Part shown: positions 1-64,000 of the stretch, piece after piece
Numbering within the stretch: position 1 is the first letter of the stretch
Layout of the letters: each line of letters begins with the position of its first letter
Source: a virus
IMG/VR virus record: IMGVR_UViG_3300027972_000001
Span: 28,169 to 92,168 of that record
Length of the DNA stretch: 64,000 bases
Reading direction: 5' to 3' (one strand)
Translations under genes and position numbers: made by a program
Notes under the pieces: model-generated
Databases searched by the model: none
Seen by the model: only the letters and a program-made list of their open reading frames with translations
Told to the model about the DNA's origin: nothing

Positions 1-225
1 AATTCTTATATTGAATCTGTTCCTGTAAAATTAAATGATACAGTAAAAAAATCATTTAAATGTTTTGTCAATAAAGACTGGAGAGAACCAAAATTTAATG
101 TTGTTTATCATGAAGATGGTGGTTGTAGTTGGAATTGTTTAATGCAAAAATTAAGAAATCCAGAATATGGTATTGTTTTTAGTATTCCTTATACTGATAA
201 ATCTAAATTCAAGATCAATGATTAA
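1..225 (+). CDS. hypothetical protein, 5'-truncated by the window edge
   Basis: Frame 1 is open from base 1 to TAA at 223-225 (NSYIESVPVK...KFKIND*); overlaps the next ATG at 218. Confidence 0.7.
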   Translation, partial: NSYIESVPVKLNDTVKKSFKCFVNKDWREPKFNVVYHEDGGCSWNCLMQKLRNPEYGIVFSIPYTDKSKFKIND

Positions 226-571
226 TTTTGATGTTACAGATGAACATTTAGAAGTAATGTATGAAATGAGTATAACTCAATATAGAACATTACGTAATAT
301 AAAAGTTCATAATGGACATGAAATGTTCAAAATGAATATAAATGATGGAGTAATTAGTAAAGCTAATTGTACTATTCTTAATAAACATATTTCCTTAAAA
401 TATGAAGTTGGACATTTATATATAGCTGCTTTAAATCTTAATAATGCACATAATAAATTTGATAAAATACTTAATCAAATAAATATTATTGCTAAACGTA
501 GAGCAATCGCTAATTTAATGCACATTCTTTCTTTAAAGGGGAGTGGACAAATTAATCTTAATAAATCTTAA
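218..571 (+). CDS. hypothetical protein
   Basis: ORF track gives 167..571; ATG at 218 (MINFDVTD) is coupled to the upstream stop and is the more likely start. Confidence 0.65.
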   Translation: MINFDVTDEHLEVMYEMSITQYRTLRNIKVHNGHEMFKMNINDGVISKANCTILNKHISLKYEVGHLYIAALNLNNAHNKFDKILNQINIIAKRRAIANLMHILSLKGSGQINLNKS

Positions 572-572
572 T

Positions 573-899
573 ATGCAGACATTATATACTGTAGAAGATA
601 AAGAAACTGGAGGTGTAAAAACATTACTTCATGTATCTAGTTATACTAGTATTGGGTTAGTAGTTGTTATTTATATGTCAGATGAATATGGTACTCATAA
701 AGGTACTGTACGTCGTATTTTTGCTAATATGATAGATGTTGCTTACCATAATGCGTTAAGAAAGAAAATTAAAGCACAAGGTGGTATAATTCATAAACGA
801 ATATCTTATACTCCTTTACCTAAAACTATTCAAAATTTAAGTGATTATCCAAATAGAGATAATAAAGGTAGATTTTGTTCAATTAAAAATAAGAAATAA
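573..899 (+). CDS. hypothetical protein with C-terminal RDxKGRF motif
   Basis: ORF track 543..899; ATG at 573 follows the previous TAA; basic C-terminal RDNKGRF. Confidence 0.65.
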   Translation: MQTLYTVEDKETGGVKTLLHVSSYTSIGLVVVIYMSDEYGTHKGTVRRIFANMIDVAYHNALRKKIKAQGGIIHKRISYTPLPKTIQNLSDYPNRDNKGRFCSIKNKK

Positions 900-1156
900 T
901 GAAATATTTAGTTATTGAATTAGAGGAAAGTCCTCACATTTTATGTAATTATAAATTTAGTGATGGTCCATATGAGCCTATTATTTATGAAGATAAGAAT
1001 AGTGCTTTTAGAGATGCTAGTAAATGTAAAAAAGGATTAGTATATCCTATTACAGATATTATGAAAATGTTTGAAAGAATAAAATTAATAGCTAAAGAAC
1101 ATGATGCTATTGATATTCTTGATGAACTAATGGCATTAGTAAATGAAGTAGTTTAA
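899..1156 (+). CDS. hypothetical protein
   Basis: TAATG-coupled ORF in a tightly packed operon. Confidence 0.7.
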   Translation: MKYLVIELEESPHILCNYKFSDGPYEPIIYEDKNSAFRDASKCKKGLVYPITDIMKMFERIKLIAKEHDAIDILDELMALVNEVV

Positions 1157-1171
1157 TATTAATAATATAAA

Positions 1172-1399
1172 ATGAAAGTATTTGATATTGAACTTATTGT
1201 AGCATATGATATTGGCGCTAATGAAATAATAGAAATATCACAAGGAACTCTTCCAACAGATACATTTAATTTTCATATCTTAGATAAAGATAGAGAAAAA
1301 AGTACTGGCAGAACTACTATAAGATTTGAAAATATAAATGATCTTCGTAAATGTTTAAATGATTTTGAAAAGAGGTTTAATCTAATAAAGAAAAAATGA
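1172..1399 (+). CDS. hypothetical protein
   Basis: 75-aa ORF with ATGA overlap to the next gene. Confidence 0.65.
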   Translation: MKVFDIELIVAYDIGANEIIEISQGTLPTDTFNFHILDKDREKSTGRTTIRFENINDLRKCLNDFEKRFNLIKKK

Positions 1400-2043
1400 A
1401 AATAGGTACTAAAAGTCTTTTATTTGGTGCGCATCAATTTATAATACATCCTATTATTGTATTTATAGCTTGGTGGAAACTTTATGGTTTTCCTTTTGAT
1501 CCTAGATTATGGGTTGCTTTTATAGTACATGACTGGGGATATTGGGGTAAATCTAATATGGATGGTGATGAAGGTGAAATACATGTTTTTCTTGGAGCCG
1601 ACATAATGCATAAATTATTTGATAGAAAACATAAAACTACTAATATTGGTAGAGGACAAACTATTATGATAGGTGGTACTTACACATGGTATAATTTTAC
1701 CTTATTTCATTCTCGTTTTTATGCTAAGAAAAATAATCATCCTATATCTAAACTTTGTGTAGCTGATAAATATGCTATTGTACTTGATCCTTGGTGGTTC
1801 TATCTTATTAGAGCTAGTTTAAGTAGTGAGATTAAAGAATATAGAGATCATCATTATAAACAAACTGGTGAATTATATATAACTAATAAACATTGGTTAA
1901 TTAGTATTAAAACATATCTTAATTTATGGGTTATACAGCATAAAAACAATTTAAATGATACATGGACTAAAAATAATGATCTTAGTCCAGATGGTACAAT
2001 AGGATTTCATGAAACTATAAAAAGAGAACTATATGGAAAATAA
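1396..2043 (+). CDS. HD-superfamily-like phage protein (putative metal-dependent phosphohydrolase)
   Basis: H...HD...H...H...D spacing: GAHQFIIHP, VHDWGY, EIHVFLGA, FHSR, LCVADK. Confidence 0.5.
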   Translation: MKIGTKSLLFGAHQFIIHPIIVFIAWWKLYGFPFDPRLWVAFIVHDWGYWGKSNMDGDEGEIHVFLGADIMHKLFDRKHKTTNIGRGQTIMIGGTYTWYNFTLFHSRFYAKKNNHPISKLCVADKYAIVLDPWWFYLIRASLSSEIKEYRDHHYKQTGELYITNKHWLISIKTYLNLWVIQHKNNLNDTWTKNNDLSPDGTIGFHETIKRELYGK

Positions 2044-2263
2044 TAATCCTAATCAAGGTTTACCTTTAGTATTTATGTACGAAGGTTTTATATATTCTAA
2101 AGAAGTAGATGGAATGTATCATGTATTTTTAGCTAATTATCCTAGAATACCATCTAATAGTGTCAATATAATATCAATTGCAAAAGCTAGAGAATTATTT
2201 GCTACTGCTAAATTTATAAGTAGTATAATAGTATTAACAAATAATGTAAATTTAAAAGTATGA
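2033..2263 (+). CDS. hypothetical protein
   Basis: Overlap-coupled on both sides. Confidence 0.6.
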   Translation: MENNNPNQGLPLVFMYEGFIYSKEVDGMYHVFLANYPRIPSNSVNIISIAKARELFATAKFISSIIVLTNNVNLKV

Positions 2264-3105
2264 TAATAGGTATTAGTGGTAAAATAGGAAGTGGTAAGGA
2301 TACTATAGGAAAGATTATACAATATCTTACTATGGTTGATTTTAAAACAATGAATTTATTAAGAAATGAAGATGGTAGTAAAGTTACATTTGAACAACAT
2401 TTTCTTAATAATATATATCTTCAATCATATTCCAATTGGCAAATTAAAAAGTTTGCAGATAAACTTAAAGAATGTGTTAGTCTAATTCTTAATATTTCTA
2501 GAGAAGATTTAGAGAAGATTGAAGTTAAAAATAGAATATTAGGAGAAGAATGGACTAGATATGGTTATGCTGATTATTTTTATAGAGATATGAATGGTAC
2601 TCCTATTATGAACAATAAACAATGTTCTAAAGAAGAATATGAAGAGCATTATAAAATTAATTGGCAAACTACATATAAACACGAATATACTGTTAGAGAT
2701 ATTCTTCAATTGTTTGGTACTGAAGCTTGTAGAAATCAAATACATACTAATTTTTGGGTTAATGCTTTATTTAGTGAATATACAGGTAAAACTGAAAAAT
2801 GGGATTGTGATGGAAATAGTATATTAGATATTTATCCTAATTGGATTATTACTGATATGCGATTTCCTAATGAACTTGAAGCAGTAAAGAAAAGAGAGGG
2901 AATTACTATTAGATGCAATAGAACTGTTTTTGAACAAAATGGAATTAAATATAAACTCAATTCTAATATGGATAGTCAAAGTAATCATCCTTCTGAAATT
3001 GCTCTAGATAATGCTACTTTTGACTATACTATTGACAATAATGGTACTATTGGAGAATTAATTGTAAAAGTAAAGGAAATATTAATTAAAGAAAGGATAA
3101 TATAA
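2260..3105 (+). CDS. deoxynucleoside monophosphate kinase
   Basis: P-loop IIGISGKIGSGKDT, FADKLK, RDILQLFGTE, IITDMRFPNE, HPSE, IDNNGT motifs of T4 gp1-like dNMP kinases. Confidence 0.9.
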   Translation: MIIGISGKIGSGKDTIGKIIQYLTMVDFKTMNLLRNEDGSKVTFEQHFLNNIYLQSYSNWQIKKFADKLKECVSLILNISREDLEKIEVKNRILGEEWTRYGYADYFYRDMNGTPIMNNKQCSKEEYEEHYKINWQTTYKHEYTVRDILQLFGTEACRNQIHTNFWVNALFSEYTGKTEKWDCDGNSILDIYPNWIITDMRFPNELEAVKKREGITIRCNRTVFEQNGIKYKLNSNMDSQSNHPSEIALDNATFDYTIDNNGTIGELIVKVKEILIKERII

Positions 3106-3275
3106 TGGAAATATTAATTAAATCAAACAAACCAGAATTTATTAAAGAACTAGCTGATGCTTTTTCTAGTGGTTGTTATATTGAAAATCTTCGTGAAGAT
3201 ATTCTTATAGAAAGTACAGATGTTATTGTAGAAACAGATAAGGATTTAATAATAATTAATATTGAAAGAAAATGA
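3105..3275 (+). CDS. small hypothetical protein (56 aa, not in ORF track)
   Basis: MEILIKSNKPEF...IERK*; TAATG start overlap and ATGA end overlap. Confidence 0.65.
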   Translation: MEILIKSNKPEFIKELADAFSSGCYIENLREDILIESTDVIVETDKDLIIINIERK

Positions 3276-3451
3276 AAAAATATGCTATTCAAGACGTTAC
3301 TGACAAACAGTATTATGCTGATAATAACCAATGGAGTAGTTCTATTGAAGATGCTTTACATTTTAATAATGAAGATGAAGCTTGGGAAATAGCGATTGTA
3401 TTGAATCGTGATTTTAGTTTTACATTAACTGTTATACCCATAATCTATTAA
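3272..3451 (+). CDS. small hypothetical protein (59 aa, not in ORF track)
   Basis: MKKYAIQDVTDKQYY...IPIIY*; ATGA overlap, ends 3 nt before thyX. Confidence 0.65.
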   Translation: MKKYAIQDVTDKQYYADNNQWSSSIEDALHFNNEDEAWEIAIVLNRDFSFTLTVIPIIY

Positions 3452-3454
3452 ATT

Positions 3455-4378
3455 ATGGAATTAATTAAATCTTCTTCACAAATTATGCCTTATGATTCTA
3501 ATCCTCTAAAGCATATTGAATTAGTAGCTAGAAACTGTTATAAATCTGAAGATAAAATAACAGATAATAGTTATACTAAATTTGTACAAAAATTAAAGGA
3601 TAGAAAACATATGGCTATGTTAGAATTTTATCCTTTTTATTTTCATGTTAGTACTAGTGTTGCAACACAATTATTATACATTAATAATCAACCAGAAATT
3701 AATGGTGACTTAATGATAAATGACGATAGAACTAAATCATATATGGAAGTTAGTTGTAATTTAAGAACAGCTATTATGATTAGTAAAGAATATGGTGGTC
3801 TCGCATATTCTATTTCTCAAGTATATCCTCAATTATTATTTTTATTTGAATCTATAAATAAAGACAATAATGTGACATTAGTAACAGATATGGAAGTTGA
3901 TATGTTTCTTCAATATCTTACAGCTAGATTTATATGTGATCGTGGCGTTACTCATGAATTAGTTAGACATAGAATGTGTAGTTTTGCACAAGAGAGTACC
4001 AGATATTGTAATTATGGAAAAGAAGATGTTAAATTTATTATTCCTAGTTGGACTAAATATGAAGAAGGAATACAAGAAAATGTAACATTTGATAGTGAAG
4101 AAGCAGAAGGAATTATGAGATTTAATATGTTATCAGTAGAAGAAGATTATCAAACATTAATTAATACTCATAAATATACACCACAACAAGCTAGAGCTAT
4201 TCTTCCTAATTGTCTTAAAACTGAAATTATTGTTCAAGCTAGATTATCAGAATGGAAACATATTTTTGAACAAAGATGTTCTAAATCTGCACATCCTGAT
4301 ATGCAAGAATTAATGATTCCCTTTAAAAAGAAAGTATGTGAAATAAGTAGTGAGTATAATGATTATTTTAATTCTTAA
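3455..4378 (+). CDS. thyX: flavin-dependent thymidylate synthase
   Basis: ThyX motif THELVRHRMCSFAQESTRY (RHRx7S), ARAILP, AHPDM. Confidence 0.95.
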   Translation: MELIKSSSQIMPYDSNPLKHIELVARNCYKSEDKITDNSYTKFVQKLKDRKHMAMLEFYPFYFHVSTSVATQLLYINNQPEINGDLMINDDRTKSYMEVSCNLRTAIMISKEYGGLAYSISQVYPQLLFLFESINKDNNVTLVTDMEVDMFLQYLTARFICDRGVTHELVRHRMCSFAQESTRYCNYGKEDVKFIIPSWTKYEEGIQENVTFDSEEAEGIMRFNMLSVEEDYQTLINTHKYTPQQARAILPNCLKTEIIVQARLSEWKHIFEQRCSKSAHPDMQELMIPFKKKVCEISSEYNDYFNS

Positions 4379-4381
4379 TTT

Positions 4382-4576
4382 ATGGCAACTGCTAAAGAAA
4401 CTGTTTATAATGAACTTTATGGACTTCTTGCTGATGACTCTGAATGTCCTAGTGATGTAGATCAAATTATTAAATATTTATGTGATTATTTCAGTACTAC
4501 TGAATTAGCTGGATTAATTGAACATATAAAAGAAGAAAAAGGAATTGAAATTGATAATGACAATGATGATGAATAA
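4382..4576 (+). CDS. small acidic hypothetical protein
   Basis: 64-aa ORF with strongly acidic tail. Confidence 0.6.
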   Translation: MATAKETVYNELYGLLADDSECPSDVDQIIKYLCDYFSTTELAGLIEHIKEEKGIEIDNDNDDE

Positions 4577-4597
4577 ATTAATTTAAAACCTAACGAA

Positions 4598-4861
4598 ATG
4601 AAAAAGTACAATTTTAACTTTATGAAAGAAATGAGAACTTTCTTTAATCTTACTGATCTTGCTACAAAATTTAAAAGTTTAAAAGGCAAATTTCGTGCTA
4701 TAAAAGATAAAGATGAAGAAGGTCGTGATGTCTATTGTCGTAGATTTAAATATCCTAAATTAGTAGGTGCTATCATAATAGATGGAAAATATTCTTATAA
4801 AGTTATTACAACTCCAGATATAAATGGAGAACAATTAATGGAAAGAAAAATAAGGAGGTAA
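4598..4861 (+). CDS. hypothetical protein
   Basis: 87-aa basic ORF in operon. Confidence 0.6.
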   Translation: MKKYNFNFMKEMRTFFNLTDLATKFKSLKGKFRAIKDKDEEGRDVYCRRFKYPKLVGAIIIDGKYSYKVITTPDINGEQLMERKIRR

Positions 4862-4863
4862 AT

Positions 4864-6045
4864 ATGAGATTATTTGCAAGAGATATTAAAGGTAATATTA
4901 GGGAATATAATATTAATCAAATAGAAGATACTAATTGTGCTACTATTAGAACCGGTAGATTAAATGGTAATCTTATTCAAACAATTATAGAACACCCTTT
5001 TATACAAAAAGAGATTGCTAGTAGAATTGCTAAAAAGAGAAAGGAAGGATATGTTAGTTTAAAAGATTTAGGATATAATGAATCTAATACAGCTATTTCA
5101 GATCTTAATTTATTTTTAACTAATATTCTTCCTAAATGTAATACTGATGATAATAACAATCTTAAACCTATGAAATGTCAAAAATTTCAAGAAGGTAAGA
5201 TTAAATATCCAGCTTTAGCTCAACCTAAATTAAATGGTCTTCGGTGTGTTCTCAGATGGGAAATTAGAAAAGAAGGAGAAGGATTATTTGGAAGAGATGT
5301 AGAACAAGCAGTATTACGAACTAAAGAAGGTCTTGAATATTATATGCCACATATTACAAAAGATCTTACTAAAGATATGTTTGAATCTGAAATAGGAGAA
5401 TTAGTATTTGATGGTGAATTATATAAACATCATATACCATTGAATGAAATTAAAGCTAGTTGCCCTATGATAAATAGTAGAGGTACATTAAGTAAACCTT
5501 CTGGTAATCCATTAGATATTTCATTTCATGTTTTTGATTTAGCTATTCCAGATGTTGTTCAAGATGCTAGACTTGCGACATTAAGTAGTGTTAAACTTTT
5601 TGATGCATTTACAATTAAATATGTAAATCATATATGTATTAATAGTGATCAGGAAGCAATGGAATTTAGAGATGAAATGATTAAAGTAGGTTATGAAGGA
5701 TGTGTAATTAGAGAAATTGATGCTGAATATGCTTTTGGATTTAGACCTTCTTTTATACGCAAATTTAAAACTCATATGGATAGTGAATTTCTTATTATTA
5801 ATCTCATTCCTAAACCTAGTGATCCTACTCTTCCATTGTTTATTCTTAAAAATGATATAAATGATGAACAATTTGAATGTAATCCTAGTGGTAATTGGAA
5901 ATATCAAAGAGATTTAATGGAAAATGCTCATGAACTTATTGGTATGTATGCTACAGTAAGATATAGAGAACGTACTGGAACTGAAAAGAAACTTCCGTTT
6001 CATGCTAATGTTATTGGAATTAGAAAAACTAAAAATGAAGGATAA
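4864..6045 (+). CDS. ATP-dependent DNA ligase
   Basis: Motif I QPKLNGLR, III FDGELY, IIIa FHVFD, IV YEGCVIR, V KFK, C-terminal OB fold (ATVRYRE..LPFH). Confidence 0.92.
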   Translation: MRLFARDIKGNIREYNINQIEDTNCATIRTGRLNGNLIQTIIEHPFIQKEIASRIAKKRKEGYVSLKDLGYNESNTAISDLNLFLTNILPKCNTDDNNNLKPMKCQKFQEGKIKYPALAQPKLNGLRCVLRWEIRKEGEGLFGRDVEQAVLRTKEGLEYYMPHITKDLTKDMFESEIGELVFDGELYKHHIPLNEIKASCPMINSRGTLSKPSGNPLDISFHVFDLAIPDVVQDARLATLSSVKLFDAFTIKYVNHICINSDQEAMEFRDEMIKVGYEGCVIREIDAEYAFGFRPSFIRKFKTHMDSEFLIINLIPKPSDPTLPLFILKNDINDEQFECNPSGNWKYQRDLMENAHELIGMYATVRYRERTGTEKKLPFHANVIGIRKTKNEG

Positions 6046-7284
6046 ATGTCAAAAATAAATACTACTGAATTATTTCATCATTTTGCGAATAGAGTAGCAA
6101 AAAGTGAAAATCATGGAATGTATAGTTATCGTAATGATACTTTATTTTATGGTACTCATTGTATTACTAAAATATTATCAGTTAAGAAAAAAGTTGTTAT
6201 AATTGATAAGGAATTCAATAGAGTTGGTTCTTTTGGAAATGGTTATGCATATTGGGATATTGAACATTCTTTTAGTAAAGATTGGACAATTTTATATGGA
6301 AAACCAAATGAATATGATAAATGTAATACAAAAACTATCTATAAATATATTCTATCTACTGCTCTTCCAATAGTTGAAAGTTATGCACAAAAATATATTA
6401 TAGAAAGAGAATTAGTTAAAAATTCACGAGCTTTTACTGGTAACTATTATTCTCTAGGATCACTTGAAAAGATAAAAGAATTATTTGTTAAATTTAATAT
6501 TAATTCTAAAAAGTTTTATAAACATATTTACAATACAGTTTATAGTTGTCCAATTAGATATCATGGTTGGAGAAAACCTGAATATGATAGTGTTAAATTA
6601 GATAAACCTATTTCTTTTTGGTTAGATGAAACTAAATGGTTTGATGAAAGTGAAAGAAGAATAATAGAATTTAAAAATTGGAAAAATAAAAATGCAACTC
6701 ATATAGAAAAAAGAGGTATATTTAGATATAAAACTTACAAAGAAATATGGGCAAATGAAGAATTACGTATAAATTTTGAAGAACTCGTTAAAGATACTCT
6801 TGCTCATAAAGCATTAGAGCAACAAGAACGTGAAAGAAAAATGAATGAATCACGTATTCTTGAAAATAAAATGCAATTAGAAGAATGGTTCAATGGTAAA
6901 TCTACTACTTTATGGTATATTCCAATTGAACTTCGTTTAAGTGTAAAAGCAAAAATAGCTTCAATGCCAGATGGTGTATTTAAAATTCCAGCTGATATTC
7001 TTGAATATGAAGTAGAAACTACTAAAGGTGCTAGAGTTCCACTTCATCATGCTGAAAGATTATTTAAGTTTTTCAAAAAATGTATAGCTGAAAATAAAGT
7101 ATATATTGCTCCAGTTGGTAAACATACTGATTCAGTAGATACTATCGGTGTATATCATTTAAAAGAAATTAATAAAAATGAAACTGGTTGGTTTATTCTT
7201 GCTGGCTGTCATACTATTTATAAAGATGCTATTGATAGATTTATTGAACGTTATAAACTAAATTGGAATGCAAAAAGTAACTAA
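6046..7284 (+). CDS. hypothetical protein (412 aa)
   Basis: Long ORF; motif-like C-terminus (ETTKGARVP...IGVY...AGCHTI); no function recognised. Confidence 0.8.
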   Translation: MSKINTTELFHHFANRVAKSENHGMYSYRNDTLFYGTHCITKILSVKKKVVIIDKEFNRVGSFGNGYAYWDIEHSFSKDWTILYGKPNEYDKCNTKTIYKYILSTALPIVESYAQKYIIERELVKNSRAFTGNYYSLGSLEKIKELFVKFNINSKKFYKHIYNTVYSCPIRYHGWRKPEYDSVKLDKPISFWLDETKWFDESERRIIEFKNWKNKNATHIEKRGIFRYKTYKEIWANEELRINFEELVKDTLAHKALEQQERERKMNESRILENKMQLEEWFNGKSTTLWYIPIELRLSVKAKIASMPDGVFKIPADILEYEVETTKGARVPLHHAERLFKFFKKCIAENKVYIAPVGKHTDSVDTIGVYHLKEINKNETGWFILAGCHTIYKDAIDRFIERYKLNWNAKSN

Positions 7285-7525
7285 AGATTTATTTCTTAGA
7301 TTAAAAGCTGTACGACCTATTATACACAGTATTAGTTATTATTATGGTATTCATTGGGCAAGTGATAGGTTAGTTGAAATATGGTATCTTGAATATCCTA
7401 CTAAACATATTGAATTTAAAAGTGAAAAGGAATTACAAGATGCCATACGTGTTATGATAAAAAGTACTGAAAGTGATCTTGGATTTAGATTTCCAGAAAC
7501 AACTAAAAAATTTAAATTAGAATGA
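7268..7525 (+). CDS. hypothetical protein
   Basis: Overlap-coupled ORF. Confidence 0.6.
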   Translation: MQKVTKDLFLRLKAVRPIIHSISYYYGIHWASDRLVEIWYLEYPTKHIEFKSEKELQDAIRVMIKSTESDLGFRFPETTKKFKLE

Positions 7526-7785
7526 ATATAGATGTTATTAAAAAAGCAGCAGATATTAATAAGTATAACAATGATATACCTATTATAACAAATATTGCTG
7601 AAAGGTTTATATATAAACCACGTATTGGTGCATTTGACAGTTATATAAGTGTAGTAATTAGAAGTTTAAGTGGTTATTATAAAACTTTTAATTTTCCTAC
7701 TGAACGTGCTTTTGAAAATGCTTTAGATGATCTTGCTAAAAACGGTATTGGTGATCTAAAACGTATTAAAAAATATACTAAATAA
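7522..7785 (+). CDS. hypothetical protein
   Basis: ATGA-coupled ORF. Confidence 0.6.
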   Translation: MNIDVIKKAADINKYNNDIPIITNIAERFIYKPRIGAFDSYISVVIRSLSGYYKTFNFPTERAFENALDDLAKNGIGDLKRIKKYTK

Positions 7786-7811
7786 AATATTTTAAAATAG
7801 TACGTTTTTTA

Positions 7812-7843
7812 TTTGGAAATGTCAATAAAATTGTGTAAATTTA
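7812..7843 (+). promoter_or_regulatory. Bacteroidota-type housekeeping-sigma promoter (-33/-7)
   Basis: TTTG-N20-TAAATTTA in an intergenic gap; consensus is TTTG-N19-21-TAnnTTTG. Confidence 0.65.
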
Positions 7844-7866
7844 AATTAAATTAAACTGATAATCTT

Positions 7867-8556
7867 ATGAATAATGTTTTTACTATTGTTAATGATTATG
7901 AGAATCTACTTAAAGAAGTAGAGGATCTTGGTGGAGAGATTACACCTGAACTTGAAGAACAACTTGTTATTAAAGAACAAGAGGTCGCTAAAAAAGTTAG
8001 AGGATATTATTATGTTATTAAGACTTTAGATAGTCAAATACTTCTAGCTAAAGATGAAATTGAAAGATTAAATGGACGAATTAAAGTTAAAGATAATCTT
8101 ATTAAACGTCTTAAATCTTATGTTAATTTAGCAGTTGAAGCATTTGGTATTATAAAACCTAAAGCTGTTGGCAAAAGTCTTGATCTTGGTGATCTTAAAG
8201 TTTGGCAAAAGAAAACTGAAGCTCTTGATGTTACTGGTGAAATTGATGATGCTAGATTTTGTAATAAACATATTAAATTTGAATTATCTTATGAAGAAAC
8301 TAAAAAAGTTTTGCAGATATTAACTAGTTCTGATTATAAAGGAGCGTTTCCTATAATTTCTATTATTCCTCTTAAAGATAAACTTAAACAATGGCTTATT
8401 GATAATGAAGAAGAACATAAAAAAACAATATCTGAATATAAAGAGAAAGTAAATACATTAGTTCCTACTACTCCTAATGTTAATCTTCTTACACCAGATA
8501 TTAAAATTCTTCTTAATACAGATCTTAAACATAATAGTACTGTAATATTCAAATAA
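7867..8556 (+). CDS. Siphovirus Gp157-like protein
   Basis: GGEITPELEEQL, KKVRGY, AKDEIERL..RIK...IKRLKSY, C-terminal STVIFK. Confidence 0.75.
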   Translation: MNNVFTIVNDYENLLKEVEDLGGEITPELEEQLVIKEQEVAKKVRGYYYVIKTLDSQILLAKDEIERLNGRIKVKDNLIKRLKSYVNLAVEAFGIIKPKAVGKSLDLGDLKVWQKKTEALDVTGEIDDARFCNKHIKFELSYEETKKVLQILTSSDYKGAFPIISIIPLKDKLKQWLIDNEEEHKKTISEYKEKVNTLVPTTPNVNLLTPDIKILLNTDLKHNSTVIFK

Positions 8557-8562
8557 TTTATT

Positions 8563-8886
8563 ATGACTAAAAAAGCATTTACTAATTTATTTAATATTTA
8601 TTATAAGCAAGGACTTAAATCATCAAGTATTGATAGTATGCATAAAATTACTAAATTAAGTGTAGATTTATGCACTAAACTTATAACTAATATTTGGGGA
8701 TGTACTGATCCTGATTATTTTGGTCAAAATATATATCAATTACTTGAAGCTAGTGCTGATAGTGATGGAAATATTCAATTTGAACCAAAACTAAAAACAT
8801 CATCTTGTTGTATGTATATTATATATCCTGATGAACATGCTGCTGTATTTGCTTTATATAAAATTAAAAAATATAAACATGTCTAA
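8563..8886 (+). CDS. hypothetical protein
   Basis: 107-aa ORF in operon. Confidence 0.6.
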   Translation: MTKKAFTNLFNIYYKQGLKSSSIDSMHKITKLSVDLCTKLITNIWGCTDPDYFGQNIYQLLEASADSDGNIQFEPKLKTSSCCMYIIYPDEHAAVFALYKIKKYKHV

Positions 8887-8983
8887 TTTACTGCAATTAT
8901 TGAAAGAACTATGGTTATTAGATATAATAGTCGTAGTGTTAATGATATTAATAATAATAACTAAAGAAAATAAAAATGGCTGA
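8879..8983 (+). CDS. possible 34-aa single-TM peptide
   Basis: MSNLLQLLKELWLLDIIVVVLMILIIITKENKNG*; 8-nt overlaps with both neighbours. Confidence 0.35.
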   Translation: MSNLLQLLKELWLLDIIVVVLMILIIITKENKNG

Positions 8984-10019
8984 TAATCTAAATGTTAATC
9001 GTTTTACAAAGACAGTGTCTTTTGTAAGTGCTATCGAACCTGCTTGGCACCGTAAAGGAACTATACTTCCTGGCAAGTTTACTGCTGAAGAAGCAATGAA
9101 ATATGCTAATATGGGATATATAGTTGCTTTAGCTCCTATATATGCAAAATTTTCTGATGATAAAACATTATCTGAAAGAGAAAGAGGTGTTAAATTAACT
9201 GAAAATTTTGCTACATATCGTACTGATACTAAAGAAGTGTTTGGAGTTGTAGGAAATAGATATGAAATTGTTCAGAATACTGCCGCATTTAGTTTCTTTG
9301 ATAGTATTGTTGGTGAAGGTAAAGCAATATATGAAACTGCTGGAGTATTAGGTATAGGTGAAACAATATTTCTTACTGCTAAATTACCTAATAGTATTGT
9401 ACTTCCAGGTAATGATTTAGTAGATCAATATATACTATTTACTATGTCACATGATGGTACTAAACCAGTAAGTGCTATGTTCACTCCTACTAGAGTTGTT
9501 TGTGCTAATACTTTAGCAATTGCTCTTAGTAATAATAGTAATAAAGTAGTTATTAAACATACTAAATCAGCATTAGATAAAATTAAAGAAGCTGGAAAAC
9601 TTATGGGATTAGTTAATAAACGTAGTGAAGCTACAGTAGAAATTCTTAATGCTATGGCTAAAGTACAAATTACTGATGATCAATTGACTGAATATATTAA
9701 ACTTGTATTTCTTACTAAAGAAGAAATGAAACGTCTTGCAGAAACAGGAGATCATAGAAAAGCTGAAATACCTACAAGAACTATTGGTGTAATGGAACAA
9801 GTTGCTGATTTTACATTAACTGGAGTTGGACAAGATGTATTAAGTACTAAAGGAACTTTATTTGGTGCATATAGCGGTGTTACTGGTTGGCTTTATAATA
9901 AAAAAGAATATAAGAATGATGATGCACGAATGAAAAGTTTAGTTTTAGAAGGTACTGATTATCAACTTAATAATAGAGCATTTTTGACTGCTGAATTACT
10001 AATTAATCAATGGAGATAA
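8976..10019 (+). CDS. DUF932 family (phage/plasmid-like) protein
   Basis: PAWH..G, VVGNRYEIVQN, YETAG.L..G, SHDG, TPTRVVCANTL, IKHT, GTLFGAY. Confidence 0.88.
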   Translation: MADNLNVNRFTKTVSFVSAIEPAWHRKGTILPGKFTAEEAMKYANMGYIVALAPIYAKFSDDKTLSERERGVKLTENFATYRTDTKEVFGVVGNRYEIVQNTAAFSFFDSIVGEGKAIYETAGVLGIGETIFLTAKLPNSIVLPGNDLVDQYILFTMSHDGTKPVSAMFTPTRVVCANTLAIALSNNSNKVVIKHTKSALDKIKEAGKLMGLVNKRSEATVEILNAMAKVQITDDQLTEYIKLVFLTKEEMKRLAETGDHRKAEIPTRTIGVMEQVADFTLTGVGQDVLSTKGTLFGAYSGVTGWLYNKKEYKNDDARMKSLVLEGTDYQLNNRAFLTAELLINQWR

Positions 10020-10025
10020 ATTATT

Positions 10026-10508
10026 ATGAAAGAAATAGAAGTTCAAATTATAAATAAAAGCAATAATAATCTTCCTAGTTATGCTACTAATTTCTCAGCA
10101 GGAGTTGATCTTATGGTTTGGAATCCTAAACTTGGTATAGATGATAAAATATTGGTTCATCCACATCAACGTTTACTTATTGGCACTGGGTTATATGTTG
10201 CTATTCCTGAAGGATATGAAATACAGATAAGACCTAGAAGTGGTTTAGCTCTTAAAAAAGGTATTACTGTACTCAATACTCCAGGCACTATTGATTCTGA
10301 TTATAGAGGTGAAATAGGTGTAATAATTATGAATCATAGTGATGAATCTGTAGCTTTTAGCAATGGTGATAAAATTGCTCAAGCAATTCTTACTCCAGTT
10401 GAACAAATTAAATGGAGACCTGTTGAAGTATTACCTACTACTGAAAGAGGAGAAGGTGGATTTGGTAGCAGTGATATAAATAAATCATTAGAAAAACCTG
10501 TATATTAA
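10026..10508 (+). CDS. dut: trimeric dUTPase
   Basis: All five motifs: AGVDL, RPRSGLA, GTIDSDYRGE, IAQ, RGEGGFGS. Confidence 0.97.
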   Translation: MKEIEVQIINKSNNNLPSYATNFSAGVDLMVWNPKLGIDDKILVHPHQRLLIGTGLYVAIPEGYEIQIRPRSGLALKKGITVLNTPGTIDSDYRGEIGVIIMNHSDESVAFSNGDKIAQAILTPVEQIKWRPVEVLPTTERGEGGFGSSDINKSLEKPVY

Positions 10509-10567
10509 GCTGGTTTGTTTTCGTAAGGTTAGATGAGGTAACTCTATTTATCATTGTCTTGATTTTT

Positions 10568-10597
10568 GAGAGGGAGTTACAGCTCCCTCTCTTTTTA
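10568..10597 (+). terminator. intrinsic terminator
   Basis: GAGAGGGAG-ttacag-CTCCCTCTC followed by TTTTT. Confidence 0.85.
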
Positions 10598-10617
10598 TTA
10601 ATTAAATTATAAATAAT

Positions 10618-10899
10618 ATGTATATAGAAATATTACACGAAGTAGTTGCTGAATATTTAGCTAAAGAAGGAGATAAGAAAAGTGTTATTACTATTGAACT
10701 TACTCCTTTCATATATAAAACATTGCAACTAGAAATTAATAGTATCAGCACTTTTAATACAACTGTACCTATAGAAGGTTTTACATTTAGTTCTTTAATC
10801 TTTTACAAAAGAAGTGTTACTATTATAAATGGTAAAACATTAGATGATACATTTGAAAGAAAGATGGTTGAACAATTAGCTAAGTTATCTAATAGATAA
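10618..10899 (+). CDS. hypothetical protein
   Basis: 93-aa ORF after terminator. Confidence 0.6.
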   Translation: MYIEILHEVVAEYLAKEGDKKSVITIELTPFIYKTLQLEINSISTFNTTVPIEGFTFSSLIFYKRSVTIINGKTLDDTFERKMVEQLAKLSNR

Positions 10900-10944
10900 A
10901 TTAGTACTATTAATACTAAGTCTATAATAAAATATAATATTTAG

Positions 10945-10976
10945 TTTGTTTCAGTCAAAATTTGAACATATTCATG
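10945..10976 (+). promoter_or_regulatory. probable Bacteroidota-type promoter for the GIY-YIG gene
   Basis: TTTG-N20-TATTCATG; shares the internal GTCAA with the 7812 promoter; -7 box imperfect. Confidence 0.45.
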
Positions 10977-11088
10977 GGCAACTTCCCAAGAGGTAAAGAA
11001 ATAACAAATTGTCAGCAACCGAAACTATATAAAAAATTAGCACTTGTTTAATTACATCTAAAATTAATACTAATTAAATATAAAAATT

Positions 11089-11835
11089 ATGGGAATCTCT
11101 AAAACCTTCTTTATTGATAATCCTAGTACTATTTGTACTACTAATAATCCATATTCCATTATAAATCATTCCACTATAATTAGTCCTGAACTATTAGAAA
11201 AAATTAATTCATTTAATTTTGCAGGTGCTTATCAGATTTCATCCAATATATTAAATATTATATTATATGTTGGTACTAGTGTTAATATTTTTAAAAGAAT
11301 TCAACAACATATAAGTGGAATAGTACAAGATGGAGAATATAGTAATTTTCAACTAAGAGAACATTGTAAAAAGTTTGGAATTGATGATCTAGATTTTGAT
11401 GTACTTGAAAAATTAGAAAATGGTGATTCAAATGATCTCAATTTATTAGAAAGAGAATATAGTGAAAAATTAGAACCTTTATTTAATAGAAACAACAATA
11501 GACCGATATATTTATATAATAAAAAATATACAAATGATTATGAACCTACTGATTACTATGTTAATGATAAAATATTAAATGAATTTGGTAATCCAATAGT
11601 AACTAGAAAAAGTATTAATTTTGCTTATGGTATAGTTAAAAGAAGAAAGATTCAACCTCTTGATCCAAGGTATGAAGGTTGGACTCCAACATATATTTTA
11701 TTTGATGAAAACGGAGAGATTACTAGAATAAGAGGTGATGTTACTAATCTTCCTAAAGTTAAAAAGTTTCATTCTGATACTGAAGTTACTGAAATTACTA
11801 TTGTTAGAAGAAATATGGGATTTATTGGACGTTAA
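11089..11835 (+). CDS. free-standing GIY-YIG endonuclease
   Basis: GAYQI...LYVGTSVNIFKRIQQH, F.FDVLE, LEREY...PLFN. Confidence 0.8.
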   Translation: MGISKTFFIDNPSTICTTNNPYSIINHSTIISPELLEKINSFNFAGAYQISSNILNIILYVGTSVNIFKRIQQHISGIVQDGEYSNFQLREHCKKFGIDDLDFDVLEKLENGDSNDLNLLEREYSEKLEPLFNRNNNRPIYLYNKKYTNDYEPTDYYVNDKILNEFGNPIVTRKSINFAYGIVKRRKIQPLDPRYEGWTPTYILFDENGEITRIRGDVTNLPKVKKFHSDTEVTEITIVRRNMGFIGR

Positions 11836-11876
11836 AGTACCAGTTTTGAAATAGATTTTAAGTAATCTATAATATA

Positions 11877-11916
11877 AAAAAATAGCCCTACTATCTTTAC
11901 TTAGTAGGGCTTCTTC
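11877..11916. terminator. terminator at the convergence of the two transcription units
   Basis: AGCCCTACTA-N8-TAGTAGGGCT (11884-11911); A-run on the left gives a U-tract for the minus strand, weaker TTCTTC on the right. Confidence 0.85.
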
Positions 11917-11930
11917 ATTCTTATTATTAT

Positions 11931-14900
11931 CTATCCTCGGAAAAGTATATAATACTTATTGGTTTTGTTTATTCGTTGCATCTGTTGTATTTTATTCCAA
12001 ATCGGCACTAACTTAATAGCATTAACTTTAATTTTAAGTTCTTTTGCATATGCACCAGTAACATATCTTCTTTCCTTATCAGTTTGGAAAGGATAGCCAA
12101 CAAGATTAGATATTAATTTATAAGTATCAAGTATAGTACCTTGTACAGCAGCAGGAGATTTTAACATCTTTTGACCTTCATTTATAAGTCCAAATGGAGT
12201 AAACATCATTACTTCACTTAATAACTTATCTATTTCATAAACACTTAAATCATAAGCAAAGTTTTCATCATCATCATCATCAGGTTTAAGATTCTTTAAT
12301 ATAAGTCCAACAACAAGAACTGTAGCAAGATAAATATGATCCAATACGGCTCTCTTAACATTACCTTTTTCAAAATCATCTAATGTATTCCAATAAAGAC
12401 CAATATTAGTAGCAAAATGATGCATATCTTCAAGTATTCTACCCATCATACCATGAAACTGTTTAGCTTCATCAACATCTAAATATTTATGTCTACTAAA
12501 TGGACTTGCTAAAAACTTAAATAAACTAACATATGCTCCCTTATTCCATTCATCTCTACTTTCTGTCCAAAAACTCTTCCAAAATTTAGCACCAAATCTT
12601 TTATTCCAACCAGGACGAACATGTTTTTTAAATTGCATACCCATTCTACCTATAACCCATCTACTTATAGTAGCAGCATCTTCTTTATTATAAATACCTT
12701 GTTGTTTTTGAACTACTTTCAATGCTTTAATTCTAAATAAAGCATATTCATTATCATCTAATTTAGTATTATATTTCTTTCCATCTATTTCAATTTCATC
12801 TTTTAAATCGGCATAACCATCGTCATTTAGATAAAAAGCATCAATAAGTTTAGGATTAGATTCAAAATTAGTAAAAGTAGTCTTATCTAATTCTTTTTTA
12901 GCTTCAACAAATGCATTTCCTTTTATTATAGGGAGATTTAGTATAAAATCACGAAGATAATCTTTTTTAGACTCTTTAAATTCTTCTTTTTTATATCTTT
13001 CTTTTAAATATTCAGCTAAACGTGTTTTTTCAGTATCATCAAGTATTTTATTTAAAGCATCTATATAATTTTGCTGTTGATATTCAGCTAAAGACATTAT
13101 TTTACCATTAATAATTCTATGATGATCTAACATAGATAAAGTACTAACATTCTGCATATAGTGTTCACCTATATCATTAAGAAAATAAGCAGAACTCCAA
13201 CTAAGTAAGTTAGATTTTAACATACCAGTTGTAAAGTCACGTTCATTAGTATTTTGAGCAATATTAAGTTTCTTAATAATTGCATTAGTTAAAGTTCCAG
13301 CTTTAGTGCTTCCTAAATTAATAAGCATATCAGGAATAGCACTCATATACATTTTATCTGCCTTAACTAAATTATTATGTTTAAAATACCATCCAGCAAA
13401 TGCTTCCAGCTGAACTTGTATTTTACCAATCATAACGTTATTAATACCTGCTGTAACATTAAACCACATATTTTTAGCAGATGTAAATTTAAGTAACATA
13501 TTACCAATGACAGTCCATGCACCTTCATCTATATCAAAATTGCCATAAAATATAGCTTCAAGCCATTCAGCAAAATGTTGTTCAAGATTAGTACCTTCTC
13601 CACCAGTAGTTCCTATTACCTCTTTATCTAATGCTTTACTACCAGCTTTATTTTTAAGAAGTTCTCTTTTACTATTTCGTTTAGTAAATTCCATATTACG
13701 TATCTGATATAAACCAAGATCAAATTCATGTTTCATATCAGCTTTTACTTTATACATAGTAGCTTCTCTAATAAATTGAGAAAATACTTCTCCAAGATTA
13801 TAATTTATTTTACCAGCGTGTTCTTCATCATTAAGTTTTCTAATTCTCTTATTTTCAACATATATAGCACCAAGAGTATTAAATTTACCTTTTCCTGCTA
13901 CAGCAACATCTTGAATAACTCTTCTTTCGTAATCACTTTCTAATTCATCTTTTTCTTTAGGAGCAATCTTAATTTCTTCAGTAGTTCCAAAATAATTTAC
14001 CATAGGAACAGTAAGAAGATAAACCATTTCATTATTTTCTCCTACAAAACTATCACTTTGTTTTCTAGCTTTATGGATATCAATCCAATGTTTAACTTTT
14101 TCAGCAATAGTAATATTTTCCTTTTCCTCATTACTTAAACTAGGAATAAATCCTCTATTAAGAATAGTAGCTTTACCAAAATAGTCAGTATATTTATCAA
14201 TTATTTCTACAAACTTTTGATAAAGTTCATCATCTTTAATAGCAATCCAAGCTGGATTAAGATATTTATCAGAAGGAACAGACAGTAAACTATCACTTAC
14301 TAAAAATTGCATTTTACCATCATATTCTCTAACATTACGATATTTCCAAGCATTAAATTCAGGAGTACTTAATTCTTCTTGTTTTCTACGAACTAAGTTA
14401 TTAAATTCTTCCTCAGTTATATTTTGAATTTCATTATCTCTATACCATGCATCTCTACCATTATAATAACTTTGACTATTTCTACCATAAGTCTTAATTA
14501 AATATTTAAATTTAGCATTTTTATCAGTATAGAATTTATCCCAATCATATTTTTGAATAAGTTTACCTGTAGGTTTACCATTTTTGCGTTCAAGATACTT
14601 ATTAAAATCAGCAGTTGTTAAACTAGTAATATTACGTCCACCAAAAGTTTTTCTTAATAATGCTTCAAACTTACCAATTTCTTTACTAGATTCATCTTCA
14701 CCATTTGATACTTTTACCATATATTTTTTGACCATTAATGCAGCAAAAGCATTATTAGTATCAGCAAGTGAATCAAGTTTTAGTTGAATAAGATTTTCAT
14801 CATCACCTATATCTATAATTCTTCTAAGACCGGCAACTATTTCAGGATTCTTAGTATATTGGTAAAGATCTCGTTCTTCAAAATCATTCCATAATTTAGC

Positions 14901-17900
14901 AACTTTAGTTTCAACATTTTTAATACTAGGAATTAAGTTTTGAAGTTGTTTTATAAGATCATTAATTACTTTTTCTTCTTCAATAAATTCATTTCCATCT
15001 ACAGATGTTAAAACATCAAACGAAGTTACCCCTTTAATAAAAGAAGTTGCCCATTTAATAAAGCCGGTAAACTCTTTTCTAACAACAGGATCACTAATAA
15101 TAACATTCATATCCATATTTTCAAACTCCTGAACTCTAGCTATAATACCACCTTTTCTAGTTTCAGTTTTAGGATCATTAAGATCAAAATCATATTGTTT
15201 AAGAACTGTAATTAATCCTTTAGCAAGATTAGCCAAATCATTTTGACCTATAAGTTTTTGAAAATTTTTATCATTTAAAAGATTGGCAGCATCACTAAGA
15301 GTTCCAGCTTTCTTAAATTCTTTAAGAAATTGTATTCTATTAGCATAACTAGTAGTAGTTTTTTCTATGAATTTATTAGCAGAATCAATAGCATTATTAA
15401 TACCTTGATTAGTAGAAGAAGTATAAGAAACAAACTTAATATCTAATTGTCCTTCTTTTTGAGTTTCATTGAGAATTTGTGCTAATGCTCTAGCTTGATT
15501 AATATCACTAGTAGCAAATTTATCAGTAAGTATTTCATTTTTAACAAGAGATCTTAATTCCTCAATTAGTTCTGGATTTTGTTTAGCCCATTCTCTCCAT
15601 CCATCTAAATAATATTGCCATTGTTGTTCTCTAGTTATATCTGTAAGTGCTGGTTTACCTTTACCCTCTTTAATACTATTATATCCTTTAATATCAATTT
15701 GATAATGTTCTTCAATTGACATACTACGCATTAAAGTACTTAATTCTCCAGTGGTATCACTAACTTGCATTAATTTAGCTCCTGGTTTTAAAATAGCATA
15801 GAAAGCACTAAATCTTTTGTCTCCAGCACTAGATACTTCATATCCTCGTGTACTAAAACGTGACCAATTATATTTATTTTCAATTATAAGTTCATTATCA
15901 TCTTCAGTAACTTCTCCTTCTTCACTAATTCCAGTATTACTATCTTTCATTACATCTTGTAAAGTACCAATATACTCATATTCAAACTGAAATAGATCAG
16001 TTCTTTTTTCAAGAGGATGTGAAACAGTAATATCCCAACCTTCTTTCTTACTCCATTCTTCTCTAGCAGGAAGAGAACTAAGATCAATATGAGTTAATTT
16101 TTTAGTAACTTTTACATATTCATCAGTTCCTTTAAGTCTAATATATGTTCCAACTTTAGCTAATTCCCATTTCTGAGCTTCTCCTGTATCAGCATATCTA
16201 GTTGTAGCAGTTCTTTCTCCTGCTCTAACTAAATCTAAAGTACTATTATATTGTTCTAATCCATCTCTGAATGCATCATGAGTTCTAGTATAACTCATAG
16301 GAAGTGGTTCTTTATATATTACTTCATTAACTTGTCTTTGTTTTTCAAGAACATTAATTATTCCAATATAATCATCGGGACTTTGTAATTCACTTCCATT
16401 GAAATCTTGATTATTATCTTCAAATACACTTTGCTCTTCATTTTCAGAATATTCAAGTTTATTTATAGGATAATAATAAAATACACCAAATCTATTGCCA
16501 AATGTATCTACATTTACAAAATTATCATATCTTTGAAACAATTGATATTTAACTCCATCTTTAGTTGTTTTTCCTAATTTTATAACTTGTCTTTCTTTAA
16601 CTCTATTGGCTATACGACCAGTAGGAATATTATCAAGAGTTTTAGCAGGTATAGATATTATACCTTGTTTATTTACTTGAAAATATCTAACTTTACCACC
16701 TGTTGTTCCATCTTCATTTTGTGTAGTATTATCTATATATTTTAATCCACTTGCATCTGGAACAATTTTATCTTCTGTCCAATGAGATTTAATATATCTT
16801 TCTTTATAGTTACTATTAAATATAAGTTGGCTACCAGCATCTAAATCTGCATCTAAATCTTTTTCATCAAATAATAAACGATTTACAAGATTTAATTTTC
16901 CATATAAATGAGTACTTAATCCAATACCTTTTTCATTATAACTACCTTCCATAAATGGTTCATTACCATAATAGAAAACAGTATTTGGAATTATTTTACT
17001 AAATGAACTAAATCCAAATCCAAATCCATTAGTAATATATTCATATTTAAGTAAATTTCTAGCAACAATTTTTTCAAGTATATTTTCACTATACCAAAGA
17101 TCATTAAAAGATTGACTTACTTTATCTAGATTCTCATTATTAATATACTCAACTTTATAATGACGATTACGTTTTAATTCTTGTGCTTGTGTACTAACTT
17201 TTAAACTATTAATAATATGATTTTCATCATATTTAAGTTGATCATGTAAAAGTATAATTTGATTAGCAAGACTAAGTTGTTCAAAATCAGTAATACTTTC
17301 AGGATTTTTTAAATCTAAATTTAAATTTAATTCAGTATTAATACCAAGAAGAGTTCTTTTTTCTTCAATACTAATATCATTTAACCAAGGAAGATCTTTA
17401 AGTAAACTATTATTTAAATAACTAGTAATAGATTCAGCTAATTTTTTATCATATTTTTTATCAGTAACATAATCATTTAATTTACTTTTAATAAATCTAT
17501 ATAATTCACTTTGACCAATAAAATATTCTCCAAATGCTTTGACACTTAATTGATTAGAAAATATAAAAAATTGTTCAAGAGTAGGATAAACACTTGGTTT
17601 AGTTAAATTAAAAAATTTAGGAAATATTTGGTGCATAGCACTTGTATCATTTATTTCAAGTATACCTACCTTTTCAGTTCTATTTATATCAAATTCAAGA
17701 GAATGAGTAACATCAAATGTAGGTCCAGCACCTAGAGTATCAGTATTCAATACATGAGTACCATCAGTAATTGCATCTGAATATGCTTTATAATGTTTAA
17801 AAGTTTCAATAATTTGAAGTTGGTAACGAAGATGATTTTCAATTTCTTTAAGTCTATTAGTATCTGGATTTTCACTTGCAAGAATATCATTAATTTCTTG

Positions 17901-20900
17901 CATATTACCAAAATCATCTAACGTAACTGTATTTACATTGTTAAGTAATGTTTCATGATTTAATGTAATTCCTAAATTATTTTTATAACCTAAATAGTCA
18001 TATTGTTGATTTCTAACTGCATCTTTACCGCCAATAAAAATTGACTGTTTATTATTAATCTTTTCATCCCAACCTTTATTATGTTCTGCATCACCTTTAA
18101 TCATTACACGATATAAAAGTGTTTGAAATTTACGTTTAGTTTGTTCAATTTCACTACCACGTTTAACATTATTTAAATTAGCAAATAAAGTATTAACAAG
18201 ATCATGTATAATAGGTTGATTAATAAATGCTGTACTTACTTTAAATGTAGAACCTAAACTAACAAGCATTTTCCAAATATTAACAGTATATTCATTAACA
18301 TTTCTTGGAAGAGGAAATGCTACATTATCAAGAATATTTGCAGTAGTTTGTGCTGAATATGAACTTATGAGTTGTCCTTCAACATTTTTAAAAGTATTAT
18401 TAGGATTATTATTAATAAATCTATGAGTTACTATTGCATATTCTTTAGTATTATTTGTAGTGCCTCTAGTTTCAAATCTAACATCTTTACCATAATTTTC
18501 AATAAGTTGTTTTTTCTGTTCAGGATTAACAATATATTCAATAATAGGTAGAGTAATGTTATTATTTATATTATTTTTTTCATCTTTGAGTCTTTCTGTA
18601 AGATGTATTCTTGCAACTTGAGCAATAGAATTAAATCTATCTGATGCTAAACTAATACCTTTCAAATCTCTACCTTGATGTGATTTATCTCTATAATGTT
18701 GCTGACCATCAAAAGTAAGGTTATTAACTCTTTGATCAATAACATTGAATTTTTCATCAATCTCTTTTTTAGATTCAGTAATAGATTTAAAGTTAGATGT
18801 AGCTATAGTTTCTGCATAATGATATTTATTAGTTAAAATACCATAATATATATTTAGAATTTGATTTTCTCTAGCTTTTCTAGTATTTTGTTCAAGTATT
18901 GGTAAAGAAGATATAATTTCTTTAACTCTAGCTTTCACATTTATATATTCAACTTTATCTTTAAAATATATATATGCTTCATCACTCATTATTTGAGCAA
19001 ATACTTCAGCTTTTTCTAAATATAATGCTTTCTTCTCTTTACCTTTAGCTTTACTAATTCTTTTATTTATAGAATCAATTTTATCAAATTGCGGTTTATG
19101 TTTTTTATTAACTTCAGAAGTTTTATCAAGACTATCATAATATTCTTGTTTAGCTTCATCTAATGAAGTAACTATATCAATTAATTTATCATTATTTAAT
19201 TTAAGAGCTAGTATATGAACTAATTGAGAATGATCTTCCATTATAGCTTGAGCTCTACTATCAAGATTATTATCTTCTGTATAGGGAATACGTTCTACAG
19301 TATATATAGAAGTAGGTTTATTATCAACTATTTCAGTAGTTACTTTAGTATGCAAATTATATATAAATGCATATACATGATCCATATCAAAATCAGATCC
19401 TGTTTGAGTTACAAAATCATCAGGAAGAACAATACTTGGACCATTATCATCAGGAAGAAAACCAACAACTTTAAATACATAAGCACTATATTTGGCTTCC
19501 ATAGGAATACGATAACCAACCATAGTTCTAACTTCATCAGATAAAGTATTTATATCAACATATTCTCCATCTTTATAAAATTGTTTTGCCCATCTTGGAA
19601 GTAATACTTCAGCTTCTTGTACCATTCCTTCTTTTTCATCAAAAAGAATAGTAGAACGAAGTTTAATATCATTACGATTAATAACTTTACCAGCAGGATT
19701 AGTTTTAACACCTACGCTTTTGTGCCAGTTAATTCCATCAATAGATTCAAGATCTGACCATTTAACACCTTGTTTCTTATTCATGAATAAACTAGACATT
19801 TGAGCACCATGAAGTCCAGGAAACTTCTGGTTAGTTACACCATTAGTAAATAATGATGTAAGAATATGTTCACATTGAGCACTTTGAGTATTAAAGAAAA
19901 TAGGAACTCTGGAATCACCAGTATCTCCAATTTGAACACTAAATAATAAGTTTTTACTTAAATTACGATCAATTCCTTCTTTTTCAAGAATATCTACAAT
20001 TACATTATAATCTATATCACCTATAATATTTCCATCTTTATCAACTCTAACATCAAATGGTAATAAAGTTTTAATAGCACTTTGAAATACATTACTATTA
20101 ATAAGTTCAAAGTAATGATTTTTTAATTCAACGCCATTTAAAGTTTTACCATTGACTATATAATCAACACCAGTATCAGGAATATTTTCTATTATTTTTT
20201 TAGCAAATTGTCTACTTAAAGTAATAGTTTCTTCAAAAATAGCATCAGGAACTTCTAATTGCATACGTAATCCTTCATAATTATAATTACGTTTAGCTTT
20301 AATAAGTTCTTTTTCTAAAGTATCATCGTCTACTATATTACCATCTTCATCAGCAATAGTTGCAATATATAATGAACCAATTTTTTCAGCACTTCCAAGA
20401 TTTATTTGAGGAATATCTAATTTTATCATTATCTTATTAAGACTATCTAGTTGAAGATCTTTAATAAGAGCTGGTGTTAATATAATCTCTGCATTCTTAA
20501 CTTGAGTGGGAATCATTTTTTGTAAATCATCATTACGATCTATACTATAATAAAAGTTCTTTTGCATAGATGCAAAACGCATAGTATCTTCTCTATTTAA
20601 TTCTCCACCATTTCTAACTTTATTTAAAATAGTAGAATACTGTTCAGTTAATCCAAATCCATGAATACGTTTTTCAAATTCATCAAAGGTAACAAATGAT
20701 ACAGCATTAGCACTATCATTAGATAGATATGGAGAAACTAAATTGTATATTTCTTTTTCTTCAGGTCTAAATAATGTCTGTTCTTTATCATTAATAACTA
20801 TTTTATTAGTTGATAATTCTTTATCAGTATAGATTTTTTCAAGTCTACTAATACGAACTTTATCTTTATTAATATTAAGAGCATAAAGTAAAGTATTAAT

Positions 20901-23900
20901 TTTATGTCTATATATTTTAGATTTTAATTTAACATCAGAAATTGTTGCTCCAGAATAAAATCCTTTATGTACACTTGGAATACCATTTGCGATAATTTGT
21001 CTACCACGTTTATTTAAATCAATATTACTCTTGTAGTCAGCTACACTACCATAAAATAATCTAACTTGTTCTACATTAAAAAGATAAGTATTAAGAGCAT
21101 ATTCAGCAATAGCATTATTAAAATTTTTATCTTTTAATATAAATGTTTTATCTTCTCTACCTACATTCTCTTTTTTAACATATGCTGTTGTTAAAAAATC
21201 TTTATATACACTTAATTTTTCATCAGCAATATTAATTTGTTGTGAAATAAAACGTAATATAAATTGTTCTAATCTATTTTTAAAGGTAGAATTAGGATCA
21301 CCTTCAATAAGTGGAGTATGAATAGCAGAATTTAAAGAATTAGATAACATTAAATATTTAATAAAATTAGTGTTATTAATAAAAATACTATTAAAAGTAA
21401 TTTGTTTATTACCCATAGTAACAGTAAGATTATTAATATCAAAAATGTTGCCACTACTTGTTGTATCTAATCTATAAGTTCCGTCTGTATCTTTAGTGAA
21501 AGTTAAATATTTCTTAACACCATCTTTAAGTTTATAATGATAAAATAATTGTCCAGATTTAACATCATTTTGAAATTCTTTTTTAAGTACAAATCCAAAA
21601 TTACCATCATCAATAGCTTTACCATCTTTAAGTTCAAATAATACTTGTTTTGCAGTATTCATTGCTATTAGTTCATCAATAGCATTTAAATATATTGCTT
21701 TAAAAATTGGAATTTCTCTTACTAATTCAAGTGATTTATTAATATCAGTTTCTTTTTTAGCAAGTAGTAATTTAGTATAGTCTACAAAATTTAATTCAAT
21801 GATAGGTGCTTCAAATAATCTAGTATTTTTTCCATCTGAAGGATTTATCATTGGAAAAATAGCTGTAAGTTTTTCATTAACTTCTTTTTTAGTAGTAATT
21901 TTACCACCACCAAAATAATAAATTAAATTTCTTAATGTCCAATCATATTTAGTAAGTTTATGATATTCAGTAGCAATTCCCTCAGTAAGATCTTTGGTAC
22001 CACTATATCTAAAACTCTTAAAATTACTAAGATTAGTAGTATTTATAGTAGTTGCTTTTCTTATTCCGTCTACTATTTTATAATCAAATATACCTCTACC
22101 TTTCTTAACAATTTCATTATCTATATATTCATCCCCCCATAAAAGAAGAGAGTGTTGATTAGATAGAATTGTTGTATAATTAATTAGAGCATTATAAACA
22201 CTATCATCACCACCTTCAAGTTTCTTAAAGAAATTACTTAAAGAATCTGGTTTATTAGCATCAAACACTAAATTACCAGTAACATTTATATTGCTAAAAC
22301 TGAAATGATCTTCTCTAAAATATTTAACTTTCTTAGCTAAACGAAGAAGATTACCAAATTCATTAAATATTGTTTTAGGTGTGGCTTGTAATCTATCAAT
22401 ATAAGGTGTTTCATATAGTTTATATTTTACTCCAGGAATACCTTTAATATTACGAAGTGGAGTAATTATTCCATTAATAAATTCATTTCTATTGTTTAAA
22501 TATTCATAATTAATACTATCTAAAGTAATATCAATTCCAACTAAATAATATAATTGAACTATATTAGCACCAATTTCAGGATCTAATTTAGTAAAATTAG
22601 AACTAAGTGTTGCAGTTTCTTTATATAATTTATCATAATTTTCAATCCAATCTTTATCATAAAAATTATTTTCACCTCTACTAATAATTAAATTAGCCCA
22701 TTTATCAGCGATATGATATTCAACTGCATTTCTATTAACATTAGTTAAGGTAAGTTCTGTAGTTTCATAATCTCCAGTATAGTCAGTTCTAATTAAATCT
22801 CTATATGAATCAATAATAGCTTTATCAAAAGATACAAACCAAGCATTAAGTAAATCTGGATTATTACTAAGTTCTTTATGAATACTATATAAACTTTTAG
22901 CAAATACACTTTCTTTATTAGTAGCATAATTAAATAATGCGGTAAGCATATCTTCTTTAGTAAGACAACCACGCATTAAATCCATTATCTTATTTCCTCT
23001 TTCAGCATAAACAAGAGTATTAGCAAAACCAGTAGGAGTATTAGTATTAGTTCTCCATATAATTTTACCATCTATTATTTGAATACTATTAGGATCTAAT
23101 TCATATGTTTTATTAATAAGATTTTTAATTTGATCATTTACTGTAATTAAAGGGTTAACAATAACTACATCACTACTATCCCAAGATTTATCAAGTAATT
23201 CAACATCTTCTATATACTCTTCTTTTTCATTTATTTTATAACCATATTGATTACTTAAATGAATTCTAAAATATTTCCAAAATCTATCATTACTACTAAG
23301 TTCTTCAAGAACTTTAGTAATAAGAACTTTTTGATCATAAGTGAGAGTGCCTTCATTTTTACGAAGAGTAGCTTGTTTAGCTAGTTCTCTAACTAAATCA
23401 CTTCTAATTGCATTAGGATCAATATCTTTACCTTTAACTCCTTTATAAGAAGCACTTACTTTTTCAATAAATAAGTTACTAAGAACATTAAGAACATTAA
23501 CTTCTTGGTCTAATTCAAATGGAGAACCAGTAAGTTCTTTATTAACAGTAGAAGAATAAGAAATTGATTTAACATCTTTTTCAGAAATTATTGTATGAAT
23601 TTGTTCAGGTTTGAATACTATATATTCTTTTATTTTTATATTAAGATCTGTTGTGTTTAAAATTATACTGTCATATCCTTCTCTTTTAGCTCTTTCTATT
23701 ACTTGTGGTTTAGTTTCTTTAATATTAATACTTGGAGTGAAATCTTCTATTAATGGATTAATGATATTTAATACTACTTCAGTAATAAAAGGAGTTCCTG
23801 CTCTATATTCAGACATTTTTTTAGCATGTTCTATAGAATCTGAAAAGAAAAATCCTTTTGATATATATTGTTTATTTTCTGTAAAAGTTTTTATTTCTCC

Positions 23901-26900
23901 TTCTGGACTACCATGATAAAGAATATCTTTTATTTTGCTATCTGGAAAAATATTATTTAATTCATTTTTAGTCTCACTAGTAAAACTAACTATAGGTTTT
24001 TCAACAGGTTCATCTTCTGCAAATTTATCAAGAATATCATCATATTCATCACGATTAGAAACTTCACCTAATGTTGTTTTATCTATAGTACTTTTAATAT
24101 CTCCACCAGTAATAAATTGTTCAAATATATAATTTAATTCATCAAGTTTAGTACTAATGCCAAAAGTTTGTGCAAGTTCTCTTATTATCTGTTTTAATTT
24201 AGCCCAAAAACTAGTAGTAACTTTACCTTCAGTAGTTTTAACTGTATCAAGAAATTTAGCAAAATCAGTATCAGTAAGACCATATGTAAGAAGTTCTTCA
24301 ACATCTTTCATATTTAAAATGCTGATTAATTTATTTTCTATTTCAGTTCTATCTTTTTTCTCATTTAATAATTTATATTCAGGAGTAGTAAATAAATCAG
24401 ATTTAAATTTGTTAAGTTGTTCAATTAATTTAGTTTGTTCTTCTTTACTTCTAGTTCCAACTAAAGCATGTATAGTATCATGTACTAAAGCAAGAGTTGC
24501 ATCAACTTTATTTTTCTTATATAACTCAACCCAGGTTTTAGTTACTGTTATAGATTTATTAGAAGGTGTGTAATACACCATAGATTTTCTACCAGTTTCT
24601 TTATCAGTTTTAGTAACATCTAATGCACCATTAAATGTAATTTTACCACTTTTAATAAAAGTATCAAGAATTTTAAATATAAAGTCATATCTTTTATCAA
24701 ATTCATATTCACTACTAAATTTAGCAAAACTTGGAGTTTTAGTAACATTGGTCTTTAAATGACTTGTATCTATATTTACAATTAAAGGTACACCACCAAC
24801 ACCATCATATTGAGATAAAGTGAAATTACTAATCTTCTTACCATTTTTATCAACTAATTGTCCAACATCTGTAAGAATAGTATTACTACTAATTAAATAT
24901 TCTTCATATGAATTGTGTTTATTACCAAGAATATCAGTAAATATATTTCCATCAAAATAATCATAATTAATATTTCTTTCAAGAGAACCTAATTCATCTC
25001 TAAATTCTCTCTCATTTATTGGTTTAGTTATTTTAGTATTACCTTCAATACGTTCGTATCTAAATTTATTATTATAAAAATCATAAACAAAATAAGTTCC
25101 ATTACTATTAAATCTAATATCTCTATTAGTAACCATTAGAACATTAAAATGTTCTTGTTCATGTTGAATATTGATAATCTTTTTAAGTTCTGTAATTATA
25201 TTACTTGCAGTAAGATTATGTCCCTCAACAACAACTTGATCATTAATTCTAAATGCTTCACGAGCAAGTGCTTGTGTTTTACCAAGTTCAATAATTAAAT
25301 CTCCAATTTTTTCATGTAATTGTTTAACATTATCATCTTTAATTAAATTACTATCAATGCTATTTAATTTTATTGGAACAGGAGTAACTTTACCACTTCT
25401 ACCTACAACCCCAACAAGAAAAGAAGATGCAAATGTTGGAATAGTTCCTTGTTTAGTTATAGTTTCATTCTTATCTCTAGTATTTTCAATTACAGTTTTA
25501 TTAGAATTATTTTGTATTTTAAATAATTTAACTTTACTAGGATTATCAATTACAGAAAGATTTCTATATTTAACATTTCCTTTCTCATCTTTACTTTTAA
25601 CTAAAGTTCCATCAGTAATATATGTAATTTTACTTTCAACAATTTTATCAATATCTATTCCAATAATTTCTCTAAGTTTAGTATTCTGAATATGATCTCT
25701 AGTAAGTTTATCTTTCCAACGAACTATATTTGCAATAATTTCATTTCTTCTTAATTCAATAGGAGTAACACCATCTGTATTCTGTCCATAAAACATAACA
25801 CGAGCAATATGAGTAAAAGCTTTCATACCTTGCTCACTTCTAATATCAATATCTCTACCTACTAAATCATAAAGAAGTTCACGAATATCAGCATCTATAA
25901 GTTCCAAATATATTCTAGAAATAGTAGTCTTGCTTTCATTCATTTTTTTAGCATTAAAAAATGTTTGAATAAGTGGGAGCAATCTACCAATATATTCTAT
26001 TTTATTATTACTAGTACTTATATCATTAATTATAACGTCTGTCCAGTCTTTACCATTAAAACGATACTTAACTCCGGCATGCATACCACTTAAAGTACTG
26101 ACTGCAGCAATAGGAGTACGTTTATTTCCACTTATTGCTTCAATTATAATAGGTATAGTTTCTTGGTTATTCTTATTTTGGTTGAACCCCTGATCTCCGG
26201 ACAATTCAGTATTGACATGGGCAACTACCTGTGAATTTTCAGCCAAAGAGTTCAAAAGAGCATTAACACGTTCAATATCTTTATCATCTACAACCTGATC
26301 ACCATTATCATTACGAGTAGTTTCTAAATTATAAAGAAATGCTCCTAATACTTCTTCACCACCAGTAGGAGTTACATTATTTATATTACTAATTTGAGCT
26401 TCTTTAAATTCATCTTTAAGTCCATAAGATTCAATAATCTTATTAACATCAGTCTTTTTTAAATTATCATCAGTATTATAAATACGTTTCTGACCTTCTT
26501 CACCTATTTTACTACTTCTAATAATACTATACGCCTGTTTAAGATATTCAAAATCTTCTTTTAATCTTTGAACACCAACTAGTTTACCATATTTAGCAGC
26601 AATAAGTTCAAATTTAAAGAATGTACCATGTTCTGCAGATTCAACAAATAAAGGAGTACCATCATTTATAATTCTAGTTATCCATCTATTTGCCCTTGCA
26701 ACTATATTTTTTGTTATGGGGTTTTGGGAAGTAAAATCAACAACAGATAGAGTTAAATCAGTAATATTAGTAGATTTATCTGTAAGTTTAGAGATTTCTG
26801 CATCATATTTAGTATTAATTTTAGCTTTTAAATATTTTTCAGAAATTTCTATTGCTTTATTTAGAGCAGTTTCACGATTTTTTTCTAGTTGTTGTAAATT

Positions 26901-29900
26901 TTTATCATAAATAGCACCTTTATTAGCTCCAGATTTTACAAAATATTCATCAAATTCAGTTTTTGCTTTTGTATAATCATCTATTAAATCTTTTGACATA
27001 CCACTTTTTAAAGCACTTTCTATATTAAATAATGTGGTTTTTAATTCTTCTTGTCTACGTTTTTCAATATCAACTATTAAACTAGAAAAATTATTAGATG
27101 ATTCTTGTTTATACGCTTGTTCTTTAATTTCTTTTTCTATTTCATCTAATTCTTTGCCATTCAATGCAGATTTAAATTCTTCAGCATTATTAATATGTTC
27201 TTGTGATTTATTACTTCCAGTAGGAGTAGTTGTTTCAGTATTAGTTATATATCCAGCAATAACAAGAAATTCATTTATAAATTCTTCTATTACATTTCCT
27301 TTAGTAAGAGCATTAAACATATTATTTAAAGCATCTCTTAACTGATTTCTAGTTGCCTGACCATACATATCAAATAAACTAGGATCAGATAACATAGCAA
27401 AGAAATCACCAATACTATTAAGTGTATTAGGATCTGTAGGTTTTGCTATTTCTTTAAGAATAGTATTTGCAAAATGTGTACTACGTTTTCCAGTGAATTG
27501 ACTTTTAACACCTACAACACCTAACTTAAGAAAAGCATCAGATAATTTATTAACAAGTGCTGTATTTTTGACTTCTACATTACTACTACTTTGTTCATCA
27601 GCAATCATTAATGTTTTTTGATTTACTAATATACTTCTTCTTTTTTCAAGAACATCAATATATGCTTCTAATCTATCTTTATTTAATTTCTTAGTAGGTT
27701 TAGCTTCAGTAACAAAAGGATCTAAATTATCTTTTTTAAGTTGTTCTAAAGTATCATCAATAACTTTAATTTTAGCATCCATTGTAGAACTAGTATCTAC
27801 TTTAGGATCTACTTTAGTATTCTCACCTATTTTAACTCTAAATGTCTCAAATTGTTTACTATATTCTTTATCAGTTTCAACTTTAAGTTTATTCTCAATA
27901 GTAGGAATACTCTTGTTAGTATTCATTACTTCTTCATATAAACTATTATCAACATGAAGAAATAATTCATAAACTTTAGCTTCTGCTTCAGCTTTTATAA
28001 TATCATTAATAGAATCAAAGTCACCTACTGCTTTATTATCTCCTAACTCTTTATCATGAAGTTTAAATTCATCTTTATATTGCTTAACTTTCTCTTTAGC
28101 AATATTCTTAGCAATTGGATCACCCCACTCTTCTACTTCAGTGTCAAGATATTTAATAACTTCAGCATTAATAAGATTATCTAAAGTTCCCTCAAAATCT
28201 TTATCTTTATTTTGTTCTTTAAGAGCATCTAAAGCTGGATTATTAGTTCGTAAATTAGTTGCTCTTTGTTTAGCATTATTACGCAATTTAGTTGTTTGTT
28301 CAACTTCAAATTTCTTATTTATTGCTTCATTAATAATGAGATTTCTTAAATGTGGTTTACTACTTGTTGCAGTAAATATTTTGTTATATGTTGCTTTAAA
28401 AGTATGTTCGGCATCAAGAATATTCTTTTTAAGACTGACTAAATCTTTACTAAAATTAACTTCATCTGTCAATCCAAGTTCAATCATTTTCTTTTTAAAT
28501 CCTTCATGTTCAACCATCTCAAGTAATGAATTAATATTACCTGAAAGTGAAGCATTAAATCCAAGATCATATCCTAATACTGTTTTGACTCTATCAATCA
28601 TATCCTTTTGAGACTGTTCAATAGTTTCTTTATCACCAACAAAAGGAGTATTAGTATTTATATTAATTCCTTTTTGAATGTCACTAATATTATTAGCACG
28701 ATTAGCAAGTTTAATATATCTATTTTGAATTTCACCAATCTTCATTTCAGTACTATGAGGATCTTTGAAATCATTAATAGTTTCTTTTATAGAACCAATA
28801 GTACGTGCACCACCACTGAATGCTACACCACCAGCAAATCCCCAAAATGCTTGTTCCCAACTACTAGGATCTTGAAGATATTCATGTATTCTATCTACAA
28901 AATCTTTATCTTTTTCACTACCTAATAGATGTTTACCATACCAATTAGCATCAGATTGAGAAATAGCATTTACAAGTTCTTCTACTCCTTCTGTCATTTG
29001 CTCACCAACTAACACAGTTCCCCCCTTAAAAAAAGAAGATGCGTTGAAACGTGGTTTAGTAATAACGCCAGGTTCTAATATATTAGCTTGTGCAGCTTTT
29101 ACTTTAGCACTTTCTAGCCAACCTGCAGTTCTAGTTTTAACTTTAAATCCTTTAAATATTGGAGCAAGTTGCATTGCATCAAATATAACATTGACTGCAT
29201 TCATACCATAATCTTTCCATGCTCCTTTACTAGCTATAAAATTAGCAAGTTCAAGTTTATCTGGAGTTCTACCTTCTGCAAGAAACTCTTGTCCAACTTC
29301 AGAATTTAGAACTTTTTGATATTCTTCATCATCTTGAAATAATTTAAATGCTTCTTCTTTAAGCGTATTAAATACTCCACTAGCTTCTCTCATATTTTCT
29401 GCATTACGCATAGCAATAGCAGAATGAGTAAGACCTTGCCAATATTTTTCAGTAGCAAATATATCAGATGCAGCAATAAATGCTTTAGAAACACCTGTCA
29501 TTTTATTAAGTCTACTAAGTGCAGCAATTTTTTGAAGTCCTTTACTAAAATAACCAGCAGCTTTAGCTTCACCAAGTGCAGGAATTAACATTCCTAAAGT
29601 ACTAAATACACTAACAGCATTGCTAGTCCACCATCCAAAATCTTTCCAATCAAATGATTTACCAGGATTATATCTAAATATAGGAGTTTTATTTCCTAAT
29701 TCTTCGGTAATATTATCTGCAAATTTAGTCATAAAATTACTAAAATCTGCATCTCTTCCTGCTATTTCATCTGCAATAGCATCAGGTAATTCCAATAACC
29801 CACCAACACCACCAATAACTCCTTGAGCAAGTATTTCTCCTATTACACCTTGACTAAACATATTACCTACTTTACTCCAAGCAGATTGATTCTGAGCAGC

Positions 29901-30122
29901 CTGACGTTCTAAATTAACATTAGGATATATTTCATCTATAAAACGTTTATATTTATCACTATTTGGCTGGTATAAACTTAAATCAGAACTAATATTATTC
30001 ATATTAGTATCAATCTTAAATTTACTATTAATTGGTGCTATTTTTTCAACACTTTTTGGAGTAACAGTAAGAGAAGGATTAATCTTTAACCCTTTATTAA
30101 TAGGAGTAAGTTCGTTAGTCAT
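11931..30122 (-). CDS. giant virion-associated RNA polymerase polyprotein (crAss-like), 6063 aa
   Basis: Two-barrel RNAP catalytic loop GSDFDMD (19380-19400) preceded by VGYRIP; zincin-like HDTIH; position after muzzle and cargo genes as in crAss-like phages. Confidence 0.92.
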   Translation of the reverse strand: MTNELTPINKGLKINPSLTVTPKSVEKIAPINSKFKIDTNMNNISSDLSLYQPNSDKYKRFIDEIYPNVNLERQAAQNQSAWSKVGNMFSQGVIGEILAQGVIGGVGGLLELPDAIADEIAGRDADFSNFMTKFADNITEELGNKTPIFRYNPGKSFDWKDFGWWTSNAVSVFSTLGMLIPALGEAKAAGYFSKGLQKIAALSRLNKMTGVSKAFIAASDIFATEKYWQGLTHSAIAMRNAENMREASGVFNTLKEEAFKLFQDDEEYQKVLNSEVGQEFLAEGRTPDKLELANFIASKGAWKDYGMNAVNVIFDAMQLAPIFKGFKVKTRTAGWLESAKVKAAQANILEPGVITKPRFNASSFFKGGTVLVGEQMTEGVEELVNAISQSDANWYGKHLLGSEKDKDFVDRIHEYLQDPSSWEQAFWGFAGGVAFSGGARTIGSIKETINDFKDPHSTEMKIGEIQNRYIKLANRANNISDIQKGININTNTPFVGDKETIEQSQKDMIDRVKTVLGYDLGFNASLSGNINSLLEMVEHEGFKKKMIELGLTDEVNFSKDLVSLKKNILDAEHTFKATYNKIFTATSSKPHLRNLIINEAINKKFEVEQTTKLRNNAKQRATNLRTNNPALDALKEQNKDKDFEGTLDNLINAEVIKYLDTEVEEWGDPIAKNIAKEKVKQYKDEFKLHDKELGDNKAVGDFDSINDIIKAEAEAKVYELFLHVDNSLYEEVMNTNKSIPTIENKLKVETDKEYSKQFETFRVKIGENTKVDPKVDTSSTMDAKIKVIDDTLEQLKKDNLDPFVTEAKPTKKLNKDRLEAYIDVLEKRRSILVNQKTLMIADEQSSSNVEVKNTALVNKLSDAFLKLGVVGVKSQFTGKRSTHFANTILKEIAKPTDPNTLNSIGDFFAMLSDPSLFDMYGQATRNQLRDALNNMFNALTKGNVIEEFINEFLVIAGYITNTETTTPTGSNKSQEHINNAEEFKSALNGKELDEIEKEIKEQAYKQESSNNFSSLIVDIEKRRQEELKTTLFNIESALKSGMSKDLIDDYTKAKTEFDEYFVKSGANKGAIYDKNLQQLEKNRETALNKAIEISEKYLKAKINTKYDAEISKLTDKSTNITDLTLSVVDFTSQNPITKNIVARANRWITRIINDGTPLFVESAEHGTFFKFELIAAKYGKLVGVQRLKEDFEYLKQAYSIIRSSKIGEEGQKRIYNTDDNLKKTDVNKIIESYGLKDEFKEAQISNINNVTPTGGEEVLGAFLYNLETTRNDNGDQVVDDKDIERVNALLNSLAENSQVVAHVNTELSGDQGFNQNKNNQETIPIIIEAISGNKRTPIAAVSTLSGMHAGVKYRFNGKDWTDVIINDISTSNNKIEYIGRLLPLIQTFFNAKKMNESKTTISRIYLELIDADIRELLYDLVGRDIDIRSEQGMKAFTHIARVMFYGQNTDGVTPIELRRNEIIANIVRWKDKLTRDHIQNTKLREIIGIDIDKIVESKITYITDGTLVKSKDEKGNVKYRNLSVIDNPSKVKLFKIQNNSNKTVIENTRDKNETITKQGTIPTFASSFLVGVVGRSGKVTPVPIKLNSIDSNLIKDDNVKQLHEKIGDLIIELGKTQALAREAFRINDQVVVEGHNLTASNIITELKKIINIQHEQEHFNVLMVTNRDIRFNSNGTYFVYDFYNNKFRYERIEGNTKITKPINEREFRDELGSLERNINYDYFDGNIFTDILGNKHNSYEEYLISSNTILTDVGQLVDKNGKKISNFTLSQYDGVGGVPLIVNIDTSHLKTNVTKTPSFAKFSSEYEFDKRYDFIFKILDTFIKSGKITFNGALDVTKTDKETGRKSMVYYTPSNKSITVTKTWVELYKKNKVDATLALVHDTIHALVGTRSKEEQTKLIEQLNKFKSDLFTTPEYKLLNEKKDRTEIENKLISILNMKDVEELLTYGLTDTDFAKFLDTVKTTEGKVTTSFWAKLKQIIRELAQTFGISTKLDELNYIFEQFITGGDIKSTIDKTTLGEVSNRDEYDDILDKFAEDEPVEKPIVSFTSETKNELNNIFPDSKIKDILYHGSPEGEIKTFTENKQYISKGFFFSDSIEHAKKMSEYRAGTPFITEVVLNIINPLIEDFTPSINIKETKPQVIERAKREGYDSIILNTTDLNIKIKEYIVFKPEQIHTIISEKDVKSISYSSTVNKELTGSPFELDQEVNVLNVLSNLFIEKVSASYKGVKGKDIDPNAIRSDLVRELAKQATLRKNEGTLTYDQKVLITKVLEELSSNDRFWKYFRIHLSNQYGYKINEKEEYIEDVELLDKSWDSSDVVIVNPLITVNDQIKNLINKTYELDPNSIQIIDGKIIWRTNTNTPTGFANTLVYAERGNKIMDLMRGCLTKEDMLTALFNYATNKESVFAKSLYSIHKELSNNPDLLNAWFVSFDKAIIDSYRDLIRTDYTGDYETTELTLTNVNRNAVEYHIADKWANLIISRGENNFYDKDWIENYDKLYKETATLSSNFTKLDPEIGANIVQLYYLVGIDITLDSINYEYLNNRNEFINGIITPLRNIKGIPGVKYKLYETPYIDRLQATPKTIFNEFGNLLRLAKKVKYFREDHFSFSNINVTGNLVFDANKPDSLSNFFKKLEGGDDSVYNALINYTTILSNQHSLLLWGDEYIDNEIVKKGRGIFDYKIVDGIRKATTINTTNLSNFKSFRYSGTKDLTEGIATEYHKLTKYDWTLRNLIYYFGGGKITTKKEVNEKLTAIFPMINPSDGKNTRLFEAPIIELNFVDYTKLLLAKKETDINKSLELVREIPIFKAIYLNAIDELIAMNTAKQVLFELKDGKAIDDGNFGFVLKKEFQNDVKSGQLFYHYKLKDGVKKYLTFTKDTDGTYRLDTTSSGNIFDINNLTVTMGNKQITFNSIFINNTNFIKYLMLSNSLNSAIHTPLIEGDPNSTFKNRLEQFILRFISQQINIADEKLSVYKDFLTTAYVKKENVGREDKTFILKDKNFNNAIAEYALNTYLFNVEQVRLFYGSVADYKSNIDLNKRGRQIIANGIPSVHKGFYSGATISDVKLKSKIYRHKINTLLYALNINKDKVRISRLEKIYTDKELSTNKIVINDKEQTLFRPEEKEIYNLVSPYLSNDSANAVSFVTFDEFEKRIHGFGLTEQYSTILNKVRNGGELNREDTMRFASMQKNFYYSIDRNDDLQKMIPTQVKNAEIILTPALIKDLQLDSLNKIMIKLDIPQINLGSAEKIGSLYIATIADEDGNIVDDDTLEKELIKAKRNYNYEGLRMQLEVPDAIFEETITLSRQFAKKIIENIPDTGVDYIVNGKTLNGVELKNHYFELINSNVFQSAIKTLLPFDVRVDKDGNIIGDIDYNVIVDILEKEGIDRNLSKNLLFSVQIGDTGDSRVPIFFNTQSAQCEHILTSLFTNGVTNQKFPGLHGAQMSSLFMNKKQGVKWSDLESIDGINWHKSVGVKTNPAGKVINRNDIKLRSTILFDEKEGMVQEAEVLLPRWAKQFYKDGEYVDINTLSDEVRTMVGYRIPMEAKYSAYVFKVVGFLPDDNGPSIVLPDDFVTQTGSDFDMDHVYAFIYNLHTKVTTEIVDNKPTSIYTVERIPYTEDNNLDSRAQAIMEDHSQLVHILALKLNNDKLIDIVTSLDEAKQEYYDSLDKTSEVNKKHKPQFDKIDSINKRISKAKGKEKKALYLEKAEVFAQIMSDEAYIYFKDKVEYINVKARVKEIISSLPILEQNTRKARENQILNIYYGILTNKYHYAETIATSNFKSITESKKEIDEKFNVIDQRVNNLTFDGQQHYRDKSHQGRDLKGISLASDRFNSIAQVARIHLTERLKDEKNNINNNITLPIIEYIVNPEQKKQLIENYGKDVRFETRGTTNNTKEYAIVTHRFINNNPNNTFKNVEGQLISSYSAQTTANILDNVAFPLPRNVNEYTVNIWKMLVSLGSTFKVSTAFINQPIIHDLVNTLFANLNNVKRGSEIEQTKRKFQTLLYRVMIKGDAEHNKGWDEKINNKQSIFIGGKDAVRNQQYDYLGYKNNLGITLNHETLLNNVNTVTLDDFGNMQEINDILASENPDTNRLKEIENHLRYQLQIIETFKHYKAYSDAITDGTHVLNTDTLGAGPTFDVTHSLEFDINRTEKVGILEINDTSAMHQIFPKFFNLTKPSVYPTLEQFFIFSNQLSVKAFGEYFIGQSELYRFIKSKLNDYVTDKKYDKKLAESITSYLNNSLLKDLPWLNDISIEEKRTLLGINTELNLNLDLKNPESITDFEQLSLANQIILLHDQLKYDENHIINSLKVSTQAQELKRNRHYKVEYINNENLDKVSQSFNDLWYSENILEKIVARNLLKYEYITNGFGFGFSSFSKIIPNTVFYYGNEPFMEGSYNEKGIGLSTHLYGKLNLVNRLLFDEKDLDADLDAGSQLIFNSNYKERYIKSHWTEDKIVPDASGLKYIDNTTQNEDGTTGGKVRYFQVNKQGIISIPAKTLDNIPTGRIANRVKERQVIKLGKTTKDGVKYQLFQRYDNFVNVDTFGNRFGVFYYYPINKLEYSENEEQSVFEDNNQDFNGSELQSPDDYIGIINVLEKQRQVNEVIYKEPLPMSYTRTHDAFRDGLEQYNSTLDLVRAGERTATTRYADTGEAQKWELAKVGTYIRLKGTDEYVKVTKKLTHIDLSSLPAREEWSKKEGWDITVSHPLEKRTDLFQFEYEYIGTLQDVMKDSNTGISEEGEVTEDDNELIIENKYNWSRFSTRGYEVSSAGDKRFSAFYAILKPGAKLMQVSDTTGELSTLMRSMSIEEHYQIDIKGYNSIKEGKGKPALTDITREQQWQYYLDGWREWAKQNPELIEELRSLVKNEILTDKFATSDINQARALAQILNETQKEGQLDIKFVSYTSSTNQGINNAIDSANKFIEKTTTSYANRIQFLKEFKKAGTLSDAANLLNDKNFQKLIGQNDLANLAKGLITVLKQYDFDLNDPKTETRKGGIIARVQEFENMDMNVIISDPVVRKEFTGFIKWATSFIKGVTSFDVLTSVDGNEFIEEEKVINDLIKQLQNLIPSIKNVETKVAKLWNDFEERDLYQYTKNPEIVAGLRRIIDIGDDENLIQLKLDSLADTNNAFAALMVKKYMVKVSNGEDESSKEIGKFEALLRKTFGGRNITSLTTADFNKYLERKNGKPTGKLIQKYDWDKFYTDKNAKFKYLIKTYGRNSQSYYNGRDAWYRDNEIQNITEEEFNNLVRRKQEELSTPEFNAWKYRNVREYDGKMQFLVSDSLLSVPSDKYLNPAWIAIKDDELYQKFVEIIDKYTDYFGKATILNRGFIPSLSNEEKENITIAEKVKHWIDIHKARKQSDSFVGENNEMVYLLTVPMVNYFGTTEEIKIAPKEKDELESDYERRVIQDVAVAGKGKFNTLGAIYVENKRIRKLNDEEHAGKINYNLGEVFSQFIREATMYKVKADMKHEFDLGLYQIRNMEFTKRNSKRELLKNKAGSKALDKEVIGTTGGEGTNLEQHFAEWLEAIFYGNFDIDEGAWTVIGNMLLKFTSAKNMWFNVTAGINNVMIGKIQVQLEAFAGWYFKHNNLVKADKMYMSAIPDMLINLGSTKAGTLTNAIIKKLNIAQNTNERDFTTGMLKSNLLSWSSAYFLNDIGEHYMQNVSTLSMLDHHRIINGKIMSLAEYQQQNYIDALNKILDDTEKTRLAEYLKERYKKEEFKESKKDYLRDFILNLPIIKGNAFVEAKKELDKTTFTNFESNPKLIDAFYLNDDGYADLKDEIEIDGKKYNTKLDDNEYALFRIKALKVVQKQQGIYNKEDAATISRWVIGRMGMQFKKHVRPGWNKRFGAKFWKSFWTESRDEWNKGAYVSLFKFLASPFSRHKYLDVDEAKQFHGMMGRILEDMHHFATNIGLYWNTLDDFEKGNVKRAVLDHIYLATVLVVGLILKNLKPDDDDDENFAYDLSVYEIDKLLSEVMMFTPFGLINEGQKMLKSPAAVQGTILDTYKLISNLVGYPFQTDKERRYVTGAYAKELKIKVNAIKLVPIWNKIQQMQRINKTNKYYILFRG

Positions 30123-30125
30123 TAA

Positions 30126-32519
30126 TTATTTATTAGAAAAATAAGAATCTTTAAAATAATTTTCAACACTTTCTAATGAATCAAATATACTAGGAACTCC
30201 TTGTGGAATACCAGCAACATCTGTCTGATATAATAACAATCCACCTTTAGGATTACTAGTTAATTTAAAATTATATCTATTTCCATCTGCCCAAGGAACG
30301 TTAGTAAAATATTGTTCTCCTATATCATTAAAAGAAACATTTGGATTAAATTCTCTAGCTCTAGCTAATGTATTTTCAATTTCTTCAAAATAATGACGAT
30401 ACATATTATTTGCTACAGTCTGTTGTACCCAATCATTAGCCTCTCCAGTAGCGACATTACTATTAGCAACATTTGCTAAAAAATTCATAAATTCAAATCT
30501 AATTCCAACATTAGGTTCAATAATATATGTATCTTGCTCTAATGGAGTAACTTCTTTATTTTTAGGTGTAATACGTAAAAAGAAATTTGTTCCATTATGT
30601 TGTCCTTTAGGAACTTCTAAATTAAAATTATATAATGCTGGATTTCCATCTTGTAAATCTTGAGATATTACTTGTCCTAAATTTTCTCTACCATCTTTAT
30701 ACTTTGTTGCTTGATTTTTAATACTAAATTCACTAGCATTAGTTTGTGCGAAATTATTTAAACTTTCAATAAGTTTAGAAGGTTTTCCATCACTGTCAGT
30801 TAAAATAGCAGTTTCATATGAAACCTTTACACCTTTTTCTTGTATTGCTTTAGTAAGAGCATAATTGAAAGATTTTCTTGTTCTAGCCATATCAGAATCA
30901 GTATATACACTTAAATCTTTATCTGATTTATATTGACGTACAAGAAACCCAACATCTTGTGTTTCTTTTTCATTAGGTTCAAAAAGATATTTTGGTAAAG
31001 TAGAATTAACATCTTCAGTTTGTCCACTAATATACTTAATAATATAATCTTTATTTTTTATAATTAAATCTCTATCGATTTTATTTCTAGCATTTTTAGT
31101 AAATTCTTTAAATAATTCGTCTGCATATACACCACCTTCTACAGATTTTAAATAAGAACTTCTTAATATTCTTTCCTGATTTCTAATATTTTTTATTTCA
31201 TAGTCCAATTGATTATATCTAGTATAATCTTCATTTTTTCTAGTAATTGGATCAACATTTATTGAAGATCGTTCTTCAATTAATTTTCCCAATAGATCTT
31301 GTGTTTCAGTAGCATTATAGTCATTTAATTTGACATTTGTTGTAAGTCCAGGATTAACATAATAAAAATCTTGATCATCTCTCAATTTATCAGCTCTTGC
31401 CATGTTATAGAAAAACATTTCATCTTTAATTACTTTATGATCTATTTCATTATATCCAAATTGTCTACCAAAATTAACTATTTTATCAGTATCTAAATCA
31501 GTAAGTACTTTTTTATACATTTGTTGTACTGCTTCTCTATCACTTAATCCTTGTTCACGTAAATTACCATATAATCCAGTTTCCTTTAAATTAGGTGACA
31601 TAGCTTTAACAACCATACTAGTAATAATACCATTTATTCCAGGAAGATGAACTTTATTGCTCCAAGTATTCCATTTATCATCAACATCAATACCTAATGC
31701 TCTAAAATCAGAAGGAGTTAAATCTTTTTGTATAAAGTCACCATACTCATCTTGTAAATAATTACCTTTTTCATCACGTTCAGTTACAGCATTGAATATT
31801 TCACTGTCATTAATATAATCATAATATTGTTTAACTTCTGGGGTACTATTAATCCATGCTTTAACAGCTTCTCCTAATTTATTAGGATCTTTACCTTTAT
31901 TTGTATATAAATCTACATACCCTCTAAGATTACCATTAGATTTGTATATTTCCATTATATCAGTGCCAGGCATTGCCAAAGTATCAGCATGTTGATTAAG
32001 TAATGTAACAATTTCTAATACTTTCTTTTCAGTATCTACTTTAGGTGGTGGTACAGGTGCTGCCCATCTATTTATTGCTTGACCATTTTCATCAAGTTCA
32101 ATAGCTTTAGTATTATATCTTTTAGTATTAGTATAAAAAGCATCTAAAGCTTTTTTATCAATCTTACCTTCTTCAAATTGTTTTTGAACATCTTGTTTAG
32201 TCGCTTGTTCTTTAGCATAATCTTCCATTGAAGCATTTAATGCTTTATCATTAGTTAATCTATCTTTAGCATTATATAAAATATTACTAGCATAATGCCA
32301 TTTACCATTAACTTCATTAAGCATATTTTCAACATCAGTAGTTGCTTTAGCTAAATGTCCAATATTCCTATCTTCAACTTTAACATTAGCCATAGCTTGT
32401 CGCAATAAACTAGATTGTTCTCTATTTCTATAATATTTAGATTCAAGTAACTCACCAGTTCTTTCATAAGTTGAAATAGGAAGAGGCTTATAAGTAGATT
32501 GAAATTGAGCAAATTTCAT
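30126..32519 (-). CDS. putative cargo/ejection protein
   Basis: 797-aa helical protein between the TM cargo gene and the RNAP; N-terminal YKPLP-type start; crAss synteny. Confidence 0.6.
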   Translation of the reverse strand: MKFAQFQSTYKPLPISTYERTGELLESKYYRNREQSSLLRQAMANVKVEDRNIGHLAKATTDVENMLNEVNGKWHYASNILYNAKDRLTNDKALNASMEDYAKEQATKQDVQKQFEEGKIDKKALDAFYTNTKRYNTKAIELDENGQAINRWAAPVPPPKVDTEKKVLEIVTLLNQHADTLAMPGTDIMEIYKSNGNLRGYVDLYTNKGKDPNKLGEAVKAWINSTPEVKQYYDYINDSEIFNAVTERDEKGNYLQDEYGDFIQKDLTPSDFRALGIDVDDKWNTWSNKVHLPGINGIITSMVVKAMSPNLKETGLYGNLREQGLSDREAVQQMYKKVLTDLDTDKIVNFGRQFGYNEIDHKVIKDEMFFYNMARADKLRDDQDFYYVNPGLTTNVKLNDYNATETQDLLGKLIEERSSINVDPITRKNEDYTRYNQLDYEIKNIRNQERILRSSYLKSVEGGVYADELFKEFTKNARNKIDRDLIIKNKDYIIKYISGQTEDVNSTLPKYLFEPNEKETQDVGFLVRQYKSDKDLSVYTDSDMARTRKSFNYALTKAIQEKGVKVSYETAILTDSDGKPSKLIESLNNFAQTNASEFSIKNQATKYKDGRENLGQVISQDLQDGNPALYNFNLEVPKGQHNGTNFFLRITPKNKEVTPLEQDTYIIEPNVGIRFEFMNFLANVANSNVATGEANDWVQQTVANNMYRHYFEEIENTLARAREFNPNVSFNDIGEQYFTNVPWADGNRYNFKLTSNPKGGLLLYQTDVAGIPQGVPSIFDSLESVENYFKDSYFSNK

Positions 32520-32537
32520 AGTAATATATTTAATAAA

Positions 32538-34610
32538 TTAACGAGCAAATGAATATCTTCTTTTTCTTCTTACAATTTTACCACCACGTTTATATTCTTC
32601 TTTTAATCCAAAAGCATCAGTTCCAATACTATCTTTCCATCTAGCTTTTAAACTGTTCATCATATCTTTATCACGAAGAATAGTATTAAATTCACTTATA
32701 GCACCTTGAACATTTCCTAATTTAGCACTTTCAAGATCACCCATCTGTTCATTAGCACTAATTTTAGCATTAAGTTTCATTAATGATGTTTGATTAAGAG
32801 TATCATTATTAGCTGCATTATTCTGCATAATACCAATAGTATTTTGATTTCTTAATCCAGTTCTAATATTATTACGATTAGCATATACAGAACCTAATTG
32901 ATTAACTCTATTTCTATTTGCACTATTTTTTAATGCACTAGCAATAGCAGGATCAACACCTTGTAATCCAGATATAGAAGAAGTGTATCCTTGATTAATA
33001 CTACTTACCTGATCATTTACATCTACATTTTCATTTAGTAAATAATTCTTATTTAATGTAGGAGTATATGCAAGTGCATCATTAAGACTATTCTGTATTA
33101 AATTTCCTTGACGTTTAGTAGCACGATTACTCATTAAAAGATTACCTACTGTACCTGCTGCACCCATAATAGTATTCATATCTAACTCTTTTTCTTTAAG
33201 TTTACTAAAATCAAATTTAGTTTTACCTTTTTTAGCAAGAGCATGAACTTGTTTAGCAGATGAAGCATAAGGATTAGTCATTACTTCTCCTAGTTTACTA
33301 GTAGAATATTGTACTTGACCTAGTTTAGAAGTACTATATAATGGAGTACCAATAGTAAGAGGTTTCTTTTTAGGATGTAGTTCATTATATAGATTTATGC
33401 CATCAGGAACTCTTTTTCCTTTTCCAGCAACTTTATTATTCATAATAATTAAATTAGCTTGTTGATCTTCAATACTATTCTTATTATTCTTATTCTTTAA
33501 TTTCTCAAGTGCTAAATATCTTTGAGCAAATCCAAGACGTTTACTAAGAACAAATGGAGTTAATGGCATATTTTTATCATTAACTAGAACTTCACCAGGT
33601 TCACCAATAGCTAATGTCTTACCATTCTTTTTTAAAGGGATATTTTGTCCAGATTCATGTGTACCTGTAAATCCACCAGATTTGTTAGTAAGAATTTTAT
33701 CTCCTTGTCCTAAATTAATACCTTTACCAGCTATTTTGCCACCAAATTGTTTCATACCAGTAAGTTTATAATATTCTTTATTTGCTTTAAACTTCTGATT
33801 AGAATTAGATACTTCCATAGGAACAATTTCCCATATTTTTCCTTCTTCATTTGCTGTTCCTATTTTAAGAGGTTCGCCTTTTTTATTTACAGGTCTTGGT
33901 ATATATTTATAACGATTAGAATTTGCATCCATATATGCTCTTCTCATTTCTGTAGTTATTGGAGTAGTAGTATCTTTAATATATCCTGAAGCTATCATAT
34001 CAGCATTAACTTCTAATATTGCACGAGGACGTACAATATTATTTTTAACAATCATTTTAGTTGATTGTTTAGTCAATCTAGTAGGATTTTCTAATTGTCC
34101 ACCTTCTGGTCTATGTTTAGCCATTTTTCTAAATGTTTTAGCTAGATTATATCTTTTAGAACCTGGAGGACAAGAAGAACTTCCAAATTTACTTCCAGTA
34201 CAAACACCTTCTGTTCCTCTGCGTTTTATACTAGCAGTAGCCTTTTGTATCCAACCACCTTTCTTCATAAATAAACTATTTTGATTTGAAAGATCAAGAC
34301 CAGCTAAATAATTAGTATCATTAGCTCTAGTTTGTTTCTTTTGCATTTGTAATGCTCTAACACGTTCTTCTTCTTTAGCTTGAGCAATAAGAGCATCTTG
34401 CTCTTTCTGTGCTTTTATTTTTTTATTTTCTGCTTTATTTCCAGTTAAAGCACCAATTATTAATCCAGCACCACCTGCAATTTTACCAGCAACTGGTCCA
34501 AACATAGAACCAATACTAGAACCCATTTGATATCCAGTACTAGCACCAGTTAATGCACCACCCCAGTCTTTGCGAGGAAATTTACTATAATAACCAGCAG
34601 TATATCTCAT
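32538..34610 (-). CDS. putative cargo/ejection protein with Gly-rich TM segment
   Basis: Start moved to ATG 34610 (1 nt after muzzle stop); GSSIGSMFGPVAGKIAGGAGLIIGALTG hydrophobic segment, coiled coil, N/Q-rich C-terminus. Confidence 0.7.
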   Translation of the reverse strand: MRYTAGYYSKFPRKDWGGALTGASTGYQMGSSIGSMFGPVAGKIAGGAGLIIGALTGNKAENKKIKAQKEQDALIAQAKEEERVRALQMQKKQTRANDTNYLAGLDLSNQNSLFMKKGGWIQKATASIKRRGTEGVCTGSKFGSSSCPPGSKRYNLAKTFRKMAKHRPEGGQLENPTRLTKQSTKMIVKNNIVRPRAILEVNADMIASGYIKDTTTPITTEMRRAYMDANSNRYKYIPRPVNKKGEPLKIGTANEEGKIWEIVPMEVSNSNQKFKANKEYYKLTGMKQFGGKIAGKGINLGQGDKILTNKSGGFTGTHESGQNIPLKKNGKTLAIGEPGEVLVNDKNMPLTPFVLSKRLGFAQRYLALEKLKNKNNKNSIEDQQANLIIMNNKVAGKGKRVPDGINLYNELHPKKKPLTIGTPLYSTSKLGQVQYSTSKLGEVMTNPYASSAKQVHALAKKGKTKFDFSKLKEKELDMNTIMGAAGTVGNLLMSNRATKRQGNLIQNSLNDALAYTPTLNKNYLLNENVDVNDQVSSINQGYTSSISGLQGVDPAIASALKNSANRNRVNQLGSVYANRNNIRTGLRNQNTIGIMQNNAANNDTLNQTSLMKLNAKISANEQMGDLESAKLGNVQGAISEFNTILRDKDMMNSLKARWKDSIGTDAFGLKEEYKRGGKIVRRKRRYSFAR

Positions 34611-34611
34611 A

Positions 34612-37600
34612 TCATAAAATATTTTTGGCTTCAATACCAATATTAGAAATACGAATCTTTTTATTACTAGAACTATTAGTATATATTAATCTCATTACTA
34701 TAAATTTAGTAATAAATTTTGACTTTTCATAATAAAGTTTAGATAAATTTAATGCAGAACTTAATAAATTATAATTAGCATCTAGAAAAACACTATTTGG
34801 AGTACTTAAATAATCTTTAATATCGTCAAATACCCATTCGCCATCTTTAAACATTGCATTACCAGTATCTTCCATGACATATGTACCGCCATTATAACTA
34901 TAACTTCTTTTAGCAATAGTTATTTCTTCAGTACATAAATTTTTAGAATATATAAGTAATTTACTAATAGTTTCATTCCAATAATTAATTTCTCCAGATT
35001 CTATATTACTAACCCATTTAACATGTCTAAGAAGGAATCTTTCAGCTGTATTACTATTAAAAATAAAATCTGTACTACTTGGAAAATATACACCTTCATA
35101 TAGTCCATAATTACTAGATAACATTTTATATATAATACCATTATTAAAACAATATAGACCATTACTATTCCATGTATATTTATCAGGAATATAATCATGA
35201 AAAGCAATCCAATTCATTTTTTCAAATTGGAAACTTAAAGTAAAATCATTAATTGTTAATATTCCACCCGTAATTGCACCAGTAGTTGAAGCAGTTGTAG
35301 TGTATGTAAAAGTTTTATCTCCAGTTACAGTAATAGAAAATACGCCATTACATACTGTAACATCCCAATTTAACATTCTTATAAAATTACCACTACTAAG
35401 TCCATGATTACTAACAGTAGTAACAGTTACTGTAATACCACCAGTTCCACTTCTAATAGCTGATGTTACTGCAATAGGAGAATTTCTTAAAGTAATAAGT
35501 AATCTTTTATAAATATCATCATATCCTAAAGCAACTCCACTTCCAATGCCTTCTTTAGTAGCACTAAAGGACATAACACTCTTAATTCTATTTCTAAACC
35601 AATCTTCAATACCAAGTTTAGTAATTTCATTAGCTTTATCAGATATAACATAAATACTACCTTTATCTAGATCAACTGTTACTAAACCATATGGAGTAAG
35701 AATAGTACCTTCCTTATTCCAAGGTCTAATATAAGCACCATCTGCATCTAGTAATTCTTCTAATGGTCTATCAAATATTTCTGAACTTTTAAGTGCAACA
35801 TCTATATTTCCAGTAACAAGTTTATCAACAATAATACCTCTAAAAATACTATATTGTGTTTGAATATAAACTATATTTTCATTACCAATAGCTTTATATA
35901 TTGCACCTTTATTATTAACCATATCAAAATAATCAAGTATTTTGAATTTTTTCCAATATACAGAACTAGCTTCAAGAGGTTGAGGCATAGAACTTTGAAT
36001 TCTATTTGGATAACTAACTATTAAACTAGTAAGTTCATTATCTATACTATCTTGTCTAAAAGTATTTAATAAATGATAATCATTATTATAAAAATAATAG
36101 TTAGCAACACCAGCTGCAATCATAGCAGTAACATATGCTTGTATTGGAATTATATCATCATTAAACTCAGTAATATCTGTTAAAGGATAAAACTTTTCAT
36201 AATCATTATATCCTTCATATCTCATACCACTATTGAGAACACTTTCAACTGGAAAATACCATATTTTAGGAACAGTATCAGCATTTGGAAAAGTAAGTAC
36301 AGAATTATGTCCAATAAATGTATCACCCCCATATAAAGAAAATGCACTAGTGTTCACTAATGGTTTAACAATTCCAGTACTTACAAGTTCTTGATTAGTA
36401 AAATCTAAATATAAATTACTTTTAATACTTATAAGATTAACTAATCTTAAATTAAAACTACCACTAGTAGTTTCAAAATAATAACAATTTTCTCTATTTG
36501 TATTTACAGGTACACTAGCACTATTATATGGTGGAAGATATTTTATTTTAGTTATAGCACTGTATGCAGCAGTTTGACCAGTATAATTAGTAATTTCATT
36601 TATATATGCACCAATACTATAATCAGCAGTTTCTAATTTTAATTCAGCTTTAACATGAGTAGGTTCAATATTAAGAAGATTACACATACTATCAAAACCA
36701 TAAAATCTATATCCTACTCCATCTGCAATTGCAATACTTTGATCTAACATTAGTTGATTAATCAAAGTACGTTTAGCATAGAATATTTCCCAACCATCAA
36801 TAACAGCTTCAAGAGATGCAGCAGTAGCTGCATGACTAGCTTGTACAGTAGTCCAATCTAAAGCTATGCGAAGTCCTAATGTTTCTTGTCCTTGTGTTGC
36901 TTCATAAACACCCATAGTTGTAGCATCTGTATAACCAGGAGTTCCAGCAGGAGCATGAGTACTTAATTGATTTATTTCAATTTGAAATGTAATATAATCA
37001 CCAACATTAAGTTCAATATCTTCAGAATGTGTAAATGTTAATGTTTCATCTAATAAAACAGTAGTTTTAGTTTCAGGTCCATGAAGAATACTAGATGTAT
37101 AACCAGTAAGTGTTTTAGTATATTTTACAATAGTTAAGGTTGCAGTTGCTCCAGCAGCAACAGTATCAATCAATCTAATACCTAAACTAAAATCAAGGTC
37201 TAATACTTGAGTATATGTAGCAGTATATGTATTTACATATGTAGTAGGAGATGCAGCCTGAACATATGTACCCATTGTCGGTGTAGCATTAAGAGGAAGA
37301 ATAACAAATAATTGATCTGTAATTCCTATTTCATATTCATTTATACCACTAAATCCTAATGTTTGTACAAGACTTCCTTTTTTAGTAGTATTTAAAATAT
37401 GTGTTTTCCATGTATTTATTTGTCCAGCACTAGGAAATCTATGATGTCTAACATTTTTTCCAGATAATGCAGTACCATATTCAGCAGAATATGTTTCATC
37501 TGTATTCTGCCAAAATCCCATTGGACCATAATAATCACTAGTTTTAGTAGCACTACTTGTTAATTTATAATTAAGTATAGATACACCATCAATAGTAGTA

Positions 37601-38799
37601 ACATCAGTAAGTTCAGTACCTGTAGCTACTCTACCAGGAATATGATATATACCATAATATCCGCCAGTTTTTAATTTAAGTCCTATATATAATGCATATA
37701 CCTCATCACTTCTAAATCCTCGTTTATCAAATATAAATATGCTGTCTTTATAACTATTTTTAGTTTGATTTAATGATACAGATGTATCATCAACCCAATT
37801 AACAGTAATTGCTGGAATTACTTCATCATATATAGTAGCAAGTGATAATTTTTCTGGTTTAGTAAGTCCAAATAATCTTAATCTTTTATTAGATTGAGTG
37901 ATACTTGTAACAGTTTTAAAAGCAGGACTAGATGTAATAACTTCTGCAAGATTAAAAGGAATTAATTTATTTAAATCATCAATAAATACTGCAACAGAAG
38001 TTGATGATCTCTTTATTCTTTTTGTAATATAACATTGTGTTCCAGATTCAGTTTTCTGAATAACTACTAATTTGAAATAAGAATAACTAGTATCTGGAGT
38101 AACAACATTAACAATAAATCCTTTATTAGTAATTATAAGACTACCATTACCTTTAAATTGTTTATATGCTGTTAATGCATCATCATCAGTTATGAATATA
38201 GGATTAGATATTCCACCAAAATTAGTATCTACATCTGGTTCTAATTCATATGTAACACTAACAAAATATGCAGCAGCAGGAAGTCTACCACCAGTAACTA
38301 TAGATGTACTGGAAAGACTAAATGTATTATGATCAAATTCAGAAAAAAGATAATAATTTTTTAATTGTACTTCAGCAGTTATTGTAATTGGAGTAGCAAT
38401 TGCTTCAGTAACATTCATTATCATTGGTTTCAAAACACCAAATGTCCAAGCAATTATTAAATCTCCTTCTGAATTATAACAATGTACTCCCTCAACATAT
38501 ATTCCACTAGCAGCAAGATTTATATATGTAGTAGTACTAGTTAAAAAAGTACTAACTGCTCCAGTGGAATCTATTGATCTAAAATAAACATCTGTACCAT
38601 TTAAAATAAATATAATTATAGTATTAGGCGTAGTAATTCTACCAATAATAGAACCGGTAATAGTTGCAAATGTAGTTTCACCAGGTTCATTTTCAACTTC
38701 ATCAAAACCTCTACTTAATAACACATTTCTAGCATGTGCCCAAGTGTAAGGAGCAGAATCAGCAAATTTACCGTCTAATCTTAAACCTTTAAGTTGCAT
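34612..38799 (-). CDS. tail stabilization/muzzle protein (P22 gp10-like, crAss Tstab)
   Basis: KGLRLD..ARNV start, RGFRSDEVYALYI, VRHHRFP, GGDTFI, NKGAI, LGYDDIYKRLLIT, WIAFHDYIP. Confidence 0.85.
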   Translation of the reverse strand: MQLKGLRLDGKFADSAPYTWAHARNVLLSRGFDEVENEPGETTFATITGSIIGRITTPNTIIIFILNGTDVYFRSIDSTGAVSTFLTSTTTYINLAASGIYVEGVHCYNSEGDLIIAWTFGVLKPMIMNVTEAIATPITITAEVQLKNYYLFSEFDHNTFSLSSTSIVTGGRLPAAAYFVSVTYELEPDVDTNFGGISNPIFITDDDALTAYKQFKGNGSLIITNKGFIVNVVTPDTSYSYFKLVVIQKTESGTQCYITKRIKRSSTSVAVFIDDLNKLIPFNLAEVITSSPAFKTVTSITQSNKRLRLFGLTKPEKLSLATIYDEVIPAITVNWVDDTSVSLNQTKNSYKDSIFIFDKRGFRSDEVYALYIGLKLKTGGYYGIYHIPGRVATGTELTDVTTIDGVSILNYKLTSSATKTSDYYGPMGFWQNTDETYSAEYGTALSGKNVRHHRFPSAGQINTWKTHILNTTKKGSLVQTLGFSGINEYEIGITDQLFVILPLNATPTMGTYVQAASPTTYVNTYTATYTQVLDLDFSLGIRLIDTVAAGATATLTIVKYTKTLTGYTSSILHGPETKTTVLLDETLTFTHSEDIELNVGDYITFQIEINQLSTHAPAGTPGYTDATTMGVYEATQGQETLGLRIALDWTTVQASHAATAASLEAVIDGWEIFYAKRTLINQLMLDQSIAIADGVGYRFYGFDSMCNLLNIEPTHVKAELKLETADYSIGAYINEITNYTGQTAAYSAITKIKYLPPYNSASVPVNTNRENCYYFETTSGSFNLRLVNLISIKSNLYLDFTNQELVSTGIVKPLVNTSAFSLYGGDTFIGHNSVLTFPNADTVPKIWYFPVESVLNSGMRYEGYNDYEKFYPLTDITEFNDDIIPIQAYVTAMIAAGVANYYFYNNDYHLLNTFRQDSIDNELTSLIVSYPNRIQSSMPQPLEASSVYWKKFKILDYFDMVNNKGAIYKAIGNENIVYIQTQYSIFRGIIVDKLVTGNIDVALKSSEIFDRPLEELLDADGAYIRPWNKEGTILTPYGLVTVDLDKGSIYVISDKANEITKLGIEDWFRNRIKSVMSFSATKEGIGSGVALGYDDIYKRLLITLRNSPIAVTSAIRSGTGGITVTVTTVSNHGLSSGNFIRMLNWDVTVCNGVFSITVTGDKTFTYTTTASTTGAITGGILTINDFTLSFQFEKMNWIAFHDYIPDKYTWNSNGLYCFNNGIIYKMLSSNYGLYEGVYFPSSTDFIFNSNTAERFLLRHVKWVSNIESGEINYWNETISKLLIYSKNLCTEEITIAKRSYSYNGGTYVMEDTGNAMFKDGEWVFDDIKDYLSTPNSVFLDANYNLLSSALNLSKLYYEKSKFITKFIVMRLIYTNSSSNKKIRISNIGIEAKNIL

Positions 38800-38802
38800 A
38801 TT

Positions 38803-39279
38803 TTATTCAATAATAGGAAATAATAAACTCATTTGTTCAACATTAACTTGAGCAGGAATTAAAGATTTTGGAAGTTTACTTATATTAACTTTGCAAGGTT
38901 GATTAAGAAATTCTTTAAATTCTTTTTCAATTTTATCATATTTATCAACTTCTTCTTTAAATTCAAGTTTAAGTTTAGAAATCTCAATATTATATGCTTT
39001 TATATCTCTAATAATAAGTTGATCATTTATTAATTGAAGTGAACCATCTTCTTTTTGAATAGTATATTTAAGATCTATTTCTTTATGCCTTTCAAGATAT
39101 TCTTTGTACTTATCTGATATTTCTTTTCTACCTTTATCAATTATTTTAAGTTCATTATCAACTTCACTACTGATTCTAGCCATTGTCATGGTAAAATTAA
39201 TATCTGCAACATTTACTAAATTTGCACATTTTTTAATACCTTCTCTAATTTTATAGAGATCATTATTTGTTATATTCAT
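38803..39279 (-). CDS. hypothetical protein (tail-fibre cluster)
   Basis: 158-aa charged helical ORF. Confidence 0.7.
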   Translation of the reverse strand: MNITNNDLYKIREGIKKCANLVNVADINFTMTMARISSEVDNELKIIDKGRKEISDKYKEYLERHKEIDLKYTIQKEDGSLQLINDQLIIRDIKAYNIEISKLKLEFKEEVDKYDKIEKEFKEFLNQPCKVNISKLPKSLIPAQVNVEQMSLLFPIIE

Positions 39280-39313
39280 ACTATTAAATTTAGTTTATAG
39301 ATATAATAATTAA

Positions 39314-39559
39314 TTATTTTTCATTATTAATAATATCATTAATTGCATTAATTTGATTATCAAGTTCTTTAAGTCTTTCTAATAATCTAGTTTTTTCAGT
39401 TGTAAGACTAACTAAAGTATATATACCAATACTTCTAGGAATTTGTACATCTGTTTCATTTATATCTTTAACAGTATCAATTGTAAACAATTGAAATTGT
39501 TTATCTTCAGTTTTTATTTCAAAAACTGGTACATTTGTTTGTTTTACTATATATTCCAT
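39314..39559 (-). CDS. hypothetical protein with C-terminal coiled coil
   Basis: 81-aa ORF. Confidence 0.65.
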   Translation of the reverse strand: MEYIVKQTNVPVFEIKTEDKQFQLFTIDTVKDINETDVQIPRSIGIYTLVSLTTEKTRLLERLKELDNQINAINDIINNEK

Positions 39560-39571
39560 AATAAAAAATAA

Positions 39572-39733
39572 TTAAGTTATTTGTGTTTCATTTTCTGTTT
39601 CACCAGTACTAGCACTACCAGATGTTCCATTTACTTGTTTTACTAATTCTTTATTTCTTTTAACAGCAAGATACCACTTTATAGTAGTGAAACAAGCTAT
39701 TATACCCATTACAAAAATAATCACTTTTTCCAT
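39572..39733 (-). CDS. small membrane protein (53 aa, not in ORF track)
   Basis: MEKVIIFVMGIIACFTTIKWYLAVKRNKE...QIT*; fills the gap, A-rich upstream. Confidence 0.65.
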   Translation of the reverse strand: MEKVIIFVMGIIACFTTIKWYLAVKRNKELVKQVNGTSGSASTGETENETQIT

Positions 39734-39752
39734 TTTTTTTAGTATTATATTA

Positions 39753-40850
39753 TTAAGCGTGTTCTAGAACAGTTACAAGAAATCTATAACCGTATGTATA
39801 ATCTAATGCACCTGCATCAAAAGTACGGATAGTCTCTGTTAAATCAAATACTAACCAAAATCCTGAAGTATAAGCTCCATAAGGTGGTACATCAGGAGAC
39901 ATAGCATGATCTGTATTGTCATATATATTTCCTTCTGATACTACATTATCTAACCAATCCAAAACCTGAACATGTATACATATACCATCAATACCAGTAG
40001 AACTGTCTTTTAAATCACCAAAGGTTATTGTACCTGCAGCTACATTAAAGGATATACCAGAAAATATAACATTACCAACTGTTTTAGGATCAGTTGAACC
40101 ATCCCAAAGAGTACCATCAAGATATAATGTACTTTGTTGTTTAACTTTAATATCAATATCAGCTAATGTAGTATTTGGTATTATACATAAAACATTAACT
40201 TCTAAATCCATAGGATCTGTTTCAGTATAATCAGATGTAATATAAGCACCTATATAATAATCAGTATGATCTATTGTAATATCAAGAAGACTTTCTAATT
40301 CAACATAAGCATTGTGCCCAAAAGTATTTAACTGATAATTTGCAAATCCTCTTACTGTAGTCTTATCACTATCTAATAAAACAAATAATAAACCATAATT
40401 AGAATCTGTACTAGGATAGTTAAAATCTCCTAAATAAACATATGCTGAAATAGTAACTTTACTACCTGCATTAACCCAATATTCAGCATCTGGAGCAGTC
40501 TGCCAACCAGGTGTAGAAAAAGTAACATGATCATAACCAGCAAAATCACCAAGTTTACACACAGTTGGTTTAGTATTAACTAATACCGCAGTTTGAAATG
40601 GATATGCTCCTACACTATATGATCTAATATAAGGATTAAATTGACTCCATTGATTAACTAAATCACTTCTACACAAATTATATAAAGAATAAGTACTTTC
40701 ACCTAAACAACTTTTAACAGCACTTAAACTAATATTAGTACAATCAATATAACCAGTTTCTTCACTAATATTACCAGCAGAAGGTATATCTGCTTTACCT
40801 TTTAAAATAGTTGGTGTAAATGTTCTATATGTTGATAATTGTTTACCCAT
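39753..40850 (-). CDS. tail-fibre-associated structural protein
   Basis: VKSCLG.S..L.NLC.S..VNQWS..NP and KLGDFAGYDH motifs resemble proteins following fibres in Bacteroidota phages; beta-rich. Confidence 0.55.
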   Translation of the reverse strand: MGKQLSTYRTFTPTILKGKADIPSAGNISEETGYIDCTNISLSAVKSCLGESTYSLYNLCRSDLVNQWSQFNPYIRSYSVGAYPFQTAVLVNTKPTVCKLGDFAGYDHVTFSTPGWQTAPDAEYWVNAGSKVTISAYVYLGDFNYPSTDSNYGLLFVLLDSDKTTVRGFANYQLNTFGHNAYVELESLLDITIDHTDYYIGAYITSDYTETDPMDLEVNVLCIIPNTTLADIDIKVKQQSTLYLDGTLWDGSTDPKTVGNVIFSGISFNVAAGTITFGDLKDSSTGIDGICIHVQVLDWLDNVVSEGNIYDNTDHAMSPDVPPYGAYTSGFWLVFDLTETIRTFDAGALDYTYGYRFLVTVLEHA

Positions 40851-40859
40851 GTTATATTG

Positions 40860-43085
40860 TTAAACATAATAAGCTACTATATCTCCTTTTGAATTTACTG
40901 TTTGTTCAAATGTAGCAGATGTTGTAGTAAAAGTTAATTTAGTAGTGCCAGCACGTTTTAAAATAAAATCTTCATCATAAGATGAAATAATACCCTCATT
41001 TATAACTAAGTTATGATCAAAATAATAAGCAGGTCTATCTGTCTCAAAATGAGAATAACTCGCATTTTGTGGTCCTACTAGTACATATCCAGAATTTGTA
41101 GTAACTCTTACAGAATTACCCGATCCTTCATGTATTTGAGTATTACCATCATTTAAATAAATGCTACCATATACTATTAAATAACTCTTTATAAAATCAG
41201 CTATAGTTGTATCATCATAAGCAGATAATCTAAGTATATAATTAGAAGTATTACCACCTCTTATTTTAACACCATATCCAGTAGCATGAATATTATAAAT
41301 ATATGCTGCTACATCACTATCCCTATTTTCAGCTACAGTAAATCTCCAACTACCTACAGATCCTGTACCTATTGAAACGTATCCTGTACTACCATCAATA
41401 TAGATAATAGCCGTACCTTTACCATCTCCAATTAAAGTATCACGATAATATGAAGTACCACCACTATAACCTCTATAACTTAAACAAAGAGTACCTGTAT
41501 CATTCGTAGTCCCATTATACCATATTTCATTGGTATTTCCAAATGTAACTCCTGCTGAACCGCTTGCAGTTATATTAGAATAAGATGTTATCGTTCCGGC
41601 AAAATAATTAGGCATTGAACCTGCTTCATAAATACCATAAGTTGTTGAACTTCCATCACCACTTAAATATAATTGACACCATTGCGAAGCCCTATGAGCA
41701 AGTATTCCTACTTCTCCTAAAGTTGTTGTAGCACCATTATACCAAACTTTTAATCCAACGTTACTTGCTGCACCCATTGTAGAATTAACAATTAATTGGT
41801 CTGTAGAAGTAGATGAACTATTTATTCCAAGAGAACCATAATAACCTGATAATCCCATTTTTAAATTACCATTACTATACCAAGCATGAGAACAATAACC
41901 ATCGGGATCGTAACCATTATAAGTAACAAGAATGTCTCCAACAGTTATATCCAGATACGTATCAGTAATTCCAGGTCTAGTAATTCTTGTTATACCATTT
42001 ATAAGAAAAGTGCTACCATCCCATGTAAGTTTAGCATCTCCTTCTATAGTATCTGCATCTGTCCATATTGCTAACTGATTATTAACTGGAGTACCACTAA
42101 TAGTTACTGTACCACCTGTTGGTGTATACCATCCTCTAGTACCACTGGGATCAGTGCCATATACTTTATTAGCACCAGGAGTAGCACTATCTCCAACAAG
42201 ATTTACATTAAAAGAACCATCTGATACTAATGAATATCTAAATGTCCAACCACCTGCACCACCGCCACCAGAACCATATGCAATTATATCATTATCTGAA
42301 GTTAATAATCCAGTACTTGGATTTATAGAAACTTTACTTTCACTATGAACTGCATTACCTGTAGTCCCATTCCAAACCATTATATCTTGATCTACAGAAG
42401 TACCAGGATCTGCAATAGCACCAACATCACTATATACTAAACCATGAGGTACAAATCCATAAGAAGTAGCTCCACTAGCTTTTAAAAAATGTCCTGTAGT
42501 TAAACTAGAAACAGGATGATTAACTGTATCAATTAAATTATGAATAGTAGGAGAAAATCCAGTATGTCCACTATCAGCATAAGCTAATTCATTTAATTCA
42601 CTATGATTAAATGTTCCAGATGTTACTACAGTCCATGCACCATCACCTCTAAAAAAATGTGTGATATCACCATCTAATTGTAAACCACCTACACTACCAA
42701 TTGTAGCTAATGGCATATCATCCCAAAAGCTACTATGAACTGTTCCACCATAAGCATGTACATCACCAGTAGTAATTGCATCTCCATCAATATTAATATT
42801 ACCATATATTGTTTGATCTGGATGTGTAACTGAATCTTGATATTTTACATATAATAAATCAGCATCACTTCTAGTTATATATCCACTAGGAATAACAGAA
42901 GATGTCGTTGAAACTAAATTAGGAATAGCACTAACTTGTTCCCAACCATCTTTCTTATTTTTTCTTGTTACACTAATTAAATGAAAAAATGTATTGTCTT
43001 TACTACAATAAACGATCTGATCTTTATTAACTTGTTGTAAGCTATAAAGATCAGGCCTATTACTTACTGTAATGAAAGCATCCAT
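40860..43085 (-). CDS. tail fibre/spike protein
   Basis: G/S/T-rich beta repeats, FFRGDGAW, GYVSIGT, three GD(V/I)xAY-type motifs. Confidence 0.8.
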   Translation of the reverse strand: MDAFITVSNRPDLYSLQQVNKDQIVYCSKDNTFFHLISVTRKNKKDGWEQVSAIPNLVSTTSSVIPSGYITRSDADLLYVKYQDSVTHPDQTIYGNINIDGDAITTGDVHAYGGTVHSSFWDDMPLATIGSVGGLQLDGDITHFFRGDGAWTVVTSGTFNHSELNELAYADSGHTGFSPTIHNLIDTVNHPVSSLTTGHFLKASGATSYGFVPHGLVYSDVGAIADPGTSVDQDIMVWNGTTGNAVHSESKVSINPSTGLLTSDNDIIAYGSGGGGAGGWTFRYSLVSDGSFNVNLVGDSATPGANKVYGTDPSGTRGWYTPTGGTVTISGTPVNNQLAIWTDADTIEGDAKLTWDGSTFLINGITRITRPGITDTYLDITVGDILVTYNGYDPDGYCSHAWYSNGNLKMGLSGYYGSLGINSSSTSTDQLIVNSTMGAASNVGLKVWYNGATTTLGEVGILAHRASQWCQLYLSGDGSSTTYGIYEAGSMPNYFAGTITSYSNITASGSAGVTFGNTNEIWYNGTTNDTGTLCLSYRGYSGGTSYYRDTLIGDGKGTAIIYIDGSTGYVSIGTGSVGSWRFTVAENRDSDVAAYIYNIHATGYGVKIRGGNTSNYILRLSAYDDTTIADFIKSYLIVYGSIYLNDGNTQIHEGSGNSVRVTTNSGYVLVGPQNASYSHFETDRPAYYFDHNLVINEGIISSYDEDFILKRAGTTKLTFTTTSATFEQTVNSKGDIVAYYV

Positions 43086-43832
43086 TTAAAGTCCAGTTTG
43101 TCCTGTTATAGTAGTACTTAAAGTTATAGTATCTTCTGTTCTAAAATCATTTAAAATTGGTCTATCAATATCAACTGCAAATGCTCTCAATAATCTACTC
43201 ATTTCTGATCTATCTTCAGAATCATTAGCACTTGCTTGATTTTTAGCCTTTTTACTTTCTTGTATCCACATACTAAATGGATTAGTAAGGGGATTTTTAC
43301 TATCTAATGAAAATATGGAATGTTTATGTCCTCTTCTAAGAATACAATATATTATATACCATTCAATAGCTCCTTGTATAATAGAATTAATAGGAACTTT
43401 AGGAAGATACATCATTAATTCACTATCATATTCAACAGCTGGAGTTTGATAATATAAATCAATATCACCATCTTCTATAGATGTAATAATATATCCATTT
43501 TTAATACTATAAGTCTCAGTACTATTATAACTTGAAACTTCTTGAGGTTGTTTTATAGGATTAATAACATTTAGTCTTCTTATTAAATTATCTTCATATG
43601 CAACACCTAATATTCGTCTAATATCTTGTGGTGCGTCATCAGGAAGATATACTATATGATCTTCAATAGTTAAAGTAACTTTTTTATCTTCATAAGAACT
43701 TATAAGTTGCATTTGATCTAAAGCATCAGCTACCCAAAGAGGAGCTCTAGATAACCAATCAGCATAATCAACATCAAAATTATTTTCAACTCTAGCAATA
43801 ATTTCTTTACAAGATACCAACTGATAGATCAT
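43086..43832 (-). CDS. tail ring/tubular protein (crAss Ttub-like)
   Basis: VSCKEII..V...F, WVADAL, YSIKNGYI.TS..DG.I.LYY, PKVP; upstream of muzzle. Confidence 0.65.
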   Translation of the reverse strand: MIYQLVSCKEIIARVENNFDVDYADWLSRAPLWVADALDQMQLISSYEDKKVTLTIEDHIVYLPDDAPQDIRRILGVAYEDNLIRRLNVINPIKQPQEVSSYNSTETYSIKNGYIITSIEDGDIDLYYQTPAVEYDSELMMYLPKVPINSIIQGAIEWYIIYCILRRGHKHSIFSLDSKNPLTNPFSMWIQESKKAKNQASANDSEDRSEMSRLLRAFAVDIDRPILNDFRTEDTITLSTTITGQTGL

Positions 43833-43846
43833 ATTTGATGTTTATT

Positions 43847-43878
43847 TAAAGTTACAAAAAAATTTTGATATATACAAG
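43847..43878 (-). promoter_or_regulatory. Bacteroidota-type promoter for the tail/cargo/RNAP operon
   Basis: Minus strand CTTG-N20-TAACTTTA directly downstream of a terminator and 14 nt upstream of the ATG. Confidence 0.6.
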
Positions 43879-43896
43879 TATATTATCAAAAGAAGT

Positions 43897-43932
43897 AAAA
43901 AATAGTGTAACCCATTTAAGAGTTACACTATT
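43897..43932 (-). terminator. intrinsic terminator
   Basis: AATAGTGTAAC-N10-GTTACACTATT with A-run at 43897-43902. Confidence 0.8.
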
Positions 43933-43935
43933 ATC

Positions 43936-44283
43936 TTATAGGGTTAAAGGTTTAAGAACTTCTTCTGGATTAGGAATAACTTTTTCAATTAATGATGTAT
44001 GATTTGAAGTAAGTAAATCTTTTTTATCTAATTCTATAAGTTGATTTACAATTAATTTAATTTCTCCATCAGTAATATCAATATCAACATATTCAGTAAA
44101 ACCTAATTCATTCCATTTATAATCATCACCTTCAATTTTTAAATCATATTTTATAGTTTCTTCTTCATTTGCAACTAATTTTTTCTTTAATGAATCAATT
44201 AGTTTAAAGGTCATAAAATTACCTTGTCCATATTCAGCAATAGTTTGTATTGCTACAATACGTTCCAAAATATTAAGTTTCAT
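43936..44283 (-). CDS. hypothetical protein (possible fibre-associated)
   Basis: 115-aa acidic ORF following a fibre-like gene. Confidence 0.7.
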   Translation of the reverse strand: MKLNILERIVAIQTIAEYGQGNFMTFKLIDSLKKKLVANEEETIKYDLKIEGDDYKWNELGFTEYVDIDITDGEIKLIVNQLIELDKKDLLTSNHTSLIEKVIPNPEEVLKPLTL

Positions 44284-44331
44284 ATTATATATTATTATTT
44301 ATTTACTATTTATTACTTAATTATAATTATA

Positions 44332-44964
44332 TTATGCTCCAGTAGTAGTAAGCATCATATAATACTTAGTTGTACCAATTCTAATTCTAAGTGCATGAGT
44401 AGCAGCAGTAGCAGTATTTGCTTGAAATACTTTACCTGAAGCAACACTTAAACCTTGAATATCCATAATATATCCATTAGTATCAAAGTTAGCTATCCCA
44501 GCTCCCCAAGCATTAAGATTAATAAATGATACAGGAACAGTACTTGTAAATCCAGTAGGCATATTTAATTCACCTTCAAATACAGTATATGTTCCAGATC
44601 CACCTGCAGGATTAGTAGTTGGAAGATCAAGTTCTCCACAAATAGCACCAGCTAATCCAGTAACATAACCAGTAGTGGTAAAATCAACTTTACCAACAAC
44701 AGCATTTACCCATACTCCATTCTTAACAGCAGTAGTAAGAGTAAATCTAGCAGTTTCCATCATATTAACAGCAGAAACACCTGTTGTAGTTAATTTTACA
44801 TCAAGTGCTTTTATTAGACTGGCGGCTGTAATTGCCGTAGTAACTGCACGTTCACTAGCAGTTACGGTAATTGAACCCGTAGGAAAATAAGAATTCAAAA
44901 ACCTTACAATTTCAACAGTCTTTCTACGAATACTCGTAGTAACAGGACCAGATAAAATGTTCAT
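44332..44964 (-). CDS. putative virion fibre/decoration protein
   Basis: T/A/G-rich beta protein ending LRIRIGTTKYYMML, similar to small fibre tips. Confidence 0.5.
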   Translation of the reverse strand: MNILSGPVTTSIRRKTVEIVRFLNSYFPTGSITVTASERAVTTAITAASLIKALDVKLTTTGVSAVNMMETARFTLTTAVKNGVWVNAVVGKVDFTTTGYVTGLAGAICGELDLPTTNPAGGSGTYTVFEGELNMPTGFTSTVPVSFINLNAWGAGIANFDTNGYIMDIQGLSVASGKVFQANTATAATHALRIRIGTTKYYMMLTTTGA

Positions 44965-44976
44965 AATTTAATCATA

Positions 44977-45465
44977 TTATTTATTGTTAGTATTAGAAAT
45001 TTCCATTTTTAATTCAGTTTTAATTTCTTTACTAAATTTACTCCAAGCTGTATATCCTAATATAAATAAAACAACACAACTAATTATAATAACAGCAAGA
45101 CCAATTTTAGGATACTTTTTAACCATTTTGTATTCACTTAAATCTTCATGTATAAGAGCTATCTTTTCTTCAGTATCCCCTTTCTTTTCATCTATCTTCT
45201 TATCAAGTTCCTTAATTTTTTCAATTTGAGGACAAGTTATAATATGTTGAATACCAGCTTTTTCAAGGTCAGTTACTCTACCATTAGTCTTTTTAGTTTG
45301 TGCTTCAATTTCTTCTAAACAACTATCTTGTTTATCCATTCTCTCATGAATATTGATGAATTCAGCATTTATATGACTACTTAATCCACTAAGTTTTTCA
45401 GAAACAATTCCTAGTTTAGCTGTAAATAATTTATCAAGAAGATCAATATCATTAGAATCAATCAT
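44977..45465 (-). CDS. coiled-coil protein with C-terminal TM (holin/lysis-related candidate)
   Basis: QTKKTNGRV motif, coiled coil, TM IGLAVIIISCVVLFILGYTAW. Confidence 0.5.
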   Translation of the reverse strand: MIDSNDIDLLDKLFTAKLGIVSEKLSGLSSHINAEFINIHERMDKQDSCLEEIEAQTKKTNGRVTDLEKAGIQHIITCPQIEKIKELDKKIDEKKGDTEEKIALIHEDLSEYKMVKKYPKIGLAVIIISCVVLFILGYTAWSKFSKEIKTELKMEISNTNNK

Positions 45466-45497
45466 AATAGTTTGTTTTATAGGGTAATGTTAGTAAA

Positions 45498-45875
45498 TTA
45501 TAAATTTAATAGAAAAGATATTCCAACTATTCCACATATTGTTTTTATAAATAATAGATAATGCCAGGGTACTTTTTGTAGAAATTTATCATATAATTTA
45601 GTATTACCAATATATTCAAATTCTAAACCTCTTGTAATATTATAAATATAATCAAATATCAAAAACCTAACAAACACAAATCCTAATATTATTTTCCATA
45701 CTGGTATATCTATTGTATAAACTGTAATACCATAAGTCACATAAGCAACTGTAAAGATACCAACTAACTTACCAATAAACTCAATGACACCTGATATAGT
45801 CTTCTTACCTTTATCATAAAGACCATCAGCTATTGCTTCAAGGGCATTCCAAAGTATTGTGAAAATTAGTATCAT
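45498..45875 (-). CDS. multi-pass membrane protein (holin candidate)
   Basis: 3-4 hydrophobic segments in 125 aa. Confidence 0.5.
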   Translation of the reverse strand: MILIFTILWNALEAIADGLYDKGKKTISGVIEFIGKLVGIFTVAYVTYGITVYTIDIPVWKIILGFVFVRFLIFDYIYNITRGLEFEYIGNTKLYDKFLQKVPWHYLLFIKTICGIVGISFLLNL

Positions 45876-48607
45876 ACTTCAATTCCTTCTTTTAAAACAA
45901 AATTAGTAACTCTATCTCCTGCACCAGTTGATTGAACAAGTATATATTCAGACGTAGTATATGTATTATCAGTAACAGGATTAGTACCACTACCACCTAC
46001 AACAGAAATTGTAATCCATGTGTTATTACCACCTTTTATATATGCAGTCCAAACTCCGGCAAGAGAACGTGTTATCTTAATTCTATACCAATTATTAATA
46101 TTTAGATATGAAGCTACTGTTGAAATTAATGTGCTAGGTGTTGCCAAATTATGTTTACTAAATTCAAACTTTTCTGCACTAGTGTAATACACACGATAAG
46201 CACCTATGGCACTATCAGGAACTTTAGTATTTGAATTAATTAAATAAATAAGTAATGCATTACTATCAGCACCTTTATACCAATCAAATTCCCATGTACC
46301 ATATGCCTGTTTACTTGGTATTGCAATAATACCAGCAGTAACACATTCAAGATACTTAGTACCATTGGTAAAGGTTGGAAGAGGGGGAATTTCTTCTAAT
46401 ACACAATCCGCTATATAAAATATATCTCCAACAACTCCAGTAGCCATATAAAAATAATAATTATCATCAGATAGATTATTACAACTAAACTCGAAAGATG
46501 AAGATTGCCAATAATCTGCTTCTGTAACATAAGGAGTTAGGGGTACTCCAGTAGATACTCTTAATCCAGGAGTACCTAAATTAGATGCTGTAGGAATATA
46601 ATATTTACATTTAAGTCTATATCTCTTTCCTACAGTCATTTTATCTGTTTGATATATATATATTGTGGATGCACCAGTTACTGTGCATTTACATACATTA
46701 TTAACACCTTCAAAAGAAGATAAATACGCTGCAGTACAATCAGAAACACTCCAGCCAGTAGTATCTCCTGTAGAAAAATTACCATTTGTTAATTTATTTC
46801 CTAATGATGTTTGATGTTCACCAATCTTAAATGAACCAGACTGACGTGTCCATCCACTCGGAACCTTACTAACACCATCAGCACCTTCATCTTTAAACGA
46901 TTCTTGAAGTGTAATACGTTTAGCAAAAGAGTTATGCCAGTTCTTAATTTCTTGTGCAGTTAGAGTTCTATTGTATGCTTTAAAATCCTCAGAAATATTT
47001 GGTGTACTTGTATAAGTAGTACCCCCACGAGTAAAGAAACCAATTATAGTAAGGTTACCAGCAGGCAAAGATGCTAATAAACAACTATTAGTTTGCAATA
47101 CTCCATCAACATAAAAATATATTCTTGTTCCATCACTAACAAAAGCCAAATTGACAAATCTGTTAAGAGGTAATGATACATCTAAAGTGGTGTCTACAGT
47201 AGATGATCCACCAGATGACCTAAATCTAATGATATTAGATGCAGCAACATTACAATATCCCGAAGAAGTTATTTGATGTAGATATCCTGTTGCTGTTGTA
47301 CCTGTGAATTTAAATCTATGAAGAACTGTAGATGGTTTAAATAAATCACCAATACCAGATGCTACAGAAATAGTTGAACCAATATCTCCTTTAGTTTGTA
47401 ATCCTTCTTTACATGAAACAACACTACCAACTAATGTTCCATTCTTACCATTCCCACTAATATCAACCAATGTATTACCATTAGGAATAAAATTATATGC
47501 GGCTACAAGACCAGATACTTCTTCAATGACCCACTGATCAATATATATAACTTCACCTGCAGACATGTTATTACCTTTAATATAACACCCAGTTGTACTA
47601 GCTGCAGCTTCTGTAATATTAAACCATTGATAAGAAGTAGTTAGTGTTAAAGTGGTTGTATTTGTTAAATATACAAGTAAACTTGGATTGCCTGAATTTA
47701 ATTTTGCTCTAATGCTTACTCTATACTTTTTACCAATAGTTAGATCACGATCTAAATCATAAGAATCTCGAAATAAAGTATAAGCACCTAAAGTATTATC
47801 AACAAATGTTACCTTTAAAGCATAACCATTTAATGCATCAGCATCTGTAACTCTTTCTATTGTATTATTACCATAAACTGTCCAACTTTCTGTATCACTA
47901 ATAAAAGCACCTTTTCCAGCATCAACAATATTGGTATATACATTCTCCTTCTCCATACTCAAATCAGTAGGTTTCATTGCCTGATAGTCTGGAGTCTTAC
48001 AATCTTCTATAGGATAAGAGTTGAGAAAGTCTTTGTATGCTTGTGAACGTTCTTGTTCTGTTAGTATATGGTTATAGCAAGTAATTCTAGATATAAATCC
48101 AGCACATCCTGCCTCTGTTGGAGCCATAGCACCTAGTGTTGAAAATGAAAAATCATTATTCGTTACATAAGTATTTGAACCTAAACTAATTTGATCAATA
48201 AAAGTTTCAACATTTAAACCATTTCTAACAATTATTAATTGATGCCAATTATTGTCAAAAGAATAGGTTTTAAATTTTGCTTCTGTATTAATTGTATAAT
48301 AAATAGAACCCCATCCTCTGAATGATAAATAATCTGCCGAACCTACAACACCTAATATACCATAATGAGTACTAACACCTTTAGTTTTAGAGTCTTTTTT
48401 AACATTAATAATAATGGTATGAATTGTACCTAAATTTAATTCTGGATAAACAATGTTGGAATCGGAAGCAACTGTTGGAATATAAATCGCTAACCCATTT
48501 TCCTTTTTATTAAAAGTAGCAATACCATTAGTATTAGTGCCAATTACACCAGATACTTTCTCAACCAAACTACCAGTCCTAAAATCAACATCAAATATCT
48601 TAGCCAT
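45872..48607 (-). CDS. LamG/ConA-like lectin protein with CBM-like jelly-roll domains (putative receptor-binding)
   Basis: NNWHQLIIVR..ETFIDQ, GLVAAYNF..DISGNG.NGTL, YFYVDGV, YNRTLTAQEI; CBM-like NKLTNGNFS.G...W. Confidence 0.8.
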   Translation of the reverse strand: MAKIFDVDFRTGSLVEKVSGVIGTNTNGIATFNKKENGLAIYIPTVASDSNIVYPELNLGTIHTIIINVKKDSKTKGVSTHYGILGVVGSADYLSFRGWGSIYYTINTEAKFKTYSFDNNWHQLIIVRNGLNVETFIDQISLGSNTYVTNNDFSFSTLGAMAPTEAGCAGFISRITCYNHILTEQERSQAYKDFLNSYPIEDCKTPDYQAMKPTDLSMEKENVYTNIVDAGKGAFISDTESWTVYGNNTIERVTDADALNGYALKVTFVDNTLGAYTLFRDSYDLDRDLTIGKKYRVSIRAKLNSGNPSLLVYLTNTTTLTLTTSYQWFNITEAAASTTGCYIKGNNMSAGEVIYIDQWVIEEVSGLVAAYNFIPNGNTLVDISGNGKNGTLVGSVVSCKEGLQTKGDIGSTISVASGIGDLFKPSTVLHRFKFTGTTATGYLHQITSSGYCNVAASNIIRFRSSGGSSTVDTTLDVSLPLNRFVNLAFVSDGTRIYFYVDGVLQTNSCLLASLPAGNLTIIGFFTRGGTTYTSTPNISEDFKAYNRTLTAQEIKNWHNSFAKRITLQESFKDEGADGVSKVPSGWTRQSGSFKIGEHQTSLGNKLTNGNFSTGDTTGWSVSDCTAAYLSSFEGVNNVCKCTVTGASTIYIYQTDKMTVGKRYRLKCKYYIPTASNLGTPGLRVSTGVPLTPYVTEADYWQSSSFEFSCNNLSDDNYYFYMATGVVGDIFYIADCVLEEIPPLPTFTNGTKYLECVTAGIIAIPSKQAYGTWEFDWYKGADSNALLIYLINSNTKVPDSAIGAYRVYYTSAEKFEFSKHNLATPSTLISTVASYLNINNWYRIKITRSLAGVWTAYIKGGNNTWITISVVGGSGTNPVTDNTYTTSEYILVQSTGAGDRVTNFVLKEGIEV

Positions 48608-50607
48608 TACACTCCATATTTAGTTCTCTCCGAAGAGAATATTTCACTAATCTCATTTACTGAAAGGATACCATCAATGATACGAACTTTGTCTATTAGG
48701 CCATTAAAGAATGTACTATTTGCATCTCCTCGTCTACCAATTCCTATGTTAGTGGTTCCAGCCACAGGAGTACCACTAGATTGATTGGCTGTACCAGACA
48801 AAACTCCATCTATATAAAAATTAGTAACTCCTGTTGAAGTTCTAGAAATAACCATTAATTTCCATTTAGCTCTTGGAAGAAGAACTGCAGCACTTTGAGC
48901 ATATGTTGAATTATTTGATGTTAACCAACAAGAAGCAGATTTATTTTCATCAATTTGCAGTTGACCATTCCTAAATACGATAAAGTCATTTCCTGTAGAT
49001 GCATCTGGATAAAATTTGCTCCAATAACAAAATGTTTTATCTCCTATTAAATTATCGTAAGCTCCACAATCTATCTTAGATGTAAGACCATTAAACAACA
49101 TAGCAATAATGTCTCCGTCTTTTACTAAAGATGTTGCAGTATTAACTACTAAAGGAATAATTTCGTATATTCTTATATCGCTGAAGTCACAATAAGGACT
49201 TGTTCCGCCACAATAAAAATAGTTAGTTCCTGCTGCAACAATAGTTTCGGTATAAGTACCATTAGCTGTTCTTTCTGCTCCAGCCCCTGTTCCGCCACAA
49301 GCTATTTTTGCTATTCCTGATACATAATTACTAATTGTGTATGTTACCTTATATGTTCTTCCTATTATTGTTGTACCTGCTGTTGTATAAGAGCTAGAGG
49401 CTTGACCCGTAGCATGTATTTTTCCATTCGATATTGTCCACCCAGCTCCTTTAGTCCAGCCGCTGTCTGCCGAAAATAGCCCAAGCCCTTGTAAAACTTC
49501 GTAGTTAATATATTGTTCGCCACTAAATTTGTTTTTTATTACTCCAGAACATGCACAAACATCAAGGATAGAACGTGTACGATTAACTAAGACTTCTTTG
49601 ATTGACACATTGTCGATGTATCCTGGCGTAGAACTTGCCGTTTGTCCATATATAGACAGTCCATTTGTTCCCCCTGTAAAAGAAGCTGGTGTATCAACTA
49701 AGAACGAATAAGAACCTGTTGTGTATAATGCTCCTACTATTATAGGAGTGCCACCAACATAATTTAAAAAATAAAAAAAGGTATTTGTTTCGGATATAAT
49801 ATCAAAACTTATTCGATATCTAGTAGATACCTTCCAAGTCATTGTATTTTGTCGTATATATTGAAGATTATTTACATCATCATAATACGCCCTACCGTTT
49901 AATATGGTCCAGCTTGCTTGCTTTTCCCAAGTAGCCTCGCTATCGAACCCTCCATTAACAACTAACTCAGGACCTAGCTGCTCTTCTTTATCTAATTGAA
50001 CATCTCTATACATAGAGTTATTAAATATATTTGAGACTTCTTCAACTGTAAGAGCATCTTTATAAATTTCGAATAAAGAAATTGAACCATTCAATGTATT
50101 AGAACCTCCAACATTGCCTAAGTAAACTGTATTCTTTGAAGTAAGCTTAAGACCTGTTGAAATAGAGGCAATTAAAACGTTGTCAACATATAATGTAATT
50201 GTTGAAGCAGATTTTGTCCAAACTACGTCGTGCCAAACACCAACTACTATAGGAGTTGTAGAATAAATGTTAAAAGAATTAAAAGCAATAGCCCAATTTA
50301 AATCTGCAAGTTGATCTGGCATAATTGCCAAATTCCAATTTCCAGAACCTATTACTCCTGAGCCATGAATAAGCGTATTAAACTTAACCTTAAATCTAAG
50401 AGAAAAAGTTGTTTTATAGAAAGAATAATTTAAATAATCTGGTATCTGAATTCTACTATTAATTGTGCCGTTGAATATAGCGCTACCATCGACAATGGTA
50501 GATTGAGTACCCAATGTAAAACCTTTGCTTCTTACAGATGCCTCGTCGTTGAAGGTCTCTCTAAAAACACACTTACGGTCAAGACTATATGTGGATTCTC
50601 GACGCAT
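48607..50607 (-). CDS. LamG/ConA-like lectin protein with CBM-like domains
   Basis: WHDVVWT..LYVDN, FYIDGV, IGIGRR..FNGLIDKVRI..LS..EI; LGPELVVNGGFD. Confidence 0.8.
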   Translation of the reverse strand: MRRESTYSLDRKCVFRETFNDEASVRSKGFTLGTQSTIVDGSAIFNGTINSRIQIPDYLNYSFYKTTFSLRFKVKFNTLIHGSGVIGSGNWNLAIMPDQLADLNWAIAFNSFNIYSTTPIVVGVWHDVVWTKSASTITLYVDNVLIASISTGLKLTSKNTVYLGNVGGSNTLNGSISLFEIYKDALTVEEVSNIFNNSMYRDVQLDKEEQLGPELVVNGGFDSEATWEKQASWTILNGRAYYDDVNNLQYIRQNTMTWKVSTRYRISFDIISETNTFFYFLNYVGGTPIIVGALYTTGSYSFLVDTPASFTGGTNGLSIYGQTASSTPGYIDNVSIKEVLVNRTRSILDVCACSGVIKNKFSGEQYINYEVLQGLGLFSADSGWTKGAGWTISNGKIHATGQASSSYTTAGTTIIGRTYKVTYTISNYVSGIAKIACGGTGAGAERTANGTYTETIVAAGTNYFYCGGTSPYCDFSDIRIYEIIPLVVNTATSLVKDGDIIAMLFNGLTSKIDCGAYDNLIGDKTFCYWSKFYPDASTGNDFIVFRNGQLQIDENKSASCWLTSNNSTYAQSAAVLLPRAKWKLMVISRTSTGVTNFYIDGVLSGTANQSSGTPVAGTTNIGIGRRGDANSTFFNGLIDKVRIIDGILSVNEISEIFSSERTKYGV

Positions 50608-51422
50608 TAAGCTACATATTTATGTGCTGAAATGAAATAACTAACATCGTTTGTTCCTGCAGCTGCCCAGCCTCTTGTCCACATAGCTTTTGTGACAGCA
50701 AAACGTGGGCAGTTTATAGGAATACAAATATTATCGCTTGTTACTGCAGCTTTTGAAACTACTGTTTCTGTAAGAAGTGTTGGATTTGTGATCGGATGGA
50801 AATTACAAGTTCCATTTCCCCCTCCAAGTGTTACTGCAGAGCCTCCACTTGTTAACGATACTTGGAAATTATTGCCAGATACGCCGACAACGTAGTAAAC
50901 TGTGTAAGCATTGACGCCTGTTGTTGTAGCTATAGTATTCAGAACGATACGCATACCATCTGTAAGTCCATGACCTACTTTTGTGAATAAATCTCCAGCA
51001 TCTGTTAATGTCACAGATGTAACCTGAGTTCCAATGTCACCTGTATAAAATTCAAGAATACTTACTCTGTTAGCTGTGCCTACTGCAGTAACATAAAGTT
51101 TATTCAAGTCAACTTTTAAGTTGCTTCCTCCTTCTGGAAATGCACCTCCAAGATACTGCTCATTTCCCCAAGCACCACTACCACAAGGAGTTATTATTGG
51201 AGTCGTTGCTTTCCTAGTTAAGACGCCATTTGCAGCACTTAATCCATAGACTTCTTCAGCACTATGAAAATGCTTTTCAATCTCATGAACCTTATATGCT
51301 AAAGAATCGGCCACACCAGCTAAACCACTAACTGCAGCACCATCAATCTTAAGCGTATGCCCACTAATTGTGTTTACAACTGTCTGAATAGCGGACTCTA
51401 TTGTTTGTGTAAACCAACCCAT
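50607..51422 (-). CDS. virion appendage protein with HGL-type beta module
   Basis: GHGLTDGMRIVL...YYVV...NFQVSLTSGGSAV module seen in phage tail proteins. Confidence 0.55.
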   Translation of the reverse strand: MGWFTQTIESAIQTVVNTISGHTLKIDGAAVSGLAGVADSLAYKVHEIEKHFHSAEEVYGLSAANGVLTRKATTPIITPCGSGAWGNEQYLGGAFPEGGSNLKVDLNKLYVTAVGTANRVSILEFYTGDIGTQVTSVTLTDAGDLFTKVGHGLTDGMRIVLNTIATTTGVNAYTVYYVVGVSGNNFQVSLTSGGSAVTLGGGNGTCNFHPITNPTLLTETVVSKAAVTSDNICIPINCPRFAVTKAMWTRGWAAAGTNDVSYFISAHKYVA

Positions 51423-51425
51423 GAC

Positions 51426-51884
51426 TTATAGTATTATTTGTGATTTATAAAAAGCAAAAGTACCTGTCCCATCAAACTTTGACCATTTCATCATAGCACT
51501 TACTATAGCTGTAACCTGGCCAGCTGTGAAATCATCAAATAATGGAGCAATAGTTGTCCCAAGAGCTGTCTGTGTAGCCGGAGGAGTATTCATTACTGCA
51601 GGAGTTGTTATGTTGCCATCCCCATCAAGAACCGCAGGAGTTATAACAACTTCACCTCGCATATAAGCTCTCGCTGTAGCCTGCATATTATCTATTAATT
51701 CAAATAAGTAATTAACGAACTCCAATGGAAGCTTCAATTCTGTTGCAACATGGGCTGCCGGCTTAGCCATTATAAAATGGTTAAGTATGTCTGTCTTCTG
51801 CTGTGAAGAAAGAGTTGCTATTTTCTCCTTTATAGTTGGTTCCACTACTGGAGTCGGTTGTGTAAAACAATAAAATCCTGCCAT
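51426..51884 (-). CDS. hypothetical protein
   Basis: 152-aa ORF in the high-GC cassette. Confidence 0.7.
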   Translation of the reverse strand: MAGFYCFTQPTPVVEPTIKEKIATLSSQQKTDILNHFIMAKPAAHVATELKLPLEFVNYLFELIDNMQATARAYMRGEVVITPAVLDGDGNITTPAVMNTPPATQTALGTTIAPLFDDFTAGQVTAIVSAMMKWSKFDGTGTFAFYKSQIIL

Positions 51885-51886
51885 GA

Positions 51887-53470
51887 CTATGAAGATTTTT
51901 TGATGAATACTGTGTATGTGTTTGTTGCAGCTGTCGCAACGCTACTTTCCTGAACAAGCTTCAGCATATATTTAAGCATTGTTGTCGGTGTGTCAATAGT
52001 TATTATGCCTTCTGAAACAACTCCTACGGCTGTTGCAATACCGGCCGAATTTCCAAATATCTCAAGAGACATATCAACCCAGTTTGTGTCTGCATCAGGA
52101 GTAGCAGAAGCATCAAGAGTTCCATAAATCTTAAGATAAGAATTACAATTAGTTGTTGGAGAAAGCCTATAGTGAAGTGTCAAGAAATTATAACCTTCCA
52201 TTGGAATCTCATAACGCCTGACTGCAGGCAAAGAATAAGCTTTAGACTGCCATGTTGCAGACCCAGAAAGAGTAGCTGTTGAAATATTCGTAGCGAGATC
52301 AACTGCTGTAATTAAAGCTGACTGATTATCGGCTGTCTGCCAAGCTGTGTAACCAACTGCATGAGTAGATATAGCAAATGCTCCATCAGCATCAACTATA
52401 TCATCTGTATCACCTCCAGCATCTCCTGTCGCTTTGTAGCCAAGCAAGTTTGTTTCTGAAATTAGTGTTTCTACTCCTGTATAATGACCATAATCAGGAT
52501 TCTGAACAACGACTTGCTGACTATCTAACGATATATCATACGCTTTATCAGGACCTATAAGAGAAATATAGACTTCATCTCCTGTAGCAAAATTAGTTAC
52601 ACCACCTAGAGTAATAACTCCACCAGATACACTTACTGTACTTGGCAAAAGTGTAGTAATAACATTAGTAGTAACTACTTTCTTTTTAATACTGCCTAAT
52701 ACTACATGACCGGCTTCCAATGTAAATGGTAAACCAGTAATAGTAATATTTGTAGTGCCATTGGTAATAGTAGCCACGAAGTCACCAGACATATTAGTAT
52801 ATACAATACTACCACCACCAGCACCACCTGCACCACTAGATGCAGGTCTAGGAATATTAGTAAATATTATAATAGTATCAGTATTTACAAAAGCAGCGCC
52901 AGTTACAGTTAATACAGCACCACTCATTGACATTGTTGTATCATTTCTATGATATTCTGCTACTACAGCACCAGAAGTATCAATTTGTCTAATACTTTCT
53001 ATATCACCGTTATATATAGCAGTAATTGCTCCAGGAAAAGCACTTAATGTAACTTGTGTTGCAGCAGTATAAGTAACAAGGAAATCTCCACCATTTGTTC
53101 CAGATGTTTTTCCAATATAACAATCTGATGTAATAGAACTTGTAGTAACATCTACATCAGCAGCAGTTGCTGGAATATTAGTATAAACAACTAGTACATC
53201 TGTAACAGCAAATGAAGCACCTTCTACAGTTATTACATTAGTAGCAACCGTTATCTTGTTATTAATTCTATTAAAAACTTTAATAACATGACCAGCATTA
53301 TCCATCTGTCTAATTGCCTCTATATCTTTATCAGTAATAGAAAGCAATCCAACAGGTAATCCACTTAATGTTATAGTGGTAGCTCCACTACGAGTAGTAA
53401 TAAAATTACCATTCGTCGGTTTACCTATATAACAATTAGTAGTAGTTTTGTTGTCATTAAAATAGTTCAT
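51887..53470 (-). CDS. putative fibre/structural protein with three N-terminal ~90-aa repeats
   Basis: Repeats CYIGK..G.F..T...ITLS.LP...DIE.IRQ.D..G.V...(Y/F)TNIP; T/S/G-rich. Confidence 0.65.
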   Translation of the reverse strand: MNYFNDNKTTTNCYIGKPTNGNFITTRSGATTITLSGLPVGLLSITDKDIEAIRQMDNAGHVIKVFNRINNKITVATNVITVEGASFAVTDVLVVYTNIPATAADVDVTTSSITSDCYIGKTSGTNGGDFLVTYTAATQVTLSAFPGAITAIYNGDIESIRQIDTSGAVVAEYHRNDTTMSMSGAVLTVTGAAFVNTDTIIIFTNIPRPASSGAGGAGGGSIVYTNMSGDFVATITNGTTNITITGLPFTLEAGHVVLGSIKKKVVTTNVITTLLPSTVSVSGGVITLGGVTNFATGDEVYISLIGPDKAYDISLDSQQVVVQNPDYGHYTGVETLISETNLLGYKATGDAGGDTDDIVDADGAFAISTHAVGYTAWQTADNQSALITAVDLATNISTATLSGSATWQSKAYSLPAVRRYEIPMEGYNFLTLHYRLSPTTNCNSYLKIYGTLDASATPDADTNWVDMSLEIFGNSAGIATAVGVVSEGIITIDTPTTMLKYMLKLVQESSVATAATNTYTVFIKKSS

Positions 53471-53484
53471 ATATTAATTTTATT

Positions 53485-54345
53485 TTAATTATTAATACAC
53501 ACAACTTCGTGTGCTTTAGTTTCTTTTTCAGGTCTTCTATAATTTAAAAATTGCAAAGAATTAAACTTCATTAATTCTAACATTTTATTAACATTACCTA
53601 TTTCAGTAGAATTCAATATTTCATCAAATGAATTAAAAAGAATATTTTTTCTATTACCTCTTCTACAAAATTTACTAGGAATAAATTTAAAAAATCCTCT
53701 ATTTTGTATAGCTCCTGCTTCCCACCAAAACCAATAAGCATAATCACTATTATGATATACATGCCATTTAATACCATTAGGTGCAGTAGTTTGATCATAT
53801 GGAATTTTACCTTCTTCTATTAATTTCGCTTTATATTTATTACTTGTTCCCCAATCAACAGGTAATTTAACAAGCCTCCCATTAAAAAGAAATGTGCGTT
53901 CTTTTTCACGAATATATAATTTACCAGCATTACCAAATGTATAATATCCACCTTTAAGTATATGTTTAGCTATTTCAATATCACTATATCCTAATATTTT
54001 AAGATATACTTCATAAGGCATTATTGATTTAACAAGTCGTTCATAAAGTAATTTATGAAGAGTAAGATAACGAATTGAATTAACATATGATTTAACATAA
54101 TGAGCAACCCGTGTAAGTTGTCCATTAGCAACAAGTTCTTTTATTTTGAGATCGGCAATATATGGATTCTTAAAAAGATTGTCAATATTAACATCTATTT
54201 TTTCAAATTCTGCACGATTATTAATAATACATTGTTTAATATATTCTTGACTACCATAATACTGTCCTATTTTAACAGTTACAGCGTTAATTTTAATTTG
54301 AACAGCTTCAATATAATCTCTATATAAATCTCTAGTTTCTAACAT
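53485..54345 (-). CDS. crAss-type IHF-like protein
   Basis: GKLYIREKER..VDWGTSNKYK..L..EGK...KW.VYH...FWW; position in structural module. Confidence 0.6.
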   Translation of the reverse strand: MLETRDLYRDYIEAVQIKINAVTVKIGQYYGSQEYIKQCIINNRAEFEKIDVNIDNLFKNPYIADLKIKELVANGQLTRVAHYVKSYVNSIRYLTLHKLLYERLVKSIMPYEVYLKILGYSDIEIAKHILKGGYYTFGNAGKLYIREKERTFLFNGRLVKLPVDWGTSNKYKAKLIEEGKIPYDQTTAPNGIKWHVYHNSDYAYWFWWEAGAIQNRGFFKFIPSKFCRRGNRKNILFNSFDEILNSTEIGNVNKMLELMKFNSLQFLNYRRPEKETKAHEVVCINN

Positions 54346-54989
54346 TATTGAATATCTCTAGTTGTTATTGGATTTTTAGGTTGAGCATCTTGAGTAGTAC
54401 GAATTATATTAATAACTTCTTTAATAACATCATTTAACATATCACCAGCAAGAGGAAATTCCATATCATCTTTATAACATAAACCAGTAGGATCTGTGCT
54501 ATCTTGTGTGACATCTAATTGTTCATAAATAGCTTCAATTAAAACTCGTTCTAATTTAGTACTATTCCAAATATAAATATATTTATTTGTATAAAAATAA
54601 CAAATAGCATTACCAATAAGTCTTAAACTTCTACCATACTTCATAATATAGGGTTTAATGTTACGAAACCCTATCATTCTATCAAGACTACCTACAAATA
54701 CAAAAGGAACATCACTATTAAATCTAATAGGAGCAGGAATTTTATTTGTGGTTCTTAAAAGAGTATATTTTGAAGTTATAGTACTATCAACAGAAGCATT
54801 AACTAACTCTAATTCAGCATTATATGGTTGAATATATCTATCATTAATACCATATTTATCAGTTTCTCTATGAACAAATTGATTTCTAGTTTGAATAATA
54901 AGATCTTTAATTCTTTCTATAAACAGAAAATCTGTATCTCTATCAAAACTAGATGCAACTTGATAAGCTAATGTTTTTAATGTAGCCAT
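54345..54989 (-). CDS. tail ring protein (crAss-like)
   Basis: LRT..KIP.PI, YFYTNKYIYI, IEAIYE, C..DDMEFPL. Confidence 0.6.
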   Translation of the reverse strand: MATLKTLAYQVASSFDRDTDFLFIERIKDLIIQTRNQFVHRETDKYGINDRYIQPYNAELELVNASVDSTITSKYTLLRTTNKIPAPIRFNSDVPFVFVGSLDRMIGFRNIKPYIMKYGRSLRLIGNAICYFYTNKYIYIWNSTKLERVLIEAIYEQLDVTQDSTDPTGLCYKDDMEFPLAGDMLNDVIKEVINIIRTTQDAQPKNPITTRDIQ

Positions 54990-54990
54990 A

Positions 54991-55278
54991 TTAATATTCT
55001 AATACTTCACGTTTATACATTATTGCATTATATTCATCTTGAGTAAGCCAATCAAGATATGTCCAATCAACATCAATAGTTTGTTCTAATAACTCAATAA
55101 CTTCAAAATAAAAATGAGCAAGATGTATTATTAAATTACCTTGTTCTTCACTACTACCAAAACTCTTTTCATTAGCAATTAACCATGCTAGAGATTCAGT
55201 TAAATCTACAGTTTTAGCAGTATAAAAAGTTTGATATAAAGATAATATATTAGGATTAAATGTTATTGTCATTCCCAT
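54991..55278 (-). CDS. hypothetical protein (structural module)
   Basis: 95-aa ORF coupled to neighbours. Confidence 0.6.
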   Translation of the reverse strand: MGMTITFNPNILSLYQTFYTAKTVDLTESLAWLIANEKSFGSSEEQGNLIIHLAHFYFEVIELLEQTIDVDWTYLDWLTQDEYNAIMYKREVLEY

Positions 55279-55766
55279 ATTTTATTAGTACTCTGTGGAG
55301 TATTTTCTTGTCTATCAAAATATTTAGAACATCTATCAATAGCTGTAGCAATAGTAGTATATGCAGTTAAACTACCAGCAACATATAATGCATTTTGATA
55401 CGGACTATTTCCTATAAATGCAATAGATAACAATACTAAAGTAATAAAATCGTATCCTTTAGGAAGTTCTTTTCTAATATCATCAGCTAAAAGCAATTCT
55501 TTAACATCTTCTTCAAGTTCATCTAGAATATCATAATTAATAATGATTGTATTACCTTCTACAGCAGTAGGATTCCATACTTTATATAATCCTTCAGCAG
55601 TAAAAGTGTAATCTGAATCACTACCTGTTGCTATACTTAAAGTATCAGCAGTATCAAATACACCAGTAGTTAATAGTTTAGATATTTCAAAAACTACTGT
55701 ACCACCAGTTGCATTAGCTATATTAATCACACTATCTGAAACAAATGTTATAGTTACTCCTGTCAT
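55269..55766 (-). CDS. hypothetical structural protein (possible tail hub)
   Basis: N-terminal beta region (FTAEGLYKV) plus helical C-terminus; located between ring genes. Confidence 0.5.
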   Translation of the reverse strand: MTGVTITFVSDSVINIANATGGTVVFEISKLLTTGVFDTADTLSIATGSDSDYTFTAEGLYKVWNPTAVEGNTIIINYDILDELEEDVKELLLADDIRKELPKGYDFITLVLLSIAFIGNSPYQNALYVAGSLTAYTTIATAIDRCSKYFDRQENTPQSTNKIWE

Positions 55767-55770
55767 TAGT

Positions 55771-56814
55771 TTATCGTTTAACTTGTGATGCTATTTGATC
55801 AAAACTACCATTATTTACAGTAGTCATAATATATTTAATAGTATTTTCCACAATAGTAGTATGTACCAATTCTGGTAAATCACATTGTGTTATAGTACTA
55901 GAAAGTATTGCAGGTTTTTTAATATAAATAATACCTACTTTACTAATTGCATATCTACCTAAATGATATAATCGTAAGCCAGTTGTTTCAAGTATTGTAC
56001 CAATATATTGCCTTCCACCACCAAAAGGATTATTATTAAATGATATAATATCATAATCATCTAATAATAAATTAGGAAGTTGAGTATCATTACTATTACC
56101 ACTATATAATGCTCCTAAATTAGCATCTGCAACATTATCTGTATAAATAGTAGTAACATTATCACTAATAGTTGTTAATAATCTACCATTATACCATGCT
56201 TCTCCAACTTTAGTTCTATATATCTTTCTAGCCGTACATCCAGTTAATCCAAGAGGAATTGCAGTAAGCTCAATTTTTCCATTAACTCCTTTTGCAATGA
56301 CTGTTGCATCATCTACATTAATTCCATTAATGTCCGTTTCTAATGTAGAATATATAAAAGTGACAAAATAGTAGTGTTTACCATCATCAACATTTCCTGC
56401 TCCACTACCTAATGTAGCAGTTAAGGCTGTAGCACTAGGATATGTTATACAATCAATAGGACGAACATTTGTAAAACTAGCTTCATATTTAAATAAATCA
56501 CTAGGCAAAGTATATTGATAAAAATTAGTATCAATTGGTGTTAAAGGAAGTAATGTATCATCTATTTTAATTAATGTATAAAGACTACTATATTTAGATA
56601 ATATATCACCATATGTTAAAATCCTAAAAGGAACCCTTTTATTTTCATCTGGAAAATTTGATTTATTAACGGTAAAATTAATAAATTCATCAATTGTTCT
56701 ATTTATAAAAACATCTTTTACTAATGGATCTAATATAGTAATAGGATAACTATCTAATTTTTTTATAGCTAAATCTATATTAATATGCATTTCATTTCTA
56801 GTTAGAGTAGGCAT
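55771..56814 (-). CDS. tail ring protein, paralogue 2, with inserted beta-sandwich
   Basis: EMHINIDLA..KLDS, YTLP.DLF, YIKKPA, CDLPELVH..IV. Confidence 0.7.
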   Translation of the reverse strand: MPTLTRNEMHINIDLAIKKLDSYPITILDPLVKDVFINRTIDEFINFTVNKSNFPDENKRVPFRILTYGDILSKYSSLYTLIKIDDTLLPLTPIDTNFYQYTLPSDLFKYEASFTNVRPIDCITYPSATALTATLGSGAGNVDDGKHYYFVTFIYSTLETDINGINVDDATVIAKGVNGKIELTAIPLGLTGCTARKIYRTKVGEAWYNGRLLTTISDNVTTIYTDNVADANLGALYSGNSNDTQLPNLLLDDYDIISFNNNPFGGGRQYIGTILETTGLRLYHLGRYAISKVGIIYIKKPAILSSTITQCDLPELVHTTIVENTIKYIMTTVNNGSFDQIASQVKR

Positions 56815-56820
56815 ATTATA

Positions 56821-57909
56821 TTATTTTGATTGTTGTTTAGCTTCCATTAATAATTGTTCATAATTACCACTACTTGTAGCAGCAGCAATAAATTTAGCTG
56901 TATCATCAACTATTCTATCGTGTACAGATTCAGGTAAATCACAATTAACAATTCCAGGACTACTAGTTAATATAGCTGGTTTTTTAATATAGATTATGCC
57001 TGTTCTATTTATAGCATATTTATTTAAATGATAAATTCTTAATGTACTAGTTGTACCATTACCAATAATAGCACTAGCCATTAAATCAAACCAAGTAATA
57101 GTATTAGGATATAAATATAATCCTAAAGGTTTAGTATTATAAAATGTAATATCATATGTATTTAAAAGAATATTCGGAAGGATTGTGTCATTTGTATTTC
57201 CTGCATAAACTGCTCCTAAAGCAGCATCAGCAGTATTATCAGAGTAAGTTGTAGTAACATTATCTCCAATAGTTGTTAATAATCTAGCACTATACCAAGG
57301 ATCATCTAATTTAGATCGATATATCTTTCTTGCAGTACAACCTGTAACACCAACGGGAATTGTACTTAAATTAACTTGTTGATTAGCTCCAGAAACAACA
57401 GTAATACTAGTAACATTAGTATCTATAATGTCTGTTTCTCCAGCAGGATAAACAAAAGTAACAAAATAATAATGTAATCCAGCAGTAACACCTGCACCTG
57501 CAACAGCAGCTAAAGTAGGAATTGTAGCACTAGAATATGTAATAGAACTTAACCATCTAACATGAGAAAAACTACATTCAAATCTAAATAAATTTGTTGG
57601 TAGTGAATAAATATTAAACAAAGGACTTATTGCAGTAGAAGCAAGAGTTGTATCTAAAAGAGTAACTAAAGTATAAATATCATTATATTTATTTAAACTA
57701 TCTGCAAGTGTAGGAATTCTACTTAATACCTCTTTACTTTCATTAGGTTTATTAGCTTTAGTTACAACATCTTTAACAAATTCAGAAATAGTACGATTAA
57801 GAAAATAATCTTTTACAGGAGGATCTAATCTATTCATAGGAGTAGCATCAAGCACTTCAAGTGCTAAATCCAGTCCTATATGCATTTCTGCTCTAGTTCT
57901 GATTGGCAT
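56821..57909 (-). CDS. tail ring protein, paralogue 1, with inserted beta-sandwich
   Basis: EMHIGLDLA, YSLP.NLF, YIKKPA, CDLPESVHDRIV; first gene after the capsid terminator. Confidence 0.7.
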   Translation of the reverse strand: MPIRTRAEMHIGLDLALEVLDATPMNRLDPPVKDYFLNRTISEFVKDVVTKANKPNESKEVLSRIPTLADSLNKYNDIYTLVTLLDTTLASTAISPLFNIYSLPTNLFRFECSFSHVRWLSSITYSSATIPTLAAVAGAGVTAGLHYYFVTFVYPAGETDIIDTNVTSITVVSGANQQVNLSTIPVGVTGCTARKIYRSKLDDPWYSARLLTTIGDNVTTTYSDNTADAALGAVYAGNTNDTILPNILLNTYDITFYNTKPLGLYLYPNTITWFDLMASAIIGNGTTSTLRIYHLNKYAINRTGIIYIKKPAILTSSPGIVNCDLPESVHDRIVDDTAKFIAAATSSGNYEQLLMEAKQQSK

Positions 57910-57912
57910 AAT

Positions 57913-57949
57913 AAAAAGAATAAAAGCCCTAGCCTTACGACTAGGGCTT
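57913..57949 (-). terminator. intrinsic terminator after the capsid operon
   Basis: Minus strand AAGCCCTAG-tcgtaagg-CTAGGGCTT followed by TTATTCTTTTT. Confidence 0.85.
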
Positions 57950-57957
57950 ACTATTGA

Positions 57958-58869
57958 TTAGACGTTAATATCAATTACAAAATTATCCATTCCTTCTTTA
58001 CTCTTTCCATCTCCACTATCACTAAGTGAAACAAGAAGAGCAACAACTAACTCCTGTGTAGGATTAGTATCTGTAACAAAAGGTCTCAAAGGATCAACAC
58101 TGTAACTTATTTGATAAAGATCATACGTTTCTCCAACAGTAACTTCACTTACACCAGGAAACATTAAATCTCCATCAATACGATAATTACCATCACCACG
58201 TTCAGGATTACATTCTTTTTCATATGCAATCAATTGAGCGGCTGTACCAGTTCCAGTAATATGAGGTGTAGTAATTGTAATAGTAGCATCACTAAATATG
58301 CCAACTTTAGAAGTTTCAAAGTTTTTACCAGCTGTAATTCTAGTAAGTACAATATCTGTACCTGCACTAGCATTTACACATCTGTTTACATCTGCATTTA
58401 CTAGTACAATAAGAGCAGCTACAATAGTAGCTTCAGTATCACCATCTACAACTACATGTTCATATGACCTATTTCTAGTAAGCTCATGAGCAGGTTTAGT
58501 AGTATCAGTTACTATAAAACCAGCAACTTGCCCAACATCAAGAGTACCAGCAGTCCAAGAAATATTCATTACTTTAGCTTGTGGAGCTACATATGCTTGA
58601 GATTTAACTCTACAATTTTTTAAAGTAATGACAGGACTATATTTAAGTCCATTAGCAGTATTTGTAACAAACTGAAATTTAGCAGGAGTTGCATCTTCAG
58701 TTGTAGCAGCAATCTTTACAATGTGATTAACACTTGCAGATTCAGGATCACGATTTATAATAGCATATGCTCCAACAGCTAACGATGCAATTTCATCTAC
58801 ATCTTTAGTACCATCGGCAGTTATTCCAGAAGCATATGTATCATGAGAAATCACCATCAATTGTTTCAT
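57958..58869 (-). CDS. auxiliary capsid protein (crAss gene 74-like)
   Basis: MKQLMVI start, AYVAP.AKV, GTGTAAQL.AYEKEC..ERG, TYDLY.I; two genes after MCP and inside its terminated unit. Confidence 0.65.
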   Translation of the reverse strand: MKQLMVISHDTYASGITADGTKDVDEIASLAVGAYAIINRDPESASVNHIVKIAATTEDATPAKFQFVTNTANGLKYSPVITLKNCRVKSQAYVAPQAKVMNISWTAGTLDVGQVAGFIVTDTTKPAHELTRNRSYEHVVVDGDTEATIVAALIVLVNADVNRCVNASAGTDIVLTRITAGKNFETSKVGIFSDATITITTPHITGTGTAAQLIAYEKECNPERGDGNYRIDGDLMFPGVSEVTVGETYDLYQISYSVDPLRPFVTDTNPTQELVVALLVSLSDSGDGKSKEGMDNFVIDINV

Positions 58870-58900
58870 AATACGTATTTATTTAATTGTTAATTAATAA

Positions 58901-59890
58901 TTATTGTTTTGTTATTTGTGCATAACGAGTTTTAAACTCTTTTGTTTTAGCAACTTTATCACTAGCTTCACTAGAAAAGAAAACAACAGCTTCATCAGTT
59001 GTATTACCTATTAATATACTATTGTCAGTAGAATCTACTATAATAGAACTATTAGGTAATCTTTTCAAAATTCCACTAACACAATATCTTTCAATCCTTG
59101 CTTTAATAGTAACTGTAGGATCATTGACAATTGCCAAGAATTCTTTTGGACTAGTATCAACAAATTGTTTGAGTCTTGCATCAGCATCTAGATCATCTAA
59201 TGTAGAAGCATTAATTCCTTTGACATATAAAATGTCTTTTACTTTAGTCCTGTCAGTAAGTATTTCTAGATATTTTTTAGTAGCTTCAATACTAATCTTA
59301 TGTTGTGATTTTCTAGTATCCTCAATATCTTTAGGATCAATTAATATAAATTCAATATTGGTACTTTTTTGAAGATCATCTGCTTGTTTAGCTACTTTAC
59401 GATGTCCCAAGCAAAACAACCAAGTAAGATATGATACAGGATTAATTGGAGTACCATATTTATATTTTTCAAACTCAGTTATATTTTTAAGAACATAATT
59501 AGCTAAACTCTCATCTGAATCAATAACAATTTCACTTTTTTTAGCAACAGTAGTTAATTCAGCTATTGCTTTTTTACGTTCAATGTCATTAATATCAAAA
59601 TTAAAACCAATTTCTAGTTTTTTACCACCTATAGGAATTTTTATACCAAAACTATCCCAATAATATTTAACCCTTTTATACCATGTAGGATCATCAGGAT
59701 TAAGAGATATTACTGTTGGCATAATACTTTTCAATAATTGTGTATATTCAGGTGATATTATTCTATTTACTGCTCCTTGAACAGAACCAAGAGGTTGTTC
59801 AACAGTACCAAAAATATCTTTATTGAGTAACTTAAAAACATCAGGATTTAATCTACTGACGAGATCAATTGTGTGACTTTTAGAAATCAT
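58901..59890 (-). CDS. conserved crAss-like capsid-module protein (gene 75-like)
   Basis: MPTVISL.P..P.W..RV..YW, GKKLEIGF, KYGTPIN..YL.W.FCL.H..VA; directly after MCP. Confidence 0.75.
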   Translation of the reverse strand: MISKSHTIDLVSRLNPDVFKLLNKDIFGTVEQPLGSVQGAVNRIISPEYTQLLKSIMPTVISLNPDDPTWYKRVKYYWDSFGIKIPIGGKKLEIGFNFDINDIERKKAIAELTTVAKKSEIVIDSDESLANYVLKNITEFEKYKYGTPINPVSYLTWLFCLGHRKVAKQADDLQKSTNIEFILIDPKDIEDTRKSQHKISIEATKKYLEILTDRTKVKDILYVKGINASTLDDLDADARLKQFVDTSPKEFLAIVNDPTVTIKARIERYCVSGILKRLPNSSIIVDSTDNSILIGNTTDEAVVFFSSEASDKVAKTKEFKTRYAQITKQ

Positions 59891-59946
59891 AGTATTTTAT
59901 TTATAAGTTATAATCTTTTATATATTATTACTCGATTTAGTTCTTA

Positions 59947-61419
59947 TTATAGAGCCATTTCAAGCCAAAATGAAGTAGTGGCGTTCTTAAAGTTAATACC
60001 TCTTGAAGTCATAACTTCATAAGAAGCTTTATCTTTAGTAGTAGATAATTTAGAATCACGACCAGCTACAGCTTTCCATGCATCAGGAAGATTAGTAAGA
60101 CCAGTGTAAACACCAGCAATTTCTTCTCTACCTTTTTCAGCAACTAGAACAACATTACGTTCTCCACCTTCATCAAGACTATGATCAATAAAAACAAGAT
60201 TATAAGAAAACAATGGATAACCATTATACATTCTACCATTTTCTCTATCCTGTTCAGCAAGAGCGCCATGATCAAACATCTTACAAGGACGAACTGTTAT
60301 TACTCTACCATCAATAAGCTGATACTTGTTAAAATAAGCACCAAACTTCATATGTGAATCACCAGTAACAACTTTAGCACCAACAGCTACTACATATTCA
60401 GCAGATTCACCCATAAGCATAGTATGAAACATCTCTGCACCACCACGTCCAGTATATAATACAATTTCCATAGGAGTATTATCAACTCTATTATCAAATA
60501 CTGTACGAACAGTACTATCAAATTTAGCTTTAGTTAATACAGAAAAAGTATCATAATTACCAGCAGTCTGGATAATTTGTTTTACACCAGCACCTTTAGG
60601 AATAGGAAGACCGGTTTCAGGATCAATAGTTGTAATTATACCAGTTGTAGTTCTGTTATACTCTGAAAACCAAAGATCAGTTTCATCAAGCATTCTACGT
60701 TCAGTTTCCCACTGTTTAAGTTCAACAGGAAGCCACATATTAGTCTTTCCACCACCTTCAACATCAAATTCAACATTGACTACTTTATTAGCAACGTTAC
60801 CAGTGATAACTTTAGAATATCTCTGCCATCCAAACTGATTAGTAAGTTTACCAGGAACCATTCTATTGGAAGTAGTTCCATCAGACAACTGACCAGCTAC
60901 AGAAGTAGGACCCATTGCCCATGCTTGTCCAGCATAAAAGTTAGTAAGTGGAACATATGCTGTTGCATCACTTGTTATAAGCTGAACAGTAACTCTCCAA
61001 CGACCTTCAGATTCTTTTTTAGGTTCACTCTGAAAACGTACCTGATAAAGTTGATCAGGAGTATAAGCAGAATACTGATAGTGAATCCAGTTATCTTCAA
61101 ATATCACATCAAAATTAGTGAATCCAAGACCTGGATAAGTAAGACCAGTATCAGCCAGTGCAACTACTTTTGTAGTCCATCTGGTTCTACCCATAACAGG
61201 CCATGTATACTGAGTATCATTAAGTTCCTTAGGAGTCATAGATACAAAAGCATTCTGACCTTGTGTAGCGGTAAGTAGAGGAAACATATCACTATCTTTA
61301 CCCCAAAGATAAGTGAGGTTTTTACTTAGAGTAACCTGATCAATAAGACCAGATTTATACAGTAAATTCTCATCGAGATAGGTATTACTGTTGTACTCTG
61401 TTGCATACAATTCTCTCAT
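59947..61419 (-). CDS. major capsid protein
   Basis: 490 aa; LTYLWGKDSDMFPL, YTWPVMGR, GKLTNQ..R.S..I.GN, PIP.GAGV, LYTG.GG, FDHG typical of crAss-like MCP. Confidence 0.92.
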   Translation of the reverse strand: MRELYATEYNSNTYLDENLLYKSGLIDQVTLSKNLTYLWGKDSDMFPLLTATQGQNAFVSMTPKELNDTQYTWPVMGRTRWTTKVVALADTGLTYPGLGFTNFDVIFEDNWIHYQYSAYTPDQLYQVRFQSEPKKESEGRWRVTVQLITSDATAYVPLTNFYAGQAWAMGPTSVAGQLSDGTTSNRMVPGKLTNQFGWQRYSKVITGNVANKVVNVEFDVEGGGKTNMWLPVELKQWETERRMLDETDLWFSEYNRTTTGIITTIDPETGLPIPKGAGVKQIIQTAGNYDTFSVLTKAKFDSTVRTVFDNRVDNTPMEIVLYTGRGGAEMFHTMLMGESAEYVVAVGAKVVTGDSHMKFGAYFNKYQLIDGRVITVRPCKMFDHGALAEQDRENGRMYNGYPLFSYNLVFIDHSLDEGGERNVVLVAEKGREEIAGVYTGLTNLPDAWKAVAGRDSKLSTTKDKASYEVMTSRGINFKNATTSFWLEMAL

Positions 61420-61437
61420 AGAAAAAATTTAATTAAT

Positions 61438-62787
61438 TTAGTTAATTGGTAAAACAAGTTTACCGCCTTTTCCAGCGGCTCCGCTTCCTCCACCACCTGC
61501 TTTAGTGGTTAGCTTAATAACCTTCTTAACAATAGCATCAGAAGCATTTGCAGCGATAATTTGTGAATCATCGTATTTAGTAAATCTTCTATATGCATCA
61601 AAAAGATCGTTGTGGGGTGTGCGTTTAGTATCTTCAACAGCTTCATCATATTCAAGCTGTGTCATAGTATAATTTTGATTATTAATTCTAAAAGTTAAAG
61701 GTTTCTGAATATAATCTTGAAAATCTTTAATTGTTCTACTAACAATCTTACCTTCATTATCTTTAATTTTAATTACTTCTGGAATAATAAATTTCTTATC
61801 ACCAACAAGTAATTGTTTAGATGTAAGTGCTTTATTAACTTCATTCCAATAAGCAGTACGTCCTGCTTCCTCATCAGCTTTTATTTTAGCTACATCAGCA
61901 GCACGTTGTGTAATTGCATTTGTTTGTTCAGTTTTTAAATATGTTAATCCAGCTTCAGCAGCACTTTTAAGTTTTTTATCTGCTTTATAATAATTAACCA
62001 TATCAGTTATCTCACTCTGAGACAAACCTTGTGCTAATTTAGCTTTTGTAAATATATCAATATATTGAGATTCATCATCACCAAGAGTAATTTTAGAATA
62101 ATCAACATTTTCAGTAAAATCTTTTAAAGAACCATTAATAGTTAAATGTTCAATAATATCATTTAAAATAGGAAATCGTCCAAATAGATTACTTTCATAT
62201 TCTTCAGCACCTAATTTACGTCCTTCTTTATGTACATCTTGTACATACTGTGTAATACCTGGAAGAGTATTTTCATAAATAATAGGTTGATTGTTAGTAT
62301 CTATAATAGTAAGATTAGTTGTTTTTTGAATTTCTTTAACATAATCTACATCACTAGATTCTTCTTCTTGAGCAAGTAAAATAGCAGTTACTTCAGCCTT
62401 AGTTTTAATTACTTTATTTGTTGCATCAACTACATTACCATCTTTATCAAGTTTGTATTTTATTATAACTCCTTTATCATCTAGAAGTTCAACTTCTGCA
62501 TCTTCAATAAGTTGTTTTTCAACTTCTTTAGTCTTTTCTGCAAGTTTTTCAGCAGTTTCTCTAGCAGTTTTTTGAGCTTCAGTTTCTTGTCCAGCACCAC
62601 CAGTACCTTTTTTAAGAACCTCAAGTTCATCTTTAGTTTTAACTACTTTTCCAGTTTCATCTACAGCCTCACCTTTGTCATTGATTTTAAATGTATCATT
62701 ACCAATTACAAGGTCTGTAAAAACTGGAGGAGGAGGAGGAGAACCAACTCCACCACCAACTACATCAATAATTTTTGGATTTGCCAT
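61438..62787 (-). CDS. conserved protein upstream of MCP (putative scaffold, crAss gene 77-like)
   Basis: Acidic N-terminus, YENT..GI..Y, YWNEV...I.E, basic C-terminal tail; between portal and MCP. Confidence 0.65.
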   Translation of the reverse strand: MANPKIIDVVGGGVGSPPPPPVFTDLVIGNDTFKINDKGEAVDETGKVVKTKDELEVLKKGTGGAGQETEAQKTARETAEKLAEKTKEVEKQLIEDAEVELLDDKGVIIKYKLDKDGNVVDATNKVIKTKAEVTAILLAQEEESSDVDYVKEIQKTTNLTIIDTNNQPIIYENTLPGITQYVQDVHKEGRKLGAEEYESNLFGRFPILNDIIEHLTINGSLKDFTENVDYSKITLGDDESQYIDIFTKAKLAQGLSQSEITDMVNYYKADKKLKSAAEAGLTYLKTEQTNAITQRAADVAKIKADEEAGRTAYWNEVNKALTSKQLLVGDKKFIIPEVIKIKDNEGKIVSRTIKDFQDYIQKPLTFRINNQNYTMTQLEYDEAVEDTKRTPHNDLFDAYRRFTKYDDSQIIAANASDAIVKKVIKLTTKAGGGGSGAAGKGGKLVLPIN

Positions 62788-62894
62788 TGTTTAATGTTTA
62801 TCAGTTAATAATCTGTTATATGTTATAAAATTACTTATAATACTACTTTTATTAGCACTACTATCTTATTTTTCCAACGTATATAGTGTAAAAT

Positions 62895-64000
62895 TTACTT
62901 TTTACTGTTTTGCTTATTTTTAGTAGCAGTTAATCTTTCTCTAGCTAATCTTTCAGTACTAGCTATTTGTTTTTCTTTTAATCTATTTTTAATATTACTA
63001 TCATTAGTTTTAGCTTCTAATTTATCACGTTCTAATGCAATTTTATCTTCATTATCAACATTAGTAATATTAGAGTCAATATCATTATCATTATCATTTA
63101 ACCTTATACTAGCAACCTCTACAGCAGATTCTTTTCTTTTATCAGCAACATATTTAGCAGTCTCATTAATACTATCTTGTCTAGCAGTTTGTGCGTCAGC
63201 AACATATTTCTGTGCAGCAATTTCATTTGCTTTCATAGTTTCTTCAAACTTCCTGTTAGCTTCACTAATTTCTTTTATTGCTTGTCTTAATTCAGGAATG
63301 CTATCATACATAATAGCAGCAGCTGCAGATTCAGTATCACCATTCTGTCCAGCATTAAATCCAAGTGCTTTAAATTGATCTATTTTATCTTGATCTATTT
63401 TAGAATTTTCAACAGTAACACCATAATCACTTTCTCTATGTTGTTCTAGATTAATATCAATATATATTGGTTTACCTGTAGTTTTATCAATATAACTTCC
63501 ACGTTTTTCATCTTGATATGCAATCTTACTAAATTCCAAATCAGCTAAATGATCTCTTTCAAGTGCAGCGTGAAACATTGTAATAGCCAATACATTACCT
63601 ATTCTAGCTCTATAAATACCTTCTTGCATTACACCTTTACCAGTACTAGCCATCATATCACCTAATGCATAATTATTCATATTAGCAATTTCAAGTCCTT
63701 CTTCTTTATATTTATCACGTAATTCAATAAGTGTTTTAAGATAACTAGCAATATCTGGCATATTAACTATTCTAAAACCCTGAGCAACAGTATTGAAATC
63801 TACAGAAGTATCATCATATACTAAAGTGTTATCTGCTTTAATATAAAACATTTTTTCTTGTTTACTTCCAGTACTATCACTATTCAATAATGATTGCGGA
63901 ATAACTTGAATATATCCTTGATATTTAGCTATAGTACGTTCTTGCTGAAGAAGAATCATTCTATCTATAACCACATAAGGAATAAGACGTTTTGGAATAG
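62895..64000 (-). CDS. portal protein, 5'-truncated by the window edge
   Basis: Frame open to the edge (IPKRLIPYV...); ERTIAKY.G.I..IPQSL, GKGVMQE, DLEFSK.A, AGQNG, charged C-terminal tail. Confidence 0.85.
   Translation of the reverse strand, partial: IPKRLIPYVVIDRMILLQQERTIAKYQGYIQVIPQSLLNSDSTGSKQEKMFYIKADNTLVYDDTSVDFNTVAQGFRIVNMPDIASYLKTLIELRDKYKEEGLEIANMNNYALGDMMASTGKGVMQEGIYRARIGNVLAITMFHAALERDHLADLEFSKIAYQDEKRGSYIDKTTGKPIYIDINLEQHRESDYGVTVENSKIDQDKIDQFKALGFNAGQNGDTESAAAAIMYDSIPELRQAIKEISEANRKFEETMKANEIAAQKYVADAQTARQDSINETAKYVADKRKESAVEVASIRLNDNDNDIDSNITNVDNEDKIALERDKLEAKTNDSNIKNRLKEKQIASTERLARERLTATKNKQNSKK

Follow-up and report, generated by a model that had tools for sequence, protein, structure and literature searches.

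A crAss-like RNA polymerase polyprotein carrying a predicted ADP-ribosyltransferase and a recurrent unit of ASCH-like and NADAR-like domains

The window analyzed here, a 64,000-nucleotide stretch of the IMG/VR virus record IMGVR_UViG_3300027972_000001 (positions 28,169 to 92,168 of that record), contains on its minus strand one very large gene. According to the ORF list and the translation, it is a single ORF of 6063 aa that starts with ATG and runs uninterrupted from 11931 to 30122, as had been claimed in an earlier note made from the sequence of this DNA alone. It is transcribed in the same direction as the genes of the major head protein and of lectin/CBM-bearing proteins. The features mapped to it, in the order of translation, are as follows:

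11931..30122, minus strand: 6063-aa ORF, a fused crAss-like transcription block (ORF list, translation and tblastn blocks)
28152..30065, minus strand: N-terminal conserved block, aa 20-657, homologous to the N-terminus of crAss gp45-like proteins
24096..24797, minus strand: zincin-like metallopeptidase region, aa 1776-2009 (alignment with relatives and tblastn)
24468-24482, minus strand: HDTIH motif of the zincin-like region, aa 1881-1885 (motif search)
23976..23990, minus strand: junction motif VSFTS, aa 2045-2049, shortly ahead of the ART (motif count)
23580..23924, minus strand: ART-PolyVal cassette, aa 2067-2181 (Pfam PF18760)
23550..23564, minus strand: junction motif ISYSS, aa 2187-2191, shortly past the ART (motif count)
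16407..22343, minus strand: RNAP block, aa 2594-4572 (tblastn to annotated RNAP catalytic subunits)
19380-19394, minus strand: RNAP catalytic motif DFDMD, aa 3577-3581 (motif search)
15963..16268, minus strand: ASCH-fold (PUA-like) domain, aa 4619-4720, motif GERTATTR (AF2 model, Foldseek, VIA)
15453..15875, minus strand: putative divergent NADAR-fold domain, aa 4750-4890, phrog_9995 family (phrog match and AF2 fold)
15417..15431, minus strand: junction motif VSYTS, aa 4898-4902, shortly past the NADAR-like domain (motif count)
11943..14453, minus strand: C-terminal conserved block, aa 5224-6060, homologous to the 'unknown RNAP subunit' part at the C-terminus of crAss gp44

The positions proposed in the earlier note for the ART-like, zincin-like, ASCH-like and NADAR-like modules agree with these coordinates. 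The acidic linkers that it described between the domains are also present in the translation, as EEGEVTEDDNE, which joins the ASCH-like to the NADAR-like domain, and as DEYDDILDKFAEDEPVE ahead of the ART.

The order of the parts in the ORF is that of a gp45-like zincin protein, a gp44-like RNAP and a C-terminal subunit, and the tblastn blocks are collinear with those of cr107_1, Rudgehvirus, Carjivirus communis and crAss002 (in Carjivirus, gp45 has 1957 aa and gp44 has 4070 aa). The N-terminal block matched its crAss counterparts with 27-31% identity (E 2e-47 to 4e-51), and is kept also in the related proteins P0124, P0158, P0195 and P0266. The C-terminal block matched with 26-28% identity (E down to 3e-89), and a hydropathy scan found one hydrophobic segment in it (aa 5924-5944). 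Between them, aa 3001-4600 are about 25% identical to annotated crAss-like RNAP catalytic subunits, with E down to 3e-70 and with tblastn matches in 89 phage records, which are crAss-like for the most part. The RNAP catalytic core claimed for this ORF is therefore borne out by homology to gp44/gp66-type proteins and by DFDMD, a form of the DFDxD motif, which together mark a crAss-like two-barrel RNAP. The upstream ORFs of the window had no tblastn matches at the reference crAss loci, and a phmmer search of the PDB with both halves of the 6063-aa protein returned nothing. Judged by its sequence, the ORF is a crAss-like virion transcription block made as one polyprotein, its source being a divergent crAss-like phage. 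It also qualifies as a polyvalent protein as defined by Iyer et al. 2017, a giant product of a virion gene module in which unrelated enzymatic domains are combined, usually together with an MPTase: zincin-like, ART, RNAP, ASCH-fold and NADAR-fold domains are all on its one chain.

Two stretches of the ORF, residues 2024-2594 and 4572-5224 of the query, had no tblastn match to the reference crAss phages, and the inserts lie only there: the ART separates the zincin from the RNAP part, and the ASCH-like and then the NADAR-like domain come after the RNAP, ahead of the C-terminal part. None of these three modules was found in the genomes of cr107_1, Rudgehvirus, Carjivirus communis, crAss002 and phi14:2, in a scan in which the window's own genome served as the positive control. 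Their absence from these five references speaks against their being invariant core parts of all crAss RNAPs, the finding that the earlier note had named as damaging to its own proposal. Moreover, sister proteins have modules swapped or missing. The ART cassette is missing at the same site in the relative P0265, and in the sister P0127 the place of the NADAR-like domain is taken by another one, with a sub-threshold match to Pfam DUF4326 (18.5 bits versus a cut-off of 25). On sequence grounds, the ART, ASCH-like and NADAR-like domains are thus accessory, variable inserts in two non-conserved junctions. The junctions carry copies of a repeated motif, [VILF][SD][FY][TS]S, which was observed 4 times versus 0.15 expected, a count reached in 0 of 2000 shuffles. 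The position of ISYSS coincides with the start of the alignment of the sister genes P0187, P0125 and P0127, and VSYTS has its counterparts in SSYTSS of P0125 and SSYSSS of P0127.

The ART cassette matched PF18760 with 38.3 bits, above the curated cut-off of 31.2, over profile positions 8-136 of 140 in the protein search, and with 46 bits in the genome scan. Its motifs are YHGS, GFFFS and E-Y-I-V-F, and the His, the aromatic residue and the Glu are kept in the alignment with P0267, P0252 and P0136. The ART-like domain of the earlier note is thus a member of the ART-PolyVal / Tox-ART-HYD2 clade and a predicted ADP-ribosyltransferase. In a tblastn search of GenBank phages, it had a single weak match, in a Dolichospermum phage.

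Upstream of the ART, residues 1706-2024 of the query matched the C-terminal part, annotated ZnMc_tr, of a Rudgehvirus protein (tblastn, E 5e-7), and the ESM Atlas neighbors of the zincin region were LPD23 polyvalent-protein clusters (score 0.96). About 50 residues downstream of the zincin motif there is a conserved EE(L/I)LTYGLT, which in the window reads EELLTYGLT. The motif itself is HExxH in three of the four aligned relatives (P0266, P0124 and P0267), and HESLH stands at the comparable position of Carjivirus gp45. In the window the catalytic Glu of the canonical motif is lost, giving HDTIH, and P0265 has HDxxH as well. Because the motif reads HDxxH, self-processing by the zincin domain is uncertain. 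A related-locus search among viral contigs found no relatives of the zincin-plus-ART segment. Thus, the zincin-like domain of the earlier note holds by homology to an annotated crAss zincin, but it is a conserved gp45-like part and not an insert.

The NADAR-like domain matched phrog_9995, a large family of phages that lacks annotation, with E 7e-33, and its homologues form 974 clusters at 90% identity. Its AF2 model had a pLDDT of 93, and the top VIA matches of this model were the three solved NADARs, namely 8bat (Z 9.2, rmsd 3.4 A, 126 aligned), 8bau (Z 7.3) and YbiA (2b3w, Z 7.2), with the next chain at 3.7. The sole high-probability match in Foldseek was again 8bat (probability 0.93), and the weak rows in BFVD were mostly annotated NADAR proteins. 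The family has three invariant residues, E60, K68 and D123, and two near-invariant ones, Y63 and Q64. They appear to resemble the E-H-x-[FY]-Q-x-x-K helix and the last-strand acidic residue of NADARs, D123 being located just after the last strand of the model. The spacing is as in SEHYFQAQK of YbiA up to the Lys, which follows the Glu at +8 here and at +7 in NADARs. The copy in the window keeps all family invariants, as compared with more than 100 aligned sequences of 50-60% identity.

Sequence profiles, in contrast, failed to connect this family with NADARs. Pfam NADAR (PF08719) had no match in the protein at E <= 1 and was not found across the window's genome, although the same profile was positive in three control genomes. 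The hhalign comparison of the family with a nine-sequence NADAR alignment gave a probability below 1%, and that with YbiA alone was insignificant; a low-confidence local alignment with NADARs had the motifs in the same order. A search of the PDB with the family profile returned chance rows only. A similarity of the domain to DUF4326 by hhalign (89%) was rejected, as the segment boundaries overlapped the NADAR-like domain. The nearest named clusters in the ESM Atlas were DUF4326 proteins, at a score of 0.79 that is below the meaningful level and can be taken as a lead only.

Standalone phrog_9995 members are fused to DUF4326, P0134 is a fusion with SLOG, and one protein has, in addition, an AlkB-type 2OG-Fe(II) oxygenase. 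As DUF4326, SLOG and ART are partners of NADAR according to Iyer et al. 2022 (PMC9503650), the associations typical of NADAR are present in this family. Standalone homologues occur by the hundreds in phiKZ-like and N4-like phages, and one N4-like phage has such a homologue as gene number five counted from its left end, upstream of the RNAP genes, a position in keeping with early action. The NADAR assignment of the earlier note is thus supported by fold and context and not by Pfam or hhalign, and by the former the domain is probably a divergent NADAR-fold member. T4 AdfN was assigned to NADAR by the same type of evidence (PMC11825919).

The ASCH fold claimed for the neighboring module was confirmed by an AF2 model with a pLDDT of 89, the top Foldseek matches of which were ASCH proteins throughout (probability 0.99-1.0). 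The best VIA match was YqfB (Z 9.1, rmsd 2.5 A, 92 residues), followed by PH0355 and 3s9x (Z 7.8 each), EF3133 (Z 7.2) and ZmASCH (Z 6.7). Pfam ASCH (PF04266) matched 10 of 29 family members weakly (best E 0.0039) and had no match in the window's copy. In the family motif, the Gly, both Thr and the Arg are invariant, and an Arg occupies the usual position of Lys, so that GERTATTR of the window differs from the G-x-K-x-x-E-x-R type. In YqfB, the motif of which we take to be AGRKTITIR, Lys stands where the ASCH-like domain has this Arg. Because Arg replaces the usual Lys, a YqfB-like amidohydrolase activity of the ASCH-like domain is doubtful.

ASCH-like and NADAR-like domains occur together in 18 proteins, and in 8 of them, which are metagenomic, the former is nested within the latter. 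The ASCH-like domain is found chiefly in giant phage RNAP or polyvalent proteins, sometimes nested in NADAR-like or DUF7831 domains, and about 120 of the 140 sampled proteins that bear it are devoid of a NADAR-like domain. It may be a general RNAP accessory. The new point here is that the two domains recur as a unit, even though the link between them is not general. This coupling is observed in the present analysis, as are the accessory, modular nature of the inserts and, at the level of family or fold, the domain identities. The predicted complex of the two domains scored 0.00, in a run without controls, and has no bearing on this either way.

Taken together, the locus is, in our opinion, rather probably explained as encoding a packaged and ejected crAss-like RNAP polyprotein that carries three accessory ADP-ribose/ASCH cassettes. 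Orthologues of gp65 to gp67 are present in virions (Drobysheva et al. 2020), and MS/MS underlies the annotation of g067 of phi14:2 as a virion protein. The idea that the ejected polymerase is a delivery chassis is plausible, since the homologous blocks are virion proteins in phi14:2. For the phage studied here, we infer that the protein is packaged and cut and that its domains are active, and likewise what they act on. After packaging, the polyprotein chain would leave the virion together with the DNA, perhaps having been cleaved at the x-S-[FY]-[TS]-S repeats of its junctions, and its enzymes would be on hand ahead of any phage gene expression. Host targets would be ADP-ribosylated by the ART, in the manner of T4 Alt. 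The ASCH-like and NADAR-like unit would bind nucleic acid and, like AdfN in countering DarT1, strip its bases of ADP-ribose, or, alternatively, would process small molecules derived from ADP-ribose. The writer/eraser kit of the earlier note is supported insofar as the ART and the NADAR-fold domain share a chain, but their pairing is weak: 3 of the 18 sampled NADAR-like-bearing proteins have an ART in the same chain.

We also put forward, tentatively, a more specific proposal. phrog_9995 could be a minimal NADAR clade widespread in phages, namely in phiKZ-like jumbo phages, in the early region of N4-like phages and in crAss-like RNAP giants, and, with an adjacent or nested ASCH-fold reader, could act as a base de-ADP-ribosylase. 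In the phage studied here it would ride on the ejected RNAP and clear DarT-type lesions from the entering genome at first transcription, its slot being a swap site for NADAR-like and DUF4326-like cassettes.

The substrate could instead be small. The NADAR-like domain, and the weakly DUF4326-like replacement in the sister protein, would in that case degrade immune signals or toxins derived from ADP-ribose rather than act on nucleic acid, with the ASCH-like domain simply helping the RNAP to bind nucleic acid. For the NADAR, Macro, SLOG and DUF4326 domains of phages, it has been argued that low-molecular-weight ADP-ribose derivatives are the main targets (Iyer et al. 2022, PMC9503650). The fusions to DUF4326 and SLOG and the usual lack of NADAR-like domains in ASCH-like-bearing RNAP giants fit this as well. 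However, the nesting of ASCH-like within NADAR-like domains in 8 proteins and the AlkB-type oxygenase on one protein suggest a nucleic-acid base as the substrate, and every phage NADAR tested so far strips ADP-ribose from DNA guanine (PMC11125620, PMC11825919), which makes small molecules the unlikely choice. Even less probable, in our view, is that the phage's own ART has its antidote in cis in the NADAR-like domain, comparable to DarT1-NADAR or YarT-YbiA, which would keep ADP-ribose off the packaged DNA, and the producer cell clear of it, until cleavage and ejection. ART/NADAR toxin-antitoxin pairs are established (PMC11543638, PMC11125620), and the two folds are on one polypeptide in the window, P0136 and P0246. 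But 15 of the 18 sampled NADAR-like-bearing proteins are without an ART in the same chain, no ART was detected in the closest such relative, P0125, and the family has its hundreds of standalone homologues in phiKZ-like and N4-like phages. Moreover, the ART-PolyVal clade is related to protein-modifying ARTs (PMC5512222), whereas NADARs act on base-linked ADP-ribose.

That the inserts are passengers devoid of an enzymatic role, either decayed or retained for structure alone (as spacers, or to help packaging and ejection), seems very improbable. The zincin motif without Glu, the Arg for the usual Lys in the ASCH-like motif and the very fast evolution of crAss RNAP blocks (PMC7886860) would agree with decay. 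However, the ART retains its His, aromatic residue and Glu, the NADAR-like copy retains each residue that is invariant across the alignment of its family, and the NADAR-like and ASCH-like models both fold with high confidence.

The reading as an ejected polyprotein with accessory cassettes has precedents. Iyer et al. 2017 (PMC5512222) described N4-like phages in which the virion RNAP is joined to an ART and a zincin metallopeptidase, and proposed that the host is modified in an Alt-like way when transcription begins, with possible autoproteolytic release of modules. Virion-packaged ARTs and NADARs have been proposed (Iyer et al. 2022, PMC9503650), and the fusion of three crAss proteins into one polyprotein in some phages, as well as the zincin domain, was reported by Drobysheva et al. 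2020. The suggestion of the earlier note that such a combination on a virion RNAP was undescribed is thus too strong. The delivery concept is not new, and the present case is a crAss-type example with ASCH-like and NADAR-like domains added. Among the matches listed in a literature search on crAss-like phages and ADP-ribosylation, neither term appeared in a title or abstract.

Like the N4-like polyvalent RNAPs, the protein described here is a giant, encoded in a virion module, that combines an RNAP, in this case presumably injected, with zincin-like and Tox-ART-HYD2/ART-PolyVal domains. It differs from them in its two-barrel crAss-type polymerase, which is unrelated to the T7-like single-subunit enzyme, and in the HDxxH of its zincin; PMC5512222 has zero mentions of 'NADAR' or 'ASCH'. 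With gp65/gp66/gp67 of phi14:2 and gp45/gp44 of crAssphage (Drobysheva et al. 2020; Yutin et al. 2021) it shares collinear blocks, DFDxD and the zincin region, which in those phages belongs to the upstream protein, whereas ART-PolyVal, ASCH-like and NADAR-like domains are absent from the five reference genomes. The NADAR-like domain has the YbiA-like alpha+beta fold of AdfN (T4 gp30.3) and of the DarG1/NADAR antitoxins (PMC11825919, PMC11543638, PMC11125620), being matched to the same three structures, and seems to have a similar helix motif with Glu, aromatic-Gln and Lys together with an acidic residue near the last strand. In contrast to them, it is shorter (about 125-140 aa), is devoid of the D-x-x-W-G loop and of Pfam or profile similarity, and is paired with an ASCH-fold domain in a predicted virion polyprotein. 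With E. coli YqfB (an ac4C amidohydrolase), ZmASCH and PH0355, the ASCH-like domain has in common a PUA-like beta-barrel and a motif of the G-x-[KR]-T-x-T-x-R type, but it departs from ASCH domains in the Lys to Arg change and, in the window's copy, in the lack of a Pfam ASCH match.

The repeated junction motif that flanks the ART cassette offers a simple handle on the cutting of such 690-kDa chains, and the nested ASCH/NADAR-like unit, which is compact (about 250 aa), is directly testable against DarT1-type defense. As a large phage family of NADAR fold that sequence surveys would miss, phrog_9995 would widen the reach of ADP-ribose counter-defense. Additionally, N4-type and crAss-type RNAPs, although unrelated, would have converged on the same design, an injected polymerase polyprotein carrying ADP-ribose enzymes.

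Starting with ATG and running for 6063 codons, the giant gene is a single open frame on the minus strand (11931-30122), as seen in the ORF list and its translation. Its source record is a 92,168-bp IMG/VR virus genome with direct terminal repeats, rated complete, and the G+C content of the window is about 25-30%. The gene of the major head protein (PHROG 11589, E 2e-63) is co-directional with the giant gene, as are two adjacent genes of lectin/carbohydrate-binding (ConA-like) proteins:

45872-48607, minus strand, Laminin_G_3/ConA-like lectin and CBM_4_9 protein, 911 aa
48607-50607, minus strand, Laminin_G_3/ConA-like lectin and CBM_4_9 protein, 666 aa

The latter two probably serve as tail fibres or as receptor-binding proteins targeting polysaccharide. 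The direction shared with the head and lectin genes indicates that the giant gene lies at the end of the block of structural genes, the place that the transcription block takes in crAss-like phages.

In tblastn, aa 3001-4600 matched genes annotated as RNAP catalytic subunits in 89 GenBank phage records, mostly crAss-like (about 25% identity, E down to 3e-70), and the catalytic motif DFDMD was found at aa 3577. In a comparison of the full-length chain with four Crassvirales reference loci, two consecutive reference genes were collinear with it:

aa 20-657 and aa 1706-2024, matching the upstream reference gene (Carjivirus gp45, 1957 aa), annotated as 'RNAP associated protein fused to zincin protease'
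aa 2594-4572 and aa 5224-6060, matching the RNAP reference gene (gp44, 4070 aa)

Thus, the ORF is a fused form of the crAss transcription block, and a fusion of this type has already been noted in some crAss-like phages (Drobysheva et al.). The stretches aa 2024-2594 and aa 4572-5224 had no counterpart in the four loci, and the ART, ASCH-like and NADAR-like modules all lie inside them. The profiles of ART-PolyVal and of the ASCH-like and NADAR-like families, with the window's own genome as a positive control, were also silent in cr107_1, Rudgehvirus jaberico, Carjivirus communis, crAss002 and phi14:2. By this test, these inserts are not an invariant core of crAss RNAPs. With the frame open, the RNAP homology established and the modules located, the observation of the earlier note that one ORF joins an RNAP core with such modules is confirmed. 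Near the C-terminus, aa 5924-5944 (12290-12352; VLDHIYLATVLVVGLILK) form the sole strongly hydrophobic 19-residue window of the 6063-aa chain, possibly a membrane-inserting part of an ejected C-terminal portion.

The zincin-like region, in contrast, is a conserved part of the transcription block and not an insert. The interpretation given in the earlier note is partly supported, for the domain calls and for the accessory status of the other three modules. Residues 1776-2009, the zincin-like region, align well with the metagenomic relatives P0265, P0266, P0124 and P0267. HExxH is present in P0266, P0124 and P0267, and HDxxH in P0265 and the window protein; common to all of them is a downstream EE(L/I)LTYGLT, a candidate source of the third zinc ligand. 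In the ESM Atlas, the region (24096-24797) neighbours LPD23 'large polyvalent protein' clusters (scores 0.96 and 0.95), some of which also bear ART-PolyVal. No LPD23 match was found in the region by hmmscan; LPD23 possibly derives from zincins. About 230 residues upstream of HDTIH lies HEQEH (aa 1654-1658; 25147-25161), another string similar to HExxH, which may be a chance occurrence.

Pfam ART-PolyVal covers aa 2067-2181 with 38.3 bits, against a curated threshold of 31.2, and the catalytic-type residues, His (YHGS), an aromatic residue (GFFFS) and Glu (EYIVF), align with those of other members. The relative P0265, 42% identical over aa 589-2052 and resuming at aa 2167, is devoid of the intervening ART segment, and the position of ART differs widely among other giant proteins. 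A short motif, [VILF][SD][FY][TS]S, occurs on both sides of this cassette and elsewhere:

26727-26741, minus strand, motif copy at aa 1128
23976-23990, minus strand, VSFTS at aa 2045, before ART
23550-23564, minus strand, ISYSS at aa 2187, after ART
15417-15431, minus strand, motif copy at aa 4898, after the NADAR-like domain

These 4 copies in the polyprotein compare with 0.15 expected. The motif is kept as SSY[TS]SS in the sister proteins P0125 and P0127, and the alignment of the sister genes P0187, P0125 and P0127 starts at about aa 2181-2232, near the copy at aa 2187. The motifs may be cleavage (processing) sites, or they may be recombination scars, marking cassette junctions.

The NADAR-like domain (aa 4750-4890) matched phrog_9995, a family of unknown function (E 7e-33). 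A homologue search returned 974 clusters, mostly standalone proteins of about 125 aa with about 50% identity, none with a Pfam annotation except DUF4326 in fused members. An AlphaFold2 model based on an alignment of 106 family proteins reached pLDDT 93, and its structural alignment with 48,161 solved chains placed the NADAR structures in the top three positions: Geobacter DarG1-type NADAR (Z 9.2), Phytophthora NADAR (7.3) and E. coli YbiA (7.2), followed by a chain at 3.7. Foldseek gave 8bat as the sole high-probability match, and the weak matches among viral models were mostly annotated NADAR proteins. The three solved NADAR structures, with comparable Z, were also the basis for assigning T4 AdfN to NADAR (PMC11825919). 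At the sequence level, Pfam NADAR had no match in the 6063-aa protein or the whole genome, and hhalign of the family with nine NADARs was insignificant. In sequence, the family invariants E60, Y63-Q64, K68 and D123 recall the E-H-x-[FY]-Q-x-x-K helix of NADARs and their last-strand acidic residue, which have been described as catalytic (PMC11543638, PMC11125620); the window copy reads S-I-E-E-H-Y-Q-I-D-I-K.

In the sister P0127 (46% identity over aa 2232-6063), a different domain, with a sub-threshold Pfam match to DUF4326 (18.5 bits, cut-off 25), occupies the exact place of the NADAR-like domain between conserved flanks. The metagenomic protein P0134 (705 aa) consists of a NADAR-like N-half, an ASCH-like domain, a cpYpsA SLOG domain, a NADAR-like C-half and a 2OG-Fe(II) oxygenase. 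Fusions to DUF4326 and SLOG are reported as typical of NADAR and Macro domains (Iyer et al. 2022, PMC9503650). Standalone phrog_9995 genes, annotated as hypothetical, occur in phiKZ-like jumbo phages (e.g., phiKZ PHIKZ082.1) and in the N4-like Achromobacter phage Axy24 (L014; MK962641.1, 1804-2193), where the gene is fifth from the left end, in the leftmost early region ahead of the RNAP genes. Another giant phage protein, a 10.2-kb 'hypothetical protein' CDS of the cyanophage Microcoleus phage My-WqHQDG (L007; OR578708.1, 322-10554), carries a canonical NADAR with 35% identity to E. coli YbiA.

For the ASCH-like domain, the model (pLDDT 89, alignment of 28 short representatives) ranked ASCH proteins first by both Foldseek and VIA-align, with YqfB leading (Z 9.1, rmsd 2.5 A over 92 residues), then PH0355, 3s9x, EF3133 and ZmASCH, and, further down, EVE and YTH, more distant PUA-like readers. 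Weak Pfam ASCH matches were found in 10 of 29 family members and none in the window copy, whose motif GERTATTR has Arg in place of the Lys usual in ASCH domains. An exhaustive HMMER search yielded 141 representatives, 92 of them in proteins of at least 1000 aa, with a variable domain position; as 66 of these 92 resemble crAss-type RNAPs or contain a D[FY]DxD motif, the domain is an accessory commonly carried by crAss-like RNAP giants from the environment. The NADAR-like domain is also present in 18 of the 141, and in 8 of the 18 the ASCH-like domain is inserted in a NADAR-like loop, the NADAR-like HMM matching as two flanking halves. Such an insertion implies joint function of the two domains, as a single unit. 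In P0168 (254 aa), an ASCH-like domain interrupts Pfam DUF7831 in the same way, and in P0211 and P0252 the ASCH-like domain abuts an ART. This coupling, in which the ASCH-fold domain acts like a companion of ADP-ribose enzymes, is the strongest new observation of this analysis. The domain also seems to nest habitually inside small phage enzymes.

In polyvalent proteins, which are very large chains of virions or conjugation systems, unrelated enzymes are joined, usually along with a zincin metallopeptidase that may release the parts; the class includes virion RNAPs of the N4-like type carrying a metallopeptidase and an ART, for which an Alt-like role has been proposed (Iyer et al. 2017, PMC5512222). 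Phage NADARs were shown experimentally to remove DarT1-made ADP-ribose from phage DNA (PMC11825919). The gene therefore varies a known strategy, here on an unrelated, crAss-type polymerase. What stands of the novelty claimed in the earlier note is the specific combination and the ASCH/NADAR-like unit, but not the delivery strategy itself; the cryptic NADAR-fold family and its ASCH-fold partner are unmentioned in Iyer et al. 2017 and 2022. In the literature searched, we found no description of ADP-ribose modules in crAss-like RNAP proteins. We infer that the polyprotein would be packaged in the virion because the neighbouring block protein of phi14:2 is annotated as a virion protein by MS/MS, and because of Drobysheva et al.; its enzyme activity, targets and cleavage we likewise infer. 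The finding is well defined and easy to test, and it suggests that a large phage family has been overlooked.
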